Assembly (NCBI GenBank): GCA_049325255.1 | Contig: JBMOMW010000057.1 | Location: forward strand, 3,804 to 67,803 | DNA length: 64,000 bases | Reading direction: 5' to 3' | Source: Pseudomonadota bacterium | GTDB lineage: Bacteria > Pseudomonadota > Alphaproteobacteria > UBA11222 | Shown: piece after piece, positions 1 through 64,000 of the stretch | Position numbering within the stretch: the stretch's first letter is position 1 | How the letters are laid out: each line of letters opens with the position of its first letter | Notes under the pieces: generated by a model | Database searches by the model: none | Seen by the model: only the letters and a program-made list of their open reading frames with translations | Told to the model about the DNA's origin: nothing | Position numbers and translations under genes: made by a program

Positions 1-1162
1 CGGGCACGGAGAAAAGCCCTGATTTAGACCCGGATATTGTCCTGTAGGCATTATCCACAAGAATATCAAAGTCGGAGACGATATTACCGATATGATCCGA
101 AAGGCCGCCGGCAATCTCGCCCCGCTTCAGTCCTTGCACAATTGCGCGTACGGAGTCGCCGCCAAGGTTCGAGGTTGTGGAAGGTTGCAGCCAAAGGCGA
201 AATCCGCCGATGCCGTCGCGCTGCATCAATGTCCTGCTGGGACTGAGCACCCCAAATACCCGTGTTCCGGCCAGCGCATTTTCATCAAAATACAGCGGCA
301 GGTCCTGGCCTTCGGTTGTGAACTGAAGATAAGCGCTGTTTTCGATCCAGGGATGGTCCATGAAATACCGGCCAACGAGATCGAATTCGTTACCGGCCCC
401 AGTTGCGTGAATTTTATCGGAGAGGAGAAGAAGCCGCGCCGTTTCAATGCCGCCAACAGCCAGCACCGTGGCGCGGCCCGATACCGTGAACGAATTGCCG
501 GCTAATGTCGCCGCGCGAACACTGCCAACATGCTTTCGTTCGCTGCCTGCATCCGCTTCTTCCGGCGGCAATAATTCAAGCACCGTCGCACCCAGTATAA
601 CCTTTATATTGGGGGCCTTTTGCAGCTCCGGGCCGTATACCTCGGCGAAACGGGTGGGAGGGCTAATTTGAAACATGGCCGTGCGAAGTTTTTCCGGATC
701 AACGGGGAACGCGCGCAGTGTGCTGCCGCCAGGCTGACCAAGCCAGAACAATGGATCGTCGAACGAATAAGGCCCCAATTGACAGACCGCCATGGCTTTC
801 TGATAATAGGGGTCAAGGTCTGCGCGGCTGATTGGCCAACCGCTTTCGGGCCAGTCGGGGCGCGTCTCGAAATCCCAGGGGTCCAGGGGGCGGCACCAGC
901 CAGCCCAATGGTTGGTCGTGCCGCCAAAATAGCGAAGACGGCTTCTGTCGAGAGGTTCCGTGCCGATCCCTGTGACTGCCCCCTTATACAATGCCTGAAT
1001 GGCGTCGTCCGGATCCTCTCCACCGCTTTCGAGCAGGATAACCCGATGCGCCGTACCGGCAAACTGCCGCGCAATCGAAATGCCGGCGGCGCCCGCGCCA
1101 ATGATCAGGAGGTCCGCGTCAATATGACTTCCGCTTTCGATTTTGCCGGCGGGAAGCATCAT
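1..1162 (-). CDS. GMC-family FAD-dependent oxidoreductase (choline dehydrogenase-like); 3' end runs off the window
   Basis: Manual translation from 1162 downward gives MMLPAGKIESGSHIDADLLIIGAGAAGISIARQF (GxGxxG FAD fold), EDPDDAIQALYKGAVTGIGTEPLD and FGGTTNHWAGWCRPLDPWD, all typical of GMC oxidoreductases. Not in the ORF track because it is truncated at the window edge. Confidence 0.7.
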   Translation of the reverse strand, partial: MMLPAGKIESGSHIDADLLIIGAGAAGISIARQFAGTAHRVILLESGGEDPDDAIQALYKGAVTGIGTEPLDRSRLRYFGGTTNHWAGWCRPLDPWDFETRPDWPESGWPISRADLDPYYQKAMAVCQLGPYSFDDPLFWLGQPGGSTLRAFPVDPEKLRTAMFQISPPTRFAEVYGPELQKAPNIKVILGATVLELLPPEEADAGSERKHVGSVRAATLAGNSFTVSGRATVLAVGGIETARLLLLSDKIHATGAGNEFDLVGRYFMDHPWIENSAYLQFTTEGQDLPLYFDENALAGTRVFGVLSPSRTLMQRDGIGGFRLWLQPSTTSNLGGDSVRAIVQGLKRGEIAGGLSDHIGNIVSDFDILVDNAYRTISGSKSGLFSVP

Positions 1163-1327
1163 ATTTGAAATTCCATATCGACCTTGTTCGAATGAACAAG
1201 ACCCTATTTCCTGCGTGTTCAATTATAAAGAGAAAATTATTTCGTCCGCCAAACCCTGACGGCCCGGCGTTGAAAGAGCGCGTCAACATTCCTTTCATAA
1301 CTGAATTTTTGAACGGTCCGTCCGGTA

Positions 1328-2080
1328 TTAAGTAGGCCTATCAGCATAAGAAACCAATAGGTCTGTGGTGCTGAAGAGATAAAGCGTAAGCGCGCCGAAT
1401 GCCGCTTTGCGCCGCTGGGTGGTGTATTCCCTCGTCAACAGGACGTGCGTATATGACAGCCGCGTTTGCCCATAGGTCACGGCCGCGCCCAGTTGCAGGC
1501 TGTTCACCAGCTTTTTCTTGTTTACGTGCGGGCTATCCTTGAATGTACTGCCATCCAGAAAAATATTCCGCGCAACGGCGCGTGCATCAACGGTCGTGAA
1601 AAGATAGCCCCCCAATGTTTTTGTAGGAATAAAAAAATCCGACCCAGGCTGGCTTGGGCGAATGCGTGGCGGCCCATAGTCGGCAGGCAGGTCGTAGCCC
1701 AGACGCAGTGTCGCGCCGGCAGATCCGTCCGTGTTGATATTGCCCAGATTAAAACCCACATGCGGGGTGAAATCCGTACCCAGACCAAAGGGTGAAAATT
1801 CATATATTTTCCGCCATTTTCGCTCATAGGTCAGAATGACGCCGGGTTCGTTTTCAAGAATGCTGATACGTTTGTTGCCATCATCGGCAAGCGGCAGCCT
1901 ACGCGCGATGGCGCGCGCCAGTTCAGGTATATTTTCTTCCGGGGAAAGCCAGGAAAAACGAATGCCATTGGTGTAATCGCGATCCGCGGCGGCAAAAATA
2001 TCATTTTCAATGACGACGTTGAAAATGCCCTTGTCGTCTTCAATCACCCGTTCTTCTGCACCAAGGTCCGGCCCGGACAC
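1328..2080 (-). CDS. DUF2219/LpxR-like (lipid A deacylase family) protein; no recognisable signal peptide, start uncertain or gene degraded
   Basis: 250-aa ORF. N-terminal motif NDIFAAADRDYTNGIRFSW resembles LpxR-family outer membrane proteins, but the longest ORF has no signal peptide and does not end in an aromatic residue. Confidence 0.4.
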   Translation of the reverse strand: MSGPDLGAEERVIEDDKGIFNVVIENDIFAAADRDYTNGIRFSWLSPEENIPELARAIARRLPLADDGNKRISILENEPGVILTYERKWRKIYEFSPFGLGTDFTPHVGFNLGNINTDGSAGATLRLGYDLPADYGPPRIRPSQPGSDFFIPTKTLGGYLFTTVDARAVARNIFLDGSTFKDSPHVNKKKLVNSLQLGAAVTYGQTRLSYTHVLLTREYTTQRRKAAFGALTLYLFSTTDLLVSYADRPT

Positions 2081-2147
2081 ATCGGTAACATCTGCGGGCG
2101 AAGGGAATCATCAAAGGATGGGGCAGGCAGCATCTTGCAACGCAAGG

Positions 2148-3071
2148 CTATGTGCCCATGGCGCGCATGGCGATGGCGGCGGCGGCAGTGCGGTTTTCAA
2201 CGCCAAGCTTTGGATAAATCTGTTCAAGATGCTTGTTCACGGTTCGCGGGCTCATTTTAAGAATCTCGCCGATATCGCGGTTTGATTTGCCGCGTGCGGT
2301 CCATATAAGCACTTCGGCTTCACGCAGGGTCAGCGACAATTTGTCCTGCAACACCCGTTCCTCCTTGCACGCAACATAATTGCTGACGCGCAGGAGTATT
2401 TCATGGTGACCGATTTCGCCATCATAGGAGAACTGTAACTGGGTTAATCCATGGCAGGAGATCAAAACCGGCGCGTTGTTTGCCACATCTGCATTATTGC
2501 ATTGCTGCAACCAGGATCGCACCATACCGGGCAATATAAAATTTCTAGTCCTGAAATCGGGAAACATTGCGCACATGAGTGCATTGGCCTGCGGCGTGCA
2601 CCATAGAATGCGGCCGGAATGATCCACCGCCAGATAATAGCGCCCCGAAGCATCCAGCGCTTCATAGGCCCTATGTGCAAGGCGCGCATTGGCAAGATGC
2701 GTCCGGATACGGGCGATCAATTCATCCGGTACGATGGGCTTTGCGACATAGTCGACACCGCCCGCCTCAAAGCCCATGACGATATGCGCCGTATCCGTCA
2801 ATCCGGTCATGAAAATGACCGGCACATGGGCCGCCGCTATCAGGCGCTTCAGCCGCCGGGTCGTCTCAAAACCATCCATCCCAGGCATGACCGCATCCAT
2901 GAGAATGATATCCGGGGTTACCTTTCCAATCGCGGCCAGGGCCTGATCCCCTTCGAGGGCCGCAAGAACGGTCAGACCCGCATCTTCCAGCACATCGGCA
3001 AGCATTGCGACAGTTTCGGTTGAATCGTCCACAACGAGCACAGTGTCGCGCGCGGATCTAATGGGAATCAT
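2148..3071 (-). CDS. response regulator: N-terminal receiver, atypical ~130-aa middle domain, C-terminal LuxR/FixJ-type HTH
   Basis: REC motifs VLVVDDS and DIILMDAVMPGMDG. C-terminal LTLREAEVLIWTARGKSNRDIGEILKMSPRTVNKHLEQIY is a LuxR-type HTH. ATG at 3071 (MIPIRS) overlaps the upstream kinase stop by 14 nt. Confidence 0.8.
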   Translation of the reverse strand: MIPIRSARDTVLVVDDSTETVAMLADVLEDAGLTVLAALEGDQALAAIGKVTPDIILMDAVMPGMDGFETTRRLKRLIAAAHVPVIFMTGLTDTAHIVMGFEAGGVDYVAKPIVPDELIARIRTHLANARLAHRAYEALDASGRYYLAVDHSGRILWCTPQANALMCAMFPDFRTRNFILPGMVRSWLQQCNNADVANNAPVLISCHGLTQLQFSYDGEIGHHEILLRVSNYVACKEERVLQDKLSLTLREAEVLIWTARGKSNRDIGEILKMSPRTVNKHLEQIYPKLGVENRTAAAAIAMRAMGT

Positions 3072-6000
3072 GTGATTGCACCTTCTCGATTGCTGCAATG
3101 AACCGCTTGAAATCATATGTCGCGGCGATCTGACGCATCTGCGCTACGAATGGTCCGTTGCCGGGGGAGCTGTTTTCAATATCGTCTAGTTTGGCCTGAA
3201 TGCCACGCACATGGCCGATCTGGCCCAGATGCAGCAGCTCCTCAATATGAGGTTCAGATGGTGGTATGATAAGGCAGTTTTGCCCGTTCGCCTCTCCGCC
3301 CACGCTGTCCGATTCATATGTCCATTCCAGTTTCAGAAGCGCCTGGGTTTTATCCAGCAGCGAATTGATTTTCATTGGCTTGATCAGACAGTCATCATGC
3401 GCGCGATCCGGCGCAAGGGTCTGGTGTGTCTCGTTGATATTTGCGGAGAGAATAATGATTGCGGGCTTGTCGAGACCCATAGCCCGCAGTCTGCGCGCCA
3501 CCTCCCAACCGTCCATGCCAGGCATCAACACGTCCAGCAGGATCAGGTCAGGATCGCATTCCTGCGCCAGCGTAATGCAGGCAGGGCCATCCGGCGCATG
3601 CAATACTGTAAATCCAAGCGGCGCGAGCGTCTCGTGGATAAGGTCACGATGGACAGGGTTATCATCTGCGGCAATCACCGTCCTGTGAGGCCCGTGATAC
3701 CCGGTGATGCGTTTTTCCCGCGCGATGGCGGCGCGCGGCCGGATGACTTCCGATAACATCAGCCTGACACGGAAGATGCTGCCTTTGCCCACTATGCTGG
3801 TCACGCTGATCTCGCCGCCCATGGTTTCGGTCAGCACCCGCGCAATGGTAAGGCCAAGGCCGGTTCCAGCGGGAACCTTGATTTCCTCGGGCCCGTGCAC
3901 GCGCTGGAAGGGTTCGAAAATCCGGTCAATATCCTGCGCACGGATGCCAATGCCGGTATCCTCGATTTCAAATACCGCAACCTGGTTGCGGTAAGTCACG
4001 CGCAGCGCGACATGGCCGGCGCCTGTAAACTTGATGGCGTTTGACAGCAGGTTGATCAGAATTTGACGCAGCCGGTTTTCATCCGTATGGACCACCACCG
4101 GTATCTGGTCCGCCACTTCATAGTGGAACGCAATACCTTTAGCGGTTGTCTGTAAACGGAACATATCGACAAGCTGATCCAGAAATTCAATGATACGCAC
4201 TTCTTCGTGGTTGAGTTGAAAACGTCCCGCCTCGATCTTGGAAATATCGAGCAGGCCGTCAATCAGCACCGAAAGATGCTCGGCACTGCGCCGCACGACC
4301 TTGATAGCGTCCACACGCCGCGCCGGAATGGCTTTGTCGCGTTCAAGCAGTTGGGCGTAACCCAGAATCGCATTGAGCGGCGTGCGAAGTTCGTGACTAA
4401 GGCCCACGACATACCGGCTTTTAGCTTCATTCGCCGCCTCGGCCACTTCTTTCGCCCGCTGCAATTTGGCGTCCGTGATCTTGTGCGCCTCGATCTCCTC
4501 AAACAGAAGATTATTCTGACGCAGCGACTCCTCTTCCGCCACATGACGGCTTTCCTTCGCCAGCACGTACAACCAGACGGCGACACAATTAATCAAAGAC
4601 ATGACCAGGAACACGGCCCCCAGAATTGACTGGAACAGCGCCGTGTCCGCATCCGCATCAACCGTCGCCTGCAGATAGACCAGCATCAGTCCGGCGCCCA
4701 GCACGAGCGTGACCATGAAAAACACGCGCAGATAATTGCCCACCCGCGAATTGAGCGGCTTCCTGATCCATTGCGGCAGCGCCATTTCCAAGCCGCTCAA
4801 TAGCTGGCCGCCATGGAGCGCGTCCTGTTTGCATACATCATGACAGCGGGCGTCCAGCGAACAGCACAGGGAACATATCGGCCCCGAATAAGCGGGACAC
4901 ATCGCCATATCTTCCGGCTCGAACTTATGCTCACAGATGCAGCACTTGATGGACGCTTTACCGCGCCAGGCAAGATGCGGTCCGCGCGCAATGTAAAACC
5001 GCCCCCGGGTTAACACTGCAATGACCGGTGATGACACAAAGGCCACGCCAAGTGCTACATAGGAAGCCAGCGCCTGGGACACATCTCCAAACAGATTGAG
5101 GTGGGCGGCAAAACCCGCAGCGACCGCCAATATCATCGCGCCGACGCCAACAGGATTGATGTCATAGAGATGCGCGCGTTTGAATTCGATAAAAGGCGGG
5201 CTAAGGCCCATCGGCTTATTGACAACCAGATCGGCGACAAGCGCGCCTATCCAGGCGATGGCGACAATCGAATACAGCCCGAGTATTTTCTCCAGCGCCC
5301 GGAAAATGCCAATTTCCATCAGCACCAGGGCAATCGCCACATTGAACACCAGCCACACAACCCGGCCGGGATGGGTATGGGTCAGCCGCGAAAAGAAATT
5401 CGACCAGGCCAGCGATCCCGCATAGGCATTGGTCACATTGATCTTGATCTGCGACAGGACAACAAAGATGCCGGTAAAGCCGAGCGCCAGTTCAGGCGAA
5501 GAGAACACATATTCAAATGCGATCAGGTACATTTGCGTCGGTTCCGCCGCGCGTTCCAGTGGCACAAAGTTCTGGACCGCGAGGGCGGCAAGAAACGATC
5601 CGCCCAGTAATTTGAGCACCCCGGGCACGATCCAGCCCGGACCTGCGGCGACCAAACCCGTCCACCAGCCCAGGCGCTGTTTGCGGTTACGTGGCAGAAA
5701 ACGTAAAAAGTCAACCTGTTCGCCGATCTGAGCGATCAGCGCAAAGGCGACAGATGAAGCTGCGCCAAACAGGACTATGTTGAAATTTCCGTCCGTGTTC
5801 TGAGAGCCAGAAAAATTTGTCCAGTCATCAAATTTGCCCGCGCCATGCGCCGGAATGAAAACAAAGGGCAGCAGTTGCAGCAATATCCAGAGCGGCTGTG
5901 TCCATAATTGCAGCCGGCTGATGAAGGTGATGCCATGCGTCACCAGCGGGATTATCACAATGGCGCTGATAATATATCCAAGCGCCAGCGGCACGCCAAA

Positions 6001-6567
6001 GCACAGCTCCAGAGCCAGCGACATGATCGCCGCCTCAATGGCGAAGAAAAGAAACGTGAAGGACGCATATATCAGCGATGTTATGGTGGATCCGATATAG
6101 CCAAATCCCGCGCCGCGCGTCAGCAGGTCGATATCGACACCATATTTGGCCGCGTAAAAAGCAACCGGTAATCCAGTGGCAAAGATAATCACGCTTACCA
6201 CAAGAATGGCGGCGGCGGCATTGGTGAACCCATAATTGAGCGTAATGGCGCCGCCAATAGCTTCCAGCGCAAGAAACGAGATCGCGCCCAGGGCTGCATT
6301 GGTGACACGGAAGTTTGACCATTTTCGCGCATTTTTCGCGGTAAAACGCAGCGCGTAATCTTCCAGGGTCTGGTTGGCGACCCATTTATTATAATTACGT
6401 CGTACACGGATGATTTTCAGCCGCGCCATCATGGCCAATAGCCTTTGTTCAAACCACGCTCCGCCATCCCAGCGATAATGACAGCTTAACGCTATCATTG
6501 TGCGACGCACAAGATTCAATTTGCATCGCAACATAAATCTGGGCGCGCGCACCGGATAAACCGCCAT
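3058..6567 (-). CDS. hybrid sensor histidine kinase with N-terminal NCS1 (purine-cytosine/hydantoin permease)-like 12-TM domain, Cys-rich segment, HisKA, HATPase, one receiver and a possible C-terminal Hpt-like tail
   Basis: 1169 aa. N-terminal 550 aa are polytopic membrane sequence with NCS1-like motifs (FRVTNAALGAISF..., GFGYIGS). Then CCICEHKF...CPAYSGPICSLCCSLDARCHDVC, two TM helices and a coiled coil. LSHELRTPLN is the HisKA H-box, followed by the G-boxes DTGIGI and GTGLGL, and REC with LILLDVLMPGMDG. Likely true start is MMARLK at about 6432. Confidence 0.85.
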   Translation of the reverse strand: MAVYPVRAPRFMLRCKLNLVRRTMIALSCHYRWDGGAWFEQRLLAMMARLKIIRVRRNYNKWVANQTLEDYALRFTAKNARKWSNFRVTNAALGAISFLALEAIGGAITLNYGFTNAAAAILVVSVIIFATGLPVAFYAAKYGVDIDLLTRGAGFGYIGSTITSLIYASFTFLFFAIEAAIMSLALELCFGVPLALGYIISAIVIIPLVTHGITFISRLQLWTQPLWILLQLLPFVFIPAHGAGKFDDWTNFSGSQNTDGNFNIVLFGAASSVAFALIAQIGEQVDFLRFLPRNRKQRLGWWTGLVAAGPGWIVPGVLKLLGGSFLAALAVQNFVPLERAAEPTQMYLIAFEYVFSSPELALGFTGIFVVLSQIKINVTNAYAGSLAWSNFFSRLTHTHPGRVVWLVFNVAIALVLMEIGIFRALEKILGLYSIVAIAWIGALVADLVVNKPMGLSPPFIEFKRAHLYDINPVGVGAMILAVAAGFAAHLNLFGDVSQALASYVALGVAFVSSPVIAVLTRGRFYIARGPHLAWRGKASIKCCICEHKFEPEDMAMCPAYSGPICSLCCSLDARCHDVCKQDALHGGQLLSGLEMALPQWIRKPLNSRVGNYLRVFFMVTLVLGAGLMLVYLQATVDADADTALFQSILGAVFLVMSLINCVAVWLYVLAKESRHVAEEESLRQNNLLFEEIEAHKITDAKLQRAKEVAEAANEAKSRYVVGLSHELRTPLNAILGYAQLLERDKAIPARRVDAIKVVRRSAEHLSVLIDGLLDISKIEAGRFQLNHEEVRIIEFLDQLVDMFRLQTTAKGIAFHYEVADQIPVVVHTDENRLRQILINLLSNAIKFTGAGHVALRVTYRNQVAVFEIEDTGIGIRAQDIDRIFEPFQRVHGPEEIKVPAGTGLGLTIARVLTETMGGEISVTSIVGKGSIFRVRLMLSEVIRPRAAIAREKRITGYHGPHRTVIAADDNPVHRDLIHETLAPLGFTVLHAPDGPACITLAQECDPDLILLDVLMPGMDGWEVARRLRAMGLDKPAIIILSANINETHQTLAPDRAHDDCLIKPMKINSLLDKTQALLKLEWTYESDSVGGEANGQNCLIIPPSEPHIEELLHLGQIGHVRGIQAKLDDIENSSPGNGPFVAQMRQIAATYDFKRFIAAIEKVQSHDSH

Positions 6568-6822
6568 CCCCTATATTTTGCAGACGAGCCATAAGGATGG
6601 CCAATATAAATCAGCCTCAAAAAAATGGCACTCTGTGGCCATAAAATAAGCAGCCGATGACGAAAATATAAGCAGCGGTCTCTGCCTCTCTCCATGGCGC
6701 GGCGCGATTGTTTTTTGCATATACGTCAAACGACGTATTGCTGCGTTGCAATATGTCTGGCGATTGTTGACGCCATGGATCGCGATAGTGCGACTCCGCC
6801 GTTGGATTTTAGGAGGCGTCAA
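6568..6822. promoter_or_regulatory. divergent promoter region between the sensor kinase and urtA, with inverted repeats that are candidate operators
   Basis: Contains ATACGTC-aaac-GACGTAT (perfect 7-bp arms) and ATTGC-N6-GCAAT inverted repeats, plus an AGGAGG RBS 6 nt upstream of the urtA ATG. Confidence 0.4.
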
Positions 6823-8094
6823 ATGTCATCTGATAACAAGAAACCCGGGGGCTGGGATTTTCAATCACCCACACGCCGGCAATTGCTAATCGGCACGGCG
6901 GCGCTTGGCGCCGCAGCAATGCTGCCGCGTGGCGCCTGGGCGCAGGCATTCCCGACCAGTGCGGTCAATACAACCGGACTTGCGGTCACCGATACCGAGG
7001 TGACAGTTGGCATTCTGCATTCCGTCACCGGGACCATGGCGATTTCCGAAACCGGTTCGGTGCAGGCCGAGAAACTGGCCATTGCACAAATAAATGCAGC
7101 AGGCGGCGTGCTGGGCCGCCAGATCAAATTCATCCAGGAGGACGGCGCCAGCGACTGGCCGACCTTTGCTGAAAAGGCCAAAAAGCTACTTGTTAAAGAC
7201 AAATGCGCTTCGGTAATGGGCTGCTGGACATCGGCGTCGCGCAAGGCGGTGCTGCCGGTGTTCGAACAATATAATGGCATGCTGTATTACCCGACCTTCT
7301 ATGAAGGTCTGGAGCAATCCAAGAACGTTATCTATACCGGTCAGGAAGCAACACAGCAGATCATCGCCGGGCTGGACTGGGTGGTGAAGGAAAAGGGCGC
7401 CAAGAGTTTCTATCTGCTGGGATCGGACTATATCTGGCCGCGCACATCGAACAAGATCGCGCGCAAGCACATTGAGAACTTTCTCAAGCTGAAAGTGGTG
7501 GGCGAGGAATATTTCCCGCTTGGGCATACGCAGTTCAACTCCGTTATCAATAAATTGAAACTGACCAAGCCAGACGTGATTTACGCAATCATTGTGGGCG
7601 GCTCGAACGTGGCGTTCTACAAACAGCTTAAAGCCGCAGGCATTGATTTGACCAAGCAGACACTGGTCACAATCTCGGTGACCGAAGATGAAATTCTGGG
7701 TATTGGCGGCGAAAATATCGTTGGCGCCTATGCCTGCATGAAATATTTCCAGTCGCTCGACAATCCCAACAACAAGACCTTTGTCTCCGAATTCAAAAAG
7801 ATGTGGGGCGCAGAAACGGTTATTGGCGACGTCACGCAGGCCGCCTATCTCGGTCCCTGGCTGTGGAAACTGACGGTGGAGAAAGCAGGCTCCTTTGATG
7901 TCGATAAGGTGGCGGCGGCATCACCGGGCATTGAATTCAAGGGCGCGCCCGAGGGTTATGTGCGCATCCACGAAAACCACCATTTATGGAGCAAGACCCG
8001 CGTCGGCCTCGCGCGCCTCGATGGCCAGTATGACGTTGTGTATGAAACGGCTGACCTGATGGAGCCAAATCCCTTTCCCAAGGGCTATCAATGA
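6823..8094 (+). CDS. urtA: urea/short-chain amide ABC transporter substrate-binding protein (UrtA/FmdD), Tat signal
   Basis: Twin-arginine motif RRQLLIGTAALGAAA. Strong similarity to the UrtA/amide-urea binding protein family. Operon context with urtBCDE and fmdA. AGGAGG RBS at 6811-6816. Confidence 0.85.
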   Translation: MSSDNKKPGGWDFQSPTRRQLLIGTAALGAAAMLPRGAWAQAFPTSAVNTTGLAVTDTEVTVGILHSVTGTMAISETGSVQAEKLAIAQINAAGGVLGRQIKFIQEDGASDWPTFAEKAKKLLVKDKCASVMGCWTSASRKAVLPVFEQYNGMLYYPTFYEGLEQSKNVIYTGQEATQQIIAGLDWVVKEKGAKSFYLLGSDYIWPRTSNKIARKHIENFLKLKVVGEEYFPLGHTQFNSVINKLKLTKPDVIYAIIVGGSNVAFYKQLKAAGIDLTKQTLVTISVTEDEILGIGGENIVGAYACMKYFQSLDNPNNKTFVSEFKKMWGAETVIGDVTQAAYLGPWLWKLTVEKAGSFDVDKVAAASPGIEFKGAPEGYVRIHENHHLWSKTRVGLARLDGQYDVVYETADLMEPNPFPKGYQ

Positions 8095-8192
8095 TCTTTC
8101 AGTCATGTCCGGGCGGCGCGCCGCCCGGACGGTAAGGTTCAGCAGTCAATTTGGCAGCCCGCCATATACGGCCACCTGTAGGGAGTAACACG

Positions 8193-9119
8193 ATGTTCAT
8201 GGAGTATTCGCTTGGTGATCTCGGCTCGATTTTTGCGATGCAGGCATTTGCGGGACTGATACTTTTCTCCGTGTACCTCTTAATGGCGCTGGGTCTTGCA
8301 ATCATCTTTGGCCAGATGAACGTCATCAACATGGCGCATGGCGAGTTCATGATCCTCGGCGCCTATATGACATATTTGTGCTCGCACCTGTTTCAGAGCT
8401 ATGCGCCCGGCCTGTATGACGGTTACTTCTTTGTGGCCATGACCGTGGCCTTCATTGTTTCAGGCGGGATGGGGCTGATTGTGGAGTGGCTGCTGATCCG
8501 GCGCCTCTATTCCCGCCCGCTGGATACGCTGCTGGCGACCTGGGGCCTCAGCCTGATCATGCAGCAGACTTTCCGTTCCGTCTTTGGCGCGCGCGAAGTG
8601 GGTGTTGAATTGCCGGCCTGGATGATGGGCTCGCTGCCGGTGACCGGTTCCATCGAAGTGCAGATCAATGGACTGTTCGTCATGGCGCTGACGCTTTTCA
8701 TAACCGGGCTTGTGGCGCTATTGATGCTCCGTTCCCGCTGGGGCCTGCAGGTGCGCGCGGTGCTGTCAAACCGCGTCATGGCGGGCGCTGCCGGCGTCAA
8801 CACACAGCGCGTTGACCGGCTTACCTTCGGGCTTGGCTGCGGCATAGCCGGGATCGCGGGTTCGGCTTTCACCATGATCGGCTCCACCGGCCCGACGGCT
8901 GGTCAGCTTTACATTGTTGACACGTTCCTCGTCGTTGTCTTTGGCGGCGCGCAGAGCCTGCTGGGAACCGTATTTTCGGCACTCTCCATCTCACAGTCGC
9001 AGTCCGTCATGGAGTTCTTCATGTCGGGCTCGATGGCCAAGGTGATCACGCTGCTGTTTGTCATCGGCCTTTTGATGCTGCGCCCGCAGGGCCTGTTTGT
9101 CCTCAAGATTAGAAAGTAA
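8193..9119 (+). CDS. urtB: urea ABC transporter permease UrtB
   Basis: Branched-chain-amino-acid-type permease fold (LivH-like), multiple TM segments, operon position. Confidence 0.85.
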   Translation: MFMEYSLGDLGSIFAMQAFAGLILFSVYLLMALGLAIIFGQMNVINMAHGEFMILGAYMTYLCSHLFQSYAPGLYDGYFFVAMTVAFIVSGGMGLIVEWLLIRRLYSRPLDTLLATWGLSLIMQQTFRSVFGAREVGVELPAWMMGSLPVTGSIEVQINGLFVMALTLFITGLVALLMLRSRWGLQVRAVLSNRVMAGAAGVNTQRVDRLTFGLGCGIAGIAGSAFTMIGSTGPTAGQLYIVDTFLVVVFGGAQSLLGTVFSALSISQSQSVMEFFMSGSMAKVITLLFVIGLLMLRPQGLFVLKIRK

Positions 9120-9125
9120 CGCATC

Positions 9126-10244
9126 ATGTATGACGTCCTTAGAAGAAATCGAAATCTGGAACTGCTGGGCATCATCCTTATCGGCATTCTGATCCTGGTG
9201 GTGCTGCCGCTGGCGCTGGATATTTTCCGGCTTAACCTTGTCGGAAAATATCTCACTTACGCCTTTGTTGCGGTGGGGCTTGTGCTGTGCTGGGGTCATA
9301 CGGCCATCCTGAGCCTTGGGCAGGGGGTGTTCTTCGGCCTTGGCGGCTATTGCATGGCCATGTATCTGAAACTTGAAGCCTCCACGCCCGAGGCCACCAA
9401 AATTCAGTCGACGCCGGGTATTCCCGACTTCATGGACTGGAATCAGTTAACCGAACTTCCTCATTTCTGGGTGCCGTTCCAGTCTTTGCCGCTGGCACTG
9501 ATCGCCGTGTTTGCGGTGCCTGTGCTGATCGCCTTTATCCTTGGCTATGCGCTGTTCAAGCGCCGTGTGGGCGGCGTTTACTTTGCCATCATCACCCAGG
9601 CGCTGGCGGCGGTGCTGACCATTCTGATCATTGGGCGGCAGGATTTTACCGGGGGCATCAATGGCATCACGGACTTGCGCACGCTTCTGGGCTGGGACAT
9701 CCGCACGGACAGCGCCAAATATATTCTCTATTTCGTCTGCTGCTTTGCACTGCTTGGCAGCATACTGCTGGCGCGTCTGGTGATCGCCAGCAAGCTGGGG
9801 CGCATCCTGATCGCAGTGCGCGACAAGGAGGAACGGGTGCGTTTCTCCGGCTATGACCCCGCTTTATTCAAGGTTTTCGTATTCTGTTTCGCGGCTGCTG
9901 TCGCGGCGCTTGGCGGCGCGATGTTTACCTTGCAGGTCGGGTTCATGTCGCCGTCTTTCGTTGGCATCGTGCCCTCCATCGAGATGGTGATTTTCTGCGC
10001 CGTGGGCGGGCGTCACTCGATGGTCGGCGCAGTCACCGGCACCCTGTTGGTGAATTGGGGCAAGACGGTTTTTTCAGAAAGCTTCCCCGAACTGTGGCTG
10101 TTCGCCATGGGGGGGCTGTTTATCGCCGTCGTTCTGGCGTTTCCGCGCGGGCTGGCGGGGCTTTTCACCGATCAGTTGCTGCCGCTGATCAACCGCAAGC
10201 TAAGCGGCAAGCACACCGGCGTCACGCCCGTGCTGGCCGAGTAA
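9126..10244 (+). CDS. urtC: urea ABC transporter permease UrtC
   Basis: LivM-like permease, polytopic, follows urtB after a 6-nt gap. Confidence 0.85.
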   Translation: MYDVLRRNRNLELLGIILIGILILVVLPLALDIFRLNLVGKYLTYAFVAVGLVLCWGHTAILSLGQGVFFGLGGYCMAMYLKLEASTPEATKIQSTPGIPDFMDWNQLTELPHFWVPFQSLPLALIAVFAVPVLIAFILGYALFKRRVGGVYFAIITQALAAVLTILIIGRQDFTGGINGITDLRTLLGWDIRTDSAKYILYFVCCFALLGSILLARLVIASKLGRILIAVRDKEERVRFSGYDPALFKVFVFCFAAAVAALGGAMFTLQVGFMSPSFVGIVPSIEMVIFCAVGGRHSMVGAVTGTLLVNWGKTVFSESFPELWLFAMGGLFIAVVLAFPRGLAGLFTDQLLPLINRKLSGKHTGVTPVLAE

Positions 10245-10254
10245 GGAGAGCAAG

Positions 10255-11001
10255 ATGGCCAACAGAACTGATTTCCTTTTGGCGCTGGAAAATGTCAGCG
10301 TCTCCTTCGATGGCTTCAAGGCGGTCAACGAACTTAACCTCTATATCGACAAGGGCGAGCTGCGGGTCATTATCGGCCCCAATGGCGCGGGCAAAACAAC
10401 GGTGCTTGATCTTATCTGCGGCCGTACCAGGCCAAGCAGCGGTTCCATCAAATTCAACGACAGGGAAATCACCAAACTCAATGAGCAGGATATTGTGCAG
10501 TTGGGTATTGGACGCAAGTTCCAGACGCCTTCGATCTATGAAGACCTGACTGTATTCGAAAATCTCGAAATATCCTTTCCGCGCGGCCGCAATGTTTTCG
10601 GCGCGCTGTTCTGGAAACGCACCAGCGAGATTACCGATCAGGTGCACGCGATCGCCCGCATGATTTTTCTGGAAAAACTTCTGGATAGCCCCGCCGAAAT
10701 GCTGAGCCACGGCCAGAAGCAGTGGCTTGAGATTGGCATGCTGCTGATCCAGGACCCGGAATTGCTGATGCTGGATGAACCGGTCGCGGGCATGAGCGTG
10801 GCGGAGCGCGCAAAGACTGCTGAGTTGCTGAATGAGGTCATCAAGAACCGCTCGGTGATTGTAATCGAACACGACATGAAATTTGTCGAGAGCATTGCCC
10901 ACCGCGTCACTGTGCTGCACCAGGGCAAGGTGCTGGCCGAAGGCAGAATGGAAGCGATACAGGAAAACCCGGAAGTCAAGGAAGTCTATCTCGGCCACTA
11001 A
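10255..11001 (+). CDS. urtD: urea ABC transporter ATP-binding protein UrtD
   Basis: Walker A GPNGAGKTT, ABC signature LSHGQKQWLEIG, Walker B LLMLDEP. Confidence 0.85.
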   Translation: MANRTDFLLALENVSVSFDGFKAVNELNLYIDKGELRVIIGPNGAGKTTVLDLICGRTRPSSGSIKFNDREITKLNEQDIVQLGIGRKFQTPSIYEDLTVFENLEISFPRGRNVFGALFWKRTSEITDQVHAIARMIFLEKLLDSPAEMLSHGQKQWLEIGMLLIQDPELLMLDEPVAGMSVAERAKTAELLNEVIKNRSVIVIEHDMKFVESIAHRVTVLHQGKVLAEGRMEAIQENPEVKEVYLGH

Positions 11002-11012
11002 AGGAAACGGTC

Positions 11013-11702
11013 ATGCTTGAAGTGCGAAACCTTAATGTTGCCTACGGCCAGAGCCAGGTGCTGCATGGCCTTGATTTCACGGTCCAGCCGGGGGAAATTG
11101 TTGCGGTGGTTGGCCGTAACGGCATGGGAAAAACCACCTTGATGAAATCCCTGATCGGCGTCGTCCCGGTAAAAACCGGCGAGATCATCGCCAATGGCGC
11201 CAATGTCACCGCCATGCCCAGCCACGCGCGGGTCGCTAATGGTTTGGCCTATGTGCCGCAGGGACGCCAGATTTTTGGCGCCATGACGGTGGAGGAAAAT
11301 ATCAGGACAGGTCTTTCCGCCACCGGCAGGCGCGTCATACCGGACGAAATCTACAGCCTGTTTCCCATCCTGTGGGAATTCAACAAACGGCGCGGCGGCA
11401 ATCTGTCCGGCGGTCAGCAGCAACAGCTTGCCATCGCGCGCGCGCTGGCAAGCGACCCGAAAGTTCTGCTGCTTGATGAACCCACCGAGGGCATACAGCC
11501 TTCGATCATCAAGGATCTCGCCAAGGTGCTCAAGGAAATCCGCGATATGCGCAATCTGTGCATCATCGTCAGCGAGCAGGTGCTCAGCTTTGTGCTTAGC
11601 GTCGCGGACCGCATTCTGGTTCTGGAAAATGGGCGCATCGTACATAGCGATGTGCGTGAAGGTGTCGATGAGGCGGCCATCGCCCGCTTCCTCGCTGTGT
11701 AA
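11013..11702 (+). CDS. urtE: urea ABC transporter ATP-binding protein UrtE
   Basis: Walker A GRNGMGKTT, signature LSGGQQQQLAIARAL, Walker B LLLDEP. Confidence 0.85.
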   Translation: MLEVRNLNVAYGQSQVLHGLDFTVQPGEIVAVVGRNGMGKTTLMKSLIGVVPVKTGEIIANGANVTAMPSHARVANGLAYVPQGRQIFGAMTVEENIRTGLSATGRRVIPDEIYSLFPILWEFNKRRGGNLSGGQQQQLAIARALASDPKVLLLDEPTEGIQPSIIKDLAKVLKEIRDMRNLCIIVSEQVLSFVLSVADRILVLENGRIVHSDVREGVDEAAIARFLAV

Positions 11703-11740
11703 GGCCATGTGCAACACAAACAAATGGAAGGAGCATCACA

Positions 11741-12970
11741 ATGCCTGAGACCCTGATCAAAGTTGATCTGGCAGATTCCCCCTACAACAACGACATGATC
11801 CATAACCGCTGGCATCCGGATATTCCAATGGTGACATGGGTGAAGCGGGGCGCCGATTTCATTATCGAAACCTATGACTGGACCGGCGGTTTCATCAAGA
11901 ATAATGATAGCGCCGATGATGTCCGCGATATTGATCTGTCGATCGTGCACTTCCTGTCTGGCCCGATTGGCGTTGAAGGAGCTGAACCGGGCGATCTTCT
12001 GGTCGTCGATCTGCTGGATGTCGGCGCCAAGCCGGATAGCCTGTGGGGCTTCAACGGTTTCTTCTCAAAAAAGAATGGCGGCGGCTTTCTGACCGACCAT
12101 TTTCCGTTCGCGCAAAAATCCATCTGGGATATTTCGGGCCTCTATACCCATTCGCGGCATGTGCCCGGCGTTAAATTTGCCGGGCTGATCCATCCGGGCC
12201 TGATTGGCTGTCTGCCGGATCAAAAGCTGCTGGAAATCTGGAACAAGCGCGAAGTGGATTTCATCGCCACCCAGCCCGAGCGGGTGCCGCCGCTGGCCAA
12301 CCCGCCGTTCGGTCCCACCGCCCATGCGGGCAGGGCCAAAGACGCCGCCAAGGCCAAGGTGGCGGCGGAAGGCGCGCGCACAGTGCCGCCGCGCGAGCAT
12401 GGCGGCAATTGCGACATCAAGGATCTGTCGCGCGGCTCAAAGATTTATTTCCCGGTTTATGTCAAGGGCGGCGGACTTTCGATGGGCGATCTGCATTTCA
12501 GTCAGGGGGATGGCGAAATCACTTTCTGCGGCGCCATTGAAATGGCGGGCTGGCTGCATATCAAGGTGGATGTCATCAAGGACGGCATGGCGAAGTACGG
12601 TGTTAAAAACCCGATGTTCAAGCCTTCGCCGATTACGCCGAACTATAATAACTATCTCATCTTCGAGGGTATCTCGGTTGATGAATGGGGCAAGCAGCAT
12701 TATCTCGACGTGCATGTCGCCTACCGGCAGGCCTGCCTGAATGCCATCGAATATATGACCAAGTTTGGTTACTCCAGGGCCCAGGCCTACGCCATTCTTG
12801 GCACCGCGCCGGTGCAGGGGCATATTTCCGGCGTCGTGGATATTCCCAATGCCTGCGCGACGCTGTGGCTGCCAACGGATATTTTTGAATTCGACATCAT
12901 GCCGAACGCCGATGGCCCGGTAAAATATATCAAGGGCGGGGTGGATATTCCAATGTCGCCGGATAAATAA
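11741..12970 (+). CDS. fmdA: formamidase (acetamidase/formamidase family)
   Basis: N-terminus KVDLADSPYNNDMIHNRWHPDIPMVTWVKRGADFIIETYDWTGGFIKNND closely matches characterised FmdA formamidases. 409 aa. Confidence 0.9.
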   Translation: MPETLIKVDLADSPYNNDMIHNRWHPDIPMVTWVKRGADFIIETYDWTGGFIKNNDSADDVRDIDLSIVHFLSGPIGVEGAEPGDLLVVDLLDVGAKPDSLWGFNGFFSKKNGGGFLTDHFPFAQKSIWDISGLYTHSRHVPGVKFAGLIHPGLIGCLPDQKLLEIWNKREVDFIATQPERVPPLANPPFGPTAHAGRAKDAAKAKVAAEGARTVPPREHGGNCDIKDLSRGSKIYFPVYVKGGGLSMGDLHFSQGDGEITFCGAIEMAGWLHIKVDVIKDGMAKYGVKNPMFKPSPITPNYNNYLIFEGISVDEWGKQHYLDVHVAYRQACLNAIEYMTKFGYSRAQAYAILGTAPVQGHISGVVDIPNACATLWLPTDIFEFDIMPNADGPVKYIKGGVDIPMSPDK

Positions 12971-13041
12971 TCTTTTGCGGGTACGGGGCGGCGCCATGCT
13001 GCCCCGTGCGTTCCTCCATCAACAAAACCGGGACGGCAATC

Positions 13042-13377
13042 ATGCCAGTTTACGATTATCTCTGCGACGTCTGCGGCCCGTTTACGGCAATGCGCCCCAT
13101 GGCGGAATATGAAACGCCGCAAACGTGCCCGGAATGCAGCGCGGATGCGCCCCGGTCACTCTCGGTTCCGCATTTCGCCAATATGGCGACGGAACGCCGC
13201 CATGCTTTTTCTACGAACGAGCGCAGCGCCCATGCGCCGCAATCCTCCGCCGAATACAAATCACGGCATGGCGCAAACTGTTCGTGTTGCACGGGGAAGG
13301 GCTCACGCCTTACCGCGCGCGCCAAAGATGGATCAAAGAGTTTCCCGGCCAGCCGCCCCTGGATGATCTCGCACTAG
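13042..13377 (+). CDS. fmdB: FmdB-family zinc-ribbon putative regulatory protein
   Basis: MPVYDYLCDVCGPF...CPECS has the CxxC...CxxC arrangement of FmdB proteins. Sits immediately downstream of fmdA. Confidence 0.7.
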   Translation: MPVYDYLCDVCGPFTAMRPMAEYETPQTCPECSADAPRSLSVPHFANMATERRHAFSTNERSAHAPQSSAEYKSRHGANCSCCTGKGSRLTARAKDGSKSFPASRPWMISH

Positions 13378-13665
13378 AATCCACTTCACATGAAGTCGAA
13401 GCGGAAAATCTTTACCGCGTCCTTTTCCGGGCCGTCATCTTTTATTCAACAAGCCCCCGCGCCAGCCGGCTTTGGCCGGCATGCGTAATGCCAAGCGCGA
13501 ATTTCAGCCCCACGGAGCATAGCCGTTCCGTTCTCTCGTACCCACGCTGTCTGGACCGCTGGAAGTTAGAGTTTTCAGCTTTTTATCGCCGCACCCGCGA
13601 TGACGAGTGCAAGCAGGATGCGCGGCAGTATTGTTGTCAGTGTCATTTGGTTGCCTCCTGCTGGC

Positions 13666-14098
13666 CTAGGGCCTGCCGTCAGTTAAGCCAGATTGTAACA
13701 GAAGCCAGGTAGGTTGCTGCGAGAAAATTGCGCGCGGTTTTGTCATAACGGGTGGCCCCCGGGACCAGCCAAGGCTGGCCCGAGGACAGGCTATGGCCCG
13801 GAATTGCTTGAGTTTGCAAAAGAAGTTCTCGATCAGGTGGCGTGATTTGTAGATGTCCCTGTCATACTCGCGGCTTGACCTTACGAGTGCGTTTTGGCGG
13901 GATGATGACTGTCTTTCCCGCTTGCGTGAGCGGCAAAATGACACGCTCATCCGCATCATAGCCTTTATCAGCAATCACTGTCTGCGCTTCGACAAGAGGC
14001 AAAAGAACATCAGCCCCATCCAGATCACAGGCCTGCCAGGGGGTAAGATCAAAACATGTGTCACTTATCAGTGGAAATTTATGCCCCTCCCGGTGCAA
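13666..14098 (-). mobile_element. IS5-family (IS427-group-like) transposase remnant, 5'-truncated and frameshifted
   Basis: Two overlapping minus-strand ORFs carry ADKGYDADE...IPPKRTRK and YDRDIYKSRHLIENFFCKLKQFRAIA, which are DDE_Tnp_1 C-terminal motifs. The N-terminal HTH region is absent because the fnr paralog stop codon (14126) abuts the remnant. Confidence 0.6.
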
Positions 14099-14125
14099 AT
14101 CAACAGTCAGCGCCCAGGAAGAAAT

Positions 14126-14881
14126 TTAAGTTCCGTGGCCCGGGATTTTTCCCAGCTTTTCATGCAACGCTTGGTGTGTCCCGCATTCTTCGGAGACCGA
14201 GCATTCGTTGCACGCGAAATTACCGGTCTTTCGCATATCCTTGATGGTAACACGCGCGCCGTCGACCGTAATACCCTGATCGCGCAATGTTTGCAGGGTG
14301 CGTGAGAAAGTTTCTTTTTCCATGTGCAGGCGCGAGGCTATCAAGGCTTTGGTATAAGGCAATTCAAACCCGCGCGGATCAAGATTGTACAGCACACAAA
14401 GTTTTTGCAGATAGCAGGCCACCATTTGGGCAGCGGACATGGCCGTAAGATGTTCTACGTCTACCTGCGCGCTATGCAGCCGGTCAGCGATGCCGGCCAG
14501 TAATTTTTCCGCGATATGATCGAAATCTTTGAAGTGCTTCCGCATCCAGGCAATGGGAATTTCAAGCAGCGAACAATCTTCGACCGCGCGCGCATTCATG
14601 GCATGCTCAGCCTGCCCGGCAACGACCTCATCGGCGTTAATGGAATCCCCTGCAATCAGGATATCATTGGTGACCTCACGCCCGCCCGGGGTCTCCCGGA
14701 AAATTTGCATGGCGCCCCGGCAGATCACGTAAAAATGCGTGACTTTATCTCCGTGCATAAACAGGAACTGTCCGCGGGTACAGCTAATTATCCGGCTGTT
14801 GCGGACGAGAATGGCGCCATCATCCAGCGAAAGATCTGAAAACAGAGGAAGCGCCCTGAGTGTATCCAGTGCGGCGGTCAT
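14126..14881 (-). CDS. Crp/Fnr-family transcriptional regulator (paralog 1) with C-terminal CxxC-x5-C-x2-H extension
   Basis: cNMP-binding-like domain plus an HTH with the E--SR recognition motif (ETFSRTLQTLRD) seen in FNR-type TTGAT-box binders. No N-terminal FNR Cys cluster. Instead ends in FACNECSVSEECGTH. About 80% identical to the ORF at 36558-37313. Confidence 0.85.
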   Translation of the reverse strand: MTAALDTLRALPLFSDLSLDDGAILVRNSRIISCTRGQFLFMHGDKVTHFYVICRGAMQIFRETPGGREVTNDILIAGDSINADEVVAGQAEHAMNARAVEDCSLLEIPIAWMRKHFKDFDHIAEKLLAGIADRLHSAQVDVEHLTAMSAAQMVACYLQKLCVLYNLDPRGFELPYTKALIASRLHMEKETFSRTLQTLRDQGITVDGARVTIKDMRKTGNFACNECSVSEECGTHQALHEKLGKIPGHGT

Positions 14882-14978
14882 TTTATCCCCCCAAGATCAA
14901 AATACCCGTATAGAGTATGCATGATACCTGCATAGAATATAAAAAGTCAATTTTTATCCGCCAACCGCGAGGTGCGCC

Positions 14979-15653
14979 ATGTGCTTTTCAGCTGAAGTAA
15001 GTTTTACCGCCGCAGCCATCCTCCTGCCTGCGGGCTTGGCGGCGATCCAGCGCGCCTATAGGACAGATCGGCGCTATGTTCCTATCGCCGCGCTCCCCCT
15101 GTTATTTGGCGTACAGCAGGCATTGGAAGGCGCGGTATGGACGTCAAACGGAAATTCCCAACTGGTGGAGCAATTTTCGCTCGCCTATATGTTTTTTTCC
15201 TGGTTGGCGTGGCCTGTTTGGGTACCATTTTCGGTGTATTTCCTGGAGCCTGCCCGGCGCAAGCCTCTATTTGTCATCCTCGCCATTTTGGGCGGCATAT
15301 TTGGCGGGGCGCAATATTTTCCATATTTTGCCCATGACAATTGGCTGGTCACAACATTCCTGGGACAGGCAATCAGTTACGGGGGCAATGAAATATTTGA
15401 TTACATCATCGGGCGTCCGGCTGCTTATACGCTCTATGTAAGCCTCGTAATCGGATCGTTATTGCTGTCCTCTCATTCAAACATCCGGATTTTTGGCGTG
15501 CTGGTTTTTATGGTGCTGGCCGTCACCTATATATTCTTTGCTTATGCTTACATTTCGGTGTTTTGTTTTGGCGGCGGGCTGATCTCACTTTATCTGGTCT
15601 GGATGCTATTTGGCGGCGGCAAACAATCACATAGCCCCGCAAGGCCGATATAG
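14979..15653 (+). CDS. hypothetical polytopic membrane protein
   Basis: 224-aa ORF with about 6 hydrophobic helices. No family recognised. Confidence 0.5.
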   Translation: MCFSAEVSFTAAAILLPAGLAAIQRAYRTDRRYVPIAALPLLFGVQQALEGAVWTSNGNSQLVEQFSLAYMFFSWLAWPVWVPFSVYFLEPARRKPLFVILAILGGIFGGAQYFPYFAHDNWLVTTFLGQAISYGGNEIFDYIIGRPAAYTLYVSLVIGSLLLSSHSNIRIFGVLVFMVLAVTYIFFAYAYISVFCFGGGLISLYLVWMLFGGGKQSHSPARPI

Positions 15654-15696
15654 GCTGGTTGCTGTATCAGCGTAACATTATGGGAGAAAGACGACG

Positions 15697-15915
15697 ATGA
15701 TGATGAATAACATGATGGTGGGATACGGTTTCAGTCACTGGCTGATGTTCGTAATAATGGCTGCCCTGATACTCTATCCGGTTGGCAGGATCCTTGGCCG
15801 CATTGGTCTGTCGCCATTCTGGTCAGTTGTGGCGATGATTCCGTTCCTGAATCTGATCGGACTTTGGGTTCTGGCTTTCACCCAGTGGCCGCGCGATGGT
15901 ACGGGTGATGCTTAG
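15697..15915 (+). CDS. small hypothetical membrane protein (72 aa, 2 TM)
   Basis: Compact ORF with two hydrophobic helices and good codon usage. Sits between the membrane protein and the AraC gene. Confidence 0.4.
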   Translation: MMMNNMMVGYGFSHWLMFVIMAALILYPVGRILGRIGLSPFWSVVAMIPFLNLIGLWVLAFTQWPRDGTGDA

Positions 15916-15940
15916 TTCAATATGTAGCATGGGTTAAAAT

Positions 15941-16642
15941 ATGTGGAGCGGCGATTTCGTTTTTGGCGAAATGTGGGCGGGGTATCGCGGGCCGGCGTAT
16001 GATACATCTGAACATGCGCATCTCGCGTTGCAAATTGCCCTGGGTGTCAGCGTACCCGTACAGATTGAAGATCAGGGGTCGATGCTTTCGGCATCTTCAG
16101 TCATGATCAGACCTCGTGTACGGCACAAGTTGGTCAGTGCTGGCGAAGAAGTTCTCCTAATTTTTATTGAGCCTCAATCGAACCTGGGAAGGGTATTGAT
16201 TCGCACAATGGGATCCGCTGCTATCTGTATAGCGCCGTCCCCGGTTGCAGATACACTACAGATGGCCCAGCCGCTTCAAAATACCATGGCGCAACTTGTT
16301 ATTTCTCTTGTAGACCCCATACCGTATCACGACGACCGTGTTGCAACCGCCATTCGTATCCTTGCGAACGAGCCGGGACCACAGGCAATCCACAAAGCTG
16401 CGGTTACAGTGGGGCTTTCACCATCGCGTTTGAGGGCGCTCACCCGCGCTGAAACCGGCGCGCCGTTGTCGCAATGGCTGCTCTGGAAAAAACTCGAGCA
16501 TGCCGCACGCGCTATCTCGGCTGGGGCTTCGCTTGCGGAGGCAGCCCACGCAGGAGGCTTTGCAGATCAGCCGCATTTTTCACGGGCGATGCGCCGCATG
16601 TTTGGCCTGACGCCAGGCGCCGCAGCTTTAGCACTACGGTAA
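15941..16642 (+). CDS. AraC-family transcriptional regulator
   Basis: C-terminal HTH_AraC signature GFADQPHFSRAMRRMFGLTP. Confidence 0.7.
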   Translation: MWSGDFVFGEMWAGYRGPAYDTSEHAHLALQIALGVSVPVQIEDQGSMLSASSVMIRPRVRHKLVSAGEEVLLIFIEPQSNLGRVLIRTMGSAAICIAPSPVADTLQMAQPLQNTMAQLVISLVDPIPYHDDRVATAIRILANEPGPQAIHKAAVTVGLSPSRLRALTRAETGAPLSQWLLWKKLEHAARAISAGASLAEAAHAGGFADQPHFSRAMRRMFGLTPGAAALALR

Positions 16643-16668
16643 AAACGTTCCAGGTGGACGAAATGACT

Positions 16669-17334
16669 TTATGCCGGTTTTACAGCAGTGTAGATTGAGA
16701 TAGAGCCGGTGGGCGTATGAATGACATTCGTTTCTGATACGTCCACAAAGCCAGCCTGCGCAATTAACTGCGCAAGCACGCCATCGGCGTTTGGTTGAGT
16801 GGTCTCGAACCCATCGGTCAACTGAACTTGCAGAAATAGCAATCGCATCAGAAGTGCGCGTTGCTGCCCATAATCAGCGATATGCAGCGTGCCTAGTGGC
16901 CGGAGACTCGCATGCATGGCGGCAAGTATTGCCCTTTTCATCGGAATGGAACAGTGGTGGAGCATGAGACTGGAAATTGCCTTATGTGCGACCCCCGCGC
17001 CAACCAACTGCGCCGCCCGATCTCCCATGCCTTCGACACATTCGATCTCTATGCCCGCCGCCCCGGCCTTGGCCTTGGCTAGCCCGAGAGCCTCGGGGTC
17101 CGGATCGAGCGCGATAACACGTGCGCCAGGTGCGGCACACTTGATAATGATAGCCTGCGTGCCGGTACCGGCGCCGGCGTCGAGAATAACTTCGCCATCC
17201 TTTGGATCAATTGCAGCAAGCAGTGCGGCGCGCCAGCGTTTCTCACGCGTCATCAAGGCGATAACGCGATCATATTGTCCTGTGAGCGCCGCGTTGCCGA
17301 GAGCCGGGATAAAATTACGATCAGTCATTCTCAT
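16669..17334 (-). CDS. class I SAM-dependent methyltransferase
   Basis: Motif I VILDAGAGTGTQAI plus downstream motifs. 221 aa. Confidence 0.7.
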   Translation of the reverse strand: MRMTDRNFIPALGNAALTGQYDRVIALMTREKRWRAALLAAIDPKDGEVILDAGAGTGTQAIIIKCAAPGARVIALDPDPEALGLAKAKAGAAGIEIECVEGMGDRAAQLVGAGVAHKAISSLMLHHCSIPMKRAILAAMHASLRPLGTLHIADYGQQRALLMRLLFLQVQLTDGFETTQPNADGVLAQLIAQAGFVDVSETNVIHTPTGSISIYTAVKPA

Positions 17335-17562
17335 TAACCTCTGCTGAGTATATCAGCCGAAAATATGCGGGATTCCAATCATGCGTCTTGAACGAAATGA
17401 CTGCGGCCCCTCTGGGCAGTGTTGAATTTCGTGGGAGAATGCTGATGAAGCACATGACGGTTTGATCCCTAAGCCGCTGGCTCGTCTCGTTGTCGCGGTT
17501 GCTGCCGGATTCTCGCCTTCTCGGAGCGGCAACAACGCGGATATTGTCTCAGGCAGCATCCA

Positions 17563-17590
17563 GTCAGACTGAACCAATTGGTTCAGTCTG
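17563..17590. repeat. 26-bp perfect palindrome CAGACTGAACCAATTGGTTCAGTCTG
   Basis: Read directly in the intergenic region downstream of pcoB. No flanking T-run, so not a canonical terminator. A second, imperfect hairpin lies about 40 nt upstream. Confidence 0.5.
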
Positions 17591-17632
17591 GTTGGATAAA
17601 GCCGTTCCCGACTTCAAATTCACAGAGCGGCT

Positions 17633-18340
17633 TCAAAACCAGAAGCGGATTCCCGCAACCAGCGAGGGGACATTGATATCCTCGCCCTCATCGCGCGCGA
17701 TGTCTGCGGTTTGCCCCAGTTTGCGCTCCCAATTGACGCCGATATAGGGGGCGAATTCGCGCCGTATTTCATATCGCAGGCGCAACCCCAACTCGATGTC
17801 ACTGACGCCCGAACCGATGCCGCGCCCGCTTGTGTCCTGCGCCGCCAGATTAACCTCGAACGAGGGTTGCAGGACCAGACGCTGGGTCAGCAGCAGTTCA
17901 TATTCCGCCTCGAACCGGGCCGACAGTTCGCCCTCATTGCTGAGAAACGCCGCCGCATCGATTTCGAAATATTGCGGCGCCAGGCCCTGAAGACCGATCA
18001 CCGCGAAACCGCGTTCCTGATCCGGTTCGGGGTCGTAGCGAAGCCCCGCCTGCACATCGAAAAAATCTGTCACAAGATGCGAATAGAGCAGCTGCACTTC
18101 GGCTTTTTCCGTTTTGCCTCCGGCAAGTTTTTCGCCCTCGGTTTTCAGCCACGCCTTGTTATAGTCGCCGCCAGCCCAGCCCTGCGCCTCCCATTTCAGG
18201 CTGTTCCTGCCAGCATGGTTCCGGTACTCAAACTGGTCCGCCTGGAAGAAGCTGTAGTTCGGCTCATGTTCTTCCATCGCGGAAGCCTGACTTGTCAGCA
18301 TACAGAGTAATAGTGCAAGTCCGCTGATGCGCCTATTCAT
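17633..18340 (-). CDS. pcoB: copper resistance outer-membrane protein B (CopB/PcoB family)
   Basis: Signal peptide MNRRISGLALLLCMLTSQASA. CopB-family beta-barrel sequence. Overlaps the 3' end of the multicopper oxidase gene. Confidence 0.75.
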   Translation of the reverse strand: MNRRISGLALLLCMLTSQASAMEEHEPNYSFFQADQFEYRNHAGRNSLKWEAQGWAGGDYNKAWLKTEGEKLAGGKTEKAEVQLLYSHLVTDFFDVQAGLRYDPEPDQERGFAVIGLQGLAPQYFEIDAAAFLSNEGELSARFEAEYELLLTQRLVLQPSFEVNLAAQDTSGRGIGSGVSDIELGLRLRYEIRREFAPYIGVNWERKLGQTADIARDEGEDINVPSLVAGIRFWF

Positions 18341-20030
18341 GACCCGTCTCCCTATTGGCGGCAACCGGGCCTTCGACAATCACCTTGCGCATCATGCCCG
18401 TCGCCATGTGATAGAGCAGATGGCAATGAAACGCCCATTCGCCCATCGCGTCGGCGGGTACGTCCACGCTCAGGGATTGCCCGGGCGGCACATTGACCAC
18501 ATGTTTCAGCGGATTGAACTTTTTCTTGCCGGTGTCGAGTTGCATCCACATGCCATGCAGATGCATGGGGTGGCTCATCATGGTCTGATTGACAAATGTG
18601 AAGCGCACCCGCTCGCCATATTTCAGGCGGATGGGTTCGGCATCGGAAAATTTCACGCCGTCGATGGACCAGAAATAGCGCTCCATATTTCCGGTCAGCT
18701 TCATCTCGATCTCGCGGTCCGGTGCGCGATATTCCGCATAGGGTTTCATGGCTTTCAGATCGCCATACACCAGAACCTTGCCGCCCGGCTTTGCGGCTAT
18801 GGGCGCGAGGCCGCTCTGCATGCCAGCTTTTTCCGTCCCCCCCATATCCATGCCAGGCATGGCGCTGTGATCCATTCCCGCCATCCCGGCCATGGCGCCA
18901 TGATCCATTGCGGGCGCTGTATCCGCGCCCGGCGCTGCCCCATGATCCATGCCGCCCATATCCATGCCCATATCCGCCATGGTCAGTTGCGGGCGCGGGC
19001 GCAGCGCCGGAATTTCCCCGCTCATGCCTTGCGCAGGCGCCAGCGTTGCGCGCGCATAGCCGGTGCGGTCGAGAGATTCAGCGAAGATCGTAAAAGCTTT
19101 TTCTTCTTCAGGCTGAACAATCACGTCATAGGTTTCAGCAACCGCGATGCGCAGTTCATCCACCGGAACCGGCTGCACATTATTGCCATCGGCCTGCACC
19201 ACGGTCATTTTCAGGCCTGGAATGCGCACATCGAAATAGCTCATGCTGGAGCCGTTGATCAGGCGCAAGCGCACCCGCTCGCCCGGTTTGAACAGGCCGG
19301 TCCAGTTTTGCGCGGCGCTTTTACCGTTGATCAGGAATGTATAACCGCTGACATCGGAAATATCCGTGGGGGTCATGCGCATCTGCCCCCACGCGGCGCG
19401 ATCCTTCACGGTTGCCGCCAATCCCTTTTCCGAAACATCCCTGAAAAAGGTTCCAACGGTGCGTTGCGCATAATTATAATAATCGCTGTTTTTCTTCAGA
19501 TGGCCAAGGATGGCTTCGGGCTTTTCATCCGTCCAGTCCGACAGCATCACCACATAGTCGCGATCATATTTGTACGGCTCGCGCTTTGCAGGCGTGATGA
19601 TTATCGGGCCATACATGCCTTCCTGTTCCTGCAGGCCGGAATGGCTGTGATACCAGTAGGTGCCAGCCTGTTTGATCCTGAAGTTATAGGTGAACGTCTC
19701 GCCCGGTTTGATGCCGGGAAAGCTGATACCCGGCACGCCGTCTTGCGTGAACGGCAGCAAAATCCCGTGCCAGTGAAGGGACGTATCCGTGTCCATCTTG
19801 TTGGTCACATTGATGGTCACCTCCTCGCCCTCCGTAAATCGCAGGGTTGGTCCGGGTATCTGCCCGTTGATCGCCATGGTCAGGCGCTCCCCCCTGTCAT
19901 AGCCCGCGCGCATCTCATCAATCGTCAGGTTATAGGTTCCAGCGAACGCGCCGGAACCGGTGAGCAGTGTAAAGAGTGCTGCAAGGCCCACAAAAGCTAT
20001 GTAAAAATTGCGCATGATCATCCCCTTCAT
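18333..20030 (-). CDS. pcoA: copper resistance multicopper oxidase (CopA/PcoA)
   Basis: Copper-binding motifs HWHG, HSH, HPMHLHG, HCHLLYH. Met-rich insert MADMGMDMGGMDHG... 565 aa. Confidence 0.9.
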   Translation of the reverse strand: MKGMIMRNFYIAFVGLAALFTLLTGSGAFAGTYNLTIDEMRAGYDRGERLTMAINGQIPGPTLRFTEGEEVTINVTNKMDTDTSLHWHGILLPFTQDGVPGISFPGIKPGETFTYNFRIKQAGTYWYHSHSGLQEQEGMYGPIIITPAKREPYKYDRDYVVMLSDWTDEKPEAILGHLKKNSDYYNYAQRTVGTFFRDVSEKGLAATVKDRAAWGQMRMTPTDISDVSGYTFLINGKSAAQNWTGLFKPGERVRLRLINGSSMSYFDVRIPGLKMTVVQADGNNVQPVPVDELRIAVAETYDVIVQPEEEKAFTIFAESLDRTGYARATLAPAQGMSGEIPALRPRPQLTMADMGMDMGGMDHGAAPGADTAPAMDHGAMAGMAGMDHSAMPGMDMGGTEKAGMQSGLAPIAAKPGGKVLVYGDLKAMKPYAEYRAPDREIEMKLTGNMERYFWSIDGVKFSDAEPIRLKYGERVRFTFVNQTMMSHPMHLHGMWMQLDTGKKKFNPLKHVVNVPPGQSLSVDVPADAMGEWAFHCHLLYHMATGMMRKVIVEGPVAANRETGHE

Positions 20031-20596
20031 CTGGCAAAATCGATACGGCCCAACATACCGGACTCATAGTGCCCCGGCATGTTGCAGGCGAATTCAATCT
20101 CCATGGCTTTGGTGAATTTCCATACCAGTTCTTTGCTCTCACCTGGCGCCAGCAGGACGGTGTTGGGATCATCATGGCGCATGGGCATATCCTTGCCCTT
20201 TTTGGCATGGCTCATGCCGCCCATATCCATTTTGGAATGGTCCATGTTCATCTTCTCCGGGTCGATGCCGGTTGGGGTGAGCATGCCCATCTCCATCATC
20301 TCCGCCATTTCCTTGCGGTGCTCCGTATGAGCGGCCAGGGTGTCGATGCTGAACTCGTGCAGAAATTCGCCGCTGTTCTTCAGAACGAAACGAACGGTTT
20401 CGCCCTGCTTCACCGATATAGCGTCCGGTTCATAGTAATTATCAGCCAAATTGACTTCGATGGTGCGGGTGGCGGACGCGGGCGCGCCAGGCGCGCCAAA
20501 TTCGTAACCGTGACCGGCGGCGGCGAGCGCCGGAGCGGCAAGGCCGGAGACAACGGCGCTGAGTGCTACAGCCAGGGGTAAAAAGACGGGATTCAT
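20027..20596 (-). CDS. cupredoxin-domain copper-binding protein, Met-rich
   Basis: Signal peptide. CNMPGHYESGM is a type-1 copper site-like motif. Met-rich stretch MAEMMEMGM...MNMDHSKMDMGGM. Confidence 0.75.
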   Translation of the reverse strand: MNPVFLPLAVALSAVVSGLAAPALAAAGHGYEFGAPGAPASATRTIEVNLADNYYEPDAISVKQGETVRFVLKNSGEFLHEFSIDTLAAHTEHRKEMAEMMEMGMLTPTGIDPEKMNMDHSKMDMGGMSHAKKGKDMPMRHDDPNTVLLAPGESKELVWKFTKAMEIEFACNMPGHYESGMLGRIDFAR

Positions 20597-20692
20597 GGTG
20601 TATCCTTTGCATTGATAGATGATCGGCCTGACGCACGCTTGGGCGCGGCAATTGGGCCGGAATGTCTGGGAATGTTTAGCGGCGTGCGCGGA

Positions 20693-21037
20693 TCAGGCGC
20701 GGCGCGGCGGATGAAATGGCGGCTCGCCGCGATACACGGCCGTGATGCGCGCTAACATAGGCGCAACGCGTTCCGTCGCCCGCAACCTTACTTGAGCCGG
20801 GGGGCGCTCATTCATAATGACCGGCACACAGGCCTGCATACAGCAGGTCCCGCCGGCTTTTGCGTCATCTTGCGAATGATCGGGTGTTGGATGATGGGAT
20901 GCGGCTGCATGGGTGTGAGCAGCGTCTATCTTCATATGATTTGTAGTCAAATGGGCTGCAGCCGGTGACGGCCCCAGCAGGGCGCTTACCACCAGCGAAA
21001 CGGTAAAGGCAATGATAATGCCTACAGACCACCGCAC
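20693..21037 (-). CDS. small secreted His-rich CC-motif protein (DUF2946-like), possible metal binding
   Basis: N-terminal signal/TM segment. HxxxH-rich region and a GTCCMQAC motif. Copper-cluster context. Confidence 0.45.
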   Translation of the reverse strand: MRWSVGIIIAFTVSLVVSALLGPSPAAAHLTTNHMKIDAAHTHAAASHHPTPDHSQDDAKAGGTCCMQACVPVIMNERPPAQVRLRATERVAPMLARITAVYRGEPPFHPPRRA

Positions 21038-21186
21038 GGTATAACAGCCTCCTCACGACTTTGAAAAACGCCTCGCGTGGTACCCTAATGGTTGGAGGCG
21101 CTGATGGCAAGTACATGCTTGCGCATACTTCTCGTTAATACCAAGAATGAGTTACAGTAGCGGGACAGTTGAAGAACACCGGCTGC

Positions 21187-21200
21187 TTGATTTGGATCAA
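21187..21200. promoter_or_regulatory. FNR-type box TTGATttggATCAA in the divergent promoter between the His-rich protein gene and lemA
   Basis: Perfect TTGAT-N4-ATCAA palindrome read directly from sequence. Confidence 0.5.
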
Positions 21201-21261
21201 CGACCAGTATCGGCTAAGGTGTCACCAATAAACTTGCTTTATATCAGCCAGGAGGATTTCC

Positions 21262-21864
21262 GTGATCCGCACATTTTTCCCCCGCGCCCGCCAGATTTTT
21301 TTAATCCTGTTCTTTGCCATGGGGCTGGCGGCATGCGATATCAACGCAGTGCCGCGCTATGACGAGGAAACCAAGGCGGCATGGAGCGAAGTGCTGAACC
21401 AGTATCAGCGGCGCGCCGATCTGGTGCCGAACCTGGTCGAGACGGTTGCGGGCTTTGCGCGGCAGGAAAAGGAAACCCTGACTGCGGTGGTGGAGGCGCG
21501 CAGCAAGGCGACGCAGATGCAGTTGCCGCCCGATATCCTCACCAACCCTAAGGCGTTCAGGCAGTTCCAGCAGAGCCAGGCGGCCCTGGGCGGTGCCCTG
21601 GCGCGCCTGCTGGTGGTGGTGGAAAAATATCCCGAACTGAAATCAAACCAGAATTTTTTATCGCTGCAATCCCAGCTTGAAGGCACGGAAAACCGCATAA
21701 CCGTTGCGCGGCGCGATTATATTCTTAGTGTGCAGAAATATAATACCGAGCTGCGCACCATTCCCGGCCGGTGGGTTGCAGGCGTGCTGTATCCCGAGGC
21801 GGAGGTCAAGCAGACCTTCGATATCGCCGAGCAGGCGAAAGAGGCCCCGAAGGTCAAGTTCTGA
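21262..21864 (+). CDS. lemA: LemA family protein
   Basis: N-terminal TM anchor. LemA domain similarity (RRADLVPNLVETV, YPELKSNQNF). Confidence 0.85.
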   Translation: MIRTFFPRARQIFLILFFAMGLAACDINAVPRYDEETKAAWSEVLNQYQRRADLVPNLVETVAGFARQEKETLTAVVEARSKATQMQLPPDILTNPKAFRQFQQSQAALGGALARLLVVVEKYPELKSNQNFLSLQSQLEGTENRITVARRDYILSVQKYNTELRTIPGRWVAGVLYPEAEVKQTFDIAEQAKEAPKVKF

Positions 21865-22610
21865 TGTTGCGTTACATGCGCGTGCTGGGTGCTTGCACAT
21901 GGGCCATTCGCGGCCTGGCGCTGTTCTTGTGCGCCATCCATAGTGTTGCGGGGCAGCCCGGCTTTGCCGCGGAACCCAAATTTCCCCAGCTTTCGGGCCG
22001 GGTGGTTGACGAGGCCACACTTCTTTCCGCACCTGCGCGCGAGCGCATCACAGGCTGGCTTGCGGAGTTTGAGCGCGCCTCAAAGCGGCAGCTTGTCGTG
22101 GTGACGGTTAAAGACTTGCAGGGCTACCCGATTGAGGATTTCGGCTACCGCCTTGGCCGCGCCTGGGGCATTGGCGAAAAGGGCCGTAATACCGGCGCCA
22201 TCCTGCTTGTCGCACCGAAAGAGCGCACCGTGCGCATCGAAGTTGGCTATGGCCTTGAAGGGGAACTGACTGACGCGGTTAGCCGCGCCATCATTGAGCA
22301 GAATATTCTGCCCGCTTTCAAGGACGGCAATTATGAGCAGGGGATCATCAACGGAACTGCGGCGATCCTGAAAACGCTTGGCTGGGAGGGTGATACGCCC
22401 GGCGTCACGCCCGCTGCGCCGCAAAGCCAGACAGAGCTTTCACCTCTATCACTGCTGATACTCATTATCCTGTTTGTCATTTTTCGTTTTGGATGGCATG
22501 GTGTTTTTACCGGGCGTCATGGGCCGGGCGTGTGGGGTGCGCGTTCACGCGGCGGCTTCTCCGGGTGGGGCGGCTCGTTTGGCGGCGGCGGCGCATCGGG
22601 GCGATGGTGA
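21864..22610 (+). CDS. TPM (YgcG-like) domain protein with C-terminal TM and Gly-rich tail
   Basis: ATG overlaps the lemA stop (TGATG). TPM_phosphatase/DUF477-like core. Canonical LemA-TPM-TPM gene order. Confidence 0.75.
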   Translation: MLRYMRVLGACTWAIRGLALFLCAIHSVAGQPGFAAEPKFPQLSGRVVDEATLLSAPARERITGWLAEFERASKRQLVVVTVKDLQGYPIEDFGYRLGRAWGIGEKGRNTGAILLVAPKERTVRIEVGYGLEGELTDAVSRAIIEQNILPAFKDGNYEQGIINGTAAILKTLGWEGDTPGVTPAAPQSQTELSPLSLLILIILFVIFRFGWHGVFTGRHGPGVWGARSRGGFSGWGGSFGGGGASGRW

Positions 22611-23233
22611 GCGGTATGCGCAAACTGTCTCCGGAGGAACGCGACCGGATTGAAGCGGCGGTCGCTGCGGCGGAAAAACGCACCAGTGTGGAATTCGCCG
22701 TGGTGGTCGCCCAAGCAAGCGATGAATATGCTTTTTTTCCTTTGCTGTGGGCCGGCGTCCTGGCGCTATTGAGCGGCGGCGCCATAGCAATCGCCATGCC
22801 CGTGCTGAGCACAAGCCTGAGTTTTGCGATTCAGGCTGGTGTCTTCATTGCCGCAGGCCTGCTGCTGCAACTCAAATATCTGCGGCCGCATCTGGCCCCG
22901 CCTGCTACGCAGCGCGCGTATGCCTCCCGCATGGCGCAACAGCAATTCGCCGCACTCGTCAATGAGCAAACGCGGGGTGATGTTGGCTTGCTGTTATTCG
23001 TATCCCTTGCCGAACGCCATGTTGAGGTTCTGGCAGATAACGGGATCGGCGCGCGCATTCCGCAATCGGCGTTTCAGAGCATCATCAAGGGGTTTATCCA
23101 GGACGTGCACCGGGGAAAAATTGCCGATGGCTTCATTGCAGCCATCGAAGGCTGCACCCTGCTTCTACAGCAACATTTTCCGGCCCGCCCGGATGAGCCG
23201 GATGAAATCGCCAACCGGGTGACGGAAATTTAA
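22602..23233 (+). CDS. TPM-domain protein (second, membrane-associated)
   Basis: Start overlaps the upstream stop (ATGGTGA). DUF477/TPM-like with TM helices. Confidence 0.7.
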
Positions 23234-23250
23234 CCGGAAATATTCCTGTT

Positions 23251-23264
23251 ATTGATTTGCGTCA
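23251..23264. promoter_or_regulatory. FNR-like box TTGATttgcGTCAA upstream of the CFA-synthase-like gene
   Basis: Matches 9 of 10 positions of the TTGAT-N4-ATCAA consensus. About 100 nt upstream of the ORF start. Confidence 0.4.
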
Positions 23265-23354
23265 ATGTCGCCATTGCGGCTGTATTGATACCTTAACCCC
23301 CATGGGGTAATTTTCAGGAACGCTATCCGATTGCCCTGTTGCTCATAACGGGCC

Positions 23355-24740
23355 ATGTGCAGAGGGAGGATGATTGCGATGACGATTGACGCAACATTTA
23401 TCAGCGATGCTAATTCCGCCATACAGGGTGACGTCCGCAGAAATTCCGGAAGGCCCGCGTCATTGGCTTCGTCAGTAACGGAAAAACTCCTGACGAGTTT
23501 CTTTGGCAGGCTGGTCACCACCGGGCGGCTTACTCTTATTGATCCCTGGGGGCATATTCATCACTTTGGTCTGGCTGATGGGCCGCACGTAACCGTCAGG
23601 GTAAAGACGGCGGCCGCCCTCTACAGGATATTGTTGCGGCCGGATCTCTATGCAGGCGAAGCCTATATGGATGGCGCGCTCAGCATTGAGGAAGGCGGGC
23701 TGCGCGAGTTTTTATATATTTGCACATCGAACCAGGATGCGCTGAACAACCACCCTCTCGCTTTGGCTTTTGGCAAGGCTGGCAAGGCGTTACGCAAGCT
23801 GCACCAGTTTAACCCGCAAAGCCGCTCGCGGTCTAATGTCGCGCATCATTATGATTTATCTGCGACGCTTTACGACCTGTTCCTGGATGCGGACCGGCAA
23901 TATTCCTGCGCTTACTTTCCCGATGGCGATGAAACTCTGGAACAGGCGCAGTACAAGAAAAAGCAACTGATCGCATCGAAGCTTGTGCTTGAACCGGGCC
24001 AGCGCGTGCTGGATATTGGCTGCGGCTGGGGCGGCATGGCGTTGCATCTGGCGCGCACCGCCGGCGCGGATGTCACCGGCATCACTCTGTCGCAAGAACA
24101 GCTAAGCATCGCGCAACAGCGGGCGGCGGATGCAAACCTGTCCGGTCAAGCACGATTTGTATTGCGCGATTACCGCGATGAATGTGGCGCCTATGACCGG
24201 CTGGTGTCGGTGGGCATGTTCGAGCATGTCGGCGTCAATCACTATGCTCAATTCTTTGAAAAATGCCGTGATCTTCTGAAGCCGGATGGCGTTGGGCTGT
24301 TGCACGCCATCGGGCGCATGGCGCCGCCGGACAGCACCAATCCCTGGATCAGGAAATATATTTTCCCCGGGGGCTATTGCCCGGCTTTGTCGGAAGTGCT
24401 TGGGGCCATCGAACATGCCGGGCTGTGGGTGACGGATATTGAAATATTGCGGCCGCATTATGCCGACACGCTGCGCCATTGGCAGGACCGGTTTCAGGCC
24501 AACCGGGACGCCATCAAGGCGCTGTATGACGAGCGCTTCTGCCGGATGTGGGAGTTTTATCTGGCGAGTTGCGAGATATCCTTCCGCACCGGCCCGATGA
24601 TGGTGTTCCAGATTCAGTTCGCCCGCAGCCGCGACGCCGTGCCGCGCACCCGCAGCTATCTTGGTGATGTGAACGCCGCGCCAGTTGTCCTTACGGCGGA
24701 AAAAAACGCACCGGCAAATGACTGGAGGATCGCACAATGA
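23355..24740 (+). CDS. cyclopropane-fatty-acyl-phospholipid synthase family SAM-dependent methyltransferase
   Basis: CFA-synthase-like sequence with motif VLDIGCGWGG and C-terminal conserved block FYLASCEISFRTG. Confidence 0.8.
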   Translation: MCRGRMIAMTIDATFISDANSAIQGDVRRNSGRPASLASSVTEKLLTSFFGRLVTTGRLTLIDPWGHIHHFGLADGPHVTVRVKTAAALYRILLRPDLYAGEAYMDGALSIEEGGLREFLYICTSNQDALNNHPLALAFGKAGKALRKLHQFNPQSRSRSNVAHHYDLSATLYDLFLDADRQYSCAYFPDGDETLEQAQYKKKQLIASKLVLEPGQRVLDIGCGWGGMALHLARTAGADVTGITLSQEQLSIAQQRAADANLSGQARFVLRDYRDECGAYDRLVSVGMFEHVGVNHYAQFFEKCRDLLKPDGVGLLHAIGRMAPPDSTNPWIRKYIFPGGYCPALSEVLGAIEHAGLWVTDIEILRPHYADTLRHWQDRFQANRDAIKALYDERFCRMWEFYLASCEISFRTGPMMVFQIQFARSRDAVPRTRSYLGDVNAAPVVLTAEKNAPANDWRIAQ

Positions 24741-25066
24741 ATAGCCTGTTGTATTTCGCGCTCTGGGCCGCTCTGATTTTTGTGATGATGCGCTTTGGCT
24801 GCGGCGCCCATATCATGGGGCATGGTGGACACCGGCGCCGGCATCGGCACGATGCAGGCGGACAGGCGCCGCCCGTGAAAGCCGCCGACCCGGTGTGCGG
24901 CATGACCGTCGAAACCGCCACGGCGAAATCAAGCGCTTACGAAGGACATGTCTACTATTTTTGTTCGCAAGCCTGCCGCGAAAAACTTGAAGCAACCCCC
25001 GAGGCTTATCTCAAAAACCCGCCCGCAACCCAAAAACCAATGGAGGCCCATCATGGCGCACATTGA
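24737..25066 (+). CDS. membrane-anchored YHS-domain (TRASH-like) copper-binding protein
   Basis: N-terminal TM helix, His-rich linker, then DPVCGMTV...YYFCSQAC, the YHS motif. Confidence 0.7.
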   Translation: MNSLLYFALWAALIFVMMRFGCGAHIMGHGGHRRRHRHDAGGQAPPVKAADPVCGMTVETATAKSSAYEGHVYYFCSQACREKLEATPEAYLKNPPATQKPMEAHHGAH

Positions 25067-25370
25067 AACCCGTCAGATACAGGTTGAAACGCACCCTGCA
25101 CATGCCGTTCCGGCTTCGATCTCCGTCGTCGCATTCGGCGTCAGCCTGAGTGTTTTTCTCGCGATCTCCTATGCGCTCTGCATCCTGTTCTATGTGCTTT
25201 TTCCAGGCACGGCGGAACAGCATGTCGTTCTTTCACTGTTCCTGCCCTGGCTCAAGGTATTGACACTGCCAGGCTTTTTGCTGGGACTTGCGGCGAGCAT
25301 CGTCTGCGCCTGGTACATCACGCTGATCTTCTGCCCGCTCTATAATTATTTCACGGCGCGCGGGCTGTGA
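25053..25370 (+). CDS. small integral membrane protein (3 TM), partner of the YHS protein
   Basis: Start overlaps the upstream gene end. Hydrophobic helices. No family assigned. Confidence 0.5.
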   Translation: MAHIETRQIQVETHPAHAVPASISVVAFGVSLSVFLAISYALCILFYVLFPGTAEQHVVLSLFLPWLKVLTLPGFLLGLAASIVCAWYITLIFCPLYNYFTARGL

Positions 25371-25413
25371 CCAAGCAGATCCATTAAGGCCCAGCCGCGC
25401 GAAGGCAGGTGGT

Positions 25414-26019
25414 TCACTTGCCTCCGCGCCTGCCGCCCATGTTCATGCCCACTGCGCCAGGCATTAGCGGCATTAGCTCATCCGCTTTTTTCTTCTGTTC
25501 CGGGGTCAGCGCCTCGTACAATGCCGTGGCGGCGGGCCGGATTTTTTTCATCGCCTCCAGATGCTCACTCACGGCTGCTTCGCTATCGGTCAGCCGCTCA
25601 ATCCAGTTGCGCGGTTTCGCGCCAGGACTGGGCATCATCTGCATGGCGTCCTGGTGTTGTTTGATCAGCGGCTTCAGTTGCGCCGTGTACGCCGTCCAGA
25701 CGGCGTTCTGCGCATCGGTGATTCCGAGTTCAGCTTTTAGAAAAGCAAAGAACCCCTCAGAATGCGTAATCATCATCCCCATCATGGGGTGGCGCATATC
25801 CGCACCCATCATGCCGCCGCCCATCATTTGACCCATCATCGGCATCATTCCACCCTCCATCATTAGCATCGTCATGCCTGGGGCTGCGGGCGCGCCAGTG
25901 GCGGGCGCACCCGCCGGATGATGCGGGTCCGGCGCTGGCGTCTGCGCCATTGCGGGGCTTGCCATCAGCAAGCCGAACGCGGTTAAGGGGGCGAAGATTG
26001 TACGAAATAGACTGGACAT
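25414..26019 (-). CDS. Spy/CpxP/ZraP-family periplasmic protein with Met-rich N-terminal region
   Basis: Signal peptide. MTMLMMEGGMMPMMGQMMGGGMMGADMRHPMMGMM is a Met-rich metal-binding tract. LTXXQ-like C-terminal helices (LTDSEAAVSEHLEAMKK..LTPEQKKKADELM). Confidence 0.7.
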   Translation of the reverse strand: MSSLFRTIFAPLTAFGLLMASPAMAQTPAPDPHHPAGAPATGAPAAPGMTMLMMEGGMMPMMGQMMGGGMMGADMRHPMMGMMITHSEGFFAFLKAELGITDAQNAVWTAYTAQLKPLIKQHQDAMQMMPSPGAKPRNWIERLTDSEAAVSEHLEAMKKIRPAATALYEALTPEQKKKADELMPLMPGAVGMNMGGRRGGK

Positions 26020-26057
26020 TGGACATCCTCTCCTGTTGGCGGCGCCGGATATCCCGC

Positions 26058-26333
26058 CTAGCGGCGTTGACTGTCCAGAACCTGGATTAATTCGTCGATC
26101 TTTTGCTTTCGTTCCTTAAGCGATCCGTTGTGAAAAGCGTGCGTGACGCAACTTTGCAAATGCTCGCGCAGCACCTCCTGCTCCACTCTATCAAGGGCGG
26201 CGCGCGCGGCATTGATCTGGGTCAATATTTCGATGCAATAACGGTCTTGCTCAACCATGTTGCGCACGCCGCGCACCTGCCCCTCGATCCGGGCGAGACG
26301 GTTCAGGCAGCCTTTTTTAGTTTTCATATCCAT
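26058..26333 (-). CDS. csoR: CsoR/RcnR-family metal-sensing transcriptional repressor, copper-type C-H-C ligands
   Basis: DUF156 fold. Ligand positions YC(IEIL) and H-x3-C (EHLQSC) match the Cu(I)-sensing CsoR W-X-Y-Z fingerprint. Confidence 0.75.
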   Translation of the reverse strand: MDMKTKKGCLNRLARIEGQVRGVRNMVEQDRYCIEILTQINAARAALDRVEQEVLREHLQSCVTHAFHNGSLKERKQKIDELIQVLDSQRR

Positions 26334-26341
26334 GCTTGAAA

Positions 26342-26362
26342 TATACCCTGTATAGGTATATA
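26342..26362. promoter_or_regulatory. CsoR-operator-like pseudo-palindrome ATACCCTGTATAGGTAT
   Basis: TACC-N-GGTA type inverted repeat immediately upstream of the csoR start. It lies in the divergent region towards the Cu-ATPase gene. Confidence 0.4.
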
Positions 26363-26497
26363 TGGCAAGAGGATTGTTGCTTGAATTGGCATGCTAGCCT
26401 AGGAAAATGTCTGGGGCTTTGACTTGGCTCAACATCCAGGCGTGTAAGTTGCTGTCAAATCACGCAACTGATGGCAGAATGCAAAAGGAGCACGCCA

Positions 26498-28681
26498 ATG
26501 ACTGATCATGCTCACCCACACGCGCATCATGGCGCCGCCGCCGCCGTGGCCCCTGGCGGCATGGCCAAAGACCCGATCTGCGGCATGGTGGTCAACAAGG
26601 CGGGGGCTGTTGCGGCCCATCTGACGTCAGAAAGAAGCGCGCGGATCTATTATTTTTGCAGTTCCGGCTGCAAAAGCACCTTTGAGGACCCGGAGCGCGA
26701 ACTTAAATCCATGCGGACGCGGGTCGCCGTCGCGCTGACCGGCGTGCTTGCATTGGCCATGTTGCGCGCGGGCGCATTCATCGTGCTCGCCACAGGCGCC
26801 ACCATCGTAAGTTGGGCGCCGATCCCGGCATTGCCCTGGTTCACCTGGGGGGTATGGTTGTTCATTCTGGTGACGCCGGTGCAATTCATCGGCGGCTGGG
26901 GATTCTATAAAGGCGCATGGGCGGCGCTGCGCTCTGGTTCCATCAATATGGATTTCCTGATCGCGCTCGGCACCAGTGTCGCCTATTTTTTCAGTGTCGC
27001 GGTGGTGTTCTTCCCGGATGTGCTTCCCGTGAAGGTGGATGAGCGGGAAGTTTATTTCGAGGTTTCGGCGGTCATCATCGCCTTTGTGCTGCTCGGCAAA
27101 TATATGGAGGAGATCATCAAGAAGCGATCCTCGGCGGCGGTGCGCAAGCTGATGGATCTGCGGCCCGCCGTCGCGCATGTGGTCCGCGACGGCAAGGAAG
27201 AGGAAATCCCCGCCGAGGCGATCATGGCGGGCGAGATTGTTGTGGTGCGCCCCGGCGAGCGCATTCCAACCGATGGCGACGTGCTGGAGGGTGCCTCAAG
27301 CGTGGACGAATCCATGCTTACGGGCGAATCCATGCCGGTGGAAAAAGCGCCGGGGGCCAAACTGATCGGCGGCACGCTGAACCGCAGCGGCATGCTGCGC
27401 TTCACGGCGACGCGCATCGGCAGGGAAACGGCGCTGGCGCAAATTATCAAGCTGGTGGAAGAGGCGCAGACCAGCACGGCGCAGGTGCAGCGCCTGGCTG
27501 ATCAGGTCACCGGATATTTCGTGCCCGCCGTGGTGGGGGTGGCCTTTCTGGCGTTCTTTGGCTGGTGGCTGGCCGGGGATTTTCCGCAGGCGCTGTTATC
27601 TTTCATTGCGGTGCTGATCATTTCGTGCCCCTGCGCGCTTGGGGTGGCGACGCCCGCTGCGCTGATGGTGGGGGTTGGCAAGGGGGCGGAGGCCGGCATT
27701 CTGATCCGCGGCGCCGAGGTGCTGGAGCGGGCGCGTAATTTGAACATGATCGTGTTCGACAAGACCGGAACCCTGACGCGGGGCGCGCCGGAAATTACCG
27801 ATATCGTGCCGTTTGGCGGGCAAAATGAAGCCGATGTGTTGCGGCTTGCGGCGGCGGTGGAGGTTGGCTCGGAGCATCCGCTGGGCGAGGCGATTGTGCG
27901 GGCGGCACAAATGCGCAGCCTGGCATTGCCCGCCGTCACCACATTTAACAGCATTGCGGGGCACGGCATTTCCGGGACTGTGGAGGGGCAGTCTATCCTG
28001 CTTGGCAATCGCCGCTTACTGTTACGGGAAAAAGTCAGCATCGAAAATGCCGAACCGGATATGATCCGGCTGGAGCGCGAAGGCAAAACCGCGATGCTGG
28101 TGGCGGCTGGCGGCGTGCTGATCGGCGTCATCGCGGTGGCCGACACCATCAAGCCCGAAGCAAAAGAGGCGGTGGCGGCGCTGCGCCAGGAGGGCATAGA
28201 GGTCATCATGCTGACCGGCGACAATGAACGCACGGCGCAGGCGATTGGCCGTGAACTTGGCATTGACCGGATCATCGCCGAGGTGCTGCCCGGCGACAAG
28301 GCGAAAATCATCAAAGACATGCAGGCGCAAAACAAAATGGTGGCCATGGTGGGCGATGGCGTGAATGACGCCCCCGCGCTGGCCACCGCCGATATCGGCA
28401 TCGCCATCGGTTCGGGCTCGGACGTCGCCAAGGAAACCGGCGGCATCATCCTGATCAAGAATGACGTGCGCGAGGTGGTGCTGGCGATCCGCCTGTCGCG
28501 CCTGACGCTGCGCAAGATCAAGCAGAACCTGTTCTGGGCGTTTGTCTACAACACAATCGGCATACCGGTTGCGGCGCTTGGATATCTGAACCCGATTATC
28601 GCGGCGGCGGCGATGGCGCTCAGCTCGCTTTCCGTCATCGCCAATTCGGCGCTGCTCAAGCGGGTGAGGTTGTCACTATGA
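26498..28681 (+). CDS. copA: copper-translocating P1B-type ATPase with N-terminal His-rich/YHS domain instead of a CxxC HMA domain
   Basis: CPC motif (ISCPCALG), [16 protein letters not shown]-terminus HAHPHAHHG...DPICGMVV...YYFCSSGCK is a YHS/TRASH motif. RBS AAAAGGAG lies before the ATG at 26498. Confidence 0.9.
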
Positions 28682-28721
28682 TCCGCGATCATCCCGGTGT
28701 GATCGGGCTGGAGGCTGATGC

Positions 28722-29088
28722 ATGAAATCGCCGCTGCTGGCGCTACCCGGAAATGGGGCTATCAGCGAGCGCCTTACGGCGGCGCTCGTGGAGGAATATG
28801 CCGCTCCTGAAATCCGCCAATTTCCATATGGTGAGATCCATGTACGGCTCACCACCAATCTGGAGGCGCCCCCGGGTGGGTGTCCATGGCCTGTTCGCCG
28901 GTAAGGCCTATGACGAACTGTTTGCTACGGGCGCCAGGAAAATCGCGACCTGCAATACGGTTGCACATCCCAGCAACGCTATTGATGTTAAGGCGCTGAT
29001 TGCCGGAGCGGCGGAAGAATTATTGAAAGAACAGAAAACTAACAGCAGTTGCCCCATGTTAAGAGGTAATATTTTTGACCAGGTTTAG
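28722..29088 (+). pseudogene. remnant of a ribose-phosphate pyrophosphokinase-like gene (internal deletion plus frameshift)
   Basis: Frame 1 gives MKSPLLALPGNGAISERLTAALVEEYAAPEIRQFPYGEIHVRL, matching the N-terminus of the intact prs-like gene at 45133-46113. A second frame gives VHGLFAGKAYDEL...KIATCNTV...IAGAAEELL, matching its C-terminus. The central ~230 codons are missing. Confidence 0.55.
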
Positions 29089-29121
29089 GTGCTGCACACT
29101 GGCAAAACACAAGGAGATGAG

Positions 29122-31485
29122 ATGACGGCTATACCCGGCCCAGCAGAATTGGCGGCCCTCGACGCCTATTGGCGGGCGGCGAATTATTTGTCCGCCGGGC
29201 AGATTTATCTGCTCGATAACCCGCTGCTGCGCCAGCCGTTGACGCTTGAACATATCAAGCCGCGTTTGCTGGGGCATTGGGGCACTGTGCCGGGTTTGAA
29301 TTTTATTTACGCGCATCTGAACCGGATCATCCGGCGGGACGATCTTGATATGATTTATGTGACCGGGCCGGGGCACGGTGCGCCGGGTATTCTCGCCAAT
29401 GTCTATCTGGAGGGAACCTATAGCGCGTTCTACCCGGAAATCTCGCAGGACGAAGAGGGGTTGCGGAAATTTTTCCGGCAGTTTTCGTTTCCCGGCGGCA
29501 TCCCCAGCCATACCGCGCCAGAAACGCCGGGATCGATCCATGAGGGCGGGGAACTGGGCTATGCCCTGTCGCATGCCTATGGCGCGGCGTTCGATAATCC
29601 CGGTCTGATTGTGGCCTGTGTGGTGGGTGACGGCGAGGCTGAAACCGGGCCGCTCGCCACCGCATGGCATTCGAATAAATTCCTCAATCCGGCGCGCGAC
29701 GGCGCAGTGCTGCCGATCCTGCATCTCAATGGTTACAAGATCGCCAATCCCACGGTGCTTGCCCGCATCCCGCAGGCGGAACTGGAAAGCCTGTTCATCG
29801 GCTATGGCTATGAACCCTATATCATTGAAGGCAGTGATCCGACGCTTATGCATCAGCACATGGCCGAAATCATGGATAAGGTCATTGCACAGATCAAAAC
29901 CATCCAGCATGACGCGCGCGTAAATGGCGTGCGCGAGCGCCCGCGCTGGCCGGTGATTATTCTGCGCACTCCCAAGGGATGGACCGGCCCGAAGCAGGTG
30001 GATGGATTAAAGACCGAGGGATATTGGCGCTCGCATCAGGTGCCGGTGGCGGAACTGGCAAAAAAGCCGGGACATGTCGCGCTATTGGAACAATGGCTGC
30101 AAAGCTATCGTCCGCAGGAATTGTTTGATGAAACCGGACGTTTGCTGCCAGCCCTTGCGGCGCTGGCGCCTTCGGGCGCGCGGCGGATGGGCGCCAATCC
30201 GCATGCCAATGGCGGTCTGCTGCTGAAAAGCCTGAAGCTGCCGGACTTTCGCGATTATGCTGTCAAGGTGGTGACACCGGGGGAAGCAGAAGGCGAATCA
30301 ACCCGTGTCATGGGCAATTATTTGCGCGATGTAATGAAAGATAATCTCGCCACGCAGAATTTCCGCGTCTTTGGCCCCGATGAGACCGCATCGAACCGGC
30401 TGGGCGCACTGTTCGAGGTAACCGATCGCGCCTGGATGGGCGAACGCGATGCCGAAGACGATCATCTGGGGCCGGACGGCCGCGTCATGGAAATCCTGAG
30501 CGAGCATACCTGTCAGGGCTGGCTGGAAGGTTATCTGCTGACCGGGCGGCATGGGCTGTTTTCCAGCTATGAGGCGTTCGTGCATATTGTCGATTCGATG
30601 TTCAACCAGCACGCCAAATGGCTGAAGGTCAGCAGCGCCAGCATTGCCTGGCGGCGGCCGATTGCATCGCTGAATTACCTGCTGACTTCGCATGTCTGGC
30701 GCCAGGACCATAATGGTTTCAGCCATCAGGATCCGGGTTTCATCGACCATGTGGTGAACAAATCCGCCGATGTGGTGCGGGTGTATTTCCCGCCCGACGC
30801 CAATACGCTGTTATGGGTCACGGACCACTGCCTGCGCAGCCGCAATCTGGTGAATGTCATTGTCGCGGGTAAACAGAAGCAGCCGCAATGGCTGGATATG
30901 GAGGCGGCGATTTTACATTGCCAGGCCGGCGTCAGCATCTGGGAATGGGCCAGTACCGACCGGGACGCCGAACCGGATGTGGTGCTGGCCTGTTGCGGCG
31001 ACGTGCCGACGCTGGAGGTTTTGGCCGCCGTCGAGATTTTGCGCACCCATCTGCCGGAACTGAAAATCCGCGTCGTCAACATCATCGATCTGATGCGCCT
31101 GCAACCGCCCGAAGAACATCCAAACGGCCTGCCGGACGCCGAGTTCGACACGCTGTTCACCACGGACAAGCCGGTCATCCTTGCCTATCACGGCTATCCC
31201 TGGCTGATCCACCGTCTGACATACCGGCGCACCAATCACGGCAATCTGCATGTGCGCGGCTACAAGGAGGAAGGCACAACGACAACCCCGTTCGACATGG
31301 TGGTGCGCAACGATATTGACCGCTATCACCTGGTCGAGGACGTGATTGACCGGGTACCGGGGCTGGGCTACCGGGCGGCCTATCTGCGCCAGTTAGTTGG
31401 CGAGAAACTGATCGCGCATAAGGACTATATCGCGCGGCACGGCGATGACATGCCGGAAGTGCGCGACTGGAAATGGACGTGCTGA
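29122..31485 (+). CDS. xfp: phosphoketolase (xylulose-5-P/fructose-6-P phosphoketolase)
   Basis: N-terminal [27 protein letters not shown] and [15 protein letters not shown](A)FDNP are hallmark XFP motifs. RBS AAGGAG at 29111. Confidence 0.9.
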
Positions 31486-31500
31486 GATGGCTATGGCTGC

Positions 31501-32611
31501 ATGAATATTCTGACGATTAATGCAGGCAGTTCCTCTGTCCGTTTTGAATTGTTCACAGTAGTTGATGACGTTCCGCAATCGTTGGGACAGGCAATGTCGG
31601 CGGCAGGTGATCCAACCACTCTGTTCGCGCAGTTGGCGGCAGAAGCGGGGCTGGGGATAGAACCACCGTCCGCCGTCGCCCATCGCTGGGTGCATGGCGG
31701 ACCACAGGTGCGCAAGGCGGCGTTGATCGACGCGAATATAGAAGCGGCGCTTGCACAGGCCGCGCCTCTGGCGCCGCTGCATGCGCCCGCAAGCCTGGCC
31801 TGGCTTGCCCATTGCCGCACAATCATGGGGCCAGATGTGCGCCAGATTGTCGTTCCTGACACAGCGTATTTCGCCAGCATGCCGGATGTTGCAGCTAATT
31901 ACGCCTTGCCGCGGGAACTTTCCGCGCTGCACGGCCTTCGCCGTTACGGCTTTCATGGTCTGGCGCATCAGTCCCATGGTCACCCAATGGCTTGCCAGCC
32001 GTGGCGGCGATTTTGGCGATGCAAAGGTGATTTCATTGCAATTGGGTGCAGGGTGTTCCATCACCGCGAGCCGTGGTGGCGCGCCCGTGGACACCTCGAT
32101 GGGCTTCACGCCGCTGGAAGGCCTGGTCATGGCCACCCGCGCGGGCGATGTGGATGCGGGTTTGCTGTTTTATCTGCAACGCGAAGCAGGGATCGATGCA
32201 GCGCAACTGGAAACGCTTTTACAAAAGGAATCGGGACTGCTCGGCCTTTCGGGCGTCAGTGGAGACATGCGGGTTCTGCTCGCCGCTGACAAGTCCGCGG
32301 CAAAAAGCGCCATTGCGCTTTATTGCTATCGCGCGAAAAAATATATTGGCGCCTATCTTGCGGTGCTGGGCGGCGCCGACGCTGTGCTGTTTGGCGGCGG
32401 CGTTGGTGAGAACAGCCCGGAAATCCGTGCGCGCATACTTGCAGGAATGGGATGGTGCGGCCTTAAGCTCGACACCGCCGCAAATCAGGCGCCAAAGTTG
32501 CAAGGCGGACGTATCAGCACCGCCAATAGCAAAATCGAAATCGCCGTGATCCGCGTCGATGAAGCGCACATCATGGCGCAAGCCGCCGCTGATCTGCTAC
32601 GGGGAAAGTAA
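31501..32611 (+). CDS. ackA: acetate kinase, interrupted by a +1 frameshift near 31975-31985 (pseudogene or sequencing error)
   Basis: ORF 31501-32289 matches the AckA N-terminus (MNILTINAGSSSVRF..., RYGFHGLAHQ) and then loses similarity. ORF 31751-32611 in the next frame continues VTQWLASRGG...ISLQLGAGCSI...SMGFTPLEGLVMATRAGDVD...GGGVGENS. Confidence 0.7.
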
Positions 32612-32741
32612 TAACCGCCCCCGGCGCCGCTCCCTCTCCCACGCCATGAAACCGCAAGAACAAGGGTATCAGCGGCGAATAGACCGTATACGGAAGGCGT
32701 TTGTGAAGGGAGAAGATCGCAGTTAAATCTATTTTTTGCTG

Positions 32742-32755
32742 TTGATTTGCATCAA
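32742..32755. promoter_or_regulatory. perfect FNR box TTGATTTGCATCAA upstream of the MBL/beta-CASP gene
   Basis: Read directly. Identical 14-mer to the box at 44038. Confidence 0.6.
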
Positions 32756-32859
32756 GGAGCCAATTGCCGCTAACCTGTTATTTGTATAATCGTTGGGGTT
32801 ATAGGAAAGGGACAAATGGCGGTGACATATGAAATAGCCGGTATGATTCCAGCGCCAAC

Positions 32860-34251
32860 ATGACGCATCTCAACTTTCTTGGCGGTGTTGGAACTGTCAC
32901 TGGATCAAAATATCTGCTTGAGGCGGCCGGCCGGAAAATCCTCATTGATTGCGGGTTGTTTCAGGGGCTGAAGCAATTGCGGCTGCGCAACTGGGACAAG
33001 TTCCCGGTCAATCCCGCCCGGATCGATGCGGTGGTGCTGACCCATGCGCATCTTGATCATTCGGGCTATCTTCCGCTGCTCGTTAAAAACGGTTTCAGGG
33101 GGCCCGTGTTTTGTACGTCCGGCACCCGGGATTTGTGCGGCATCCTGCTGCCAGACTCAGGATATCTGATGGAACGCGACGCAGATTTCGCCAACCGGCA
33201 TGGTTTCTCCAAACACAAACCCGCATTGCCGCTATATACGGAGAAAGAAGCGCGCGCCTGCCTTGAGCAACTCGTTACAAAGAAATTTAACCGGCATTTT
33301 GATGTGACCCCTGAAATACAGGCCCAGTTCCATCCGGCGGGACATATTCTCGGCGCGGCGATCGTCACGCTCACCATAAACAAAACGAGGCTGGTCTTTT
33401 CCGGCGATCTTGGCAGGACCGGTGATCCGATCATGCACGATCCGGCGCATATTGCGCAGGCGGATTATCTGGTTGTTGAATCTACCTATGGCGACCGGAC
33501 GCACGAACCAGCCGATCCGCAGGATGCGCTGGCCGAAGTGATCGCCGCCACGGCGCAGCGCGGCGGTGTAATTCTGATCCCGACATTTGCCGTCGGACGG
33601 GCGCAGACACTGCTCTATCATCTGGAACAGCTCAAACGCGCGCGCCGCATCCCGGATCTGCCCGTCTATCTCGATAGCCCCATGGCGGTGAATGCAAGTG
33701 ACGTATTTTGCAACTATTTCGGCGAACATAGGTTGAATGCGGAACAGTGCCGTTCGCTGTGCGGCGTGGCGCGCTATGTGCGGGACGCCGAAGAATCAAA
33801 AAGCCTTGACCGGGACAAGATGCCAAAGGTGATCCTCGCGGCGAGCGGCATGGCGACCGGTGGCCGCGTCCTGCATCATCTCAAGGTCTTTGCGCCCGAT
33901 CCGCGCAACACGATCCTGTTTACAGGTTTTCAGGCTGCCGGAACCAGAGGCGCGGCGATGATGGCGGGGGCGCAAAGCGTCAAAATCCACGGCGGCTATG
34001 TACCGGTTCTGGCGGAGGTGAAAAATCTCCGGATGCTTTCGGCGCATGCGGACCGCCCGGAAATCCTGACCTGGCTCAGGCATTTTGACAGACCGCCACG
34101 CATGACATTTATCACCCATGGCGAACCGGTGGCGTCCGATGCGCTGCGGCTTGCGATTGAAGAACAGTTCAAATGGACCACGCGCGTGCCCGAGCATATG
34201 GAACGCGCTACGCTAGAGAACATTGAGCACACGCATGTCAAATCCACATAA
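32860..34251 (+). CDS. MBL-fold metallo-hydrolase with beta-CASP/RNA-metabolising domain (RNase J/CPSF-like)
   Basis: HAHLDHSG motif, beta-CASP region, C-terminal RMMBL-like segment. 463 aa. Confidence 0.8.
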   Translation: MTHLNFLGGVGTVTGSKYLLEAAGRKILIDCGLFQGLKQLRLRNWDKFPVNPARIDAVVLTHAHLDHSGYLPLLVKNGFRGPVFCTSGTRDLCGILLPDSGYLMERDADFANRHGFSKHKPALPLYTEKEARACLEQLVTKKFNRHFDVTPEIQAQFHPAGHILGAAIVTLTINKTRLVFSGDLGRTGDPIMHDPAHIAQADYLVVESTYGDRTHEPADPQDALAEVIAATAQRGGVILIPTFAVGRAQTLLYHLEQLKRARRIPDLPVYLDSPMAVNASDVFCNYFGEHRLNAEQCRSLCGVARYVRDAEESKSLDRDKMPKVILAASGMATGGRVLHHLKVFAPDPRNTILFTGFQAAGTRGAAMMAGAQSVKIHGGYVPVLAEVKNLRMLSAHADRPEILTWLRHFDRPPRMTFITHGEPVASDALRLAIEEQFKWTTRVPEHMERATLENIEHTHVKST

Positions 34252-35770
34252 TCTTCCCGGACATGCGCGGCCGCACACGCTACGCCTGCGGCGGCTGGGT
34301 ATCGACACGCATCAGGAGCTTGTCGTTTATATGCGGCAGGATTGTCATATCTGCCGGTCTGAAGGTTTTGCGGCGCAGGCGCGCATCCAGGTGACAGCCA
34401 ACGGCCACAGCATCATTGCAACACTGGGCAAGATCACCAGTGATTTGCTGGGTCATGGCGAGGCAAGCCTGTCTGAAAGCGCGTGGCGGCTGCTGGGGGT
34501 GGCGGAGGGCAGTGAGATTTCGTTCGCGCATCCGCCGCTTGTTGAATCGCTTGGCCTGATGCGGGGCAAAATCTATGGGCAGCGTCTGGATACGCGCGCC
34601 GCGCAGCAGATCATTCAGGACATTGTTGCGGGCCGCTATGCGGATGTGCATCTGTCCGCCTTTATCACGGCCTGTTCGGGGCGCGCCCTGAACCGCAACG
34701 AGATGGCCGCACTGACCAAGGCGATGGTTACAACAGGAAGCAGGCTGGACTGGGGAAACCAGCCGATTGCCGACAAACATTGTATTGGCGGCCTGCCAGG
34801 CAACCGCACAACGCCGATCGTGGTGGCGATTGCGGCGGCCTGCGGGCTTATCATCCCAAAAACCTCTTCACGGGCGATCACCTCTCCGGCGGGAACGGCG
34901 GATACGATGGAGACGCTGACCACCGTTGATCTGGATGTGGCCGCCATGCGCCGCGTGGTGGAGCAGGAGGGCGGCTGCATGGTCTGGGGCGGGGCTGTCG
35001 ATCTTAGTCCGGCCGATGATATTTTAATCCGTGTAGAGCGGATGCTTGATCTGGACAGTGAAGGTCAACTGGTTGCCTCTGTGCTGTCCAAGAAAATTGC
35101 CGCAGGCGCCACCCATGTGGTGCTTGATCTGCCCGTCGGACCAACCGCAAAACTGCGGACCATCACCGACGGGCATCATCTGACGAGCGCCCTGCGCGGC
35201 GTGGCCGAGGCCATGGGTCTGCATGTGCGTGTGACTGTAACGGATGGAACACAGCCGGTAGGGCGCGGCATTGGCCCCTCACTGGAGGCGCGTGACGTGC
35301 TGGCGGTGTTGCGCAATGATCCATCGGCGCCACAGGATCTGAGAGATCGCGCCGTCGATCTGGCGGCAATCCTGCTGGAGCTGGTGTTGCAGCTTTCTGC
35401 CAGAGAGGCCCTGGCCAAAGCCACGGAGGCGTTGCGCGATGGCAGCGCATGGCGGAAATTTGAGGCGATCTGCATGGCGCAGGGTGGCCTGCGCGAACCG
35501 CCACAGGCCACCCATAAACATCCGGTTCTGGCCGCGCATTCGGGTACGGTCACAAATATTGATAATCGCGTCCTGGCGAAAATCGCCAAGCTCGCAGGCG
35601 CGCCAAGCGCCAAGGCGGCGGGCCTTGAATTTCATACACCACTTGGCACGCAGGTTGCGGCAGGCATGCCGCTCTATACGGTGCATGCGCAATCCAGGGG
35701 TGAACTCGCCTATGCGCTTGACTATGTCCGCGCGCATCCCGGCGTAATCCGGCTGGAGGCCGACGCCTGA
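34223..35770 (+). CDS. thymidine phosphorylase-family protein (AMP phosphorylase-like, about 500-aa type)
   Basis: Glycosyl-transferase family 3 motifs (DKHCIGGLPGNRTTPIVVAIAAACG, SSRAITSPAGTADTMETL). Overlaps the MBL gene 3' end, suggesting an operon. Confidence 0.8.
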   Translation: MSTRMSNPHNLPGHARPHTLRLRRLGIDTHQELVVYMRQDCHICRSEGFAAQARIQVTANGHSIIATLGKITSDLLGHGEASLSESAWRLLGVAEGSEISFAHPPLVESLGLMRGKIYGQRLDTRAAQQIIQDIVAGRYADVHLSAFITACSGRALNRNEMAALTKAMVTTGSRLDWGNQPIADKHCIGGLPGNRTTPIVVAIAAACGLIIPKTSSRAITSPAGTADTMETLTTVDLDVAAMRRVVEQEGGCMVWGGAVDLSPADDILIRVERMLDLDSEGQLVASVLSKKIAAGATHVVLDLPVGPTAKLRTITDGHHLTSALRGVAEAMGLHVRVTVTDGTQPVGRGIGPSLEARDVLAVLRNDPSAPQDLRDRAVDLAAILLELVLQLSAREALAKATEALRDGSAWRKFEAICMAQGGLREPPQATHKHPVLAAHSGTVTNIDNRVLAKIAKLAGAPSAKAAGLEFHTPLGTQVAAGMPLYTVHAQSRGELAYALDYVRAHPGVIRLEADA

Positions 35771-35788
35771 AACTGTTGCAGGATTTTA

Positions 35789-35802
35789 TTTGACCCAGAT
35801 CA
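35789..35802. promoter_or_regulatory. FNR/FixK-type box TTGACccagATCAA upstream of the nitroreductase gene
   Basis: Read directly, about 130 nt upstream of 35931. Confidence 0.5.
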
Positions 35803-35930
35803 AATCCGCAGACCAGATCATGTATTAGGCTGCCCTTGTCGTAGGGAGGAATTCTTTATGCCGGCTCCATCCGTATTTTTTGATATTTCCAGCAGAACGC
35901 GGCGGTCTGTTCGCATGAAAAGTTCAGGAC

Positions 35931-36542
35931 ATGAATAAATCTTCGTTTGCGCCCAATCACCCCAATAATCCGATGAGCGTGATGGACGCAATTTATCATC
36001 GCCGCTCGGTGCGCGATTACACGCCTGAGAAAGTCAGCGAGGCCAGCATCCATATGCTGATGTACGCGGCCATCCAGGCGCCCACCGCCATGCATGAGGA
36101 ACCGTGGGCTTTTGCTGTTATTCAGGACCGGCACTTGCTGGACCGTCTGTCTGAAACCGCCAAGCGGACAATATGGCTGCAGGCGCAAGGCGAGGAAAAT
36201 TCAGGGCTGGCGCGACGCTCCGTAAATATTATCAGCGATCCGTCATACAATGTTTTCTATAATGCGGGCGCGCTGATTGTTATTTATGGCAAGCCGCTGG
36301 GGCCGTTCGTGGCTGCCGATTGCTGGCTTGCGGCGGAAAATCTGATGCTTGCCGCATGCGCCGCCGGACTTGGAACGTGCGTGATCGGTCTTGCCGTGCC
36401 GGCGCTCAATACACCCGAATGGAAGAATCTGCTGGATATTCCATTGGAAATGACGGCCCATGCGCCAATTCTGCTGGGCTATCCGGCCGGTACGCCACCA
36501 CCACCCGCCCGTAAATCTCCGGAAATGATATGCTGGAAATAA
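35931..36542 (+). CDS. nitroreductase-family protein
   Basis: Nitroreductase fold similarity (IYHRRSVRDY..., conserved C-terminal GxxGxG-like region). 203 aa. Confidence 0.8.
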   Translation: MNKSSFAPNHPNNPMSVMDAIYHRRSVRDYTPEKVSEASIHMLMYAAIQAPTAMHEEPWAFAVIQDRHLLDRLSETAKRTIWLQAQGEENSGLARRSVNIISDPSYNVFYNAGALIVIYGKPLGPFVAADCWLAAENLMLAACAAGLGTCVIGLAVPALNTPEWKNLLDIPLEMTAHAPILLGYPAGTPPPPARKSPEMICWK

Positions 36543-36557
36543 ATATTCCGGAATTGG

Positions 36558-37313
36558 TCAGCCGCTGTGCCTTATGTGTTTATCCAGCTTTTCATGCAGC
36601 ACACGGTGTGTTCCGCATTCATCAGCCATTGAGCATTCGCCGCACGCAAAGTTATCGGCCTTGCGCATATCCTGGATGGAGACGTGCGTGCCAGCAACCG
36701 TAATCCCGTGATCCCGCAGGGTTTGCAGCGTGCGCGAGAAAGTTTCCTTTTTGATCCGCAGACGCGAGGCGATCAGGGTTTTCGTGTAAGGCAATTCAAA
36801 CCCGTGCGGGTCGAAATTATACAGCACACAGAGCTTCTGAAGATAGCATGCGACCATCTGCGATGCGGACATGGTGGTAAGCTGTTCCGCCTCGAGCTGT
36901 GTGCCATGCAACCGGTCGGCGATGCTTGCCAGCAGTTTCTCCGCCATATGGTCGAAATCCTTGATATGCTCGCGCATCCAGGAAATCGGGATTTCGAGTA
37001 GTGAGCAATCTTCCACTGCGCGGGCATTCATCTGATGCGCGTCCTGACGGGCAAGCACTTCATCGGCATTGATGCTGTCCCCGGCTATCAGAATATTGCT
37101 GGTGACTTCGTGTCCGCCCGGCGTCTCACGGAAGATTTGCATGGCGCCCCGGCAGATCACATAAAAATGGGTGATCTTGTCCCCGTGCATAAACAGGCAC
37201 TGTCCGCGTTTGCAGATGATGATCCGGCTGTTGCAAACCAGCAGGTCGCCGTCCGCCCTGCTGATATCCGAAAACAGGGGAAGCGCCTGAAGTGTATCCA
37301 ATGCGGTAGTCAT
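36558..37313 (-). CDS. Crp/Fnr-family transcriptional regulator (paralog 2) with C-terminal CxxC-x5-C-x2-H extension
   Basis: About 80% aa identity to 14126-14881. Same E--SR HTH (ETFSRTLQTLRD). C-terminal FACGECSMADECGTH. Confidence 0.85.
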   Translation of the reverse strand: MTTALDTLQALPLFSDISRADGDLLVCNSRIIICKRGQCLFMHGDKITHFYVICRGAMQIFRETPGGHEVTSNILIAGDSINADEVLARQDAHQMNARAVEDCSLLEIPISWMREHIKDFDHMAEKLLASIADRLHGTQLEAEQLTTMSASQMVACYLQKLCVLYNFDPHGFELPYTKTLIASRLRIKKETFSRTLQTLRDHGITVAGTHVSIQDMRKADNFACGECSMADECGTHRVLHEKLDKHIRHSG

Positions 37314-37401
37314 GTCGCCCCCAATGGCCAGTTTCTACGCATGGCTCACAGGTTGCACCCGGCGGGGGAAATCCGTCAACTATAAAATGATCTTCAGGAA
37401 A

Positions 37402-37415
37402 TTGACTGTAATCAA
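37402..37415. promoter_or_regulatory. FNR box TTGACtgtaATCAA upstream of fnr paralog 2 and divergent from the small Met-rich protein gene
   Basis: Read directly, about 90 nt upstream of the fnr-2 start codon. Confidence 0.55.
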
Positions 37416-37727
37416 TTCATTAGCTGGCAATTGTAATTAGTTTGAGAATGTCTTTTCGTAACGTCACGGAAGGATGTTAACCCAACCCCACCCTTTCCCT
37501 GGATGTAATCGTTGCATTCCGGGGATTTTTTTGTGCTGCGCGCTTGTTAGTGCGCCTGCTCAAAGCCAGCATCGCGGCGGCGGTGTGCGCCTTCCAATTT
37601 TATCAATTCCAGCGTGACCGGCGCCGGGAAAATGAGTTGATTAAAATCAAAGCCATCCAGGCCTCGTAATGATCAAATTCACATTGGTGGAGTTTTAATG
37701 GTTCACATAACAGGAAGGAGCATCAGG

Positions 37728-38030
37728 ATGAATAACATTCTAAAAATACTGGCGGCCGGCGCTATTCTGGCGCTTCCGCTGACAGCTAGCGCTGCAGACA
37801 CAGCCGCGCAACCAGGCACGCCGCCGCAAAACACGCCTGTCTATCCCTGCTGGGATATGATGAAGGATGGCAAGATGACGCCAATGCGCGGCATGTGGCA
37901 TGGAACCGGTCCCGGCAATGCGCAAGGCGGCATGATGATGATGAACGCCCAGGAAGTGCAGCGCATGCAAAAGGAAATCGAGACATTGCGCAAGCAGGTA
38001 ACAGAAATGCAGAACAAACAGCCAAAGTAA
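37728..38030 (+). CDS. small secreted Met-rich protein with C-terminal coiled coil
   Basis: Strong RBS AGGAAGGAG. Signal peptide MNNILKILAAGAILALPLTASA. MMKDGKMTPMRGMWHG...GGMMMM motifs. C-terminal heptad-like QRMQKEIETLRKQVTEMQ. Confidence 0.5.
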   Translation: MNNILKILAAGAILALPLTASAADTAAQPGTPPQNTPVYPCWDMMKDGKMTPMRGMWHGTGPGNAQGGMMMMNAQEVQRMQKEIETLRKQVTEMQNKQPK

Positions 38031-38054
38031 CAACCTCTGCTGGAGGCTCAAAAA

Positions 38055-38621
38055 ATGCAAGTCCCCTATGAAATTACATTTGACGGCATGGACCCCTCGG
38101 ACGCCGTGCGTGCGCGGGTTCAAAAAGAAATCGACAGGCTGGAGCGGTTCCATGACCGCATCACCTCGTGCCGCATCGCCATCACGGCGCCGGGTAAACA
38201 CAAGCGTCAGGGGGGCCTGTACGATGTAAGAATTTTCATGGCCATCCCCGGTGGTGGCGAAGTCAGTGCGCAACGCAATCCTGTCAACAATCATGCGCAT
38301 GAAGATGTCTATGTTGCGATCCGTGACGCCTTCGCGGCTGCGCGCCGTCAATTGCAGGACAAGGACCGCAAGATCGAAAATAACGTCAAGGCGCATGAGA
38401 CGCCGCCGCATGGCCGTATCGCCCGCATATTCTATTATGAAGGCTATGGCTTCATCGAAACCCCGGACGGCGGCGAGGTGTATTTTCATCGCAACAGCGT
38501 AACCGGTACGAAGTTTGAGAAGCTGGAAGCCGGGCATGAGGTGCGTTTTACCGAGGAACTTGGCGAAAAGGGACCGCAGGCAAGTGTTGTGCATCTGATT
38601 GGTAATCACCATCCGGTTTGA
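38055..38621 (+). CDS. ribosome hibernation factor (HPF/RaiA, sigma-54 modulation protein domain) fused to a C-terminal cold-shock domain
   Basis: N-terminal ~100 aa are HPF-like (YEITFDGMDPSDAVRARVQKEIDRLERFHDRITSCRIAI). C-terminal GRIARIFYYEGYGFIETPDGGEVYFHRNSV is a CSD (RNP1-like GYGFI). Confidence 0.75.
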   Translation: MQVPYEITFDGMDPSDAVRARVQKEIDRLERFHDRITSCRIAITAPGKHKRQGGLYDVRIFMAIPGGGEVSAQRNPVNNHAHEDVYVAIRDAFAAARRQLQDKDRKIENNVKAHETPPHGRIARIFYYEGYGFIETPDGGEVYFHRNSVTGTKFEKLEAGHEVRFTEELGEKGPQASVVHLIGNHHPV

Positions 38622-38681
38622 TCATCTGGTAAATGCACGAATCTCAAATGCTCTTCGAGAGTGGGCGCGCGTGTGGGCCGT

Positions 38682-38930
38682 TCATCCGTTCACTTTCTGA
38701 AGCAGGTAAGCCACGGCGCCATCAAGCGTTGCAAGCTTTGGATAATCGCTTTCCGGAATTTCGACATTGAGCGACTTGTGCAGGGCGATGACGAAATTGA
38801 GAAAGTCCATGGAATCGATATCAAGCTCATCGTGCAGATCCGCGCCGGGATCGGCGTTCTCGGGCGCACATCCTGGTGCGACACTCTCAAGCTCGGCAAA
38901 TACCCGCGCCAATATTTCATCCCGGGTCAT
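38682..38930 (-). CDS. acyl carrier protein-like (phosphopantetheine-attachment DIDSMD motif)
   Basis: 82-aa acidic four-helix-type sequence with LDIDSMDFLNFV. Last gene of an operon; its start sits 4 nt from the E2 stop. Confidence 0.55.
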   Translation of the reverse strand: MTRDEILARVFAELESVAPGCAPENADPGADLHDELDIDSMDFLNFVIALHKSLNVEIPESDYPKLATLDGAVAYLLQKVNG

Positions 38931-40138
38931 AGCTTTTCAGGCTCCTGCAAAAGTGCTGCGATCTCCGACAGAAAGCGCGCGCCGAGATGGCCGTCTGTCA
39001 CCCTGTGATCGGCGGCAAGGCTTGCGAGCATGACAGGCTCTACCGCAAGTCCGCCATCGGCATGTGCGACGGGCGCAAGGTGCGGTGCGCCAAATCCGAC
39101 AATCGCCACCTGCGGCGGAAAGATAACGCCAAACACGCCATCAACGCCACGTTCTCCAAGCGCCGTAACCGTGATCGCCGGGTCTGACATTTCGGAGCTT
39201 CGAAGGGATCCCGCGCGCACCCGCGCAACCAGATCGCGCAAGGCGATCATGATTTCATCCAGCGATTTTTGATCACAGTCGTGGATGGCGGGCGCAATCA
39301 GGCCGCCGCCGCGTATGGCGATGGCCGGACCAATATGAACGCCTTGCGCCTGCATGAAGCCGTCTTTCAAATAAAAGCCGTTAAACCTGGGATAGGCTTT
39401 CACGGCCTGCGCCACCGCTTTCAGCAGAAGCACATTCATCAGCAGGCGCTTTTCCGGCTTGCGGCTGCGATTGGTATCGGCAAGCCATTCGGTGGCGCAT
39501 CGTAAATTGATTTGCGTACTGAGATAATAATGCGGGATTTCCCGTTTTGACCGCGCCATGGCGGCGGCGATCGCATGGCGCATTTTGTCGAAATCCAGAC
39601 CGGGCTTTGTTTTGCGCGCAGGCGCAGGCGCGGGCCCGGCTGCGGCGCCACGCACCGCATCGGCACGCAATATGGCGCCGCCAGGTTTTCCCGGCGTAAT
39701 CGCGGCAAGATCAACCCCATGTTCGCGGGCATAGGCGCGGGCGGCGGGCGACGCCTTGACCCGCGCCTGCGCAGACCTGGCGATAGGCGTCAGCGGGGCC
39801 TGCGCAACTGGCGGTGGCCCCGTCTGGACGGCAGCCATGGCGGCCATGGCAGGCTCTGGCGCCAGGGCAGGTGCGGTTATGGATGTCGCGGCTTCTTCTT
39901 TATCCGTAGCTATCAGCGCAAGCGGCATCCCAACCGGAACGGTGGCCCCTTCCTGCACCAGCCATTGATTGAGGACGCCTGCGGCAAAAATTTCAATCTC
40001 GATCGCGCCTTTCTCGGTTTCGACAACCGCGACAATATCACCGCGCGCGATGGCGTCGCCCGGCTTCTTCAGCCATTCGGCCAGCGTACCCGCCTCCATA
40101 TCCGCCCCCAAAGAAGGCATGCGGAATTCATACATCAC
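38927..40138 (-). CDS. 2-oxoacid dehydrogenase E2 component (dihydrolipoamide acyltransferase)
   Basis: N-terminal lipoyl domain ([12 protein letters not shown]), E3-binding region, C-terminal catalytic motif DHRVTDG. Confidence 0.85.
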
Positions 40139-42132
40139 TGGCTCATAAGCTTTTGCGCCGCAGCAATAATGGCCGGTATCTGCGGCAGCGCGGCTTCTTC
40201 AAGGTGGCGCGGATAGGGGATGGGAACCTCTGCGCTGCACACCCGCGCGACCGGCGCGTCCAGTTCCCAGAAGGCCTGCTCAACGATGACGGCGAAAATC
40301 TCCGCCGAAATACTACCTGTGCGCCAGCCCTCGTCAACGATCAGGGCGCGGCGCGTTTTGGCGACGGAAGCGATGATCGTTGCGGTGTCGAGCGGACGCA
40401 AAACGCGCAGATCGATCACCTCGGCATTGATGCCCTGGGCGGCAAGCGCGCCGGCCGCAGCAAGTGTTTTGGGAAGCGATCCACCATAGGTAATCAGCGT
40501 CACATCGCTGCCGGGGCGGCGGATGGCGGCTTTGGAAATATTCACCGCGCCCGCATTCTCCGGCAATGCGCCTTGCGTATTATACAGCATGACATGCTCG
40601 AAAATCAGAACCGGATCCGGGTCTTCCAGCGCCGTCAGCACCATGCCGAACACATCTTCATGCGTGGCGGGCGCAAGCACCTTGATGCCGGGAATATGCG
40701 CGAACCACCCCTCAAGACTGTGTGAATGTTGTGCGGCAAGCTGGCGTCCCGCGCCTGTCGCCATGCGCAGCACCAGCGGAACGCCGAATTGCCCGCCCGA
40801 CATATGCCGGATGGTGGCGGCGCTGTTGACGATCTGATCAAGCGCGAGAAGCGAAAAATTAACCGTCATCACCTCGACGATGGGCCGCATGCCGGACATT
40901 GCAGCGCCTATGCCCGCACCCACAAAACCGGACTCGGAAAGCGGCGTGTCGCGTATCCGCTCAGGCCCGAATTCGGCGAGCATGCCTTTCGACACCGCAT
41001 AACAGCCGCCATAGCGGCCAATATCCTCGCCCATCATAAAAACCTGCGGATCGCGCATAAACGCCGCACGCAATCCTTCGCGCGCCGCATCCCGATAGGT
41101 CAGTTTACCCGCTGGCGCAGTGATTACTGACGGAACAGCGGAGGCGGCTGTGCTGTAAACATGCTCTGCCAGCGTTTCAACAGGTTCCCACGGCGCCGCA
41201 TCAGCGAAACTTACGGCGTCCTTGATCTCTGCGTCTACCGCCTGCTCAACCGTCTGTAGTGCTTCGTCATGGGCGAGATGCGCATCGTGCAGCCAGGCGC
41301 GAAACCGCAGCAGCGGGTCTTTTGCTTTCCAGGCTTCGACCTCCGCCTTGTCACGATACAGTTGCGGATCAAACATGGAATGTGCGCGGAAGCGATAGGT
41401 CCGGCATTCAAGGAAATAGGGGCCATCTCCATTGCGAATGGCCGCGACGGCGCGGTGGGCAGTGGCGGCGAGCGCTACGACATCCATGCCATCGATCACC
41501 TCCGACGGCATATTGTAGCTCTGCGCCTTGAGGTGAATGTCCGGTTGCGATTCAGAAAGATCGAGCCTTGTTCCCATCGCATACAGGTTATTCTCGCAGA
41601 CGAACAGCACCGGCAGTTTCCAGAGCGCTGCAAGATTGAGGCTTTCATGAAACTCACCCTCGGCTGCCGCGCCCTCGCCGAAGAAGCAGGCAGCTATGCT
41701 GTCCTGTCCCTGCATCTTGTCGGCAAGGGCTGCGCCAACCGCAAGCGGCAGGCCGCCGCCGACAATGGCGTTGCCGCCATAAAACCGCGTAGTCTTGTCG
41801 AAAAGATGCATGGAGCCGCCGCGCCCGCCGCTGCACCCCGCCGCCTTGCCAAACATCTCGGCCATAATGGCGCGCATCGGAATGCCGCGCGCCAGGGCAT
41901 GACCATGCTCGCGATAGGTTGAAACAATGGTGTCATCGGTGCGCAATACCCGCATGATGGCTGCGGCGATGGCTTCCTCGCCAATCGCCAGATGCAGAAA
42001 GCCGCGAATTTTTTCCGCCTGATAAAGCTCGGCGCATTTTTCCTCAAAACGCCGGATGCGCAGCATCTGCCGGTAGAACTCCAGCAGTTCATCATGGGTC
42101 AGACGGAATTTCGGCCCTGTCGCCGCTGTCAT
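40135..42132 (-). CDS. fused E1 alpha/beta component of a pyruvate/acetoin-type 2-oxoacid dehydrogenase (TPP-dependent)
   Basis: 665 aa. N-terminal half has the E1-alpha TPP motif ([31 protein letters not shown]). C-terminal half is E1-beta/transketolase-like. Confidence 0.85.
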
Positions 42133-43886
42133 GGCGCGCCCTCTAATGTCGATATATCGCCTTCCGGCAAGCCAAGTTCGCGCGCCTTAAGCAACCGGCG
42201 CATGATCTTGCCACTGCGCGTCTTTGGAAGATTCCCGGTAAACTCCAGAAACTTTGGCGCGACAGCGGGCCCAAGGCGCTTGCGCGTATATCCCAAAATA
42301 TCTTTTCTGATTTCCTCGCTTGGCGCAATGCCAGGTTTGAGTGCGACGAAAGCCTTCACAACTTCGCCTGCCACCTCATCCGGCAACCCGATGACAGCGG
42401 CTTCCGCGATGGCTGGATGTTCGGTCAATGCGCTTTCAACCTCGAACGGGCCGATAAGATGCCCGGCCGATTTGATAAGATCGTCTGCCCTTCCGACGAA
42501 CCAGAAATATCCATCTGCATCCTGCATCGCCAGATCACCGGTCAGATACCAGCCGTTACGAAAATGTTTCTGATAACGTTCTTCCTCATGCAGATACCCG
42601 CGAAACATCGAAGGCCAGCCTGTCTTAAGCGCCAGCTCGCCCACCGTCATCGGTTTGCTGGTGATCTCAATGCGGCCTTCTTCAGTCGCATTAACGATTG
42701 CCGCCTCCATCCCTGGCAACGGACGTCCCATGGAACCAGGTTTCACGTCCATCGACGCGTAATTGGCAATCATGATGCCGCCGGTTTCCGTCTGCCACCA
42801 ATTGTCGTGGAACGGCAGGCCAAATTTTTCGTTGCTCCAGACCACGGCGTCGGGATTAAGCGGCTCGCCGACGCTCGCCATAAAGCGCAGACTATGGCGG
42901 GTTGGCGGGGGCACGGAATCTTCGCTTTTCATCAGCATACGGATGGCGGTCGGCGCGGTATACCAGATTGTCACCTTTTCTTCCTGGAGAATGCGGTACC
43001 AGCGCGCGGCGTCAAATTCGGCCTCATCGACGATCATGGTGAGCCCATTGGTCAGCGGGGCGATAATACCGTAAGAGGTGCCCGTCACCCAGCCGGGGTC
43101 GGCCGTGCACCAGAAAATATCGTCCGGGTGCATATCCAGCGCAAATTGCCCGGTCACGTGATGGGCGATCACTGCGGCATGTACGTGGATGGCGCCTTTG
43201 GGCCGCCCGGTCGTGCCGCTGGTGAAATGCAGCAGCGCGCGGTCCTCCGGCATGGTCTGCACCAGCGCCGGTCCGCCGCCGGCTTTTTGCAGGGCCTGGC
43301 TCCAGCCAATCACGCCGTCTTCCTTGGAATCACCGGCATCAATAAGGATAATGTGTTTCAGCGATGGCAGCTCCCGCCACCAGTTCGCCACCTTGCGCTC
43401 AAAGAGCCGCTGGGTGGTGACAAGCACGGCGGCGTCTCCGCGCTCCATCCGTGTGCGAATGGGTTCCGGCCCGAAGGCCGAAAACATCGGGCAGAACACG
43501 CTGCCGTTTTTCAGAGTTCCGAGCGCCGCGATATAAAGTTCAGGAACCCGGCCAGCCAGGACGAAAACAGCATCGTCTTTGCCAACGCCAAGCGCCTTCA
43601 GCGCATTGGCGAAACGATCTGTCCCGGTAGAAAGTTCTGCATAGCAAATGTCACGCCGTACATTGTCTTTTGAGATCCAGCGAATGGCGGTCTTGCCGCC
43701 AAGACCGTGAAGGACGTGCCGGTCGACTGCCTCATAGGCAATATTCAACCTGCCATCCGGCAAACCGTCAAGATCACCGCGCGCTTCCGCCCACGAAAAA
43801 TTCCGGCGTGCTTCCTCGTAGTTCTCGAGGTTGGGCGGTATGGCGAAAGAACCGCCCTTGCGGATGATAGGTGTTTCATTTGGCAC
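42129..43886 (-). CDS. AMP-forming acyl-CoA synthetase (acetyl/propionyl-CoA synthetase-like)
   Basis: AMP-binding motifs [10 protein letters not shown], YGxTE-like and a C-terminal lysine region. First gene of a 4-gene operon with 4-nt ATGA overlaps. Confidence 0.85.
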
Positions 43887-44037
43887 GGCGCGGCGGCGCC
43901 TTTTTTATTAGGGTAAAACGGCCCTGTTGAAGCAGCATGCGACCGCGCGCCTTCGCCGAATCGCCACAACAGCCCTCCAAGCACCAATTCCCAATATATT
44001 CCTGAAAAATGATCCTAGACAGGGCACCTCTATATTT

Positions 44038-44051
44038 CCTTGATTTGCATC
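44038..44051. promoter_or_regulatory. perfect FNR box TTGATTTGCATCAA in the divergent promoter between the acyl-CoA synthetase operon and the APH-like kinase gene
   Basis: Read directly. Identical to the 32742 box. Confidence 0.6.
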
Positions 44052-44123
44052 AACTTCTGGTACAATGAATCGATGTTGCCAAGCAAAGCCGCCAGTGGCC
44101 GATTAAAAAGACGACGGTAACAA

Positions 44124-45161
44124 TTGATCAGGCCCCAGGAAATCTCTATCGAAGAAAAGGTGCGATTCCTGCAGCATCCGGCTGCCTATGGGCAACCGGG
44201 CACAGCGGAAGTGCTGGTCAAGGAAACGCATATGTCATGGGTGTTTCTGACCGGCGCGCGCGTTTACAAACTCAAGAAACCAGTCCGTTATGATTTCCTT
44301 GATTTCAGCACCCTTGATGCGCGCGAAAGAAATTGCCGCGAAGAAGTCCGGCTCAACCGCCGGCTGGCGGAAAATGTCTATCTCGGCGTTCTGCCGCTAA
44401 CGCTGAGCAGTAAAGGCGAACTTGCCATCGGCGGTGAGGGGCCATCGGTCGACTGGCTCGTCTTGATGCGCCGCCTCCCCTTGGATCGCATGCTGGATCA
44501 AGCCATCGAGAGGAGCACAGTCAGCCGCGCTGAAATCATCTCCGTCGCAGACCGGCTTTCGGATTTTTACGGACTTGCGCCGCCTGCGGAACTGACGCCG
44601 GAGGCTTATGTAGAGCAGTTCATCCGCGAGCAGGCGCAGACGCGGGCGGTGCTCACAGACCGGACTTTTGACTTGGACGGCGCGCGGATCGGGAAAATTC
44701 TTGGCGGCATAGAGGATATATTGTTTGCGCAATCTGAACTTCTGAAGGCGCGTGTTGAAGGTGGCAGGATCATTGAGGGACATGGGGATCTGCGGCCTGA
44801 ACATGTATGTCTCAATACGCCCCCGGTCATCATCGATTGCCTGGAGTTCAACCGGGGATTCCGGCTGGTTGATCCGGCCGACGAACTGACTTTTCTTGGC
44901 CTTGAATGCGAGCATCTCGGGGCGGGCTGGATTGGACCAGCGCTGTTAAACCGCTACACTGAGCGGCTTGGCGATACGCCATCGGCCAGGCTTATCGCGT
45001 TCTACCGCAGCCACCGCGCCTGCCTGCGGGCGCGCCTGTCACTGGTTCATATTCTGGAGCACGACCCGCGCAAACCGGAACACTGGCTGCCCCTGGCGCG
45101 CCACTATCTGGAACTGGCCGATACGACCGAACTCAATCCCGGCTTTCCAGAATCTCATTGA
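44124..45161 (+). CDS. aminoglycoside-phosphotransferase-like kinase (Rv2004c-like N-terminal family)
   Basis: HGDLRPEHV catalytic-loop motif. N-terminal SWVFLTGARVYKLKKPV...FLDFST...R motif is typical of the dormancy-associated APH-like family. Start could be the ATG near 44230. Confidence 0.65.
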   Translation: MIRPQEISIEEKVRFLQHPAAYGQPGTAEVLVKETHMSWVFLTGARVYKLKKPVRYDFLDFSTLDARERNCREEVRLNRRLAENVYLGVLPLTLSSKGELAIGGEGPSVDWLVLMRRLPLDRMLDQAIERSTVSRAEIISVADRLSDFYGLAPPAELTPEAYVEQFIREQAQTRAVLTDRTFDLDGARIGKILGGIEDILFAQSELLKARVEGGRIIEGHGDLRPEHVCLNTPPVIIDCLEFNRGFRLVDPADELTFLGLECEHLGAGWIGPALLNRYTERLGDTPSARLIAFYRSHRACLRARLSLVHILEHDPRKPEHWLPLARHYLELADTTELNPGFPESH

Positions 45162-46113
45162 CCGATCCTCCCTCGCGCAACACGCGGATCGTTTCGGCAA
45201 ACAGCGGCGCGGCGCTGACGATTTTGACATGGCCTGCAAGCACATCTTTGCCGAGCCGGAACGGCGGAAGGGAGTCGGTGATGAATAACCTGGCGAGATC
45301 GGGATGGCGCAGGGTGCCTGCTGCATCACCCGTAAACAGCCCATGGGCCGCAAACCCATAAACCGCCGTTGCGCCCGCTTGGCGGCAAGCCTGAGCCGCG
45401 CGAAGCATCGTTCCGCCGCCGCCGATCAGATCATCGAGGATCAGAACCGCCGCGCCGCTTACGTCGCCGGCCAGAAGCGTGCCGCTGACTTTTCCGGCGC
45501 TGCGGCGCTTGTCCATGAAGGCGCCGCCAACGGGCCGGCCAAGCGCCGTTTCCAGCGCCTCGCGAAACAGTTGCGCGCGCTTTACGCCGCCGGGGTCGGG
45601 CGATGCGACCACCAGTGGTTCGCTGCCAGCAAGTTCGCCTGCGCATTTGGTAAATAAACGCCTCGTGTCGAGATGAACCGTCCGGCAGCGAAAGGCGTTC
45701 TGGAAGGCGACGATATTGTGGACTTCCAGCGTGACGACGCAGTCAGTCCCAACGGCTTCCAGAAGCTGTGCGATATAGCGTGTTGTCACCGGATCATGGC
45801 TTTTGGTCTGCCGGTCCTTCCGGGCATAGGCCAGATAGGGAATGACCGCCGTTACGCGCGCCGCGCCGTTTTCCTTCATCGTCGCGATAAAAAAAAGCAG
45901 CCGGCAAAGCTTGTCGTTTGGCGACTGCTCCGGACCGCCATACAGGCTTTGGATAATATAGACATCCTCGCCGCGCACGCTCACCAGCGGCCGCGCCTTG
46001 TGCTCGCCATCCTCAAACTCGCGCTCTTCGTGCGCATCAAGCGTGACGCCAAGCGCCCTTGCTACCTTTTCGCCGAAGGTCCGGCTGGCATTGAGAGCAA
46101 ACAGTTTCATCAC
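45133..46113 (-). CDS. ribose-phosphate pyrophosphokinase-like protein (Prs family, divergent)
   Basis: Prs-like N-domain (FEDGEHKARP) and PRPP-binding loop VLILDDLIGGGGTM. 326 aa. Confidence 0.75.
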   Translation of the reverse strand: MMKLFALNASRTFGEKVARALGVTLDAHEEREFEDGEHKARPLVSVRGEDVYIIQSLYGGPEQSPNDKLCRLLFFIATMKENGAARVTAVIPYLAYARKDRQTKSHDPVTTRYIAQLLEAVGTDCVVTLEVHNIVAFQNAFRCRTVHLDTRRLFTKCAGELAGSEPLVVASPDPGGVKRAQLFREALETALGRPVGGAFMDKRRSAGKVSGTLLAGDVSGAAVLILDDLIGGGGTMLRAAQACRQAGATAVYGFAAHGLFTGDAAGTLRHPDLARLFITDSLPPFRLGKDVLAGHVKIVSAAPLFAETIRVLREGGSVNEILESRD

Positions 46114-46781
46114 CGTGTACGTCTGGCGCCGGGTGGGGGATGCGGAGCGGGCGCCTGCGCCATTAGCGCGCGCATCTCTTCGTCGTCTATCTGATGGAAA
46201 TCCTGATAATAAAGGCCGATTGCCCCGAAATAGTCATGCGTTTCAAGGCAGACGATCTCGTCGACCGTGTGCTTCAGGGCTGCGATCGTGTCCGCCGGCG
46301 CGACCGGCGCCGCTAGCACGAGCTTTTTTGGGGCAAGCGCCCGGACGGCGAGAATGGCCGCTTTGATTGTTGCGCCCGTCGCTATGCCGTCATCGACGAT
46401 AATTGCCGTTTGCCCCGGGATGCTGACGCGCGGCCTGCCAGCAAGATAGGTCTGCTGGCGGCGTTTGATTTCCGCAAGCTGCCGCTGCTTCTCTGCCTCG
46501 ATATAGGCAGGGGAAATATCAAGTTGGGCTATAATATCCTCGTTGAGGACAAGCTGTGGTTTTTCGCCGTCGACTACGGCGCCGATGGCAAGCTCCGGCT
46601 GCGATGGCGCGCCAAGCTTGCGCACGATAATGAGGTCGAGCGGCGCGTTGAGCAGCTTCGCGATTTCAAGCCCGACGGGCACACCGCCGCGCGGCAGCGC
46701 CAGCACGCAAGCATTCTTATTCTTGTAACCCATCAGCCTGGCCGCCAGGCGTTGGCCTGCTTCTTCACGGTTGGCGAACAT
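46110..46781 (-). CDS. phosphoribosyltransferase-domain protein
   Basis: PRTase type I PRPP-binding motif TAIIVDDGIATGATIKAA. 4-nt overlap with the downstream prs-like gene. Confidence 0.75.
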   Translation of the reverse strand: MFANREEAGQRLAARLMGYKNKNACVLALPRGGVPVGLEIAKLLNAPLDLIIVRKLGAPSQPELAIGAVVDGEKPQLVLNEDIIAQLDISPAYIEAEKQRQLAEIKRRQQTYLAGRPRVSIPGQTAIIVDDGIATGATIKAAILAVRALAPKKLVLAAPVAPADTIAALKHTVDEIVCLETHDYFGAIGLYYQDFHQIDDEEMRALMAQAPAPHPPPGARRTR

Positions 46782-47455
46782 CAGGAAATCCCCTTGCCTG
46801 GGCGCAAATGCGCGAGGAACCAGTCGCGAGCCAGTTCTATGACCTGCTCGAGCGCGCCCTGTTCCTCGAACAGATGGGTGGCGCCCGGCACAATCTCAAG
46901 CGCTTTGGCGCAACGCAGCTCTGCGAGAGCCGCCTGATTGAGAGAAAGCACCTCGAAATCTTGCCCGCCGGCAATGAGTAAAGTGGGCGCCGTGACGCGC
47001 CGCAACGCTGTGCCGGCAAGATCGGGCCGGCCGCCACGCGAGACCACCGCGCGAAACATGTCCGGTGCGCGCGCCGCCGTGACAAGCGCCGCCGCCGCGC
47101 CGGTGCTCGCGCCGAAAAGACCCAGGGGCAGGGCTGCCGCCGAAGGCTGTGTCACGACCCATTCGGCCGCCATTGACAACCGCCCGGCCAGCAGTTCGAT
47201 ATCGAACACATGCGAACGGCTGGCCGCTTCCTCCTCGCTCAGAAGATCAAAAAGCAACGTGCCGAAACCTGCCTCCCGCAGGGCGTTGGCGACGTGCATA
47301 TTGCGCGGGCTGAGCCTGCTGCTGCCGCTGCCATGGGCAAACAGGACAAGGCCATGCGCGGCCCTGGGGATATCAAGCGTACCCGGCAGCCCAAGCGGCG
47401 GTAACCGAACTTCCTCAAGCGTTGCGGATTGCATGGATTTACCCGACATAGGCAC
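46781..47455 (-). CDS. alpha/beta hydrolase (dienelactone hydrolase family)
   Basis: GLVLFAHGSGSS and the nucleophile elbow GLFGASTGAAAAL. Start/stop overlap with the PRTase gene. Confidence 0.7.
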   Translation of the reverse strand: MPMSGKSMQSATLEEVRLPPLGLPGTLDIPRAAHGLVLFAHGSGSSRLSPRNMHVANALREAGFGTLLFDLLSEEEAASRSHVFDIELLAGRLSMAAEWVVTQPSAAALPLGLFGASTGAAAALVTAARAPDMFRAVVSRGGRPDLAGTALRRVTAPTLLIAGGQDFEVLSLNQAALAELRCAKALEIVPGATHLFEEQGALEQVIELARDWFLAHLRPGKGIS

Positions 47456-47499
47456 TTTTTATCCTTAGATATGTAGCGCATCAGGCGCAATGCACTGGC

Positions 47500-49122
47500 C
47501 TACATCTGCATTTCTGCGCCCGGCATGTGCGCCCTCTCAGGCTCTGGAATTTCGGTCATGGTCGCCTCGGTCAGCAGCAAAATACCTGCCACGGATACGG
47601 CGTTTTCAAGGCCGATACGCACGACCTTGGTTGGATCAATAATGCCGGCTTCCACCAGATCGACATATTCTTTCCGCCCGGCGTCAAAACCGTAATTGCC
47701 CTTGCCTTCGAGCATACGGGCGACCACCACGCCGCCGTCCACCGCCGAGTTTTCGGCAATCTGGCGTGTTGGCGCCTCAAGCGCGCGTTTGACGATGAGG
47801 ACGCCGGTCCGTTCATCGCCTTCGCATTTCGCCTCCTCCTGCGCCACGGCCGCGATGCAGCGCAGCAGCGCCAAACCGCCGCCGGGTACAATGCCCTCCG
47901 CGACCGCAGCCTTGGTGGCGTTGATGGCGTCGTCGAGCGCCTCTTTTTTGGATTTCATTTCCGCTTCCGAAGGCGCGCCGACACGGATCACGGCGACGCC
48001 CCCGGAGAGCTTCGCCAGGCGCTCCTGCAGTTTTTCTTTGTCGTAATCGCTGGTGGTCTTTTCGATTTCGCGGCGGATTTGTTCAACGCGGCCGTCGATT
48101 TGTGCACGATCACCGCCGCCGCCGATAACCGTGGTATTATCCTTGTCGATGACAACGCGCTTGGCGCGCCCGAGCTGCTCAAGCGTCATATGCTCAAGCT
48201 TCAGGCCCAGCTCCTCGGAAATCACCTGTCCGCCTGTTAGAACTGCAATGTCCTGCAGCATCGCCTTGCGGCGGTCGCCAAATCCCGGGGCCTTGACGGC
48301 GCAGCATTTCAGCACACCGCGGATCTGGTTGACGATGAGCGTGGCGAGCGCCTCGCCCTCAACTTCCTCCGCAATCACCAGCAGGGTTTTCCCGGCCTTT
48401 ACGACTTGTTCGAGCAAAGGGATCATGTCGTTGAGGACGCTGATCTTGCGATCAGACAGCAGGATCAGGCAATTTTCCAGCACCGCCTCCATCTTTTCCG
48501 GATTGGTGATGAAATAGGGTGACTGAAAGCCCCGGTCGAACCGCATGCCTTCAACAACATCAAGCGCTGTTTCCGTCGTCTTGGATTCCTCGACCGTAAT
48601 CACCCCGTCGTTTCCGACCTTGTCCATCGCCTCCGCGATAAGCTCGCCGATGGCGGGATCATTGTGCGCGGAGATCGCGGCGACCTGCGCCTTCTCCTTG
48701 CGTGTCGCCACCGGCCGCGATAAGGCCCGCAACGCTTCTATCGCGGCCCTGGCGCCCCGATCCAGACCGCGCCTGATATCGATTGCGCTGGCGCCCGCGA
48801 CAACATTGCGGATGCCATCGGCCAGTATTGCGTGCGCCAGGATGGTTGCGGTGCTGGTGCCGTCGCCAACCATCTCGCCGGTCTTTTCCGCCGCCTGGCG
48901 CAGCATCCGGGCGCCCAGATTCTCTTCCGGATCTTTGAGATCGAATTCCTTGGCGATGGTGACGCCGTCGTTACAGACGATGGGCGCGCCCCACTTTTTT
49001 TCGATCAATACCGATTTCGATCGCGGCCCCAGCGTTACGCGGACTGCGTCAGCAAGCTGCGCAGCGCCACGCAGTATTTTTTCGCGGGCTGCGGATCGGA
49101 AAAAAACCTGTTTATGCGCCAT
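47500..49122 (-). CDS. groL: chaperonin GroEL paralog (no adjacent groES; C-terminus lacks the GGM repeat)
   Basis: Full-length Cpn60 similarity ([35 protein letters not shown]). Ends ...[18 protein letters not shown]. No co-chaperonin ORF upstream. Confidence 0.9.
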
Positions 49123-49209
49123 CCGTTATCTCCCTGAATTGTGGCGTGGCGGGCGATTTCGTCACAATGGAAATAAAGTATCGAAAAAAATCTGATATTG
49201 AATTGATTT

Positions 49210-49223
49210 CGGTCAAGGCAGAC
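49210..49223. promoter_or_regulatory. FixK/FNR-type box TTGATttcgGTCAA in the groEL/hsp20 divergent promoter
   Basis: TTGA-N6-TCAA core read directly between 49122 and 49277. Confidence 0.45.
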
Positions 49224-49276
49224 GCGGCTCGCAGTACTTAGTTTGTAATCCTAACCCCCTAACAGGAGAAACAGAC

Positions 49277-49807
49277 ATGACCGAACCGACATCCAAACTA
49301 CCTGTACTTACGGAGAAAAAATCATCCGGGCTGCAGACCTGGCATCCGATCGAGAGCCTGCGCCGTGAGGTCGACCGGATATTCGAAGATTTCGACCGGG
49401 ATTTCTGGCGCGCGCCTTTCCGCCGCTCGTTTCAGGACATCGAACCGGTGCTGCGGCGCGGGTTAAGCTGGGGCGCCAGTCCGGCTATTGACATTGTGGA
49501 CAAGAGCGAAGCCTATCAGGTCGTGGCGGAATTGCCCGGCATGGATGAAAAGAATGTTGAGGTAAAGCTGGTCAACGGCAGTCTGACCATCAAGGGCGAG
49601 AAGCGCGACGAGAAAGAGGAGAAGAAAAAGGATTACTATCTTCATGAGCGCAGCTTCGGCTCTTTTGAACGCAGCTTCGCCCTGCCCGATGAAGTCGATG
49701 CCGACAAGATTGAAGCGAGCTTCAGCAAAGGCGTGCTTACAGTGACCCTTCCCAAAAAGCCAGAAGCCGTGAAGCCCGAGAAAAAGATCGAGGTCAAGGC
49801 TGCCTGA
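49277..49807 (+). CDS. Hsp20/alpha-crystallin family small heat-shock protein
   Basis: Alpha-crystallin domain (AIDIVDKSEAYQVVAELPGMDEKNVEVKL...GVLTVTLPK). Confidence 0.9.
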   Translation: MTEPTSKLPVLTEKKSSGLQTWHPIESLRREVDRIFEDFDRDFWRAPFRRSFQDIEPVLRRGLSWGASPAIDIVDKSEAYQVVAELPGMDEKNVEVKLVNGSLTIKGEKRDEKEEKKKDYYLHERSFGSFERSFALPDEVDADKIEASFSKGVLTVTLPKKPEAVKPEKKIEVKAA

Positions 49808-50005
49808 ATCGCCGCATGGAAAACAATGGTCAGCGCGGCTTTGATTCGGCCTTTCGCCGATTGATGCTGCGCTGGCGCAATTAATAGTTTATCCCTCAGC
49901 GGCATCATGGTGGTTTTCAGCCAGCCTTAAATATGCGTGGCGCATTTACCGCCAGCGGCGGGCCGGCGGCAAAGCGCCGGACATTCTGTCGTATAGGGCT
50001 GCATA

Positions 50006-51622
50006 ATGCGATCTGTTCGCGTGTTGATTTTGGCGCTTTTTGCCGTTCTTGTCGCGCCGATGCCGGCCCATGCGGACGAGGATCCGGTGGCGCGTGACAC
50101 GCGCGCGCTTATCAGTGGCGTCATCGCAATCCCGCATGATATCTCGCCCGTGCATACAGATATGGCCCGGAGGTTATACGCCGAACGGCAGGGGGCGTCC
50201 CTGTGGCGGACGGATCGTGGCTGGCAGGACAAAGCCGTTATGGCGCAAAATGTCCTGGCAAATGCAGGCAAGGAGGGGCTGCGCCCCGGCGATTATGCCG
50301 CCGGGCTGCGCGCATTGCCACCCGCCAATGCCCCGGCGCGCCAGGTTGCTGAAGCTGATGTGCTGCTGTCGGTTGCTTTGCTGCGGTATATTGCAGATAT
50401 CCGTAATGGCCGGCGCAGGCCCTATGAGATCGATCCGGAACTGCAGATCACGCCAGCTTTTACCGATCCGCTTGAGACCCTGCGTGAGGGACTAAAGGCC
50501 CCTGACTTTGCCGCCTGGCTAAGGGGGCTGGCGCCATCCACGCACGGCTATACACAGTTGCGCGATGCACTGGCGCGGATGCGGTCGTTGGCAGGAACCG
50601 GCGCATGGCCAAAATTACCGGATGGACCCAAACTGGAAAAGGGGCAACAGGCGCCCGTCATCGTGACACTGCGGCGGCAGTTGACGCTGCTTGGCGATCT
50701 GCACGGGGGCCTGCCCAACAATGATCAATTCGACGCTGCACTTGATCTTGCGGTCAAAGCGTTTCAGGCGCGGCACGGTCTGAATGTGGACGGCGTGGCG
50801 GGCCGGGACACACGGCGCGCGCTTAATCTTGGCCCGGCGGAGCGCGTCAAACAGATCATACTCAATATGGAGCGGTTGCGCTGGCTTGATGATAATTTCG
50901 GACCGCGATATGTGCTGGTCAATATTGCCAGCTTCGAGTTAATTGCGGTAAACCAAAATAAAATTATCCTGCGCAGTCCGGTCGTCGTTGGACGAGAATA
51001 TCGCCGGACCCCGATATTCAGTGATCAGATTATCAACCTTGTGCTGTCGCCTAGCTGGACGCCGCCGCCAAGACTTGCGAAACTGGATGTATTGCCAAAG
51101 GTTAAAGCCAACCCCGCCTATCTCAGGGAGCAGGGGTTTCGCGTCTTTGATGGCTGGCGAGCGGACGCCAGGGAATTGAATGCCGGCACGATCAACTGGC
51201 GCGCCGTCACGGCAGGCAATTTACGCTTCCGTTTCCGGCAGGATCCTGGGCCGCTCAGCGCGTTGGGCGGGGTCCGTTTTTCACTGACCAATTCATTTGG
51301 CATTTACCTTCACGACACACCGCATAAGGAACTATTCGGCAAGCATAGCCGCACTTTCAGTTCCGGCTGCATCCGTGTTGCGAAGGCGGCGGAACTGGCG
51401 CTGTTTGCCTTGGACAATGATGTCAACTGGCCGGCCGCGCGTCTGGCGGATGCCATGATCAGCGCAAAAACCGAGGTGGTTAAACTCTCCAGGCCCCTGC
51501 CAGTTCACATTATTTACCGTACCGCATGGGTCGACGGTGCGGGCGCGTTGCAGTTCCGGGATGACATATATGGCCGCGACGCCTTGCTGCGTAACGCATT
51601 AAAACTTGACGCGCCAGAGTAA
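50006..51622 (+). CDS. L,D-transpeptidase family protein with peptidoglycan-binding domain (YcbB/LdtD-like)
   Basis: Signal peptide, PG_binding_1-like segment (LDLAVKAFQARHGLNVDGVAG), and YkuD catalytic motif HDTPHKELFGKHSRTFSSGCIRV. Confidence 0.75.
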   Translation: MRSVRVLILALFAVLVAPMPAHADEDPVARDTRALISGVIAIPHDISPVHTDMARRLYAERQGASLWRTDRGWQDKAVMAQNVLANAGKEGLRPGDYAAGLRALPPANAPARQVAEADVLLSVALLRYIADIRNGRRRPYEIDPELQITPAFTDPLETLREGLKAPDFAAWLRGLAPSTHGYTQLRDALARMRSLAGTGAWPKLPDGPKLEKGQQAPVIVTLRRQLTLLGDLHGGLPNNDQFDAALDLAVKAFQARHGLNVDGVAGRDTRRALNLGPAERVKQIILNMERLRWLDDNFGPRYVLVNIASFELIAVNQNKIILRSPVVVGREYRRTPIFSDQIINLVLSPSWTPPPRLAKLDVLPKVKANPAYLREQGFRVFDGWRADARELNAGTINWRAVTAGNLRFRFRQDPGPLSALGGVRFSLTNSFGIYLHDTPHKELFGKHSRTFSSGCIRVAKAAELALFALDNDVNWPAARLADAMISAKTEVVKLSRPLPVHIIYRTAWVDGAGALQFRDDIYGRDALLRNALKLDAPE

Positions 51623-51691
51623 CTTCTTGTTAAAAGGCGTCCTGGATAATGATCTGCGCCGGATAATCTGTTAACCAGTTTCAGGGAATGC

Positions 51692-52273
51692 ATGCAGGGA
51701 ACAAGAAAGAATCAATCGCCGGGCCAGGCTTTGCCCCTTAATCGCCGCAGCCTGTTAAGGCTTGGCGGCGCCTGTGCGTTCAGCCTTCTGTCCGTGCGCG
51801 CCTTTGCCTATGGTGACGCCCCGGCGCAAGCCAAAACGCTTTCTTTCTATAATTTGCACACCGGTGAAAAACTGCGTACGGAATTTTTCGCTGAAGGAAA
51901 ATTCATCCCCGAGGCGCTGGGGCAGATCAACCATGTGCTGCGCGACCATCGCACCAATGAAATCAGCCGGATCGATCCTGAATTGCTGGACCTGCTATAT
52001 GCGCTACAGCGCAGGATCGAGACCAGCGAAACCTTCCATGTGATCTCCGGCTACCGCTCGCCTGCAAGCAATGCAAGCCTGCGCGCCCATGGCAGCGGCG
52101 TCGCCAATCGCAGCCTGCATATGAGCGGCAAGGCCATCGACATCGCGCTACCCGGCTGCAAGCTGGCCGATCTGCGCCACGCCGCGCTCAGCCTGCGTGC
52201 GGGGGGCGTCGGCTATTACCCGGCTTCGGGCTTTGTCCATGTTGACACCGGACGGGTCAGGCAGTGGTCGTAG
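51692..52273 (+). CDS. DUF882 (YcbK-like, M15-peptidase-like) Tat-secreted protein
   Basis: Tat motif RRSLLRLGGA. Conserved HxxGxAxD-type segment (LHMSGKAIDIALPG). Classic ycbB-ycbK adjacency. Confidence 0.7.
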   Translation: MQGTRKNQSPGQALPLNRRSLLRLGGACAFSLLSVRAFAYGDAPAQAKTLSFYNLHTGEKLRTEFFAEGKFIPEALGQINHVLRDHRTNEISRIDPELLDLLYALQRRIETSETFHVISGYRSPASNASLRAHGSGVANRSLHMSGKAIDIALPGCKLADLRHAALSLRAGGVGYYPASGFVHVDTGRVRQWS

Positions 52274-52358
52274 GGGCATGGATAACCGCGTGCGCTGCGC
52301 TTGAAGCAGCTTCGTGAGCCGCGCATGCAGGCAGGGCCGACGCGGCAGCCTCCGCTTA

Positions 52359-52396
52359 GCTGCTCGCTTGTCTCGGCGCTGCTCGCTTGTCTCGGC
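52359..52396. repeat. tandem duplication of a 19-nt unit (GCTGCTCGCTTGTCTCGGC x2) about 40 nt from the tRNA-Ala 3' end
   Basis: Read directly from the sequence. Confidence 0.4.
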
Positions 52397-52432
52397 AATG
52401 GCTTGCCGAGCCGTAGCTCGCAGAGCGTAGGC

Positions 52433-52508
<76 letters not shown>

Positions 52509-52663
52509 GTGCCAATTTGCCCCGCCGGGCGCGTCTTGCGCCAAACAGGGGTCAGGGAAGGTTTTGTAGGGTCGGCGGCGTCTTATGTCAAGCTGTTCGG
52601 CCCTTGCATGATGGGCCGGGCGCGGGTACATGTTGACAGAACAACCGGCAGAACAAGGCGCAC

Positions 52664-52955
52664 CATGCAAGCAGTTTTCTGGCTAATCAACGAACTTTTG
52701 AACCTGTACTGGTGGGTAATCATCATCGGGGCGGTTTTAAGCTGGCTGGTGGCCTTTGAAGTCATCAATACCCGCAACCGTTTTGTCGCTATGGCGCTGG
52801 ACTTTACCTACCGCCTGACGGAACCGGCCCTGCGCCCGATTCGCCGTATCCTGCCCGATCTTGGGGGCATCGACATATCGCCGGTGCTGCTGCTGCTGGG
52901 GATCATGTTTTTGCAGAAACTGCTGTATGATCTGGCTCGAATGATGCTCACCTGA
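52664..52955 (+). CDS. yggT: YggT family membrane protein
   Basis: WLINELLNLYWWVIIIGAVLSW and the second helix are typical of YggT/Ycf19. Confidence 0.7.
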
Positions 52956-52967
52956 TCTGAGTGTCCG

Positions 52968-53318
52968 TTGCCGCCCGCTTCGCCTTTTTTGCCCGTCAGC
53001 AATGGCGTGCAGGTTTCCATCCGGCTCATCCCCAATGCAAGGCGAAATCTTGTCGAAGGGGTGGTTGAGCGGGCGGACGGGGCCGGGGCGCTCAGGGTGC
53101 GGGTCACAGCGGCGCCGGAAAAGGGCAATGCCAATGCCGCACTGCTTGATCTGCTGGCCACAGTCTGGGATGTGCCAAAATCGCATCTGAGCATCAAAAC
53201 GGGCGCGGCAAGCCGCAACAAGATCGTGCTGATCAAGGGTGATCCAGACAGACTGCTGGCGCATCTGGGCGCAGCATGGAAGGAGATGAGGGGTAATGAG
53301 CAAGGCGCGCATCATTGA
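52968..53318 (+). CDS. DUF167 (YggU) family protein
   Basis: [10 protein letters not shown]...[21 protein letters not shown] matches the DUF167 core. Usual partner of yggT. Confidence 0.6.
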
Positions 53319-54195
53319 CGGCAAAGCCTATGCGCAAGGTTTGCGCACCAATCTGGCGCGTGAGGTCGCGGCGCTGAAAAATTCGCACAATCTGACGCCC
53401 GGGCTTGGCGTCGTACTGGTAGGCGATGATCCCGCCAGCCAGATTTATGTGCGCAACAAGGGGGTGCAGGCAACCGAGGCAGGCATGCGCAGTTTTGAAA
53501 CCAGACTGCCTGCGGACGCTTCTCTTCAGGATGTGCTCGGCGCCGTGCGCGCATTTAACGACAATCCATCCGTACACGGATTTCTGGTGCAGTTGCCGCT
53601 GCCCAAACATCTGTCAGAATCCGAAGTGCTGGCCGCCATTGATCCCGCCAAGGACGCGGATGGCATACATCTGATCAATGCAGGGCTGCTGGCAAGCGGC
53701 CTTGATGGCCCGGCGCCCTGCACCCCGGTAGGTTGCGTTCTGCTGATCAAGGATGTGCGCGGGCCTGATTTGTCGGGGCTGGAAGCCGTGGTGATCGGGC
53801 GTTCCAATATTGTTGGCAAGCCTGTCGCGCAATTATTGCTGCGGGAAAACTGCACGGTTACCATTGCGCATTCGCGCACCCGTGACCTGGCCGGCGTGTG
53901 CCGCCGCGCGGATATTCTGATTGCGGCTGCGGGCCAGCCGGAACTGGTGCGCGGCGGCTGGATAAAACCCGGCGCCACGGTCATTGATGTGGGCGTGAAC
54001 CGGTTGCCAGCACCAGAAAAGGGTGCGGGCAAAACCCGGCTTGTGGGCGATGTAAACTTCGCCGAAGCGCTAGGGGTTGCAGACGCGATTACCCCCGTGC
54101 CGGGCGGTGTTGGCCCGATGACGATCGCCTGTCTGTTGCGTGCAACACTGATCGCGGCATGCCGGCAGAACGCGATACCGGTTCCGGAAATTTAG
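53296..54195 (+). CDS. folD: bifunctional methylenetetrahydrofolate dehydrogenase/cyclohydrolase
   Basis: FolD motifs ([36 protein letters not shown]). Confidence 0.9.
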
Positions 54196-54220
54196 CGCTG
54201 CGAACAAAGGAACGCTGACG

Positions 54221-55435
54221 ATGCATGCAGGCCGGATCATATTACTGATCGTCAGCGTCCTGCTTGCAGGCTGCGATGCGCCTTCGCCATTGCGCGGTGA
54301 ATGCAATGGTGAAGATTTGAATACCGGCCTGCTTTATGCAGATTGTTCGCATGGCGGGCCTGGCGTTGCGCTACGCACGGACCGGCCCAGAGTTGGACTG
54401 CTGGACCGTGTCACAGTCTATCCGGTGCGCGGTGATTTTGATGGTCCCGTGCAGGGCGTTCGCCCGGACTATCTGTTTTACCCGGTTTCCGCCGAAGCAT
54501 TGGTCAATCGGGCCGTGGCGCGGGTGCGTGCGGGCTATTATCAGGGCGCAATCGAGGATCTGGATTCGGCGCTGAATTTCAATCCTGTGGCGGCGGATGC
54601 GTTTTACGCGCGCGGACGGCTTTACGTTCTGATCGGGCGTCCGCGTCAGGCGATCAGCGATCTGAACGAAGCCTGGCGATTAACCGGGGGGCGCAGTGAT
54701 ATTGCCTATCATCGCGCCAATGCCAACCGGCAGATCGGGCGGCTGCAAGCGGCGCTGAATGATTATGATTTTGTTCTGAAGCAGGAGCCGCTGCATGTGG
54801 GCGCCTATATCAACCGGGGCGCCGTGCGTCAGCTATTGGGATATTTGCCCGAAGCGCTTGCTGATTATGATACCGCATTAAAGTACCAGCCCGATAGCCG
54901 CGAAGCGCGGTTCGACCACAGCCTTGTCAATATCGCGAGGGGTAACTTTCCCGCTGCGCTGGCTGATCTTGATATGCTGGTGCGGCGCTTCCCGCTGGAT
55001 CTGGACCTCTACCGCAGCCGCGCTCTGGCGCATGCCCTGTCCGGGGATGTGGCGGCGGCGCATCGTGATTATGAACAGGTGCTGGCCGTATTCCCGGATG
55101 ATGCGGACGCCCTGATTGGCCGTGGCCGCCTGCATGCGGGGAGCAGCGACTACAAGGCGGCCGAAATTGATTTTAACCATGCCCTCAGGGCGCATCCGGG
55201 CCATGCGGAGGGCCTGTTGGCGCGCGGCCAGGCCTATGGGGCGCAGGGCCGCCTGGAGGAGGCGCTGCTCAATCTTGACGCCGCCATCCAGAATGCCCCG
55301 GGCAAGGCGGCGGCCTATGCCGCCCGCGCCGGATTATATCGCCAGATGGGGCAGATGGCGCGCGCCAGCGCAGACGAGGAAATGGCCGCAAAACTGCTTT
55401 CGCGTCCGGGATCGGCCGGGTTAAGCTGGCGATAA
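54221..55435 (+). CDS. TPR-repeat lipoprotein
   Basis: Lipobox LLAGC. Multiple 34-aa TPR-like repeats (AxxxYxxG...). Confidence 0.7.
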   Translation: MHAGRIILLIVSVLLAGCDAPSPLRGECNGEDLNTGLLYADCSHGGPGVALRTDRPRVGLLDRVTVYPVRGDFDGPVQGVRPDYLFYPVSAEALVNRAVARVRAGYYQGAIEDLDSALNFNPVAADAFYARGRLYVLIGRPRQAISDLNEAWRLTGGRSDIAYHRANANRQIGRLQAALNDYDFVLKQEPLHVGAYINRGAVRQLLGYLPEALADYDTALKYQPDSREARFDHSLVNIARGNFPAALADLDMLVRRFPLDLDLYRSRALAHALSGDVAAAHRDYEQVLAVFPDDADALIGRGRLHAGSSDYKAAEIDFNHALRAHPGHAEGLLARGQAYGAQGRLEEALLNLDAAIQNAPGKAAAYAARAGLYRQMGQMARASADEEMAAKLLSRPGSAGLSWR

Positions 55436-55513
55436 GCCTTTACTTGAATTTATCGCGCCTTGGGGATAAGTTGCGCGGCGCCTGAAACATCCGGTTTCAA
55501 TTTGCAGGTAAAT

Positions 55514-55590
55514 GCCGCCGTAGCTCAGTTGGTTAGAGCGCTTGATTGTGGATCAAGAGGCCCCTGGTTCGAATCCAGGCGGTGGTACCA
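55514..55590 (+). tRNA. tRNA-His (anticodon GTG), no encoded G-1 partner, A73, encoded CCA
   Basis: Manual fold gives acceptor GCCGCCG, D-arm GCUC-AGUUGGUUA-GAGC, anticodon stem CUUGA/UCAAG with loop UUGUGGA, T-arm CCUGG-UUCGAAU-CCAGG, then A-CCA. Confidence 0.85.
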
Positions 55591-55751
55591 TCGGTCGCGC
55601 CAACGCGGGCGCAGCAGGCCGGATCTCCCCGGAACAGGATCCCAAGCGGATATGCGCGATCAGGCCATTTGGCCGACGATGGGGCTTTTTATGCTTGACG
55701 CGGATCAAATTATATACGGAAGAGACCGGCTAAAATTTTATTATATATAGC

Positions 55752-57299
55752 ATGCAAGCCAGTACCGGCAGAATGGACCACATTACAATGACAATGACCG
55801 AAACACGACCAACGCCTACGTCAAAGCCGAAGCAGGAAAGCACCCATTTTGATGTCATAATCGCCGGGGCGGGCATCTCCGGAGTGGGAGCTGCGTACCA
55901 TCTTACCCAACAGTGCCCGGATAAAAGCTTTGTCGTCCTTGAAGGACAGGAGAGCTTTGGCGGCACATGGCACACCCACCGTTATCCCGGCATCCGCTCC
56001 GATAGCGATCTCTATACTTTTGGCTACCGTTTCAAGCCGTGGATCGGCGCGCCAATTGCAACAGCAGAAGAAATTCTTTCCTATATGGGTGAAGTCATCG
56101 AGGAGAACGGCCTCGCCCGGCATATCCGTTACCGGCATAAAATCACGTCGGCGAGCTGGTCGAGCAAGAACAATCTCTGGACCCTGGAGGTCACCCGCAC
56201 GGATACGGGCGAACAGCTTCATTTCACCACCAATTTCCTCTGGATGTGCCAGGGCTATTACCGCCACGAGAAGGGATATACGCCAGAATGGGAGGGGATG
56301 AAGGATTTCAAGGGCGTGATCGTTCACCCGCAACAATGGCCCGAAGATCTGGATTATAAGGGCAAGCGGGTCATCGTGATCGGTTCCGGCGCGACGGCGG
56401 CGACCGTTGTTCCGGCAATGGCGGCCGACTGCGCGCATATCACGGTGCTGCAACGCTCGCCTACCTATTTTATTCCAGCACGCAATGAGAACAAACTGGC
56501 CGACCAGTTGCGCGCGCTGGAGATCGACGAAATCTGGATCCATGAAATTGCGCGTCGGCAGATCCTGCAGGAGCAGGCCGAATTCACCCGGCGCTCGTTC
56601 GAGGAGCCGGAAGCGGTCAAACGGGATCTGCTCGGCGCCGTTCGCGCCTATCTGGGGCCGGACTATGATATAGAAAAGCATTTCACGCCGAAATACCGGC
56701 CATGGCGCCAGCGCGTCGCCTTTATTCCGGACGGCGACCTGTTCAGGGGCATCGCCTCGGGAAAAGCGTCGATGGTCACAGACGAGATCGAAAGATTTAC
56801 GGAAAAGGGCATCCTGCTAAAGTCCGGCGAAGTGCTGGAGGCCGATATTATCGTCACCGCAACGGGCTTCGATCTCAGCGTACTCGGCGATATCGGCTTT
56901 ACCGTGGACGGCGCCCCTGTCGACTTCTCGAAGACGGTAACCTATCGCGGGATGATGTTTACCGGCGTGCCCAATATGGTGTGGATTTTTGGGTATTTCC
57001 GCGCCAGTTGGACCTTGCGCGTGGACCTGGTTGCCGATTTCGTATGTCGACTGTTCAATCACATGAAAAAGAAGCATGTACGCAAGGTCACGGTGGCGCT
57101 CCGGCCCGAAGACAGGGATATGCCGCTCAAATCCTGGATTGACCCGGAAAACTTCAATCCCGGCTATCTGATGCGCGGCATGCATCTGATGCCCAAACGG
57201 GGCGATAAGCCGGAATGGCAGCACACACAGGATTACTGGACCGAGAAGAAGGAGCTGCCGAAGGTTGACCTTGACGCAAGCGAGTTTCATTACGAATGA
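55752..57299 (+). CDS. flavin-containing / Baeyer-Villiger-type monooxygenase
   Basis: FAD motif VIIAGAGISGVGAA, FMO/BVMO fingerprint FKGVIVHPQQWP, second Rossmann GKRVIVIGSGATA. Probable start is MTMTETRP at about 55788. Confidence 0.8.
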   Translation: MQASTGRMDHITMTMTETRPTPTSKPKQESTHFDVIIAGAGISGVGAAYHLTQQCPDKSFVVLEGQESFGGTWHTHRYPGIRSDSDLYTFGYRFKPWIGAPIATAEEILSYMGEVIEENGLARHIRYRHKITSASWSSKNNLWTLEVTRTDTGEQLHFTTNFLWMCQGYYRHEKGYTPEWEGMKDFKGVIVHPQQWPEDLDYKGKRVIVIGSGATAATVVPAMAADCAHITVLQRSPTYFIPARNENKLADQLRALEIDEIWIHEIARRQILQEQAEFTRRSFEEPEAVKRDLLGAVRAYLGPDYDIEKHFTPKYRPWRQRVAFIPDGDLFRGIASGKASMVTDEIERFTEKGILLKSGEVLEADIIVTATGFDLSVLGDIGFTVDGAPVDFSKTVTYRGMMFTGVPNMVWIFGYFRASWTLRVDLVADFVCRLFNHMKKKHVRKVTVALRPEDRDMPLKSWIDPENFNPGYLMRGMHLMPKRGDKPEWQHTQDYWTEKKELPKVDLDASEFHYE

Positions 57300-57356
57300 G
57301 GCTGATCGGGGCCGGATTCCCGGAATGCGCCAGCCGAAGCCTTTAAGGGCAAAGCC

Positions 57357-57431
<75 letters not shown>

Positions 57432-57523
57432 AATGCGCCGGTCCTGATGGTCAGGCGACGGGGTATGAAGAGGCGCGCAAACTGCCACAGGCGCGGCCTG
57501 TCCGCAAGGATTGATATGCGCGA

Positions 57524-57853
57524 TCAGGAAGCGGACTTATTAGCAGGTTTGTTTTGCGCCAGCATAAAGGCGCGCAGCACCGCGTTGATGCGCGTCTGAT
57601 AGCCTTTGCCGTCCTTGCGGAACCAGTCCAGCACATCCTGATCCAGCCGCAGCGCCACCATTTTCTTGTTCTGGGGCATGACCCATTTTGCAGTCGCAAA
57701 AAATTCATCATCCAGCATCATGGTGTCCGGGTCATCGGCCACCGCGCGCGCAATATCCTCATCGGTCATGGTGCGCAGGCGCTCCCAATCGGTTTCATCT
57801 TTCATTTTAAGCGCCTGTTTGAGGGTAACTCGTGTAATATTTTTTTCGCGCAT
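57524..57853 (-). CDS. brnA: BrnA-family antitoxin (DUF4415/COG3514-like)
   Basis: 109-aa protein downstream of and overlapping the brnT-like gene. C-terminal RLDQDVLDWFRKDGKGYQTRINAVLRAFM is typical of BrnA. Confidence 0.7.
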   Translation of the reverse strand: MREKNITRVTLKQALKMKDETDWERLRTMTDEDIARAVADDPDTMMLDDEFFATAKWVMPQNKKMVALRLDQDVLDWFRKDGKGYQTRINAVLRAFMLAQNKPANKSAS

Positions 57854-58100
57854 TGTTTCCAGCCTTTCTGGCGCTAATTAGTCTGCGATTACCGCCGCGC
57901 CACGTGTAGACAACCACAAACACTTCGTTCTCGACTACTCCAGTGGCGATAATACGATCTTCTCCGTAAACACGCCGGTGGTCTGAAGTTTCCAGTGTGG
58001 TTCCGTCAAAAATCCGCAGGGCCCTCACAAAGTCCACACCGTACTTGACGAGATTTACTTGCCGTTTGGTTTCATCCCATTCAAGACTCAATTCATCCAT
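57807..58100 (-). CDS. brnT: BrnT-family toxin (DUF497)
   Basis: LEWDETKRQVNLVKYGVDFVRALRIFDG is the DUF497/BrnT signature. Start is at the internal ATG (MDELSLEWDE). Confidence 0.7.
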   Translation of the reverse strand: MDELSLEWDETKRQVNLVKYGVDFVRALRIFDGTTLETSDHRRVYGEDRIIATGVVENEVFVVVYTWRGGNRRLISARKAGNNARKKYYTSYPQTGA

Positions 58101-58177
58101 TCTGAATGGACCCCAGAGTGTATATATATTTTGTATATACAAATGTCAAGGGAATATTGCAGTTTAGGCGCCATCGC

Positions 58178-59398
58178 TCATTCCGGTATATTGCGTTTGC
58201 GCGCGGCCAGGGTGCGCAGGCGGAGGGCGTTCAGGCGGATAAAGCCCGCCGCGTCCTTCTGGTCATAGGCGCCGCGGTCGTCCTCGAATGTCACCAGGGC
58301 ATCGGAATACAGGGATTTCGGGCTTTTGCGGCCCACCACCATGACATTGCCCTTGTACAGTTTCAGCCGCACCGTGCCCTCGACATGTTCCTGGCTCTTG
58401 TCGATCAGCGCCTGCAACATTTCGCGTTCGGGCGCAAACCAGAAGCCGTAATAGACCAGTTCGGCATAGCGCGGCATCAGGCTTTCCTTCAGATGCATGG
58501 CCTCGCGATCCAGGGTTAGCGATTCCATCGCCCGGTGCGCCACATGCAGGATGGTCCCGCCCGGCGTTTCGTAAATGCCGCGCGATTTCATGCCGACAAA
58601 CCGGTTTTCCACCAGATCGATGCGGCCAATGCCGTTTTCATGGCCCAGCCCGTTCAGCGCCGCCAGCATGGCGGCGGGCGAAAGCTGCTTGCCGTTCAGG
58701 CCAACCGGATTGCCGTGTTTGAATTCTATCGTGATTTCCGTGGTTTTGTCGGGCGCGTCCTGAGGGGAAACCGTGCGCATATAGACGGCCTCGGGCGCTT
58801 CCTCCCACGGGTCCTCCAGCACTTTGCCCTCGGATGAGGAATGCAGCAGATTGGCGTCCACCGAAAAGGGCGCATCGCCATGTTTGTCTTTCGGCACCGG
58901 GATCTGATGTTTTTGCGCAAACTGAATGAGATCGGTGCGCGATTTGAAATCCCATTCCCGCCAGGGTGCTATCACTTTGATATCCGGGTTCAGCGCGCAG
59001 GCCGCCAACTCGAACCGCACCTGATCATTGCCCTTGCCGGTGGCGCCATGCGCTATTGCGTCGGCACCCGTTTCAGCCGCGATTTCAATCAGCCGCTTGG
59101 CGATCAGCGGCCGGGCGATACTGGTGCCGAGCAGATAGACGCCTTCATACAGCGCATTGGCGCGAAACATCGGAAACACAAAATCGCGCACAAATTCCTC
59201 GCGCATATCCTCGATATAGATATGTTTGATGCCCAGCATTTCGGCCTTTTTGCGCGCCGGGGCCAGTTCCTCGCCCTGGCCCAGATCGGCGGTAAACGTC
59301 ACCACCTCGCAGCCATAGGTCTCCTGCAACCATTTCAGGATGATGGACGTATCCAGCCCGCCGGAATAGGAGAGCACGACTTTTTTGATGTCAGACAT
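58178..59398 (-). CDS. argG: argininosuccinate synthase
   Basis: [11 protein letters not shown]-loop and full-length ArgG similarity. 406 aa. Confidence 0.95.
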
Positions 59399-59560
59399 GG
59401 GCTTGGGGGTCCGTTTTTATAATGTTGCAGATTTGCGCGCACTATAGGCAAAACGGGCTGCGCTGGCCATGCTCATATGTAGTTGCCAGCATCGTTGAAT
59501 TGGTCCTATCCTTCCCGAAAGCGGGTGAAATAATAATCCGGTCAAGGATGGGAGGGGCAC

Positions 59561-60295
59561 ATGGGACGAGTGCTTGCGGTTGTGTACGGCGTGCTTGGTT
59601 ATCTGATCTTTTTGATCTCATTTCTCTACGCCATTGGCTTTGTCACCAATTTCGGCGTTCCAAAGGGTATTGACTCAGGCGTGCCGGGGCCGGTGCTGGG
59701 TTCGGTTATCGTCAATATGCTGCTGATGGGGCTGTTCGCCGTGCAGCACAGCGTCATGGCCCGCCCGGAGTTCAAGCGCTGGTGGACCAGAATAATCCCG
59801 GAACCAATCGAGCGCAGCACCTATGTGCTGCTGTCCAGTCTGGCGCTGCTGTTGCTGTATTGGCAGTGGCAGCCGATTCCCGGTCTGGTTTGGAGCGTTG
59901 AGGGTATGGGCGCAACCATCCTGTGGGCGATATGCGCTCTCGGTTGGGCAGTGGTGTTGCTCTCAACCTTGATGATCGGGCATTTCGAACTGTTTGGCCT
60001 GCAGCAGGTCTATCAGAATCTGCGGAATCTGAAGCCCTCCGAACCCAACCTGATCACACCGGGTTTTTATGCGCTGGTGCGGCATCCGATCATGACCGGT
60101 TTCATCATCGCCTTCTGGGCCACGCCGCAAATGAGCTGGGGGCATCTGCTGTTCGCCACCGTGACGACGATTTATATTGTGCTGGCGCTGCAATTTGAAG
60201 AACGCGATCTGATCGGCATATTTGGCGAGCGTTATCACGAATATAAAAGCAAAGTGCCAATGCTGATTCCGTTTCTGAAACGCGGGCCTAAATGA
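59561..60295 (+). CDS. isoprenylcysteine carboxyl methyltransferase (ICMT)-family membrane methyltransferase, MddA-like
   Basis: Polytopic membrane protein. C-terminal [16 protein letters not shown]...[24 protein letters not shown] matches the ICMT/PEMT catalytic region. Confidence 0.65.
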
Positions 60296-61439
60296 CTGAC
60301 TGGGTTTGAGTTCCCTTGCGCGCCCGTTCGCTGTTACTTTTCAACTGGCCGCAGGCGGCCATGATGTCGCGGCCGCGTGGGGTGCGCACCGGGCTGGCGT
60401 AGCCCGCGCGGTTGACGATTTCGGCGAAGGCTTCGATCTGATCCCAGCCGCTGCATTCATAGGGCGCGCCCGGCCACGGATTGAACGGGATCAGATTTAT
60501 CTTGGCCGGAATGCCCGCGATGATGCGCACCAGTTCGCGCGCATCGGCCAGGCTGTCATTGACGCCTTTCAGCATCACATATTCAAAGGTGATGCGCCGC
60601 GCATTGGAGGCGCCCGGATAGGCGCGGCAGGCGGCCAGCAGTTCGGCAATCGGATATTTGCGGTTCAGCGGCACGATTTCATCGCGGATTTCATCGCGCA
60701 CCGCATGCAGGGACACCGCCAGATTGGTGCCGATTTCTTCACCACAGCGCTTCATCATCGGCACGACGCCAGCGGTTGACAGCGTGATGCGGCGGCGCGA
60801 CAGGCTCAGCCCTTCATTGTCCATGACGATCTGCAACGCGGCTTTGACATTGTCGAAATTATACAGCGGCTCGCCCATGCCCATCATGACCACATTGGTC
60901 AGGTGGCGGTCGCAGCTCTGCCATTCATCCAGCGCATCGCGGGCCACCATCATCTGCGCGATAATTTCCGCGGGCGTCAGATTGCGCACCAGCATCTGGG
61001 TGCCGGTGTGGCAGAATTTACAATTCAGCGTGCAACCGACCTGCGACGACACACACAATGTGCCGCGTTCATCTTCGGGAATAAAAACCGTTTCGGCTTC
61101 CTTGCCGTCGGCGAACCGCATCAGCCATTTGCGGGTGCCGTCCTTTGAAATCTGTTCGCTGGTGATTTCGGGCCGCGCCAGCGTGAAACGCTCACTGAAC
61201 AGGCTGCGTAAATCCTTCGAGATATTCGACATGGCGTCAAAATCCTGCACACCGCGAAAATACATCCAGTGCCAGATCTGTTGCGCGCGCATCTTTACAT
61301 GATGTTCGGGAATGCCTGCGGCGCGCAGATGCGGCGCCAGCTCCGCACGCGAAAGCCCGATAAGATTGGTCTGCCCCGTTACCGGCGCGTTGATAGTGGC
61401 GATTTGCATAACAGCTTTTATTGGTACATGCGTCTTCAT
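60288..61439 (-). CDS. rlmN: 23S rRNA (adenine2503-C2)-methyltransferase, radical SAM
   Basis: Radical SAM motif [18 protein letters not shown] and RlmN-type flanking sequence. Confidence 0.9.
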
Positions 61440-61440
61440 G

Positions 61441-61980
61441 CTATTTTACGCCGCAGGCCTTGTTGATGGTCTTTAGCGCGGCGCTAAAGCCAGCCAGTGA
61501 ATAAGTGTCCGTGGTTTTGGTGCCGCGCGCCGATGCGCCGCTGACGGTCAAGCTGTCGCCCTGCTTCATGGCGGTAATCACGCGGGCCTCGTCTGCGGGT
61601 TTTTCAACCCAGGCGCCATCGCCTTCCGTGAACAGGGTAAAATTCTGTTTGCCAATGGTCAGGGTGGCGCCACTGCCGGGTTTGAACGGATAGCCCGCAA
61701 TCACACTCACCTCATTGACCACCTTGCTGGCGGGGCGATGGGTGATAAACAGATAGACTTCGCCGCGCTTGGCGCCCGCCGGTTCGCTTTTCCCGGGGGC
61801 GGCGCGCATATAGCAGGATTTGGTTTTTCCTTCGGTGACCACAAACGCATCCCAGTCACGGCTGCTGCCCAGCAGGGTCGGCGCCGCCATGGCCTGCGGC
61901 ATGCCCAGAACAAATATCAGCAGGGCGCCATGGTAGAGCCGGGTCAATTTTTTCATACAAAGCTTCATATGGGTATGCAT
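61441..61980 (-). CDS. ialB: invasion-associated locus B (IalB) family protein
   Basis: Signal peptide and IalB-family sequence ([19 protein letters not shown]..., C-terminal INKACGVK). Family is typical of Alphaproteobacteria. Confidence 0.75.
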
Positions 61981-62124
61981 ACGGCCACCTTCATCGTCTT
62001 CAGCTTCAGCCCTATACTATTTATTGACCTGCAAGGGCAAGTACGGGAGGTTCGCAAGCCGTACATCTTGTGATAAGTCTAATTCACAGACATTTAATTA
62101 AACCTACGAAAACGGGAAACACTG

Positions 62125-63114
62125 ATGAAAGCAGTTTTATGCAAGGCCCTGGGAATGCCAGAAACGCTGGTTCTGGAGGAAGTGGCCGATTTCAAGGCCG
62201 GTCCGGGCCAGGTGGTGATAGACGTCCATGCCTGCGGGGTGAATTTCCCGGATTACCTGATCATTCAGGGTAAATATCAGTCCAAACCGAAACTGCCCTT
62301 TTCGCCGGGGGGCGAGGTGGCGGGCGTCGTTCATGCGGTGGGCGAAGGGGTCAAGGGGCTGGCCAAAGGGGACCGGGTGCTGTCCTTTATTGGCGCCGGC
62401 CATGGCGGTTTTGCCGAACAGGCGCTGGTAAAGGCCGAAATGGTGACCAAAATTCCGCCCCAGATGGATTTCACCACGGCGTCAGCGTTTCTGCTGACCT
62501 ATGGCACTTCCTATTATGCGCTGAAAGACCGGGGCGATCTGAAGCCGGGCGAAACCCTGCTGGTGCTGGGGGCCTCTGGCGGTGTGGGGCTGGCGGCGGT
62601 GGAACTGGGCAAGGCCATGGGCGCGCGGGTGATTGCGGCGGCGTCCACCGATGACAAGCTGGCGGTGTGCAAGGCGCATGGCGCGGATGCGCTGATCAAT
62701 TATGACACGGAAGATCTGAAAGAACGCATCAAGGCGCTGACGGGCGGCAAGGGCGCGGATGTGATTTATGACCCGGTCGGCGGTGATTATTCCGAGGCCG
62801 CGCTGCGCGCCATCAACTGGGGTGGCCGCTTTCTGGTGGTGGGATTCGCCAATGGCGAAATCCCGAAAATTCCGCTCAATCTGACTTTGCTGAAAGGCTG
62901 CCAGATTGTCGGCGTATTCTGGGGCGCAAGCATCGAACGCGACATTGCGCATTTCCAGAAGCGCAATGACGAATTGCTGGCCTATTATGTGGCGGGCAAA
63001 CTGAAGCCGCTGGTGACGGGAACCTATCCGCTGAAAGACGTGGCGACGGCGCTGAATCTGCTGGCGGCGCGCAAGGTAACAGGTAAGCTGGTGCTGCTGA
63101 CGGGGCGTTCTTAG
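62125..63114 (+). CDS. NADPH:quinone oxidoreductase (zinc-type ADH superfamily, MDR)
   Basis: GASGGVGLAAVELGKAMGARV Rossmann motif. Qor-like sequence. Confidence 0.85.
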   Translation: MKAVLCKALGMPETLVLEEVADFKAGPGQVVIDVHACGVNFPDYLIIQGKYQSKPKLPFSPGGEVAGVVHAVGEGVKGLAKGDRVLSFIGAGHGGFAEQALVKAEMVTKIPPQMDFTTASAFLLTYGTSYYALKDRGDLKPGETLLVLGASGGVGLAAVELGKAMGARVIAAASTDDKLAVCKAHGADALINYDTEDLKERIKALTGGKGADVIYDPVGGDYSEAALRAINWGGRFLVVGFANGEIPKIPLNLTLLKGCQIVGVFWGASIERDIAHFQKRNDELLAYYVAGKLKPLVTGTYPLKDVATALNLLAARKVTGKLVLLTGRS

Positions 63115-63133
63115 TCCGTACAAGGAGAAAGCC

Positions 63134-63676
63134 GTGGCTGAATTTTTCGATCATATACCGGAAAATCTGCAAGCATTTATTGCGGAACAGAAACTGTTTT
63201 TCATCGCCACGGCGGCCTCCACCGGGCGCATCAGCCTGTCGCCCAAGGGCATGGATACGTTTCGTTGCCTTGACGCACACAGGGCCGCCTATCTGGACCT
63301 GACCGGCAGCGGCAATGAAACGGCGGCCTATCTCAAGGCCGACGGGCGCGCCACCATCATGTTTTGCAGCTTTGATCACCGGGCGCTGATCCTGCGTCTG
63401 TACGGCAAGGGGCGCGCCGTGCGGCCCGGTGCATCCGAATGGAACGCCCTGATCGGAAAATTCCCGGAAATTCCCGGCGCGCGCCAGATCATGCTGTTTG
63501 ATATCAACAGCGTGCAAACCTCGTGCGGCTATGCCGTACCGGAATATGAACTGAAACAGGAACGCCAGATTCTGAAACAGTGGGCCGGGAAAAAATCGCC
63601 CGAAGAACTGACAGACTATCAGCGGCAAAAAAATGCTGTTAGCATTGACGGCTTCGACACAGGCCTGATTAACTAG
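63134..63676 (+). CDS. pyridoxamine 5'-phosphate oxidase-family (FMN-binding split barrel) protein
   Basis: N-terminal IPENLQAFIAEQKLFFIATAASTGRISLSPKG is typical of the PNPOx-like/general stress protein 26 fold. Confidence 0.65.
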   Translation: MAEFFDHIPENLQAFIAEQKLFFIATAASTGRISLSPKGMDTFRCLDAHRAAYLDLTGSGNETAAYLKADGRATIMFCSFDHRALILRLYGKGRAVRPGASEWNALIGKFPEIPGARQIMLFDINSVQTSCGYAVPEYELKQERQILKQWAGKKSPEELTDYQRQKNAVSIDGFDTGLIN

Positions 63677-63705
63677 CGAAACAGAATAATGAAAGGGAAT
63701 GGCGA

Positions 63706-64000
63706 TGGAAAAGCTGGAACAGACAGTGCCGGGTGGGCGGGTGGCGGGCCAGTTTGATCCGCGTTTCAAGGCGGTGGCGGATCGCTTCGCCGCAAACTTT
63801 TCCGAGTTCGACGAACTAGGGGCATCTGTTTGCGTAACATTGAACGGCGAAACCGTGCTGGATTTATGGGGCGGCCGTGTGGTGCCTGATGCGCCCGCAG
63901 CGTGGAATGCCGATACCGTGTCGATCGTGTTTTCTTCCACCAAGGGGGCGACGGCGTTGTGCGCGCATATTCTGGTGGACCGGGGCTTGCTTGATCTTGA
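63706..64000 (+). CDS. beta-lactamase-family serine hydrolase (class C/esterase-like), 5' partial, continues beyond the window
   Basis: Manual translation gives MEKLEQTVPGGRVAGQFDPRFKAVADRFAANF...VSIVFSSTKGATALCAHILVDRGLLDL. SSTK is the S-x-x-K active-site motif. Not in the ORF track because it runs off the edge. Confidence 0.65.

Follow-up and report, generated by a model that had tools for sequence, protein, structure and literature searches.

The 64-kb window analysed here (the entire 64,000-nt stretch of DNA, from a Pseudomonadota bacterium) contains a hybrid sensor histidine kinase gene, an overlapping response regulator gene and, in the opposite orientation, a urtABCDE–fmdAB operon. The 1169-codon ORF that a preliminary description had assigned to the kinase is present at 3058..6567 on the minus strand, but its product is shorter than the 1169 aa given there, because homologue N-termini begin ‘M..Q.IVRVRRNYN’, which places the start at Met46/47 of the ORF. 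The first 45 codons show no conservation among homologues, and the corrected gene (3058..6432, minus strand) encodes 1124 aa from Met46 plus a stop codon. Downstream lies the LuxR-type regulator gene (2148..3071, minus strand), whose ATG (3071) and the kinase stop codon (3058–3060) overlap by 14 nt; in orthologous loci the overlap is usually a few to 14 nt. By Pfam, the regulator has a receiver (REC) and a LuxR/GerE helix–turn–helix, with a ~90-aa insert between them, and its length is 307 aa, correcting an earlier value of 322 aa (orthologues have 303–320 aa).

On the plus strand, the divergent operon encodes a UrtA-type binding protein, two permeases, two ATPases and FmdA, the composition of a Urt-type transporter operon with formamidase, as the preliminary description had recognised. 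The urtA-like gene (6824..8094; TIGR03407, 539 bits against a cutoff of 492.75) encodes a periplasmic binding protein whose signal is of the twin-arginine type, and its start is most likely the ATG at 6824, with a ribosome-binding site (AGGAGG) and the twin-arginine signal, not 6694. It is followed by the permease genes urtB and urtC and the ATPase genes urtD and urtE (8151..11702; two BPD_transp_2 and two ABC_tran matches in Pfam), fmdA (11741..12970; PF03069 and the NF045496 equivalog, 763 bits against a cutoff of 500) and fmdB, encoding a zinc-ribbon protein with an RPWMISH domain (13006..13377; TIGR02605, NF053663).

The kinase itself was expected to carry 12 hydrophobic segments, a Cys-rich stretch and two further transmembrane (TM) segments, and both hydropathy and an AF2 model bore this out. 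The 12-TM domain covers residues ~26–478 (4999..6357, minus strand), the cytoplasmic Cys-rich segment residues ~495–536 (4825..4950, minus strand) and the extra hairpin TM13–TM14 residues ~564–621 (4570..4743, minus strand), for which AF2 predicts helices 563–591 and 597–649, so that TM14 runs on into a long helix. The C-terminal half has the full set of hybrid-kinase features with one receiver, all on the minus strand: a HisKA/DHp domain (4225..4422; PF00512, E 4.5e-16) with the phospho-accepting His680 (codon 4395..4393; His in 94% of aligned orthologues), a HATPase_c catalytic domain (3754..4086; PF02518, E 5.2e-27) and a fused receiver with Asp967 (3349..3678; PF00072, E 1.8e-19). The remaining tail (3061..3348, minus strand) had been suggested to be Hpt-like, and this did not hold: it has no Pfam match, no Pfam Hpt match was obtained at E ≤ 10 in the tail or the whole protein, and it is not conserved across the family, being gapped in most orthologues and missing from many of ~1055 aa. 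There is no conserved His beyond the HisKA region in the orthologue alignment, and the HPt required for an HK–REC–HPt phosphorelay was found neither fused to the kinase nor among the neighbour genes scanned.

The Cys-rich segment follows the pattern C-x2-C-x11-C-x7-C-x2-CC-x5-C-x3-C (Cys8). Among orthologues C497, C500 and C512 are invariant and C520, C523, C524, C530 and C534 are at least 90% conserved; the segment is retained in most kinase-less homologues, and some relatives (P0195, P0260) have it in degenerate form or lack it. It has no Pfam match, and AF2 predicts short β-hairpins within it. Its resemblance to B-box/C1 zinc fingers was at chance level. The Cys8 domain is probably metal-binding.

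The membrane domain had been described as NCS1 permease-like, and this was upheld by fold and profile, but not by the Pfam sequence model. The predicted structure has the 12-TM LeuT-type fold of NCS1 transporters, and its top Foldseek matches were the NCS1 members CodB (PDB 7QOA; E 4e-10) and Mhp1 (2JLN; E 1e-9), with E values of at least 4e-6 for the next family. In agreement, hhalign of the family profile against CodB was colinear across all 12 TMs and scored 44.4 (P 4.5e-5), compared with 11–27 for 20 shuffles of CodB and 24.0, 22.7 and 19.1 for AllW, AdiC and PutP; the domain thus resembles NCS1 members more closely than it does other families with the LeuT fold. Motif pairs in this alignment include LLTRGxGFGxxGS/LLARFSFGVKGS, VDFLRF/ADFVRF and ADLVVNK/ADYLMNR. 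In contrast, the expected PF02133 match was missing, with no Pfam match in residues 1–672 at E ≤ 10. PF02133 fell short of its gathering score on this protein and gave no match in 60 of 61 diverse relatives; the single match among the 61 was sub-threshold (17.9 bits against a cutoff of 23.5). Precomputed PF02133 matches exist in 4 of the 120 kinase-less relatives listed, and a HMMER profile search against PDB sequences found no transporter. Identity to CodB and Mhp1 is ~20%, below the Pfam threshold, and neither protein has the Cys-rich tail or signalling domains of the kinase. The NCS1 likeness, which rests on the predicted structure and an hhalign match of 69% probability, is therefore visible at the fold and profile level only.

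Conservation peaks in TM1, TM3, TM6 and TM8, helices that form the binding site in LeuT folds, marking a candidate binding site, and the 12 TMs and helix-break regions are all preserved intact and show high conservation. CodB residues G29, F33, D213, R216, T279 and N280 align with G49, F53, D241, R244, T334 and N335 of the kinase. NCS1 transporters share two conserved aromatic residues that sandwich the substrate, a Trp in TM3 and a Phe or Trp in TM6 (PMC9379551). At the hhalign probability of 69%, CodB W108 corresponds to Phe129, F204 to Leu232 and Q105 to Thr126, so that an aromatic is kept at the first stacking position and lost at the second; Phe129 and Leu232 are each at least 90% conserved in the family. 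The CodB Na2 ligands Thr278/Thr279 fall on V333/T334 by hhalign, which needs a 3-residue gap in TM8, or on K330/I331 when aligned ungapped. In both alignments the invariant Lys330 aligns with a Na2-site position, CodB N275 or T278.

The regulator has an invariant D15, D16, D59, T89 and K111, giving the receiver acidic pocket, Thr and Lys that, with the C-terminal GerE/LuxR helix–turn–helix, characterise the NarL/FixJ class. Its AF2 model (pLDDT 83.6) had StyR, FixJ and LiaR as leading Foldseek matches, and on this predicted structure the regulator is of FixJ/NarL type. The insert (residues 146–233) is conserved, has a β2-α3-β3 order reminiscent of PAS and has no Pfam match. Between the kinase and urtA, a palindrome (ATACGTC-N4-GACGTAT; 6721..6738), whose centre lies ~95 bp before the urtA start codon, forms a conserved block in the intergenic alignment and is likely to be the operator of the overlapping regulator. 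The 64-kb window contains its core, TACGTC-N4-GACGTA, a single time; the core is present in 58 of 81 intergenic regions and, across 1.53 Mb of loci, is seen only 63 times. Given the single copy in 64 kb, the regulon appears to be local. The strict palindrome is missing from the other 23 regions, mainly beta- and gammaproteobacterial, and Zavarzinia loci have a variant (ATACGCA-N4-TGCGTAT) at the same place. The intergenic region contains other conserved palindromes, a hint of further regulators.

The gene arrangement is conserved well beyond this genome. In 80 of 80 loci from alpha-, beta- and gammaproteobacteria (55–93% identity), the kinase and regulator genes diverge from urtABCDE–fmdAB as far as each contig reaches. 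Relatives are encoded in 521 species genomes in total, and homologues of the kinase comprise at least 3913 90%-clusters; a characterised member was not found. A distant orthologue (39% identity) keeps the Urt-like genes and the regulator, with a CN_hydrolase amidase replacing FmdA. All six kinase-less homologues considered have as neighbours an amidase of the PF01425 family and a regulator of GntR type, and urt genes were not seen in their operons. The same sensor domain occurs joined to outputs of other kinds as well (GGDEF, EAL, PAS and GAF). Three unrelated amidase families (FmdA, CN_hydrolase and PF01425) are thus associated with the domain which, together with the loss of one NCS1 aromatic, favours small amides over N-heterocycles as ligands; both had been offered initially.

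Transporter-fused kinases are known. CbrA/CbrB and CrbS/CrbR (MxtR/ErdR) of Pseudomonas and Vibrio have SLC5 (solute:sodium symporter)-fused sensor kinases which, like this protein, carry a complete LeuT-fold transporter domain covalently N-terminal to the DHp/CA core, and they control nutrient-utilisation genes, as we propose here. CbrB is an NtrC-type regulator, whereas the partner of this kinase is a FixJ/NarL-type protein with an inserted domain. The kinase also differs in its fused receiver, in its CodB-type NCS1-like rather than SLC5 domain, and in having a Cys8 domain and an extra TM hairpin in place of STAC or PAS: no Pfam SSF or STAC match was found, the PutP (SSS) score lay inside the shuffled-control range, and SSS structures ranked below NCS1. 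A possible further parallel is a Lys in the Na2 site of CbrA (PMC13022988), compared with the aligned Lys330 here. In Ks-Amt5 of ‘Candidatus Kuenenia stuttgartiensis’, an Amt ammonium-transporter domain is fused to a histidine kinase and binds its ligand without efficient transport (PMC5764959; PMC8534201). Both proteins reuse a nitrogen-compound transporter fold as a kinase sensor, and we favour binding without efficient transport for this kinase. The Amt trimer is unrelated to the LeuT fold, and the ligand class and genomic context of Ks-Amt5 are likewise unrelated.

AmiC/AmiR control the aliphatic amidase operon of Pseudomonas aeruginosa, and FmdB is a putative regulator of the Methylophilus formamidase. 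As proposed for the present system, they serve specifically to control the catabolism of short-chain amides, and they are encoded beside amidase and transporter genes (cf. PMC13209695). The mechanisms differ entirely: AmiC is a cytoplasmic amide-binding protein and AmiR an antiterminator, in contrast to the membrane kinase and DNA-binding regulator found here; the P. veronii urt-fmd-amiE cluster has been noted to lack amiC/amiR. MetT, an NCS1 metformin transporter of Aminobacter, stands alone without signalling domains and transports in a proton-dependent manner, which shows that compounds recognised by an NCS1 scaffold can be small, acyclic and rich in nitrogen instead of heterocyclic (PMC13390362).

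Together, these data support the overall interpretation first put forward, apart from its start codon, Hpt-like tail and PF02133 expectation. The account that we consider reasonably probable is an amide-responsive, transporter-fold two-component system governing a ~11-kb self-contained amide-utilisation module, in which the kinase probably switches on the adjoining import and cleavage genes when amides are available. In this model, a divergent but complete permease domain of CodB-type NCS1 (LeuT-fold) character makes up the membrane part of the kinase, and the Cys8 domain and a TM hairpin leading into the DHp helix come after it. A small amide (formamide, acetamide or urea-like, to judge from the gene neighbourhood) would bind the canonical TM1/TM3/TM6/TM8 pocket and shift the outward/inward equilibrium of the fold, and the movement would travel from TM12 through the Cys-rich domain and TM13–14 to the kinase. 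The signal could also be urea instead of formamide, since UrtA passes the NCBIfam urea-transporter model. Phosphate would pass from His680 straight to Asp59 of the overlapping regulator; with no HPt, Asp967 of the fused receiver is more likely a phosphate sink or modulator. The phosphorylated regulator dimer would then bind the palindrome upstream of urtA and activate the urt-like ABC importer and fmdAB. Several observations speak against this model: PF02133 falls short on the protein and on nearly all diverse relatives, the strict palindrome is missing from 23 of 81 intergenic regions, a hybrid kinase without HPt is unusual for relay to a separate regulator, and the extra domain of the regulator could carry its own input.

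In another reading, that of a true ‘transceptor’, the NCS1-like domain would be an active, probably proton-coupled amide permease, signalling would report transport flux rather than occupancy and the kinase-less relatives would be ancestral transporters. We regard this as unlikely, though it fits the location of kinase-less homologues in operons for amidase catabolism, in which one would look for a permease, the intact helices, and Lys330, which aligns (ambiguously) with a CodB Na2-site residue as CbrA, described with proton-motive-force-driven transport, has Lys196 in its Na2 site (PMC13022988). However, a high-affinity ABC importer in the same operon makes a second uptake route superfluous, and the comparable fusion Ks-Amt5 binds without efficient translocation (PMC8534201).

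It is a good deal less probable that the signal is not an amide, with Cys8 sensing redox or metal (zinc or an Fe–S cluster), or the regulator insert nitrogen status, and the permease-like domain serving mainly as an anchor or scaffold. The retention of the eight Cys, the PAS-reminiscent insert and the additional palindromes agree with such inputs, but the pocket helices are the most conserved part, unlike a mere anchor, the Cys pattern resembles a structural zinc site more than a sensor and decays in some relatives, and three amidase families argue for substrate-specific control. Strict co-inheritance of the kinase with urt genes, in 80 loci and the distant orthologue, would suit a kinase that senses, through intramembrane protein contact, what state UrtBCDE or UrtA with bound ligand is in, as in known transporter/kinase pairs, its own pocket being vestigial. 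This seems very improbable, because the kinase lacks any sizeable periplasmic domain on which a binding protein could dock, the module also occurs with GGDEF/EAL outputs and, kinase-less, in operons where urt genes were not seen, and the pocket residues are highly conserved.

More tentatively, and with some doubt on our part, the CodB-like domain and its Cys8 tail may represent a membrane module, in wide use but so far overlooked, that senses small acyclic amides (formamide, acetamide or urea-like). It would have evolved from a new NCS1 amide-permease branch and become connected with kinases, with diguanylate cyclases/phosphodiesterases and with catabolic operons. If so, neither an amide ‘transceptor’ nor a signalling receptor based on NCS1 would have been described before; its Cys8 domain might supply a second input, from metal or redox state, or serve as a mechanical coupler.

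The hybrid sensor histidine kinase on the minus strand of the window starts downstream of the beginning of its longest open reading frame. The preliminary description had taken the ORF at 3058..6567(-), which is present in the window, as a protein of 1169 aa. However, homologues all start at a motif ('M..Q.IVRVRRNYN..') equivalent to Met46/47, and therefore the gene is 3058..6432 and encodes 1124 aa; residue numbers count from this corrected start. The 45 additional N-terminal codons of the long ORF (6433-6567) are common to no homologue. Gene callers that select the longest ORF would mis-start the kinase, urtA (ORF from 6694, likely 6824) and the downstream regulator (ORF from 3116, start 3071).

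Pfam matches a HisKA domain (residues 671-736), a HATPase_c domain (783-893) and one receiver (919-1028) in the kinase, in keeping with the core proposed earlier. Hydropathy and an AlphaFold model place 12 TM segments at residues 47-473, a Cys-rich stretch at 495-536 and two further TM helices (TM13-14) at 564-621, the same layout that had been read from the sequence. In the model, TM14, the second of the pair, is the start of a long helix that leads into the DHp domain. The Hpt-like tail that had been considered possible is ruled out, as the C-terminal tail has no Pfam match and no conserved His, and is missing in many orthologues of ∼1055 aa. No HPt gene was seen near the kinase. Separate Pfam scans of the tail, the Cys-rich segment and an insert in the regulator returned nothing up to E ≤ 10.

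The membrane domain had been described as NCS1 permease-like, with a match to PF02133 expected; the likeness was recovered in fold and profile comparisons, but not at the plain sequence level. Residues 1-670 matched no Pfam family up to E ≤ 10, the membrane domain scanned directly was negative for NCBIfam as well as Pfam models, and phmmer and family-profile hmmsearch against all PDB sequences gave chance matches only. Among 61 diverse relatives, one touched PF02133, below threshold (17.9 bits, cutoff 23.5). In contrast, when an AlphaFold2 model of residues 1-650 (built with 110 homologues; pLDDT 80.6, pTM 0.82) was searched against the PDB with Foldseek, the top match was CodB (7QOA; E 4e-10, TM-score 0.78 on target, 21% identity). 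Three entries for Mhp1 ranked next (E 1e-9 to 2e-7), and all other LeuT-fold families were at E 4e-6 or worse. Alignment of a 23-sequence family profile to E. coli CodB with hhalign scored 44.4 (P 4.5e-5, probability 69%) and was colinear across 410 columns and all 12 helices, compared with 24.0 for AllW (NCS1, other branch), 22.7 for AdiC, 19.1 for PutP and 11-27 for 20 shuffled CodB sequences. Motif pairs shared in this alignment were LLTRGAGFGYIGS with LLARFSFGVKGS, VDFLRF with ADFVRF and ADLVVNK with ADYLMNR, together with a TM8 pattern (N..N/YA..L..W/F.N). Many homologues are auto-annotated by JGI as 'histidine kinase/purine-cytosine permease-like protein'. From the profile alignment and the predicted fold, we conclude that the membrane domain either belongs to the CodB branch of NCS1 as a divergent member or is its sister, and that the current Pfam model does not capture it. 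As an NCS1 protein the kinase is borderline, since it has the fold and profile of the family but falls short of the Pfam threshold and differs at one position of the pocket.

This difference emerged when residue roles established for CodB (PMC9379551) were transferred to the kinase through the hhalign alignment, which gives equivalences of moderate confidence. Gly29 of CodB (a Na2-site carbonyl) corresponds to Gly49, the pocket residue Phe33 to an invariant Phe53, and Gln105, which binds cytosine in CodB, to Thr126. The substrate-stacking residues Trp108 and Phe204 correspond to Phe129 and Leu232, respectively. Of these two stacking aromatics, described as conserved throughout NCS1 (PMC9379551), one has thus been replaced by an aliphatic residue in the kinase, and the predicted pocket appears less suited to a planar heterocycle. 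The TM8 alignment is ambiguous, and in both versions the invariant Lys330 is aligned with a Na2-site ligand of CodB (N275 in the gapped hhalign version, T278 in the ungapped one). A lysine likewise occupies the Na2 site of CbrA, which is driven by protons (PMC13022988). Conservation across the family is concentrated in TM1, TM3, TM6 and TM8, and the conserved buried charged residues of the sensor domain include E57, E133, E238, D241, R244 and K330. This pattern is as would be expected for a working ligand site.

Both termini of NCS1 proteins are cytoplasmic, and on this assumption the Cys-rich segment, which is located after TM12, is cytoplasmic too. It has the pattern C-x2-C-x11-C-x7-C-x2-C-C-x5-C-x3-C, in which three Cys are invariant and the five others at least 90% conserved among orthologues. 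AlphaFold models the segment as short beta-hairpins, and its likeness to B-box and C1 zinc fingers was non-significant. The segment is probably a structural metal site coupling TM12 to the TM13-14 hairpin.

The operon urtABCDE-fmdAB is transcribed from the plus strand, divergently from the kinase, as had been proposed. UrtA matched TIGR03407 (539 bits, cutoff 492.75) and FmdA matched NF045496 (763 bits, cutoff 500), with urtBCDE in the same operon and fmdB at 13006-13377. The likely urtA start, ATG 6824, is accompanied by an AGGAGG RBS and a twin-arginine-type signal (6824-6925; SPTRRQLLIGTAALGAAAMLP), which scores 18.0 bits with Pfam TAT_signal (cutoff 22.7) and suggests that the UrtA-like protein may be exported in folded form. 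FmdB is recognised by two models, CxxC_CxxC_SSSS for the zinc ribbon and the newer 'RPWMISH domain' of NCBIfam (139.8 bits against a cutoff of 120). In nearly every locus whose contig extends there, fmdA and fmdB are conserved together. Genes past the operon seem unrelated (LpxR-like, a Crp/Fnr-family regulator, DUF6629, an AraC-type regulator, a methyltransferase and copper resistance). The last include copB and a copA-like multicopper oxidase (17633-20030, minus strand); the plus-strand ORF of 580 aa that faces them (18327-20069) matches nothing in Pfam and is probably a shadow ORF.

Relatives of the sensor domain are abundant, forming at least 3913 clusters at 90% identity in a large protein collection and 1803 clusters at 50% identity (E ≤ 1e-3; 483 of them with E ≤ 1e-30). 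Close relatives are encoded in 521 GTDB species genomes, the nearest (93% identity) being from uncultured Alphaproteobacteria. The same arrangement beside urt and fmd genes, for which a search had been suggested, was found in 80/80 loci retrieved, up to contig ends: the kinase followed by the regulator, with urtA-E and fmdA-fmdB divergent. These loci span Xanthobacteraceae, Bradyrhizobium relatives, Zavarzinia, Skermanella, Hyphomicrobium, Burkholderiales, Rhodocyclaceae, Alcanivorax and others, and this synteny rules out chance adjacency of kinase and operon. Beside a fused orthologue with 39% identity, Urt-like genes and a 300-aa REC-GerE regulator are kept, whereas the amidase is a CN_hydrolase (AmiE/AmiF family) rather than FmdA.

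Homologues without a kinase (540-575 aa, the Cys-rich tail kept in most) occur in Actinobacteria and Alicyclobacillus. All six contexts that were obtained (Amycolatopsis, Alicyclobacillus, Phaeacidiphilus, Nocardia, Actinopolymorpha and a soil metagenome; L082-L087) combine a PF01425 amidase and a short ORF (64-77 aa) with a GntR/UTRA regulator, often alongside isochorismatase-family or CN_hydrolase genes. The pairing of amidase and small ORF recalls AtzE/AtzG. Although AtzE-family and BiuH/RutB models were among the top NCBIfam matches, all scored far below cutoff, and therefore we give the enzymes of these operons no specific substrate. Several of the ∼550-aa kinase-less proteins (P0299, P0304, P0308, P0316, P0329 and others) are named 'histidine kinase' in NCBI/UniRef records; because they contain no kinase domain, the name was apparently carried over from fused relatives. 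The sensor module is also joined to PAS, GAF, GGDEF and EAL outputs. In one such protein (P0140, L090:8001-12665), the CodB-like and Cys-rich module is fused to PAS-GAF-GGDEF-EAL in an uninformative gene context, and an alignment (A4) gave four GGDEF and three EAL matches; the module may therefore also feed c-di-GMP signalling.

The LuxR-type regulator reported next to the kinase is a REC+GerE gene directly downstream (2148..3071(-)). It begins with an ATG at 3071 and so shares 14 nt with the end of the kinase gene (stop codon TAG, 3058-3060); in orthologous loci the two genes usually overlap as well, by between a few and 14 nt. The 307-aa product has an intact receiver, with D15, D16, D59, T89 and K111 invariant, and a GerE HTH. 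Between these lies a conserved insert of ∼90 aa (residues 146-233, about 2373-2636 in the window), predicted by AlphaFold to be beta-beta-alpha-alpha-alpha-beta-beta-beta (beta2-alpha3-beta3), an order of elements that appears PAS-like. The top Foldseek matches of the regulator model (StyR, FixJ and LiaR) are all two-domain REC-HTH proteins without an insert, and so are uninformative on it. The insert could be a second signal input.

Alignment of the intergenic regions revealed one sharply conserved block amid otherwise diverged sequence, the palindrome ATACGTC-N4-GACGTAT (6721-6738), ∼95 bp upstream of the urtA ATG. Its core, TACGTC-N4-GACGTA, is present once in the 64-kb window and in 58 of 81 intergenic regions, with only 63 copies in the 1.53 Mb of fetched loci. 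Zavarzinia loci (n = 3) have ATACGCA-N4-TGCGTAT in the same position, and the strict palindrome is absent from most beta- and gammaproteobacterial loci. A dimeric NarL/FixJ-type HTH suits an inverted repeat of this size, and the palindrome is probably the operator of the regulator. Judged by eye, a sigma-54 promoter seems unlikely, as the TGGCAC found around 6627 has a mis-spaced -12 element. In the half of the intergenic region next to the kinase there are more palindromes, TTGTGCG-A-CGCACAA (perfect 7-1-7; 6498-6512) and TTGCATCGCAA (6519-6531), which are kept in the closest loci (L001-L004), while more distant loci have another conserved block there (TTTTGCAGCGCACACTGC). Such sequences may be bound by a further regulator, possibly one of nitrogen control.

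We propose that a small amide would bind the pocket of the CodB-like domain and shift its LeuT-fold conformational equilibrium, and that this shift would reach the DHp domain by way of the Cys-rich domain and TM13-14. The phosphorylated regulator would then bind the palindrome, inducing the ABC importer and formamidase. Since no HPt was seen in the kinase tail or nearby, we favour transfer of phosphate from His680 directly to the regulator, with the fused receiver as a sink or modulator.

The main argument for amide recognition is the association of the module with three non-homologous families of amidase, and the module's coupling to differing outputs is a hallmark of a sensor domain. The same CodB-like fold might alternatively serve a true transceptor, in which the kinase would have transport activity and sense flux. 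Signals could also be perceived outside the membrane domain, by the Cys-rich domain, which may have a sensing role besides its probable structural one, or by the regulator insert, or else jointly with the Urt transporter encoded across the intergenic region. Binding of an amide by the CodB-like domain is a hypothesis that can be tested immediately. The read-out is obvious, because the presumably regulated operon adjoins the kinase and has a candidate operator.

In reviews and a 2026 preprint on the CbrA structure, fusions of a transporter to a kinase are described as rare, and the only types named are SLC5 (CbrA) and Amt (Ks-Amt5). The kinase described here resembles both in its proposed use of a transporter fold as receptor, but belongs to neither family. 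In the NCS1 literature up to 2026, substrates are N-heterocycles plus metformin, with no signalling members, and published descriptions of urt-fmd(-amiE) clusters mention no sensor. No characterised NCS1-like-fused kinase was found among full-text papers, in a collection that takes in only a minority of subscription journals. If our proposal is correct, formamide-based biotechnology might make use of the system as a compact switch induced by amides. As an NCS1-type receptor encoded in 521 or more species genomes, the kinase would be the third, independent case of a transporter fold recruited for this role. It would also supply the missing regulator of widespread urt-fmd(-amiE) amide-scavenging clusters, and would extend NCS1 substrates from N-heterocycles towards simple amides.

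Follow-up and report, generated by a model that had tools for sequence, protein, structure and literature searches.

Introduction

To our knowledge, sensor kinases that carry a transporter-shaped sensor ('transceptors') are rare, studies having been confined to the SLC5/STAC group (CbrA, CrbS). In the cryo-EM structure of CbrA, the STAC domain is docked beneath the SLC5 core, which has the LeuT fold, and the authors propose that this domain acts as a coupling element (PMC13022988). The STAC domains of CbrA, CrbS and RpuS are small cytoplasmic domains that lie right after the last TM helix of the transporter-like sensor and before the kinase. Here we describe a kinase, encoded in the window (the whole stretch of 64,000 nucleotides that was analysed), in which a module of eight invariant cysteines occupies the same place, and STAC is by analogy the best functional analogue of this module. 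The two are without sequence or fold relationship; STAC is a metal-free four-helix bundle, whereas the module is predicted to be a Cys-rich beta/helix domain. Their surroundings differ as well: STAC follows an SLC5 domain and enters PAS/DHp directly, whereas the Cys module follows an NCS1 domain and precedes a TM hairpin. The kinase was not assignable to the SLC5/STAC group, since there was no STAC Pfam match, NCS1 was the best fold and the connector is not a helical bundle.

The NCS1 transporters Mhp1, CodB and PucI (TC 2.A.39) have a 12-TM fold in common with the N-terminal domain of this kinase. These proteins stop after TM12, and have neither the Cys module nor the extra TM hairpin nor a kinase. 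The NCS1 substrates hydantoins, cytosine and allantoin are ureide-type compounds, chemically related to urea and amides.

Architecture of the hybrid kinase

The kinase is encoded on the minus strand by an ORF at 3058..6567, listed with a translation of 1169 aa. Since all aligned homologues start at the position of M46, the actual start is probably M46, at 6432, which gives a protein of about 1124 aa. Pfam models matched far over the cut-off on the same strand for HisKA (DHp; PF00512, E 4.5e-16) at aa 716-781 (4225..4422), for the HATPase_c catalytic domain (PF02518, E 5e-27) at aa 828-938 (3754..4086) and for a receiver domain (PF00072, E 2e-19) at aa 964-1073 (3349..3678). Together with the H-box SHELR at aa 724-728, inside HisKA, these matches identify the protein from its sequence as a hybrid histidine kinase. 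The C-terminal tail matched no Pfam or NCBIfam model.

The N-terminal sensor domain (aa 46-520; 5008..6432, minus strand) contains about 12 hydrophobic segments by hydropathy. An AF2 model of the sensor (655 residues) reached a pTM of 0.79, and a Foldseek search of the PDB with the sensor domain gave CodB (7qoa, E 6e-9, TMt 0.77) and Mhp1 (2jln, E 7e-9) as top matches, with SLC5 members ranking lower. The modelled domain is a 12-TM LeuT-type NCS1 fold that can be superposed on Mhp1 and CodB, in agreement with the first-pass annotation, which had called this part permease-like. At the level of sequence, no similarity to Mhp1, CodB or PucI was detectable: neither PF02133 (Transp_cyt_pur) nor any other Pfam model matched the domain at E<=10, and phmmer found no match in the PDB, its NCS1 chains included. 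The label 'purine-cytosine permease-like' that is attached to this domain comes from source annotations only.

TM12 is followed on the minus strand by a variable, K/R-rich linker (aa 521-541; 4945..5007). By column conservation the linker (0.45) ranks below the eight-Cys module of 39 residues that comes next (0.75; aa 542-580; 4828..4944). A weakly conserved segment, modelled by AF2 as short helices (aa 581-608; 4744..4827), leads to a TM13-TM14 hairpin (aa 609-664; 4576..4743) that is evident from hydropathy and charge count and is modelled as two long helices. The outer loop of the hairpin (aa 632-647) is short and acidic, without K or R. The Cys-rich segment had been described as lying directly after the last transporter-like helix and before two further TM helices, and both the AF2 model and hydropathy agree with this placement.

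Every full-length carrier inspected showed a single architecture, in which the NCS1-like domain is followed by the Cys module, two TM helices and then HisKA/HATPase; some had an additional PAS domain or one more REC. Carriers of the module that seemed to be short or to lack a kinase, among the best 150 of 381 profile matches, were frameshifted or truncated gene calls.

Conservation of the cysteine module

The Cys-rich peptide, KCCICEHKFEPEDMAMCPAYSGPICSLCCSLDARCHDVCK, corresponds to aa 541-580 of the ORF and to 4828..4947 on the minus strand. It had earlier been placed, with no strand given, at 4940-5060, which is about 112 nt too high, since that interval encodes aa 503-543, comprising TM12, the linker and the first two Cys. 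The peptide has the 40 residues and 2 His previously counted, and its Cys number 9 and not 11, out of 17 in the whole protein. The hypergeometric probability of finding 9 of 17 Cys within one 40-aa window is 5e-10, or ~6e-7 when corrected for all windows.

Alignment of homologues revealed an invariant eight-Cys motif, C-x2-C-x11-C-x7-C-x2-C-C-x5-C-x3-C, formed by C542, C545, C557, C565, C568, C569, C575 and C579. The ninth Cys (C543) and both histidines (H547 and H576) are variable. The pattern first proposed, 'CC-x-C-x-H ... C-H-x2-C', was thus right in marking a dense Cys block and overstated as a ligand set, since neither His is constant, nor is the second Cys in 'CC', and eight Cys are left.

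All eight Cys were unchanged in 15/15 aligned homologues of 56-67% identity, and the strict motif was kept in 116 of 120 close homologues, the exceptions being two frameshifts, one deletion and one single Cys-to-Phe change. It was also kept at 80/80 GTDB species loci from Alpha-, Beta- and Gammaproteobacteria. Of 150 representatives of clusters at 50% identity, which were the best 150 of 381 profile matches (the remaining 231 being weaker), 132 kept it; 17 of the 18 without the intact motif were truncated or frameshifted fragments. The Cys pattern is therefore conserved among homologues, and the kinase family with this module occurs in at least 600 sequenced species. Mean column conservation of the module (0.75) lies above that of the TM core (0.67) and of the module's two flanks (0.39-0.45). 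Besides the cysteines, D553, P558, Y560, I564, S566, L567, L571, R574, D577 and K580 are nearly invariant, and the pair Cys557-Pro is present in 126/131 sequences.

The insert was correctly regarded as foreign to standard NCS1 transporters and histidine kinases: scans with Pfam and NCBIfam gave no model covering it, and the stretch of 74 residues from aa 527 to 600 matched no Pfam family and no zinc-finger HMM at E<=10. A sequence search of the PDB with the module profile returned just spurious matches to C2H2 'CxxC' knuckles, and no sequence covering the module.

Topology, predicted fold and putative metal

The module is located on the cytoplasmic side of the membrane, since twelve TM helices precede it and two follow, after which comes the kinase, which is necessarily cytoplasmic. 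Charge counts lead to the same conclusion, with 12 K+R in the loop of aa 521-608 and 0 in the TM13-14 loop. This topology, together with the conservation described above, bears on three ideas whose joint probability we regard as negligible, namely that the segment is rich in Cys by chance, that it forms a disulfide knot in the periplasm, or that it binds c-type haem through CxxCH. Chance is excluded by the corrected probability and by the family-wide invariance of the Cys, and a periplasmic knot by the cytoplasmic location. The string 'CCICEH' superficially resembles CxxCH, but its His is not next to the second Cys and the position varies (N 47, H 28, R 25).

AF2 modelled the isolated module (aa 534-588) with a mean pLDDT of 81.8, and the averages of the 10-residue blocks over model residues 11-40 were 88-92; within the 655-residue model of the sensor, the pLDDT of the module was only 60-79. 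In the predicted order of elements, a CxxC knuckle comes first, then a beta-hairpin with Cys at its end, a helix that opens with CxxCC, and finally another helix. Zinc fingers made up nearly all of the 50 best Foldseek matches in the PDB, mostly of the two-zinc cross-brace kind (RING, PHD, FYVE, LIM, ZZ), with TMq of 0.45-0.55, rmsd of 1.4-3 A over 31-45 columns and a best E of 0.6, which is not significant. The module is most likely a small autonomous metal-binding domain, in which eight Cys would hold two structural Zn(II) in a cross-brace. The case for zinc as the metal comes from how the Cys are spaced, from the predicted fold and from the location in the cytoplasm. The knuckle C542/C545 together with C565/C568 may ligate the first zinc, and C557, C569, C575 and C579 the second.

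The first-pass annotation had offered a zinc ribbon, which is a one-zinc, four-ligand element whose two CxxC knuckles come from two beta-hairpins. Eight candidate ligands, combined with a predicted knuckle, beta-hairpin and helix, point instead to a two-metal cross-brace type resembling RING, PHD or FYVE. The second knuckle starts a helix, as in the treble-clef type, and the zinc-ribbon Pfam models gave no match on the module, although the neighbouring FmdB matches PF09723. Cross-brace fingers (RING, PHD, FYVE, B-box, LIM, ZZ) and the module are alike in having about 40 residues, eight metal ligands (candidate ligands in the present case) and, by prediction, a CxxC knuckle, a beta-hairpin and a helix opening at the second CxxC. 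The consensus spacings of RING, PHD, FYVE and B-box fingers differ from the module motif. With its CC dyad, its single third ligand and no His, the module fits the consensus of no cross-brace family, and no Pfam model of RING, PHD, FYVE or B-box matched it. Cross-brace fingers are mostly eukaryotic, and the module is unusual in that it lies in a loop of a kinase from the bacterial inner membrane.

Could the cysteines instead bind one or more Fe-S clusters, or make up a Zn(Cys)4 switch that reacts to redox state, so that the kinase output combines the cytoplasmic status of redox, O2 or NO with amide or urea availability? The first-pass annotation had raised such an Fe-S or redox-sensitive module that could gate signalling. 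The ligands are all Cys with no conserved His, Cys557-Pro recalls Fe-S ligand motifs, a cytoplasmic site allows Fe-S assembly, and zinc is not forced by any sequence or structure match. FNR and WhiB-like proteins carry C-x2-C-x5-C, which C565-x2-C568 and C569-x5-C575 resemble, and the module kinase shares with FNR, WhiB-like proteins and NreB such a spacing within clustered cytoplasmic Cys. Those proteins use four Cys per cluster, have other folds and control redox or anaerobic regulons, whereas the module has eight Cys, a predicted zinc-finger-like fold and a nitrogen-scavenging gene context. The module motif contains no canonical Fe-S spacing, be it the CxxCxxCxxxCP of ferredoxins, the CxxxCxxC of radical-SAM enzymes or that of Rieske proteins, AF2 predicts, at good confidence, a zinc-finger topology of knuckle, hairpin and helix, whose structural neighbours are zinc fingers, and the neighbouring genes show no redox theme. 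In addition, the kinase family is abundant in obligate aerobes such as Alcanivorax, Marinobacter, Bradyrhizobium and Pseudomonas, for which it would be a disadvantage to expose a cluster that O2 destroys. We therefore consider the Fe-S or redox reading unlikely, and no observation prefers it, or a gating role, over a structural zinc site.

Genomic context of the kinase

The gene directly downstream of the kinase (2148..3116, minus strand) encodes its cognate response regulator, in which Pfam identified REC at aa 26-138 and, after ~120 aa that have no assignment, a LuxR/GerE HTH at aa 261-316. Such a REC-LuxR regulator occupies this position in 78/80 related loci. On the plus strand, divergent from the kinase, are the urtABCDE ABC transporter genes (6694..11702; NCBIfam TIGR03407 to TIGR03411, all above cut-off), followed by the formamidase gene fmdA (11741..12970; NF045496, 763 bits) and a gene for an FmdB-type zinc-ribbon protein, MPVYDYLCDVCG...CPECS (13042..13377; PF09723, 40.1 bits against a cut-off of 34.4). 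UrtA was detected in 76 of the 80 related loci, where it is nearly always adjacent to the kinase and divergent from it, and urtABC lies divergently upstream of the kinase in almost all of the 80. After urtE, fmdA was observed in 56/80 loci and fmdB in 54/80. A search of the urtA-kinase intergenic region for an inverted-repeat operator found none. In hundreds of Proteobacteria, the kinase family is encoded beside urea/formamide uptake genes.

Our literature search found no paper describing a urea/amide NCS1-type kinase or the kinase family. A Dechloromonas kinase adjoining UrtA appears in the literature just as a table entry. The Pseudomonas kinase 'HK05741', located near urea genes, showed no tie to the family and is probably RetS.

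This gene linkage raises the question of whether the module serves mainly to dock a second molecule and not as an intramolecular relay. It might report transporter flux by contacting the UrtDE ATPases or the UrtBC permeases; other candidate partners are FmdB, a nitrogen signal protein of the PII type and anionic membrane lipids, the last bound as by FYVE and C1 domains. Nearly all surface positions of the module are conserved beyond ligands and core, as is typical of an interaction surface, its nearest structural neighbours (RING, PHD, FYVE, LIM) are protein- or lipid-binding modules, and linkage to urtABCDE is strict and that to fmdB frequent. However, contact with the protein's own cytoplasmic loops, which are equally conserved, explains the surface conservation just as well. 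FmdB cannot be a universal partner, since FmdA and FmdB are absent from a Rhizobium/Sinorhizobium subgroup in which the eight-Cys motif is unchanged. Taken together, the chance that docking is the main function appears small.

Proposed mechanism and significance

The reading we regard as best, giving it an even chance of being correct, is that the module acts as a structural two-zinc finger through which the transporter-like sensor is coupled to the kinase, by analogy with STAC in CbrA. The module is the sole covalent link from the 12-TM NCS1-fold domain, the putative ligand-binding domain, to the TM13-TM14 hairpin, the coiled coil and DHp. A small amide, which the gene neighbourhood suggests to be urea and/or formamide, would bind the transporter-like domain and shift it between inward and outward conformations. 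By pure analogy with STAC, the rigid zinc module would dock beneath the conserved cytoplasmic loops of this domain, of which loops 2-3 (aa 143-157), 8-9 (aa 379-402) and 10-11 (aa 450-471) are the candidate contacts, and report the conformational change, which would then be passed through the TM13-14 and coiled-coil bundle to set kinase activity. The ensuing phosphorelay would activate the adjoining REC-LuxR regulator, for which the gene neighbourhood points to the divergent urtABCDE-fmdAB operon as the target.

A related role would be that of a dimerisation element, in which paired zinc modules would gather two chains at their TM13-14 hairpins and DHp helices; since NCS1 domains are monomeric units, two such modules could provide the pairing. 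Histidine kinases act as dimers, many cross-brace fingers (RINGs, for example) homodimerise, and right after the module come the TM hairpin and the coiled coil, which have to pair. A dimer interface is already given by coiled coil and DHp, though, and dimerisation is indistinguishable from, and compatible with, the coupling model. As a separate role we hold it to be quite improbable.

A bolder proposal, which strikes us as rather improbable, is that the module is a redox, Fe-S or metal-occupancy switch within a bacterial transceptor and that it also founds a bacterial family of cross-brace fingers. If true, one protein would join external urea or formamide, sensed by its NCS1-like domain, with internal redox or metal status, sensed by its eight-Cys domain, and the bacterial finger family would have its own ligand spacing.

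Most likely, then, the eight-Cys module is a two-zinc finger for which we found no prior description in papers or curated family models. Combined with an NCS1 fold and an extra TM hairpin, this predicted metal finger would represent a second, independent solution to connecting a transporter to a kinase, and its eight invariant Cys offer a precise mutable handle on the coupling step. If the kinase is the missing inducer-sensor of the urt-fmd genes, it would explain how urea and short amides are detected in many soil and marine Proteobacteria.

Cys-rich block of the sensor kinase and its conservation

The hybrid sensor histidine kinase is encoded by a minus-strand ORF of 1169 codons (3058..6567), in which the peptide KCCICEHK...CHDVCK occupies residues 541-580, corresponding to 4828..4947 on the minus strand. 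The first-pass annotation had recognised this Cys-rich peptide, but placed it at 4940-5060, an interval which encodes residues 503-543, i.e. TM12, a basic linker and the first two Cys only, and its coordinates were therefore off by ~112 nt. It had also reported 11 Cys in 40 residues, where we counted 9 Cys and 2 His. The observation is thus real, but both its position and its Cys count were wrong. The segment holds 9 of the 17 Cys of the whole kinase protein, and the chance of such a density is 5e-10 for a single window and ~6e-7 when corrected for all windows. A chance Cys-rich stretch was excluded by this probability together with the family-wide conservation.

Alignment with 15 homologues (56-67% identity) revealed eight invariant Cys (C542, C545, C557, C565, C568, C569, C575 and C579), with the spacing C-x2-C-x11-C-x7-C-x2-C-C-x5-C-x3-C, while C543, H547 and H576 were variable. 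Since the two His positions vary (commonest residues N/H/R and H/G/R/N), the ligand set of the module is predicted to consist of the eight Cys, and the His ligands proposed earlier are not upheld. A haem CxxCH site was excluded for the same lack of His conservation. Among the 120 top-ranking homologues in the database, 116 kept the motif, the four exceptions being two frameshifted sequences, one with a deletion and one with a single Cys-to-Phe change. It was also intact in all of 80 species loci from Alpha-, Beta- and Gammaproteobacteria, drawn from one-genome-per-species contigs. In the one-genome-per-species collection, relatives are encoded by at least 599 matching stretches. A search of 1.84 billion cluster representatives with a profile of the module (E<=1e-3) matched 381 proteins; the strict motif was present in 132 of the best 150 of these, and 17 of the 18 without it were fragments starting inside the motif or frameshifted across it. 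The Cys pattern is thus conserved among homologues, a check which the annotation had itself suggested. Many non-ligand residues, such as D553, P558, Y560, I564, S566, L567, L571, R574, D577 and K580, were also nearly invariant. With a mean column conservation of 0.75, against 0.45 and 0.39 for its flanks and 0.67 for the TM core, the module is a conserved island between poorly conserved flanks.

Architecture and topology of the kinase

Pfam identified HisKA (aa 716-781), HATPase_c (aa 828-938) and receiver (aa 964-1073) domains in the kinase, and matched no family within aa 1-700. Modelling of aa 46-700 by AlphaFold from 56 sequences gave a pTM of 0.79, and the top PDB folds for the model were the NCS1 transporters CodB (7qoa, TMt 0.77) and Mhp1 (2jln), with SLC5, APC and Nramp members ranking below them. 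Since CodB and Mhp1 rank first, the permease-like part is a highly divergent NCS1 fold, a relationship which sequence methods did not detect. In every full-length module carrier inspected, the NCS1-like domain is followed by the module, two TM helices and finally the kinase; some have an extra PAS domain or second receiver. Shorter carriers were frameshifted gene calls, and no other architecture was seen among the best 150 of the 381 profile matches.

Hydropathy analysis predicted ~12 TM segments, an 88-residue loop bearing the module, and then TM13 (aa 609-631) and TM14 (aa 648-664). Two TM helices separate the module from the kinase and twelve separate it from the K/R-rich N-terminus, which places it on the same side as both; its loop contains 12 K+R, against 0 in the TM13-14 loop. 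The topology prediction that had been recommended thus puts the module in the cytoplasm, by which a periplasmic disulfide knot was excluded.

The listed ATG is at 6567, whereas all homologues start at the position corresponding to M46 (6432), and the first 45 codons (6433-6567, minus strand) are therefore probably not translated. A start at M46 would leave ~260 bp of intergenic DNA to urtA. The C-terminal tail (aa 1100-1169; 3061-3270, minus strand), which follows the receiver and had no Pfam match, carries L-x-LG-x-IGH-x-[RK]-G in several homologues. The motif resembles the HxxKG of HPt domains, one homologue having Tyr for His, and the tail may be a built-in phosphotransfer domain.

Genomic neighbourhood and putative regulon

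The gene directly downstream of the kinase encodes a response regulator (2148-3116, minus strand) with REC and LuxR/GerE HTH domains, and divergently upstream is the plus-strand operon urtABCDE-fmdA-fmdB (6694-13377), which includes the formamidase gene fmdA (11741-12970) and an FmdB-type zinc-ribbon gene (13042-13377). Of the 80 loci, we detected the regulator in 78 and found UrtA in 76; nearly all have the regulator downstream of the kinase and urtABC divergent upstream. After urtE, fmdA was found in 56/80 loci and fmdB in 54/80, most of the others being truncated contigs. This recurrent order suggests that formamide or short amides are handled by the transporter besides, or in place of, urea. 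In a Rhizobium/Sinorhizobium subgroup the kinase-regulator pair neighbours bona fide urtABCDE genes of a second type, fmdAB being absent, and the Cys motif is unchanged. In these loci (L055, L064, L065, L068, L070, L072-L074 and L076; Rhizobium/Sinorhizobium/Ciceribacter) UrtA is a different one, 40% identical, yet scores 552 bits to TIGR03407, and UrtB is long (539 aa); in L068 an IS630 transposase lies beyond urtE. The conserved neighbourhood indicates that the kinase-regulator pair very probably controls the operon for urea/short-amide uptake and hydrolysis, and gene context likewise makes urea and/or formamide the probable ligand of the kinase. We found no published characterisation of this kinase family in the literature.

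The regulator ORF overlaps the kinase 3' end by 59 nt, its true start probably being later, and the stretch from REC to the LuxR-type HTH (aa 139-260, ~120 residues) matches no family. In the region upstream of urtA (6595-6645, plus strand), positions 6626-6640 (TGGCAC-N5-GGCC) resemble a sigma-54 element. There are two copies of the motif TGGCCAAT, at about 6432-6439 and 6599-6606, and no inverted repeat was found upstream of urtA.

Downstream of the regulator is an LpxR-like outer-membrane protein gene (1328-2080, minus strand; PF09982, E 5e-61). Short ORFs at 13660-14100 (minus strand), between fmdB and the next gene, resemble IS5-type transposase pieces (e.g. ...ADKGYDADE...) and are probably a decayed insertion sequence. 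A gene at 14126-14881 (minus strand) encodes a Crp/Fnr-family regulator with a weak match to FtrB/Fnr models and an unusual C-terminal Cys cluster (FACNECSVSEEC), whereas that of FNR is N-terminal. Rfam identified tRNA genes at 52436-52508 (minus), 55514-55587 (plus) and 57360-57431 (minus).

Predicted fold and role of the module

For aa 534-588, an AlphaFold model based on 78 diverse sequences of the module had a mean pLDDT of 81.8, with 10-residue blocks over model residues 11-40 averaging 88-92. The predicted fold starts with a CxxC knuckle (C542, C545) and continues with a beta-hairpin, in which C557 and C565 mark the strand ends, before two helices that start at C568-C569 and C579, respectively. 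This layout, in the model, is of the treble-clef, cross-brace type of two-zinc fingers, and not the zinc ribbon that had been suggested. A Foldseek search of the PDB yielded no significant match (best E 0.6); nearly all of the top 50 neighbours, themselves non-significant, were zinc fingers, the majority two-zinc cross-brace types (RING, PHD, FYVE, LIM, ZZ and RBR). None of the Pfam zinc-finger HMMs matched the module and no sequence relatives were found in the PDB. Of the initial interpretation, a conserved, non-standard and probably metal-binding module survives, while its fold type and His ligands do not. An Fe-S or redox switch, the other role considered initially, is improbable to our minds.

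The best-supported reading is that the module is a structural two-zinc finger acting as a rigid coupling piece, which would link the transporter-like sensor to TM13-14, the coiled-coil and the DHp bundle. The closest functional precedent for such a coupler is the STAC domain of CbrA, which a recent cryo-EM structure shows docked beneath the LeuT-fold SLC5 core, and which the authors propose passes transporter motions to the kinase (PMC13022988). The most conserved non-membrane blocks of the kinase family are cytoplasmic loops 2-3 and 8-9; these are plausible candidate docking surfaces, on which the equally conserved module would dock. That a partner protein or lipid instead docks on the module seems to us no likelier than the redox switch, and a role as a dimerisation element is somewhat less likely still. 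The module represents a previously undescribed domain family. It is of a familiar type, a predicted small finger with Cys-ligated metal, and its setting, that of a transporter-like sensor kinase, is unusual and unstudied.

Follow-up and report, generated by a model that had tools for sequence, protein, structure and literature searches.

The window, the whole stretch of 64,000 nucleotides analysed here, comes from an uncultured alphaproteobacterium and carries two Crp/Fnr-type regulator genes, referred to below as copy 1 and copy 2 (Table 1). The initial annotation had described them as directly oriented paralogues, about 80% identical, which lack an N-terminal Cys cluster and keep the E--SR recognition helix, and this description holds: both genes are present at the coordinates given, on the minus strand, ungapped BLASTP comparison gave an identity of 191/245 (78%), neither protein has a conserved N-terminal Cys triad, and the helix ETFSRTLQTLRD is the same in both. 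The two proteins have the fold and domains of Crp/Fnr regulators, with Pfam cNMP_binding and HTH_Crp_2 in each and a structural TM-score of ~0.70 against the Aliivibrio fischeri FNR structure 5e44. Their closest sequence relatives are FtrB (76 bits), 3fx3 and Dnr. Residue 144 is His in copy 1 and Gln in copy 2. The substitutions between the copies are distributed 43/28/105 over the three codon positions, which indicates purifying selection on both paralogues.

Table 1. Coordinates of the regulator genes, their candidate ligands, FNR boxes and neighbouring genes in the window.
Feature	Position	Strand	Remark
Crp/Fnr regulator copy 1	14126..14881	-	251 aa
Copy 1 motif CNECSVSEECGTH	14174..14212	-	C224-N-E-C227-S-V-S-E-E-C233-G-T-H236; proposed Fe-S ligands
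Copy 1 recognition helix ETFSRTLQTLRD	14279..14314	-	E190, S193, R194
Copy 1 Cys156	14414..14416	-	candidate fourth ligand; helix before HTH
DUF6629 gene	14979..15653	+	divergent from copy 1; conserved partner of copy-1 lineage
Copper operon	17633..21037	-	114-aa His/Met-rich ORF, cupredoxin, multicopper oxidase CopA, CopB
FNR box TTGATTTGGATCAA	21187..21200	.	divergent promoter region; LemA start 68 bp, 114-aa/cupredoxin/CopA/CopB operon start 156 bp
FNR box, 1 mismatch	23252..23265	.	cyclopropane-fatty-acid synthase gene 96 bp downstream
CsoR/RcnR-family metal-sensing repressor gene	26058..26333	-	divergent from ATPase
FNR box, 1 mismatch	26212..26225	.	within CsoR-like ORF; P-type ATPase gene 252 bp downstream
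P-type ATPase with YHS domain	26471..28681	+	homologue neighbours family in 14 loci
Phosphoketolase gene, then acetate kinase gene	29089..32611	+
FNR box TTGATTTGCATCAA, perfect	32742..32755	.	beta-CASP metallo-RNase gene 111 bp downstream
Beta-CASP metallo-RNase gene, then thymidine-phosphorylase-like gene	32860..35770	+
FNR box, 1 mismatch	35790..35803	.	nitroreductase gene 134 bp downstream
Nitroreductase gene	35931..36542	+	most conserved family neighbour, 17 loci
Crp/Fnr regulator copy 2	36558..37313	-	251 aa
Copy 2 motif CGECSMADECGTH	36606..36644	-	C224-G-E-C227-S-M-A-D-E-C233-G-T-H236
Copy 2 recognition helix ETFSRTLQTLRD	36711..36746	-	identical to copy 1
Copy 2 Cys156	36846..36848	-
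FNR box, 1 mismatch	37402..37415	.	95 bp upstream of copy 2 ATG
FNR box, perfect	37637..37650	.	54 bp upstream of 110-aa secreted Met-rich ORF; hibernation-factor gene next
Ribosome hibernation factor (S30AE) fused to cold-shock domain	38055..38621	+
FNR box, perfect	44040..44053	.	between divergent AMP-ligase and APH-like genes
FNR box, 1 mismatch	49203..49216	.	between divergent chaperonin and HSP20 genes
HSP20/alpha-crystallin gene	49277..49807	+	homologue neighbours family in 9 loci
FNR box, 1 mismatch	55695..55708	.	flavin monooxygenase gene 50 bp downstream

Sequence motifs of the form TTGAT-N4-ATCAA are over-represented in the window. When judged against 100 shuffles of the window, boxes with at most one mismatch number 10 versus 1.94 expected (shuffle maximum 5, n = 100), an enrichment of about five-fold that is lost when two mismatches are allowed (33 versus 24.8), and all 10 lie in or beside promoter regions. 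The TTGATTTGCATCAA boxes pointed out initially are indeed present, as exact copies at 32742 and 44040. Across 60 loci, comprising the window and 59 related loci, we counted 171 boxes versus 23.8 expected, or seven-fold enrichment, among them boxes upstream of regulator genes (26), USP (10), nitroreductase (7), ATPase (6) and HSP20 genes (5). The box ahead of copy 2 is likely an autoregulatory site, and none was found in the promoter of copy 1. The enrichment indicates that some E--SR-type regulator acts here, without specifying which one.

Among the genes of the locus, that for acetate kinase is divided between two ORFs that overlap. The copper genes had been taken to flank the regulators; CopB, CopA, the cupredoxin, the CsoR-like repressor and the YHS P-type ATPase in fact sit between the two copies. 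Family-wide, the conserved neighbours are hypoxia and stress genes, namely those for nitroreductase, USP, HSP20, acetate kinase and PhaC.

Comparison of homologues places the window regulators in a conserved, unnamed alphaproteobacterial family of the Crp/Fnr superfamily, whose members come mainly from MAGs, as well as from cultured Asticcacaulis and Sneathiella. None of the named NCBIfam subfamilies recognises them at its own cut-off (57 bits versus 228 for the Fnr model), and the C-terminal motif is a mark of the family. The motif itself, C-x2-C-x5-C-x2-H, reads exactly as reported in both copies. Its C-x2-C-x5-C part occurs in 120/120 best homologues and His236 in 103/120. In the family, C156, C224, C227 and C233 are invariant, and equivalents of the same four are the sole invariant Cys in 34 representatives of a larger sister clade, which carries C-x2-C-S-x2-[FY]-P-C and has no His at this site. 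The sister-clade regulator is divergent from DsbD_2-ccoNOQP-ccoGH in 6/6 loci examined, two of which have FNR boxes in the shared intergenic region; O2 sensors are classically encoded in such a position, linked to ccoNOQP.

The spacing of the triad is that of the N-terminal ligands of E. coli FNR, C20QDC23SISQLC29, and the residues are similar (C-x2-C-S-x4-C); indeed, 74/120 family members match the FNR-compatible pattern C-x-[DENQ]-C-S-[ILVMA]-[SAVTC]-x-x-C. Because of this likeness, the chemistry is probably of the familiar FNR type at a new location, and not the new sensing mode that had been considered. Nor is a C-terminal Cys cluster foreign to characterised FNR-type proteins, as had been thought, since C224, C227 and C233 align, directly after the wing, with C227, C230 and C235 of Bacillus Fnr, which bind [4Fe-4S] together with D141 (PMC3520743). 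The motif is strongly conserved and a plausible Fe-S site, in line with one half of the initial proposal of Fe-S or metal binding; copper, the other half, fares poorly, as discussed below. As candidate for the fourth ligand, Cys156 is preferable to His236, since the former is invariant whereas the latter is subfamily-specific and absent from the sister clade. We note that three relatives without the triad still retain C156 and C162, so that the role of C156 as a ligand gains no support from joint loss, and that the tail is modelled by AF2 with moderate confidence (pLDDT about 71-77).

On balance, these comparisons make it somewhat probable that this branch of the superfamily works like FNR with its sensor cluster at the opposite end of the protein, and that its members are O2/NO-labile Fe-S sensors. 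The sequences themselves show membership of the family, conservation of the motif, the enrichment and placement of the boxes and the conserved neighbourhoods; the identity of the metal, its ligands, the signal, and activation rather than repression are what we infer here. When O2 is scarce, a cluster that is labile to O2 and perhaps to NO, most likely [4Fe-4S], would assemble on C224, C227 and C233, with a fourth ligand most likely provided by C156, in the helix just ahead of the helix-turn-helix; H236 or residue 144 could modulate this ligand or take its place. Through the cluster, the C-terminal tail would be fastened to the DNA-binding domain beside the hinge and the dimer held in the form that binds DNA, much as in Bacillus Fnr. 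In this state the protein would bind TTGAT-N4-ATCAA through the E--SR helix and activate a local low-oxygen or dormancy-type regulon, until O2 destroys the cluster and switches it off. The regulators would most likely switch on nearby low-oxygen survival genes, with the predicted regulon including nitroreductase, phosphoketolase and acetate kinase, beta-CASP RNase, CFA synthase, the P-type ATPase, HSP20 and chaperonin, the hibernation factor, LemA/TPM, copy 2 itself and probably also the cop operon. Both paralogues would read the same box, and they probably differ in signal range or form a cascade, since H144 versus Q144, the residues flanking the Cys and autoregulation differ between them.

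Cys4 and Cys3His are ligand sets typical of structural zinc, and it is conceivable, albeit rather unlikely, that the site only stabilises the C-terminal extension. The signal would then either reach the effector domain at the N-terminus, for example as haem/NO in the manner of Dnr or as a small ligand, or bypass the protein altogether, with its synthesis being controlled instead, as for FixK/FtrB. The nearest relatives, FtrB, 3fx3 and Dnr, are indeed cluster-free, and the sensor domain and the end of the dimer helix contain three conserved, co-varying histidines, H43, H93 and H144, which could be the actual sensory site. The three relatives that persist without the triad, one of which (L044) keeps its upstream FNR box, also fit a structural role. 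However, the motif matches the cluster loop of FNR even in the Ser that follows the second Cys, its position is equivalent to that of the Bacillus Fnr Fe-S ligands, the sister clade occupies its O2-sensor niche in every locus examined, and no FixLJ-type genes were found among the conserved neighbours. Thiol switches also occur in the superfamily (CprK, FLP, FixK2), and the six conserved Cys (C54, C156, C162 and the triad), along with the redox and stress genes of the regulon, would suit a metal-free thiol/disulfide switch in which oxidation cross-links the tail to Cys156 or Cys162 and inactivates the protein. We regard this as improbable: three close Cys and a remote invariant one, arranged as in FNR, suit a metal cluster better than one disulfide, and four invariant Cys would be more than a thiol switch requires.

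The copper genes between the copies had suggested that the Cys3His site binds Cu(I) and that the proteins are copper sensors. In several genomes synteny links the copy-1 lineage to DUF6629, AraC, methyltransferase, CopB and CopA, one FNR box falls in the divergent promoter region that precedes the cop operon, and P1B-type ATPases are neighbours in 14 loci. Proximity to cop genes is nevertheless confined to the copy-1 lineage and is not a family-wide trait; the sister clade, in which the four invariant Cys recur, is linked to cbb3 oxidase operons, where FixI-type ATPases serve oxidase assembly; and a dedicated CsoR-family repressor adjoins the ATPase and is more likely to be the copper sensor of the block. 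The literature searched contained no Crp/Fnr copper sensor, and we consider copper sensing very improbable. Less credible still is the suggestion that the copies serve mainly as direct repeats through which RecA could delete or excise the 22-kb block. They do share a strand, at a distance of 22,432 bp, but they are 76.7% identical in DNA, the two longest exact runs measure 26 and 18 bp, third codon positions account for most of the substitutions, and the homology does not extend beyond the ends of the ORFs, with unrelated flanks (~25%). Annotation of the ORFs from 11.7 to 44 kb revealed no integrase or transposase. Furthermore, each of the two lineages is kept as an orthologous group of its own in at least four MAG species, copy 1 always adjacent to DUF6629 and copy 2 convergent with the nitroreductase gene, and in another MAG the two copies are 38.7 kb apart. 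The pattern across genomes is that of old, retained and separately conserved paralogues.

The gene content of the locus resembles that of the Burkholderia cenocepacia lxa and DosR systems, with which it shares nitroreductase, acetate kinase, metal-dependent RNase, cation ATPase, alpha-crystallin, USPs, PHA synthase, acetoacetyl-CoA reductase and phosphate acetyl/butyryl transferase. Like the window, the lxa locus contains an FNR-like motif and a Crp/Fnr gene, BCAM0287 (PMC3721108). Burkholderia FNR proteins retain the N-terminal Cys cluster (PMC4505428), whereas the window regulators are of the C-terminal-cluster type and present in two copies; M. tuberculosis DosR, unlike either copy, is a two-component response regulator. 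Several FNR-type proteins also read similar boxes within one genome in Pseudomonas putida, where differences near the cluster confer different O2 sensitivities (PMC4505428). Those paralogues have canonical N-terminal clusters, and a difference in sensitivity between the window copies is what we would predict by analogy. The ligand geometry recalls that of WhiB1, whose gas-sensing [4Fe-4S] cluster, known from a dormancy context, is held by a remote Cys and C-x2-C-x5-C (PMC3390391); WhiB-like proteins are actinobacterial and differ in fold and in mode of DNA binding.

Fnr of Bacillus subtilis and B. cereus has, like the window regulators, a Crp/Fnr fold without an N-terminal cluster and a short extension, placed immediately behind the wing of the DNA-binding domain, that bears the Cys triad; the expected effect of the cluster is on DNA binding, at the hinge, and not on dimerisation (PMC3520743, and the title of Reents 2006 cited therein). 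The proteins are ~23% identical, no nearer than other Crp/Fnr proteins, and their hosts are Bacillota versus Alphaproteobacteria. The spacing is C-x2-C-x4-C in Bacillus versus C-x2-C-x5-C here, the position of D141 is occupied by H or Q, and only the window regulators have the additional invariant Cys156 and the His three residues past the last Cys. Canonical FNR/ANR proteins share the E--SR helix and the TTGAT-N4-ATCAA boxes, and the location of the sister clade beside cbb3 oxidase genes is likewise canonical. [quoted passage not shown]

Both reading frames that the initial annotation had taken for Crp/Fnr regulators (copy 1 and copy 2) proved to be real and located on the same strand; they encode 251 residues each, and their protein identity of 78% (191/245, no gaps) agrees with the estimate of about 80%. 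Pfam cNMP_binding (PF00027, 6.6e-14) and HTH_Crp_2 (PF13545, 2.5e-10) were recognized in both copies, in the layout of the superfamily, that is, an N-terminal cNMP-binding-type beta-barrel followed by a C-terminal Crp-type HTH. Matches in PDB and Foldseek searches were Crp/Fnr proteins without exception, the nearest solved structures being a Ruegeria pomeroyi structural-genomics protein (3fx3/3h3z, 28% identity), P. aeruginosa Dnr and Aliivibrio fischeri FNR. The AF2 model displays an ordinary Crp fold (mean pLDDT 77) with the Cys motif in a short helix-loop-helix extension (tail, 71-77). The E--SR recognition helix reads ETFSRTLQTLRD in both copies, and the C-terminal motifs, CNECSVSEECGTH and CGECSMADECGTH, indeed conform to C-x2-C-x5-C-x2-H (C224, C227 and C233, hereafter the triad, and H236). 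The N-terminal FNR Cys cluster is absent as described, with no conserved triad at that end in either copy or in the family.

The canonical recognition traits of FNR are thus present, namely the E--SR helix and predicted TTGAT-N4-ATCAA target sites (FNR boxes), and the canonical ligand set (N-terminal C20, C23 and C29 plus sensor-domain C122) is missing from the window regulators. In the subfamily comparison that had been proposed as a check, no curated NCBIfam subfamily model reached its cut-off: FtrB scored best (76 bits versus a cut-off of 211), followed by Fnr (57-58 versus 228); FixK reached 35 bits (versus 300). The cluster-free FixK/FtrB/Dnr/NnrR classes were rejected, since FtrB and FixK remained below cut-off and four Cys residues are invariant in the family. 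An exact-sequence look-up returned no record for either protein, and genomic context was therefore taken from homologues.

Coordinates of the features discussed (window numbering unless a homologous locus is named)
Feature	Coordinates	Strand	Remarks
Copy 1, Crp/Fnr regulator	14126-14881	-	
Copy 2, Crp/Fnr regulator	36558-37313	-	
Region outside copy 1	11741-14126		formamidase and ORFs without Pfam match
Counterpart region in related MAG (L001)	10757-20582		ABC-transporter and type II secretion/pilus genes
Copy 1-DUF6629 promoter region	14882-14978		no FNR box
Inverted repeat ATGCA-N7-TGCAT	14917-14933		
72-aa ORF	15697-15915	+	Met-rich membrane protein, no Pfam match; between DUF6629 and AraC gene
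114-aa ORF	20693-21037	-	His/Met/Cys-rich, no Pfam match; heads cupredoxin-CopA-CopB operon
Acetate kinase ORFs (overlapping, different frames)	31501-32289, 31751-32611	+	downstream of phosphoketolase
Perfect FNR box	37637		precedes 110-aa ORF
110-aa ORF and the S30AE/cold-shock fusion after it	37698-38621	+	110-aa ORF: signal-peptide-like start, Met-rich GGMMMMN
290-aa ORF	37740-38612	opposite	no Pfam match; probably spurious
Second family member in L067	10572-11336	-	tail CCIHCSSITGGC, x2/x6 spacing

A search of the large protein database gave 351 clusters at E <= 1e-10, and the motif was read in the best 120. C-x2-C-x5-C occurs at the same place in 120/120 of these, and is followed by His in 103 (Y, R or Q in the remainder). 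In an alignment of 45 sequences the invariant cysteines are C156, a candidate fourth ligand, and the three of the triad, with C54, C162, S228, H43, H93 and E143 nearly invariant. A scan of one genome per species yielded 59 loci, all of them alphaproteobacterial (MAGs labelled Rhodospirillaceae, Rickettsiales and similar, together with Sneathiella and Asticcacaulis species in culture). The closest relatives (91-93% identity) come from uncultured Rhodospirillaceae or Alphaproteobacteria, and the window probably derives from an organism of this kind. The motif is kept down to approximately 40% identity, with only three relatives devoid of the triad. When 1.84 billion cluster representatives were searched with a profile, 188 matched at E <= 1e-30, and roughly 115 of the best 150 show C-x2-C-x(4-6)-C at the C-terminus. 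The tail of many is C-x2-C-S-x2-[FY]-P-C and stops soon after, without a His; the representatives of this larger sister clade are unnamed proteins of alphaproteobacterial MAGs, for which cluster look-ups gave no informative names. In 34 of them, no cysteines are invariant other than those corresponding to C156 and the triad. Since the same four residues are invariant in this His-less clade, the conserved unit is the four Cys, with H236 an addition of the window's subfamily.

H43, H93 and H144 (copy 1 numbering) switch jointly to Q, Y and R in four homologous loci (L044, L050, L055 and L059), and the triad is also lost in three of these four relatives. Lying in the sensor domain and where the dimer helix ends, these histidines could form a second ligand site, for a metal or possibly haem. 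The triad-less L044, L055 and L059 retain C156, and the argument that C156 is a ligand because it is lost together with the triad therefore fails, which leaves its invariance as the argument for this putative role. In addition, in proteins of approximately 505-530 aa (P0350, P0391 and similar) the Crp/Fnr module is fused to an N-terminal domain that bears a nitrate/nitrite-sensing (NIT) annotation in Asticcacaulis sp. W401b; their tail is different and Cys-rich (C-x-x-C-D-x6-C, then further Cys).

The sister clade was examined in six loci (L065, L066, L067, L069, L070 and L071; regulator at 8001 or 6001). Each of these regulators, with a tail that reads C-x2-C-S-x2-[FY]-P-C and no His, lies divergently to the cbb3 oxidase operon DsbD_2-ccoNOQP-ccoGH(IS), the classical position of O2 regulators of the FnrL, FnrN and FixK types; two of the six loci have FNR-type boxes in the intergenic region between regulator and operon. 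A convergent, conserved gene (121-140 aa, no Pfam match) follows each regulator, and has its own FNR-type box in L065 and L066. L067 is a complete-looking 2.36-Mb contig in which a second family member lies about 2 kb from the regulator adjoining ccoNOQP, among HSP20, Host_attach, USP and CBS genes with three perfect FNR boxes. The split between oxidase-linked and stress-linked paralogues thus recurs outside the window's lineage.

FNR boxes in the window were confirmed to be enriched, with 10 at up to one mismatch versus 1.94 expected (maximum of 5 in 100 shuffles); with two mismatches the enrichment is gone, and there is still no site upstream of copy 1. Eight of the ten are intergenic, and the other two, in the CsoR-like gene and in a 96-aa ORF, are inside small ORFs yet upstream of the next gene. 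The boxes precede copy 2 itself (95 bp from the ATG); LemA-TPM-TPM, divergent from the 114-aa/cupredoxin/CopA/CopB operon; CFA synthase; a YHS-type P-type ATPase; a beta-CASP metallo-RNase with a thymidine-phosphorylase-like gene; a nitroreductase; a small secreted protein, then a hibernation-factor/cold-shock fusion; an AMP-ligase and APH-like gene pair; a chaperonin and HSP20 gene pair; and a flavin monooxygenase. Phosphoketolase and acetate kinase are located in the same block. Over 60 loci (the window and 59 related ones, 962 kb), 171 boxes were found versus 23.8 expected (maximum 36), including 26 upstream of regulator genes, 10 of tandem-USP genes, 7 of nitroreductase, 6 of ATPase and 5 of HSP20. 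The commonest neighbours of the family are nitroreductase (17 loci), P-type ATPase (14) and tandem USP (12), followed by SDR/acetoacetyl-CoA-reductase-like genes (11 and 8), HSP20 (9), acetate kinase (8), Host_attach/baeRF12 (8), PhaC (7), phosphate acetyl/butyryl transferase (6) and OsmC (6).

Some local details accompany this picture. The inverted repeat next to copy 1 is possibly the site of another regulator, an AraC-type gene being 1 kb away. The 110-aa ORF is followed by a ribosome hibernation factor (S30AE) fused to a cold-shock domain. The two acetate kinase ORFs match different parts of Pfam Acetate_kinase, and the split is a frameshift, a pseudogene or an assembly error.

At the DNA level the copies are 76.7% identical, with longest exact runs of 26 and 18 bp; homology stops at the ORF borders, the flanks being about 25% identical (random level), and substitutions at codon positions 1/2/3 number 43/28/105. 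On these figures the pair goes back to an old duplication and is maintained by purifying selection, rather than being a recent repeat, and related genomes bear this out. Homologues split into two orthologous groups: the copy-1 type always adjoins DUF6629 (L006-L009, L012 and L014), and in the copy-2 type a nitroreductase gene converges on the regulator (L010, L011, L013, L015 and L052; the L013 regulator is 95% identical to copy 2). Both types are kept in at least four MAG species, some with a third paralogue. The FNR box is absent from every copy-1-type gene and present at window copy 2, and residue 144 separates the two groups without exception (H in copy-1-type proteins, Q in copy-2-type proteins). 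The L054 regulator, 64% identical to each copy, is flanked by both nitroreductase and DUF6629, one to either side, an arrangement that looks like the pre-duplication state. In MAG GCA_049323435.1 the two types lie on one strand, 38.7 kb apart, and the cop/LemA/TPM/CFA-synthase genes beside the copy-1 type are syntenic with the window, including counterparts of 112 and 72 aa at the positions of the 114- and 72-aa ORFs; the outer flank differs. Synteny ends directly outside copy 1, and copy 1 is therefore at the edge of a conserved block.

Two suggestions of the initial annotation do not survive these comparisons. Excision of the intervening 22-kb block through the copies is a poor explanation for an old duplication whose members form separate lineages in related genomes; their divergence and short exact runs also make any role in recombination barely credible. 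Copper sensing, proposed from the flanking cop genes, is scarcely more probable: a CsoR-family repressor adjoins the ATPase, and the gene context across the family speaks against it. A copper-handling block linked to a low-oxygen regulon is physiologically sensible, because the cbb3 oxidase requires copper and Cu(I) is more toxic under low O2.

The reading that we favour, by a modest degree, from the conserved residues and gene context is that of an FNR-like sensor of O2, possibly also of NO, with a C-terminal Fe-S cluster, that activates a low-oxygen regulon. A labile cluster would be held by the triad and C156, would act on the hinge and DNA-binding domain in a manner similar to that of Bacillus Fnr, and the regulator would then activate a local low-oxygen/dormancy-type regulon through the FNR boxes. 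The alternative that the triad binds a structural zinc while the signal is sensed at another site draws support from H43, H93 and H144, which are conserved and co-vary, and from the natural relatives without the triad; we consider this unlikely but worth keeping in mind, and a thiol switch improbable. Both paralogues should recognize the same boxes, given their common recognition helix. Their differences in residue 144, in Cys-flanking residues and in autoregulation suggest different sensitivities, or a cascade; the three FNRs of P. putida, with different sensitivities (PMC4505428), provide a model for the former.

Taken together, the two clades may, tentatively, represent a third FNR-type gas-sensor architecture, in which the C-x2-C-S-x4-C loop would have moved to the C-terminus and been paired with a Cys of the DNA-binding domain. 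The form beside ccoNOQP would serve large, mostly uncultured lineages of Alphaproteobacteria as their main O2 sensor, and the window's His-bearing sub-branch would be a duplicated specialist driving a dormancy-like regulon. Cys3His or switchable ligation would perhaps give each paralogue a different O2/NO range. If so, the cluster loop would be a movable module and would offer a natural way to test how the placement of the cluster is coupled to DNA binding, and a likely hypoxia regulator with its regulon would be identified in uncultured Alphaproteobacteria that are abundant and in which genes of this kind bear only the label 'Crp/Fnr family' at present. Since cultured Asticcacaulis strains carry members, the prediction is testable by experiment.

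FNR is the textbook O2-sensing transcription factor, and its cluster ligands in E. coli are Cys20, 23, 29 and 122. In translated E. coli fnr the ligand stretch is C20-Q-D-C23-S-I-S-Q-L-C29, which shares with the window motif the x2/x5 spacing, the acidic residue before the second Cys, the Ser after it and the aliphatic-then-small pair that follows; C-x-[DENQ]-C-S-[ILVMA]-[SAVTC]-x-x-C matches FNR and 74/120 family members (best 120 of 351). The Cys3His [2Fe-2S] site of IscR has a C-x5-C-x2-H end. To our knowledge, no characterised Crp/Fnr class other than Bacillus Fnr has a C-terminal cluster, and only two cluster placements have been characterised in FNR, N-terminal (Proteobacteria) and C-terminal (Bacillus). 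The [4Fe-4S] ligands of WhiB1 are C9 and C37-x2-C40-x5-C46 (PMC3390391).

The view that a C-terminal Cys cluster is unlike any characterised FNR does not hold, as Bacillus Fnr has one, with C227, C230, C235 and D141 as ligands (PMC3520743). Profile-profile comparison (hhalign) with B. subtilis Fnr (P0121) and an alignment of 25 Bacillus-type sequences gave 23% identity and E = 3e-9, with the first two Cys in register, and a joint MAFFT alignment places C224, C227 and C233 on B. subtilis C227, C230 and C235, H144 on D141 and C156 on S153. Both types thus carry a Cys triad in an extension after the wing; however, the Bacillus type has C-x2-C-x4-C and Asp141 as fourth ligand, whereas the window regulators have x2/x5 spacing and H144 (copy 1) or Q144 (copy 2), a fixed paralogue difference at the site of that ligand. 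Membership of the Bacillus subfamily was rejected, relatedness being no better than generic Crp/Fnr. Literature searches for proteobacterial Crp/Fnr proteins with a C-terminal cluster led to the Bacillus work only, and no description of this alphaproteobacterial clade was found in the searchable literature, whose coverage is incomplete.

At the level of the regulon, the closest analogy is with the lxa locus of Burkholderia cenocepacia, which is activated by low oxygen, has an FNR-like motif ahead of it and a Crp/Fnr gene within, and was itself likened to the mycobacterial DosR regulon by its authors (PMC3721108). USP, alpha-crystallin, nitroreductase, acetate kinase, cation ATPase and metallo-RNase genes are clustered here as well, with FNR-like motifs ahead of them, and the neighbour inventory of the family is essentially that of lxa. 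The likeness is a functional analogy, not a protein family: we rejected a shared C-terminal motif in the lxa FNR protein BCAM0287, as Burkholderia FNRs, unlike the window regulators, keep the N-terminal cluster (PMC4505428), and the analogy therefore holds at the regulon level only. A C-terminal Fe-S site in Crp/Fnr (Bacillus) and the ligand pattern (canonical FNR) were already known; what appears to be new is an unnamed, sizeable alphaproteobacterial clade that would unite both with an invariant Cys in the DNA-binding domain, and one sub-branch with an added His, duplicated and tied to an lxa-like regulon.
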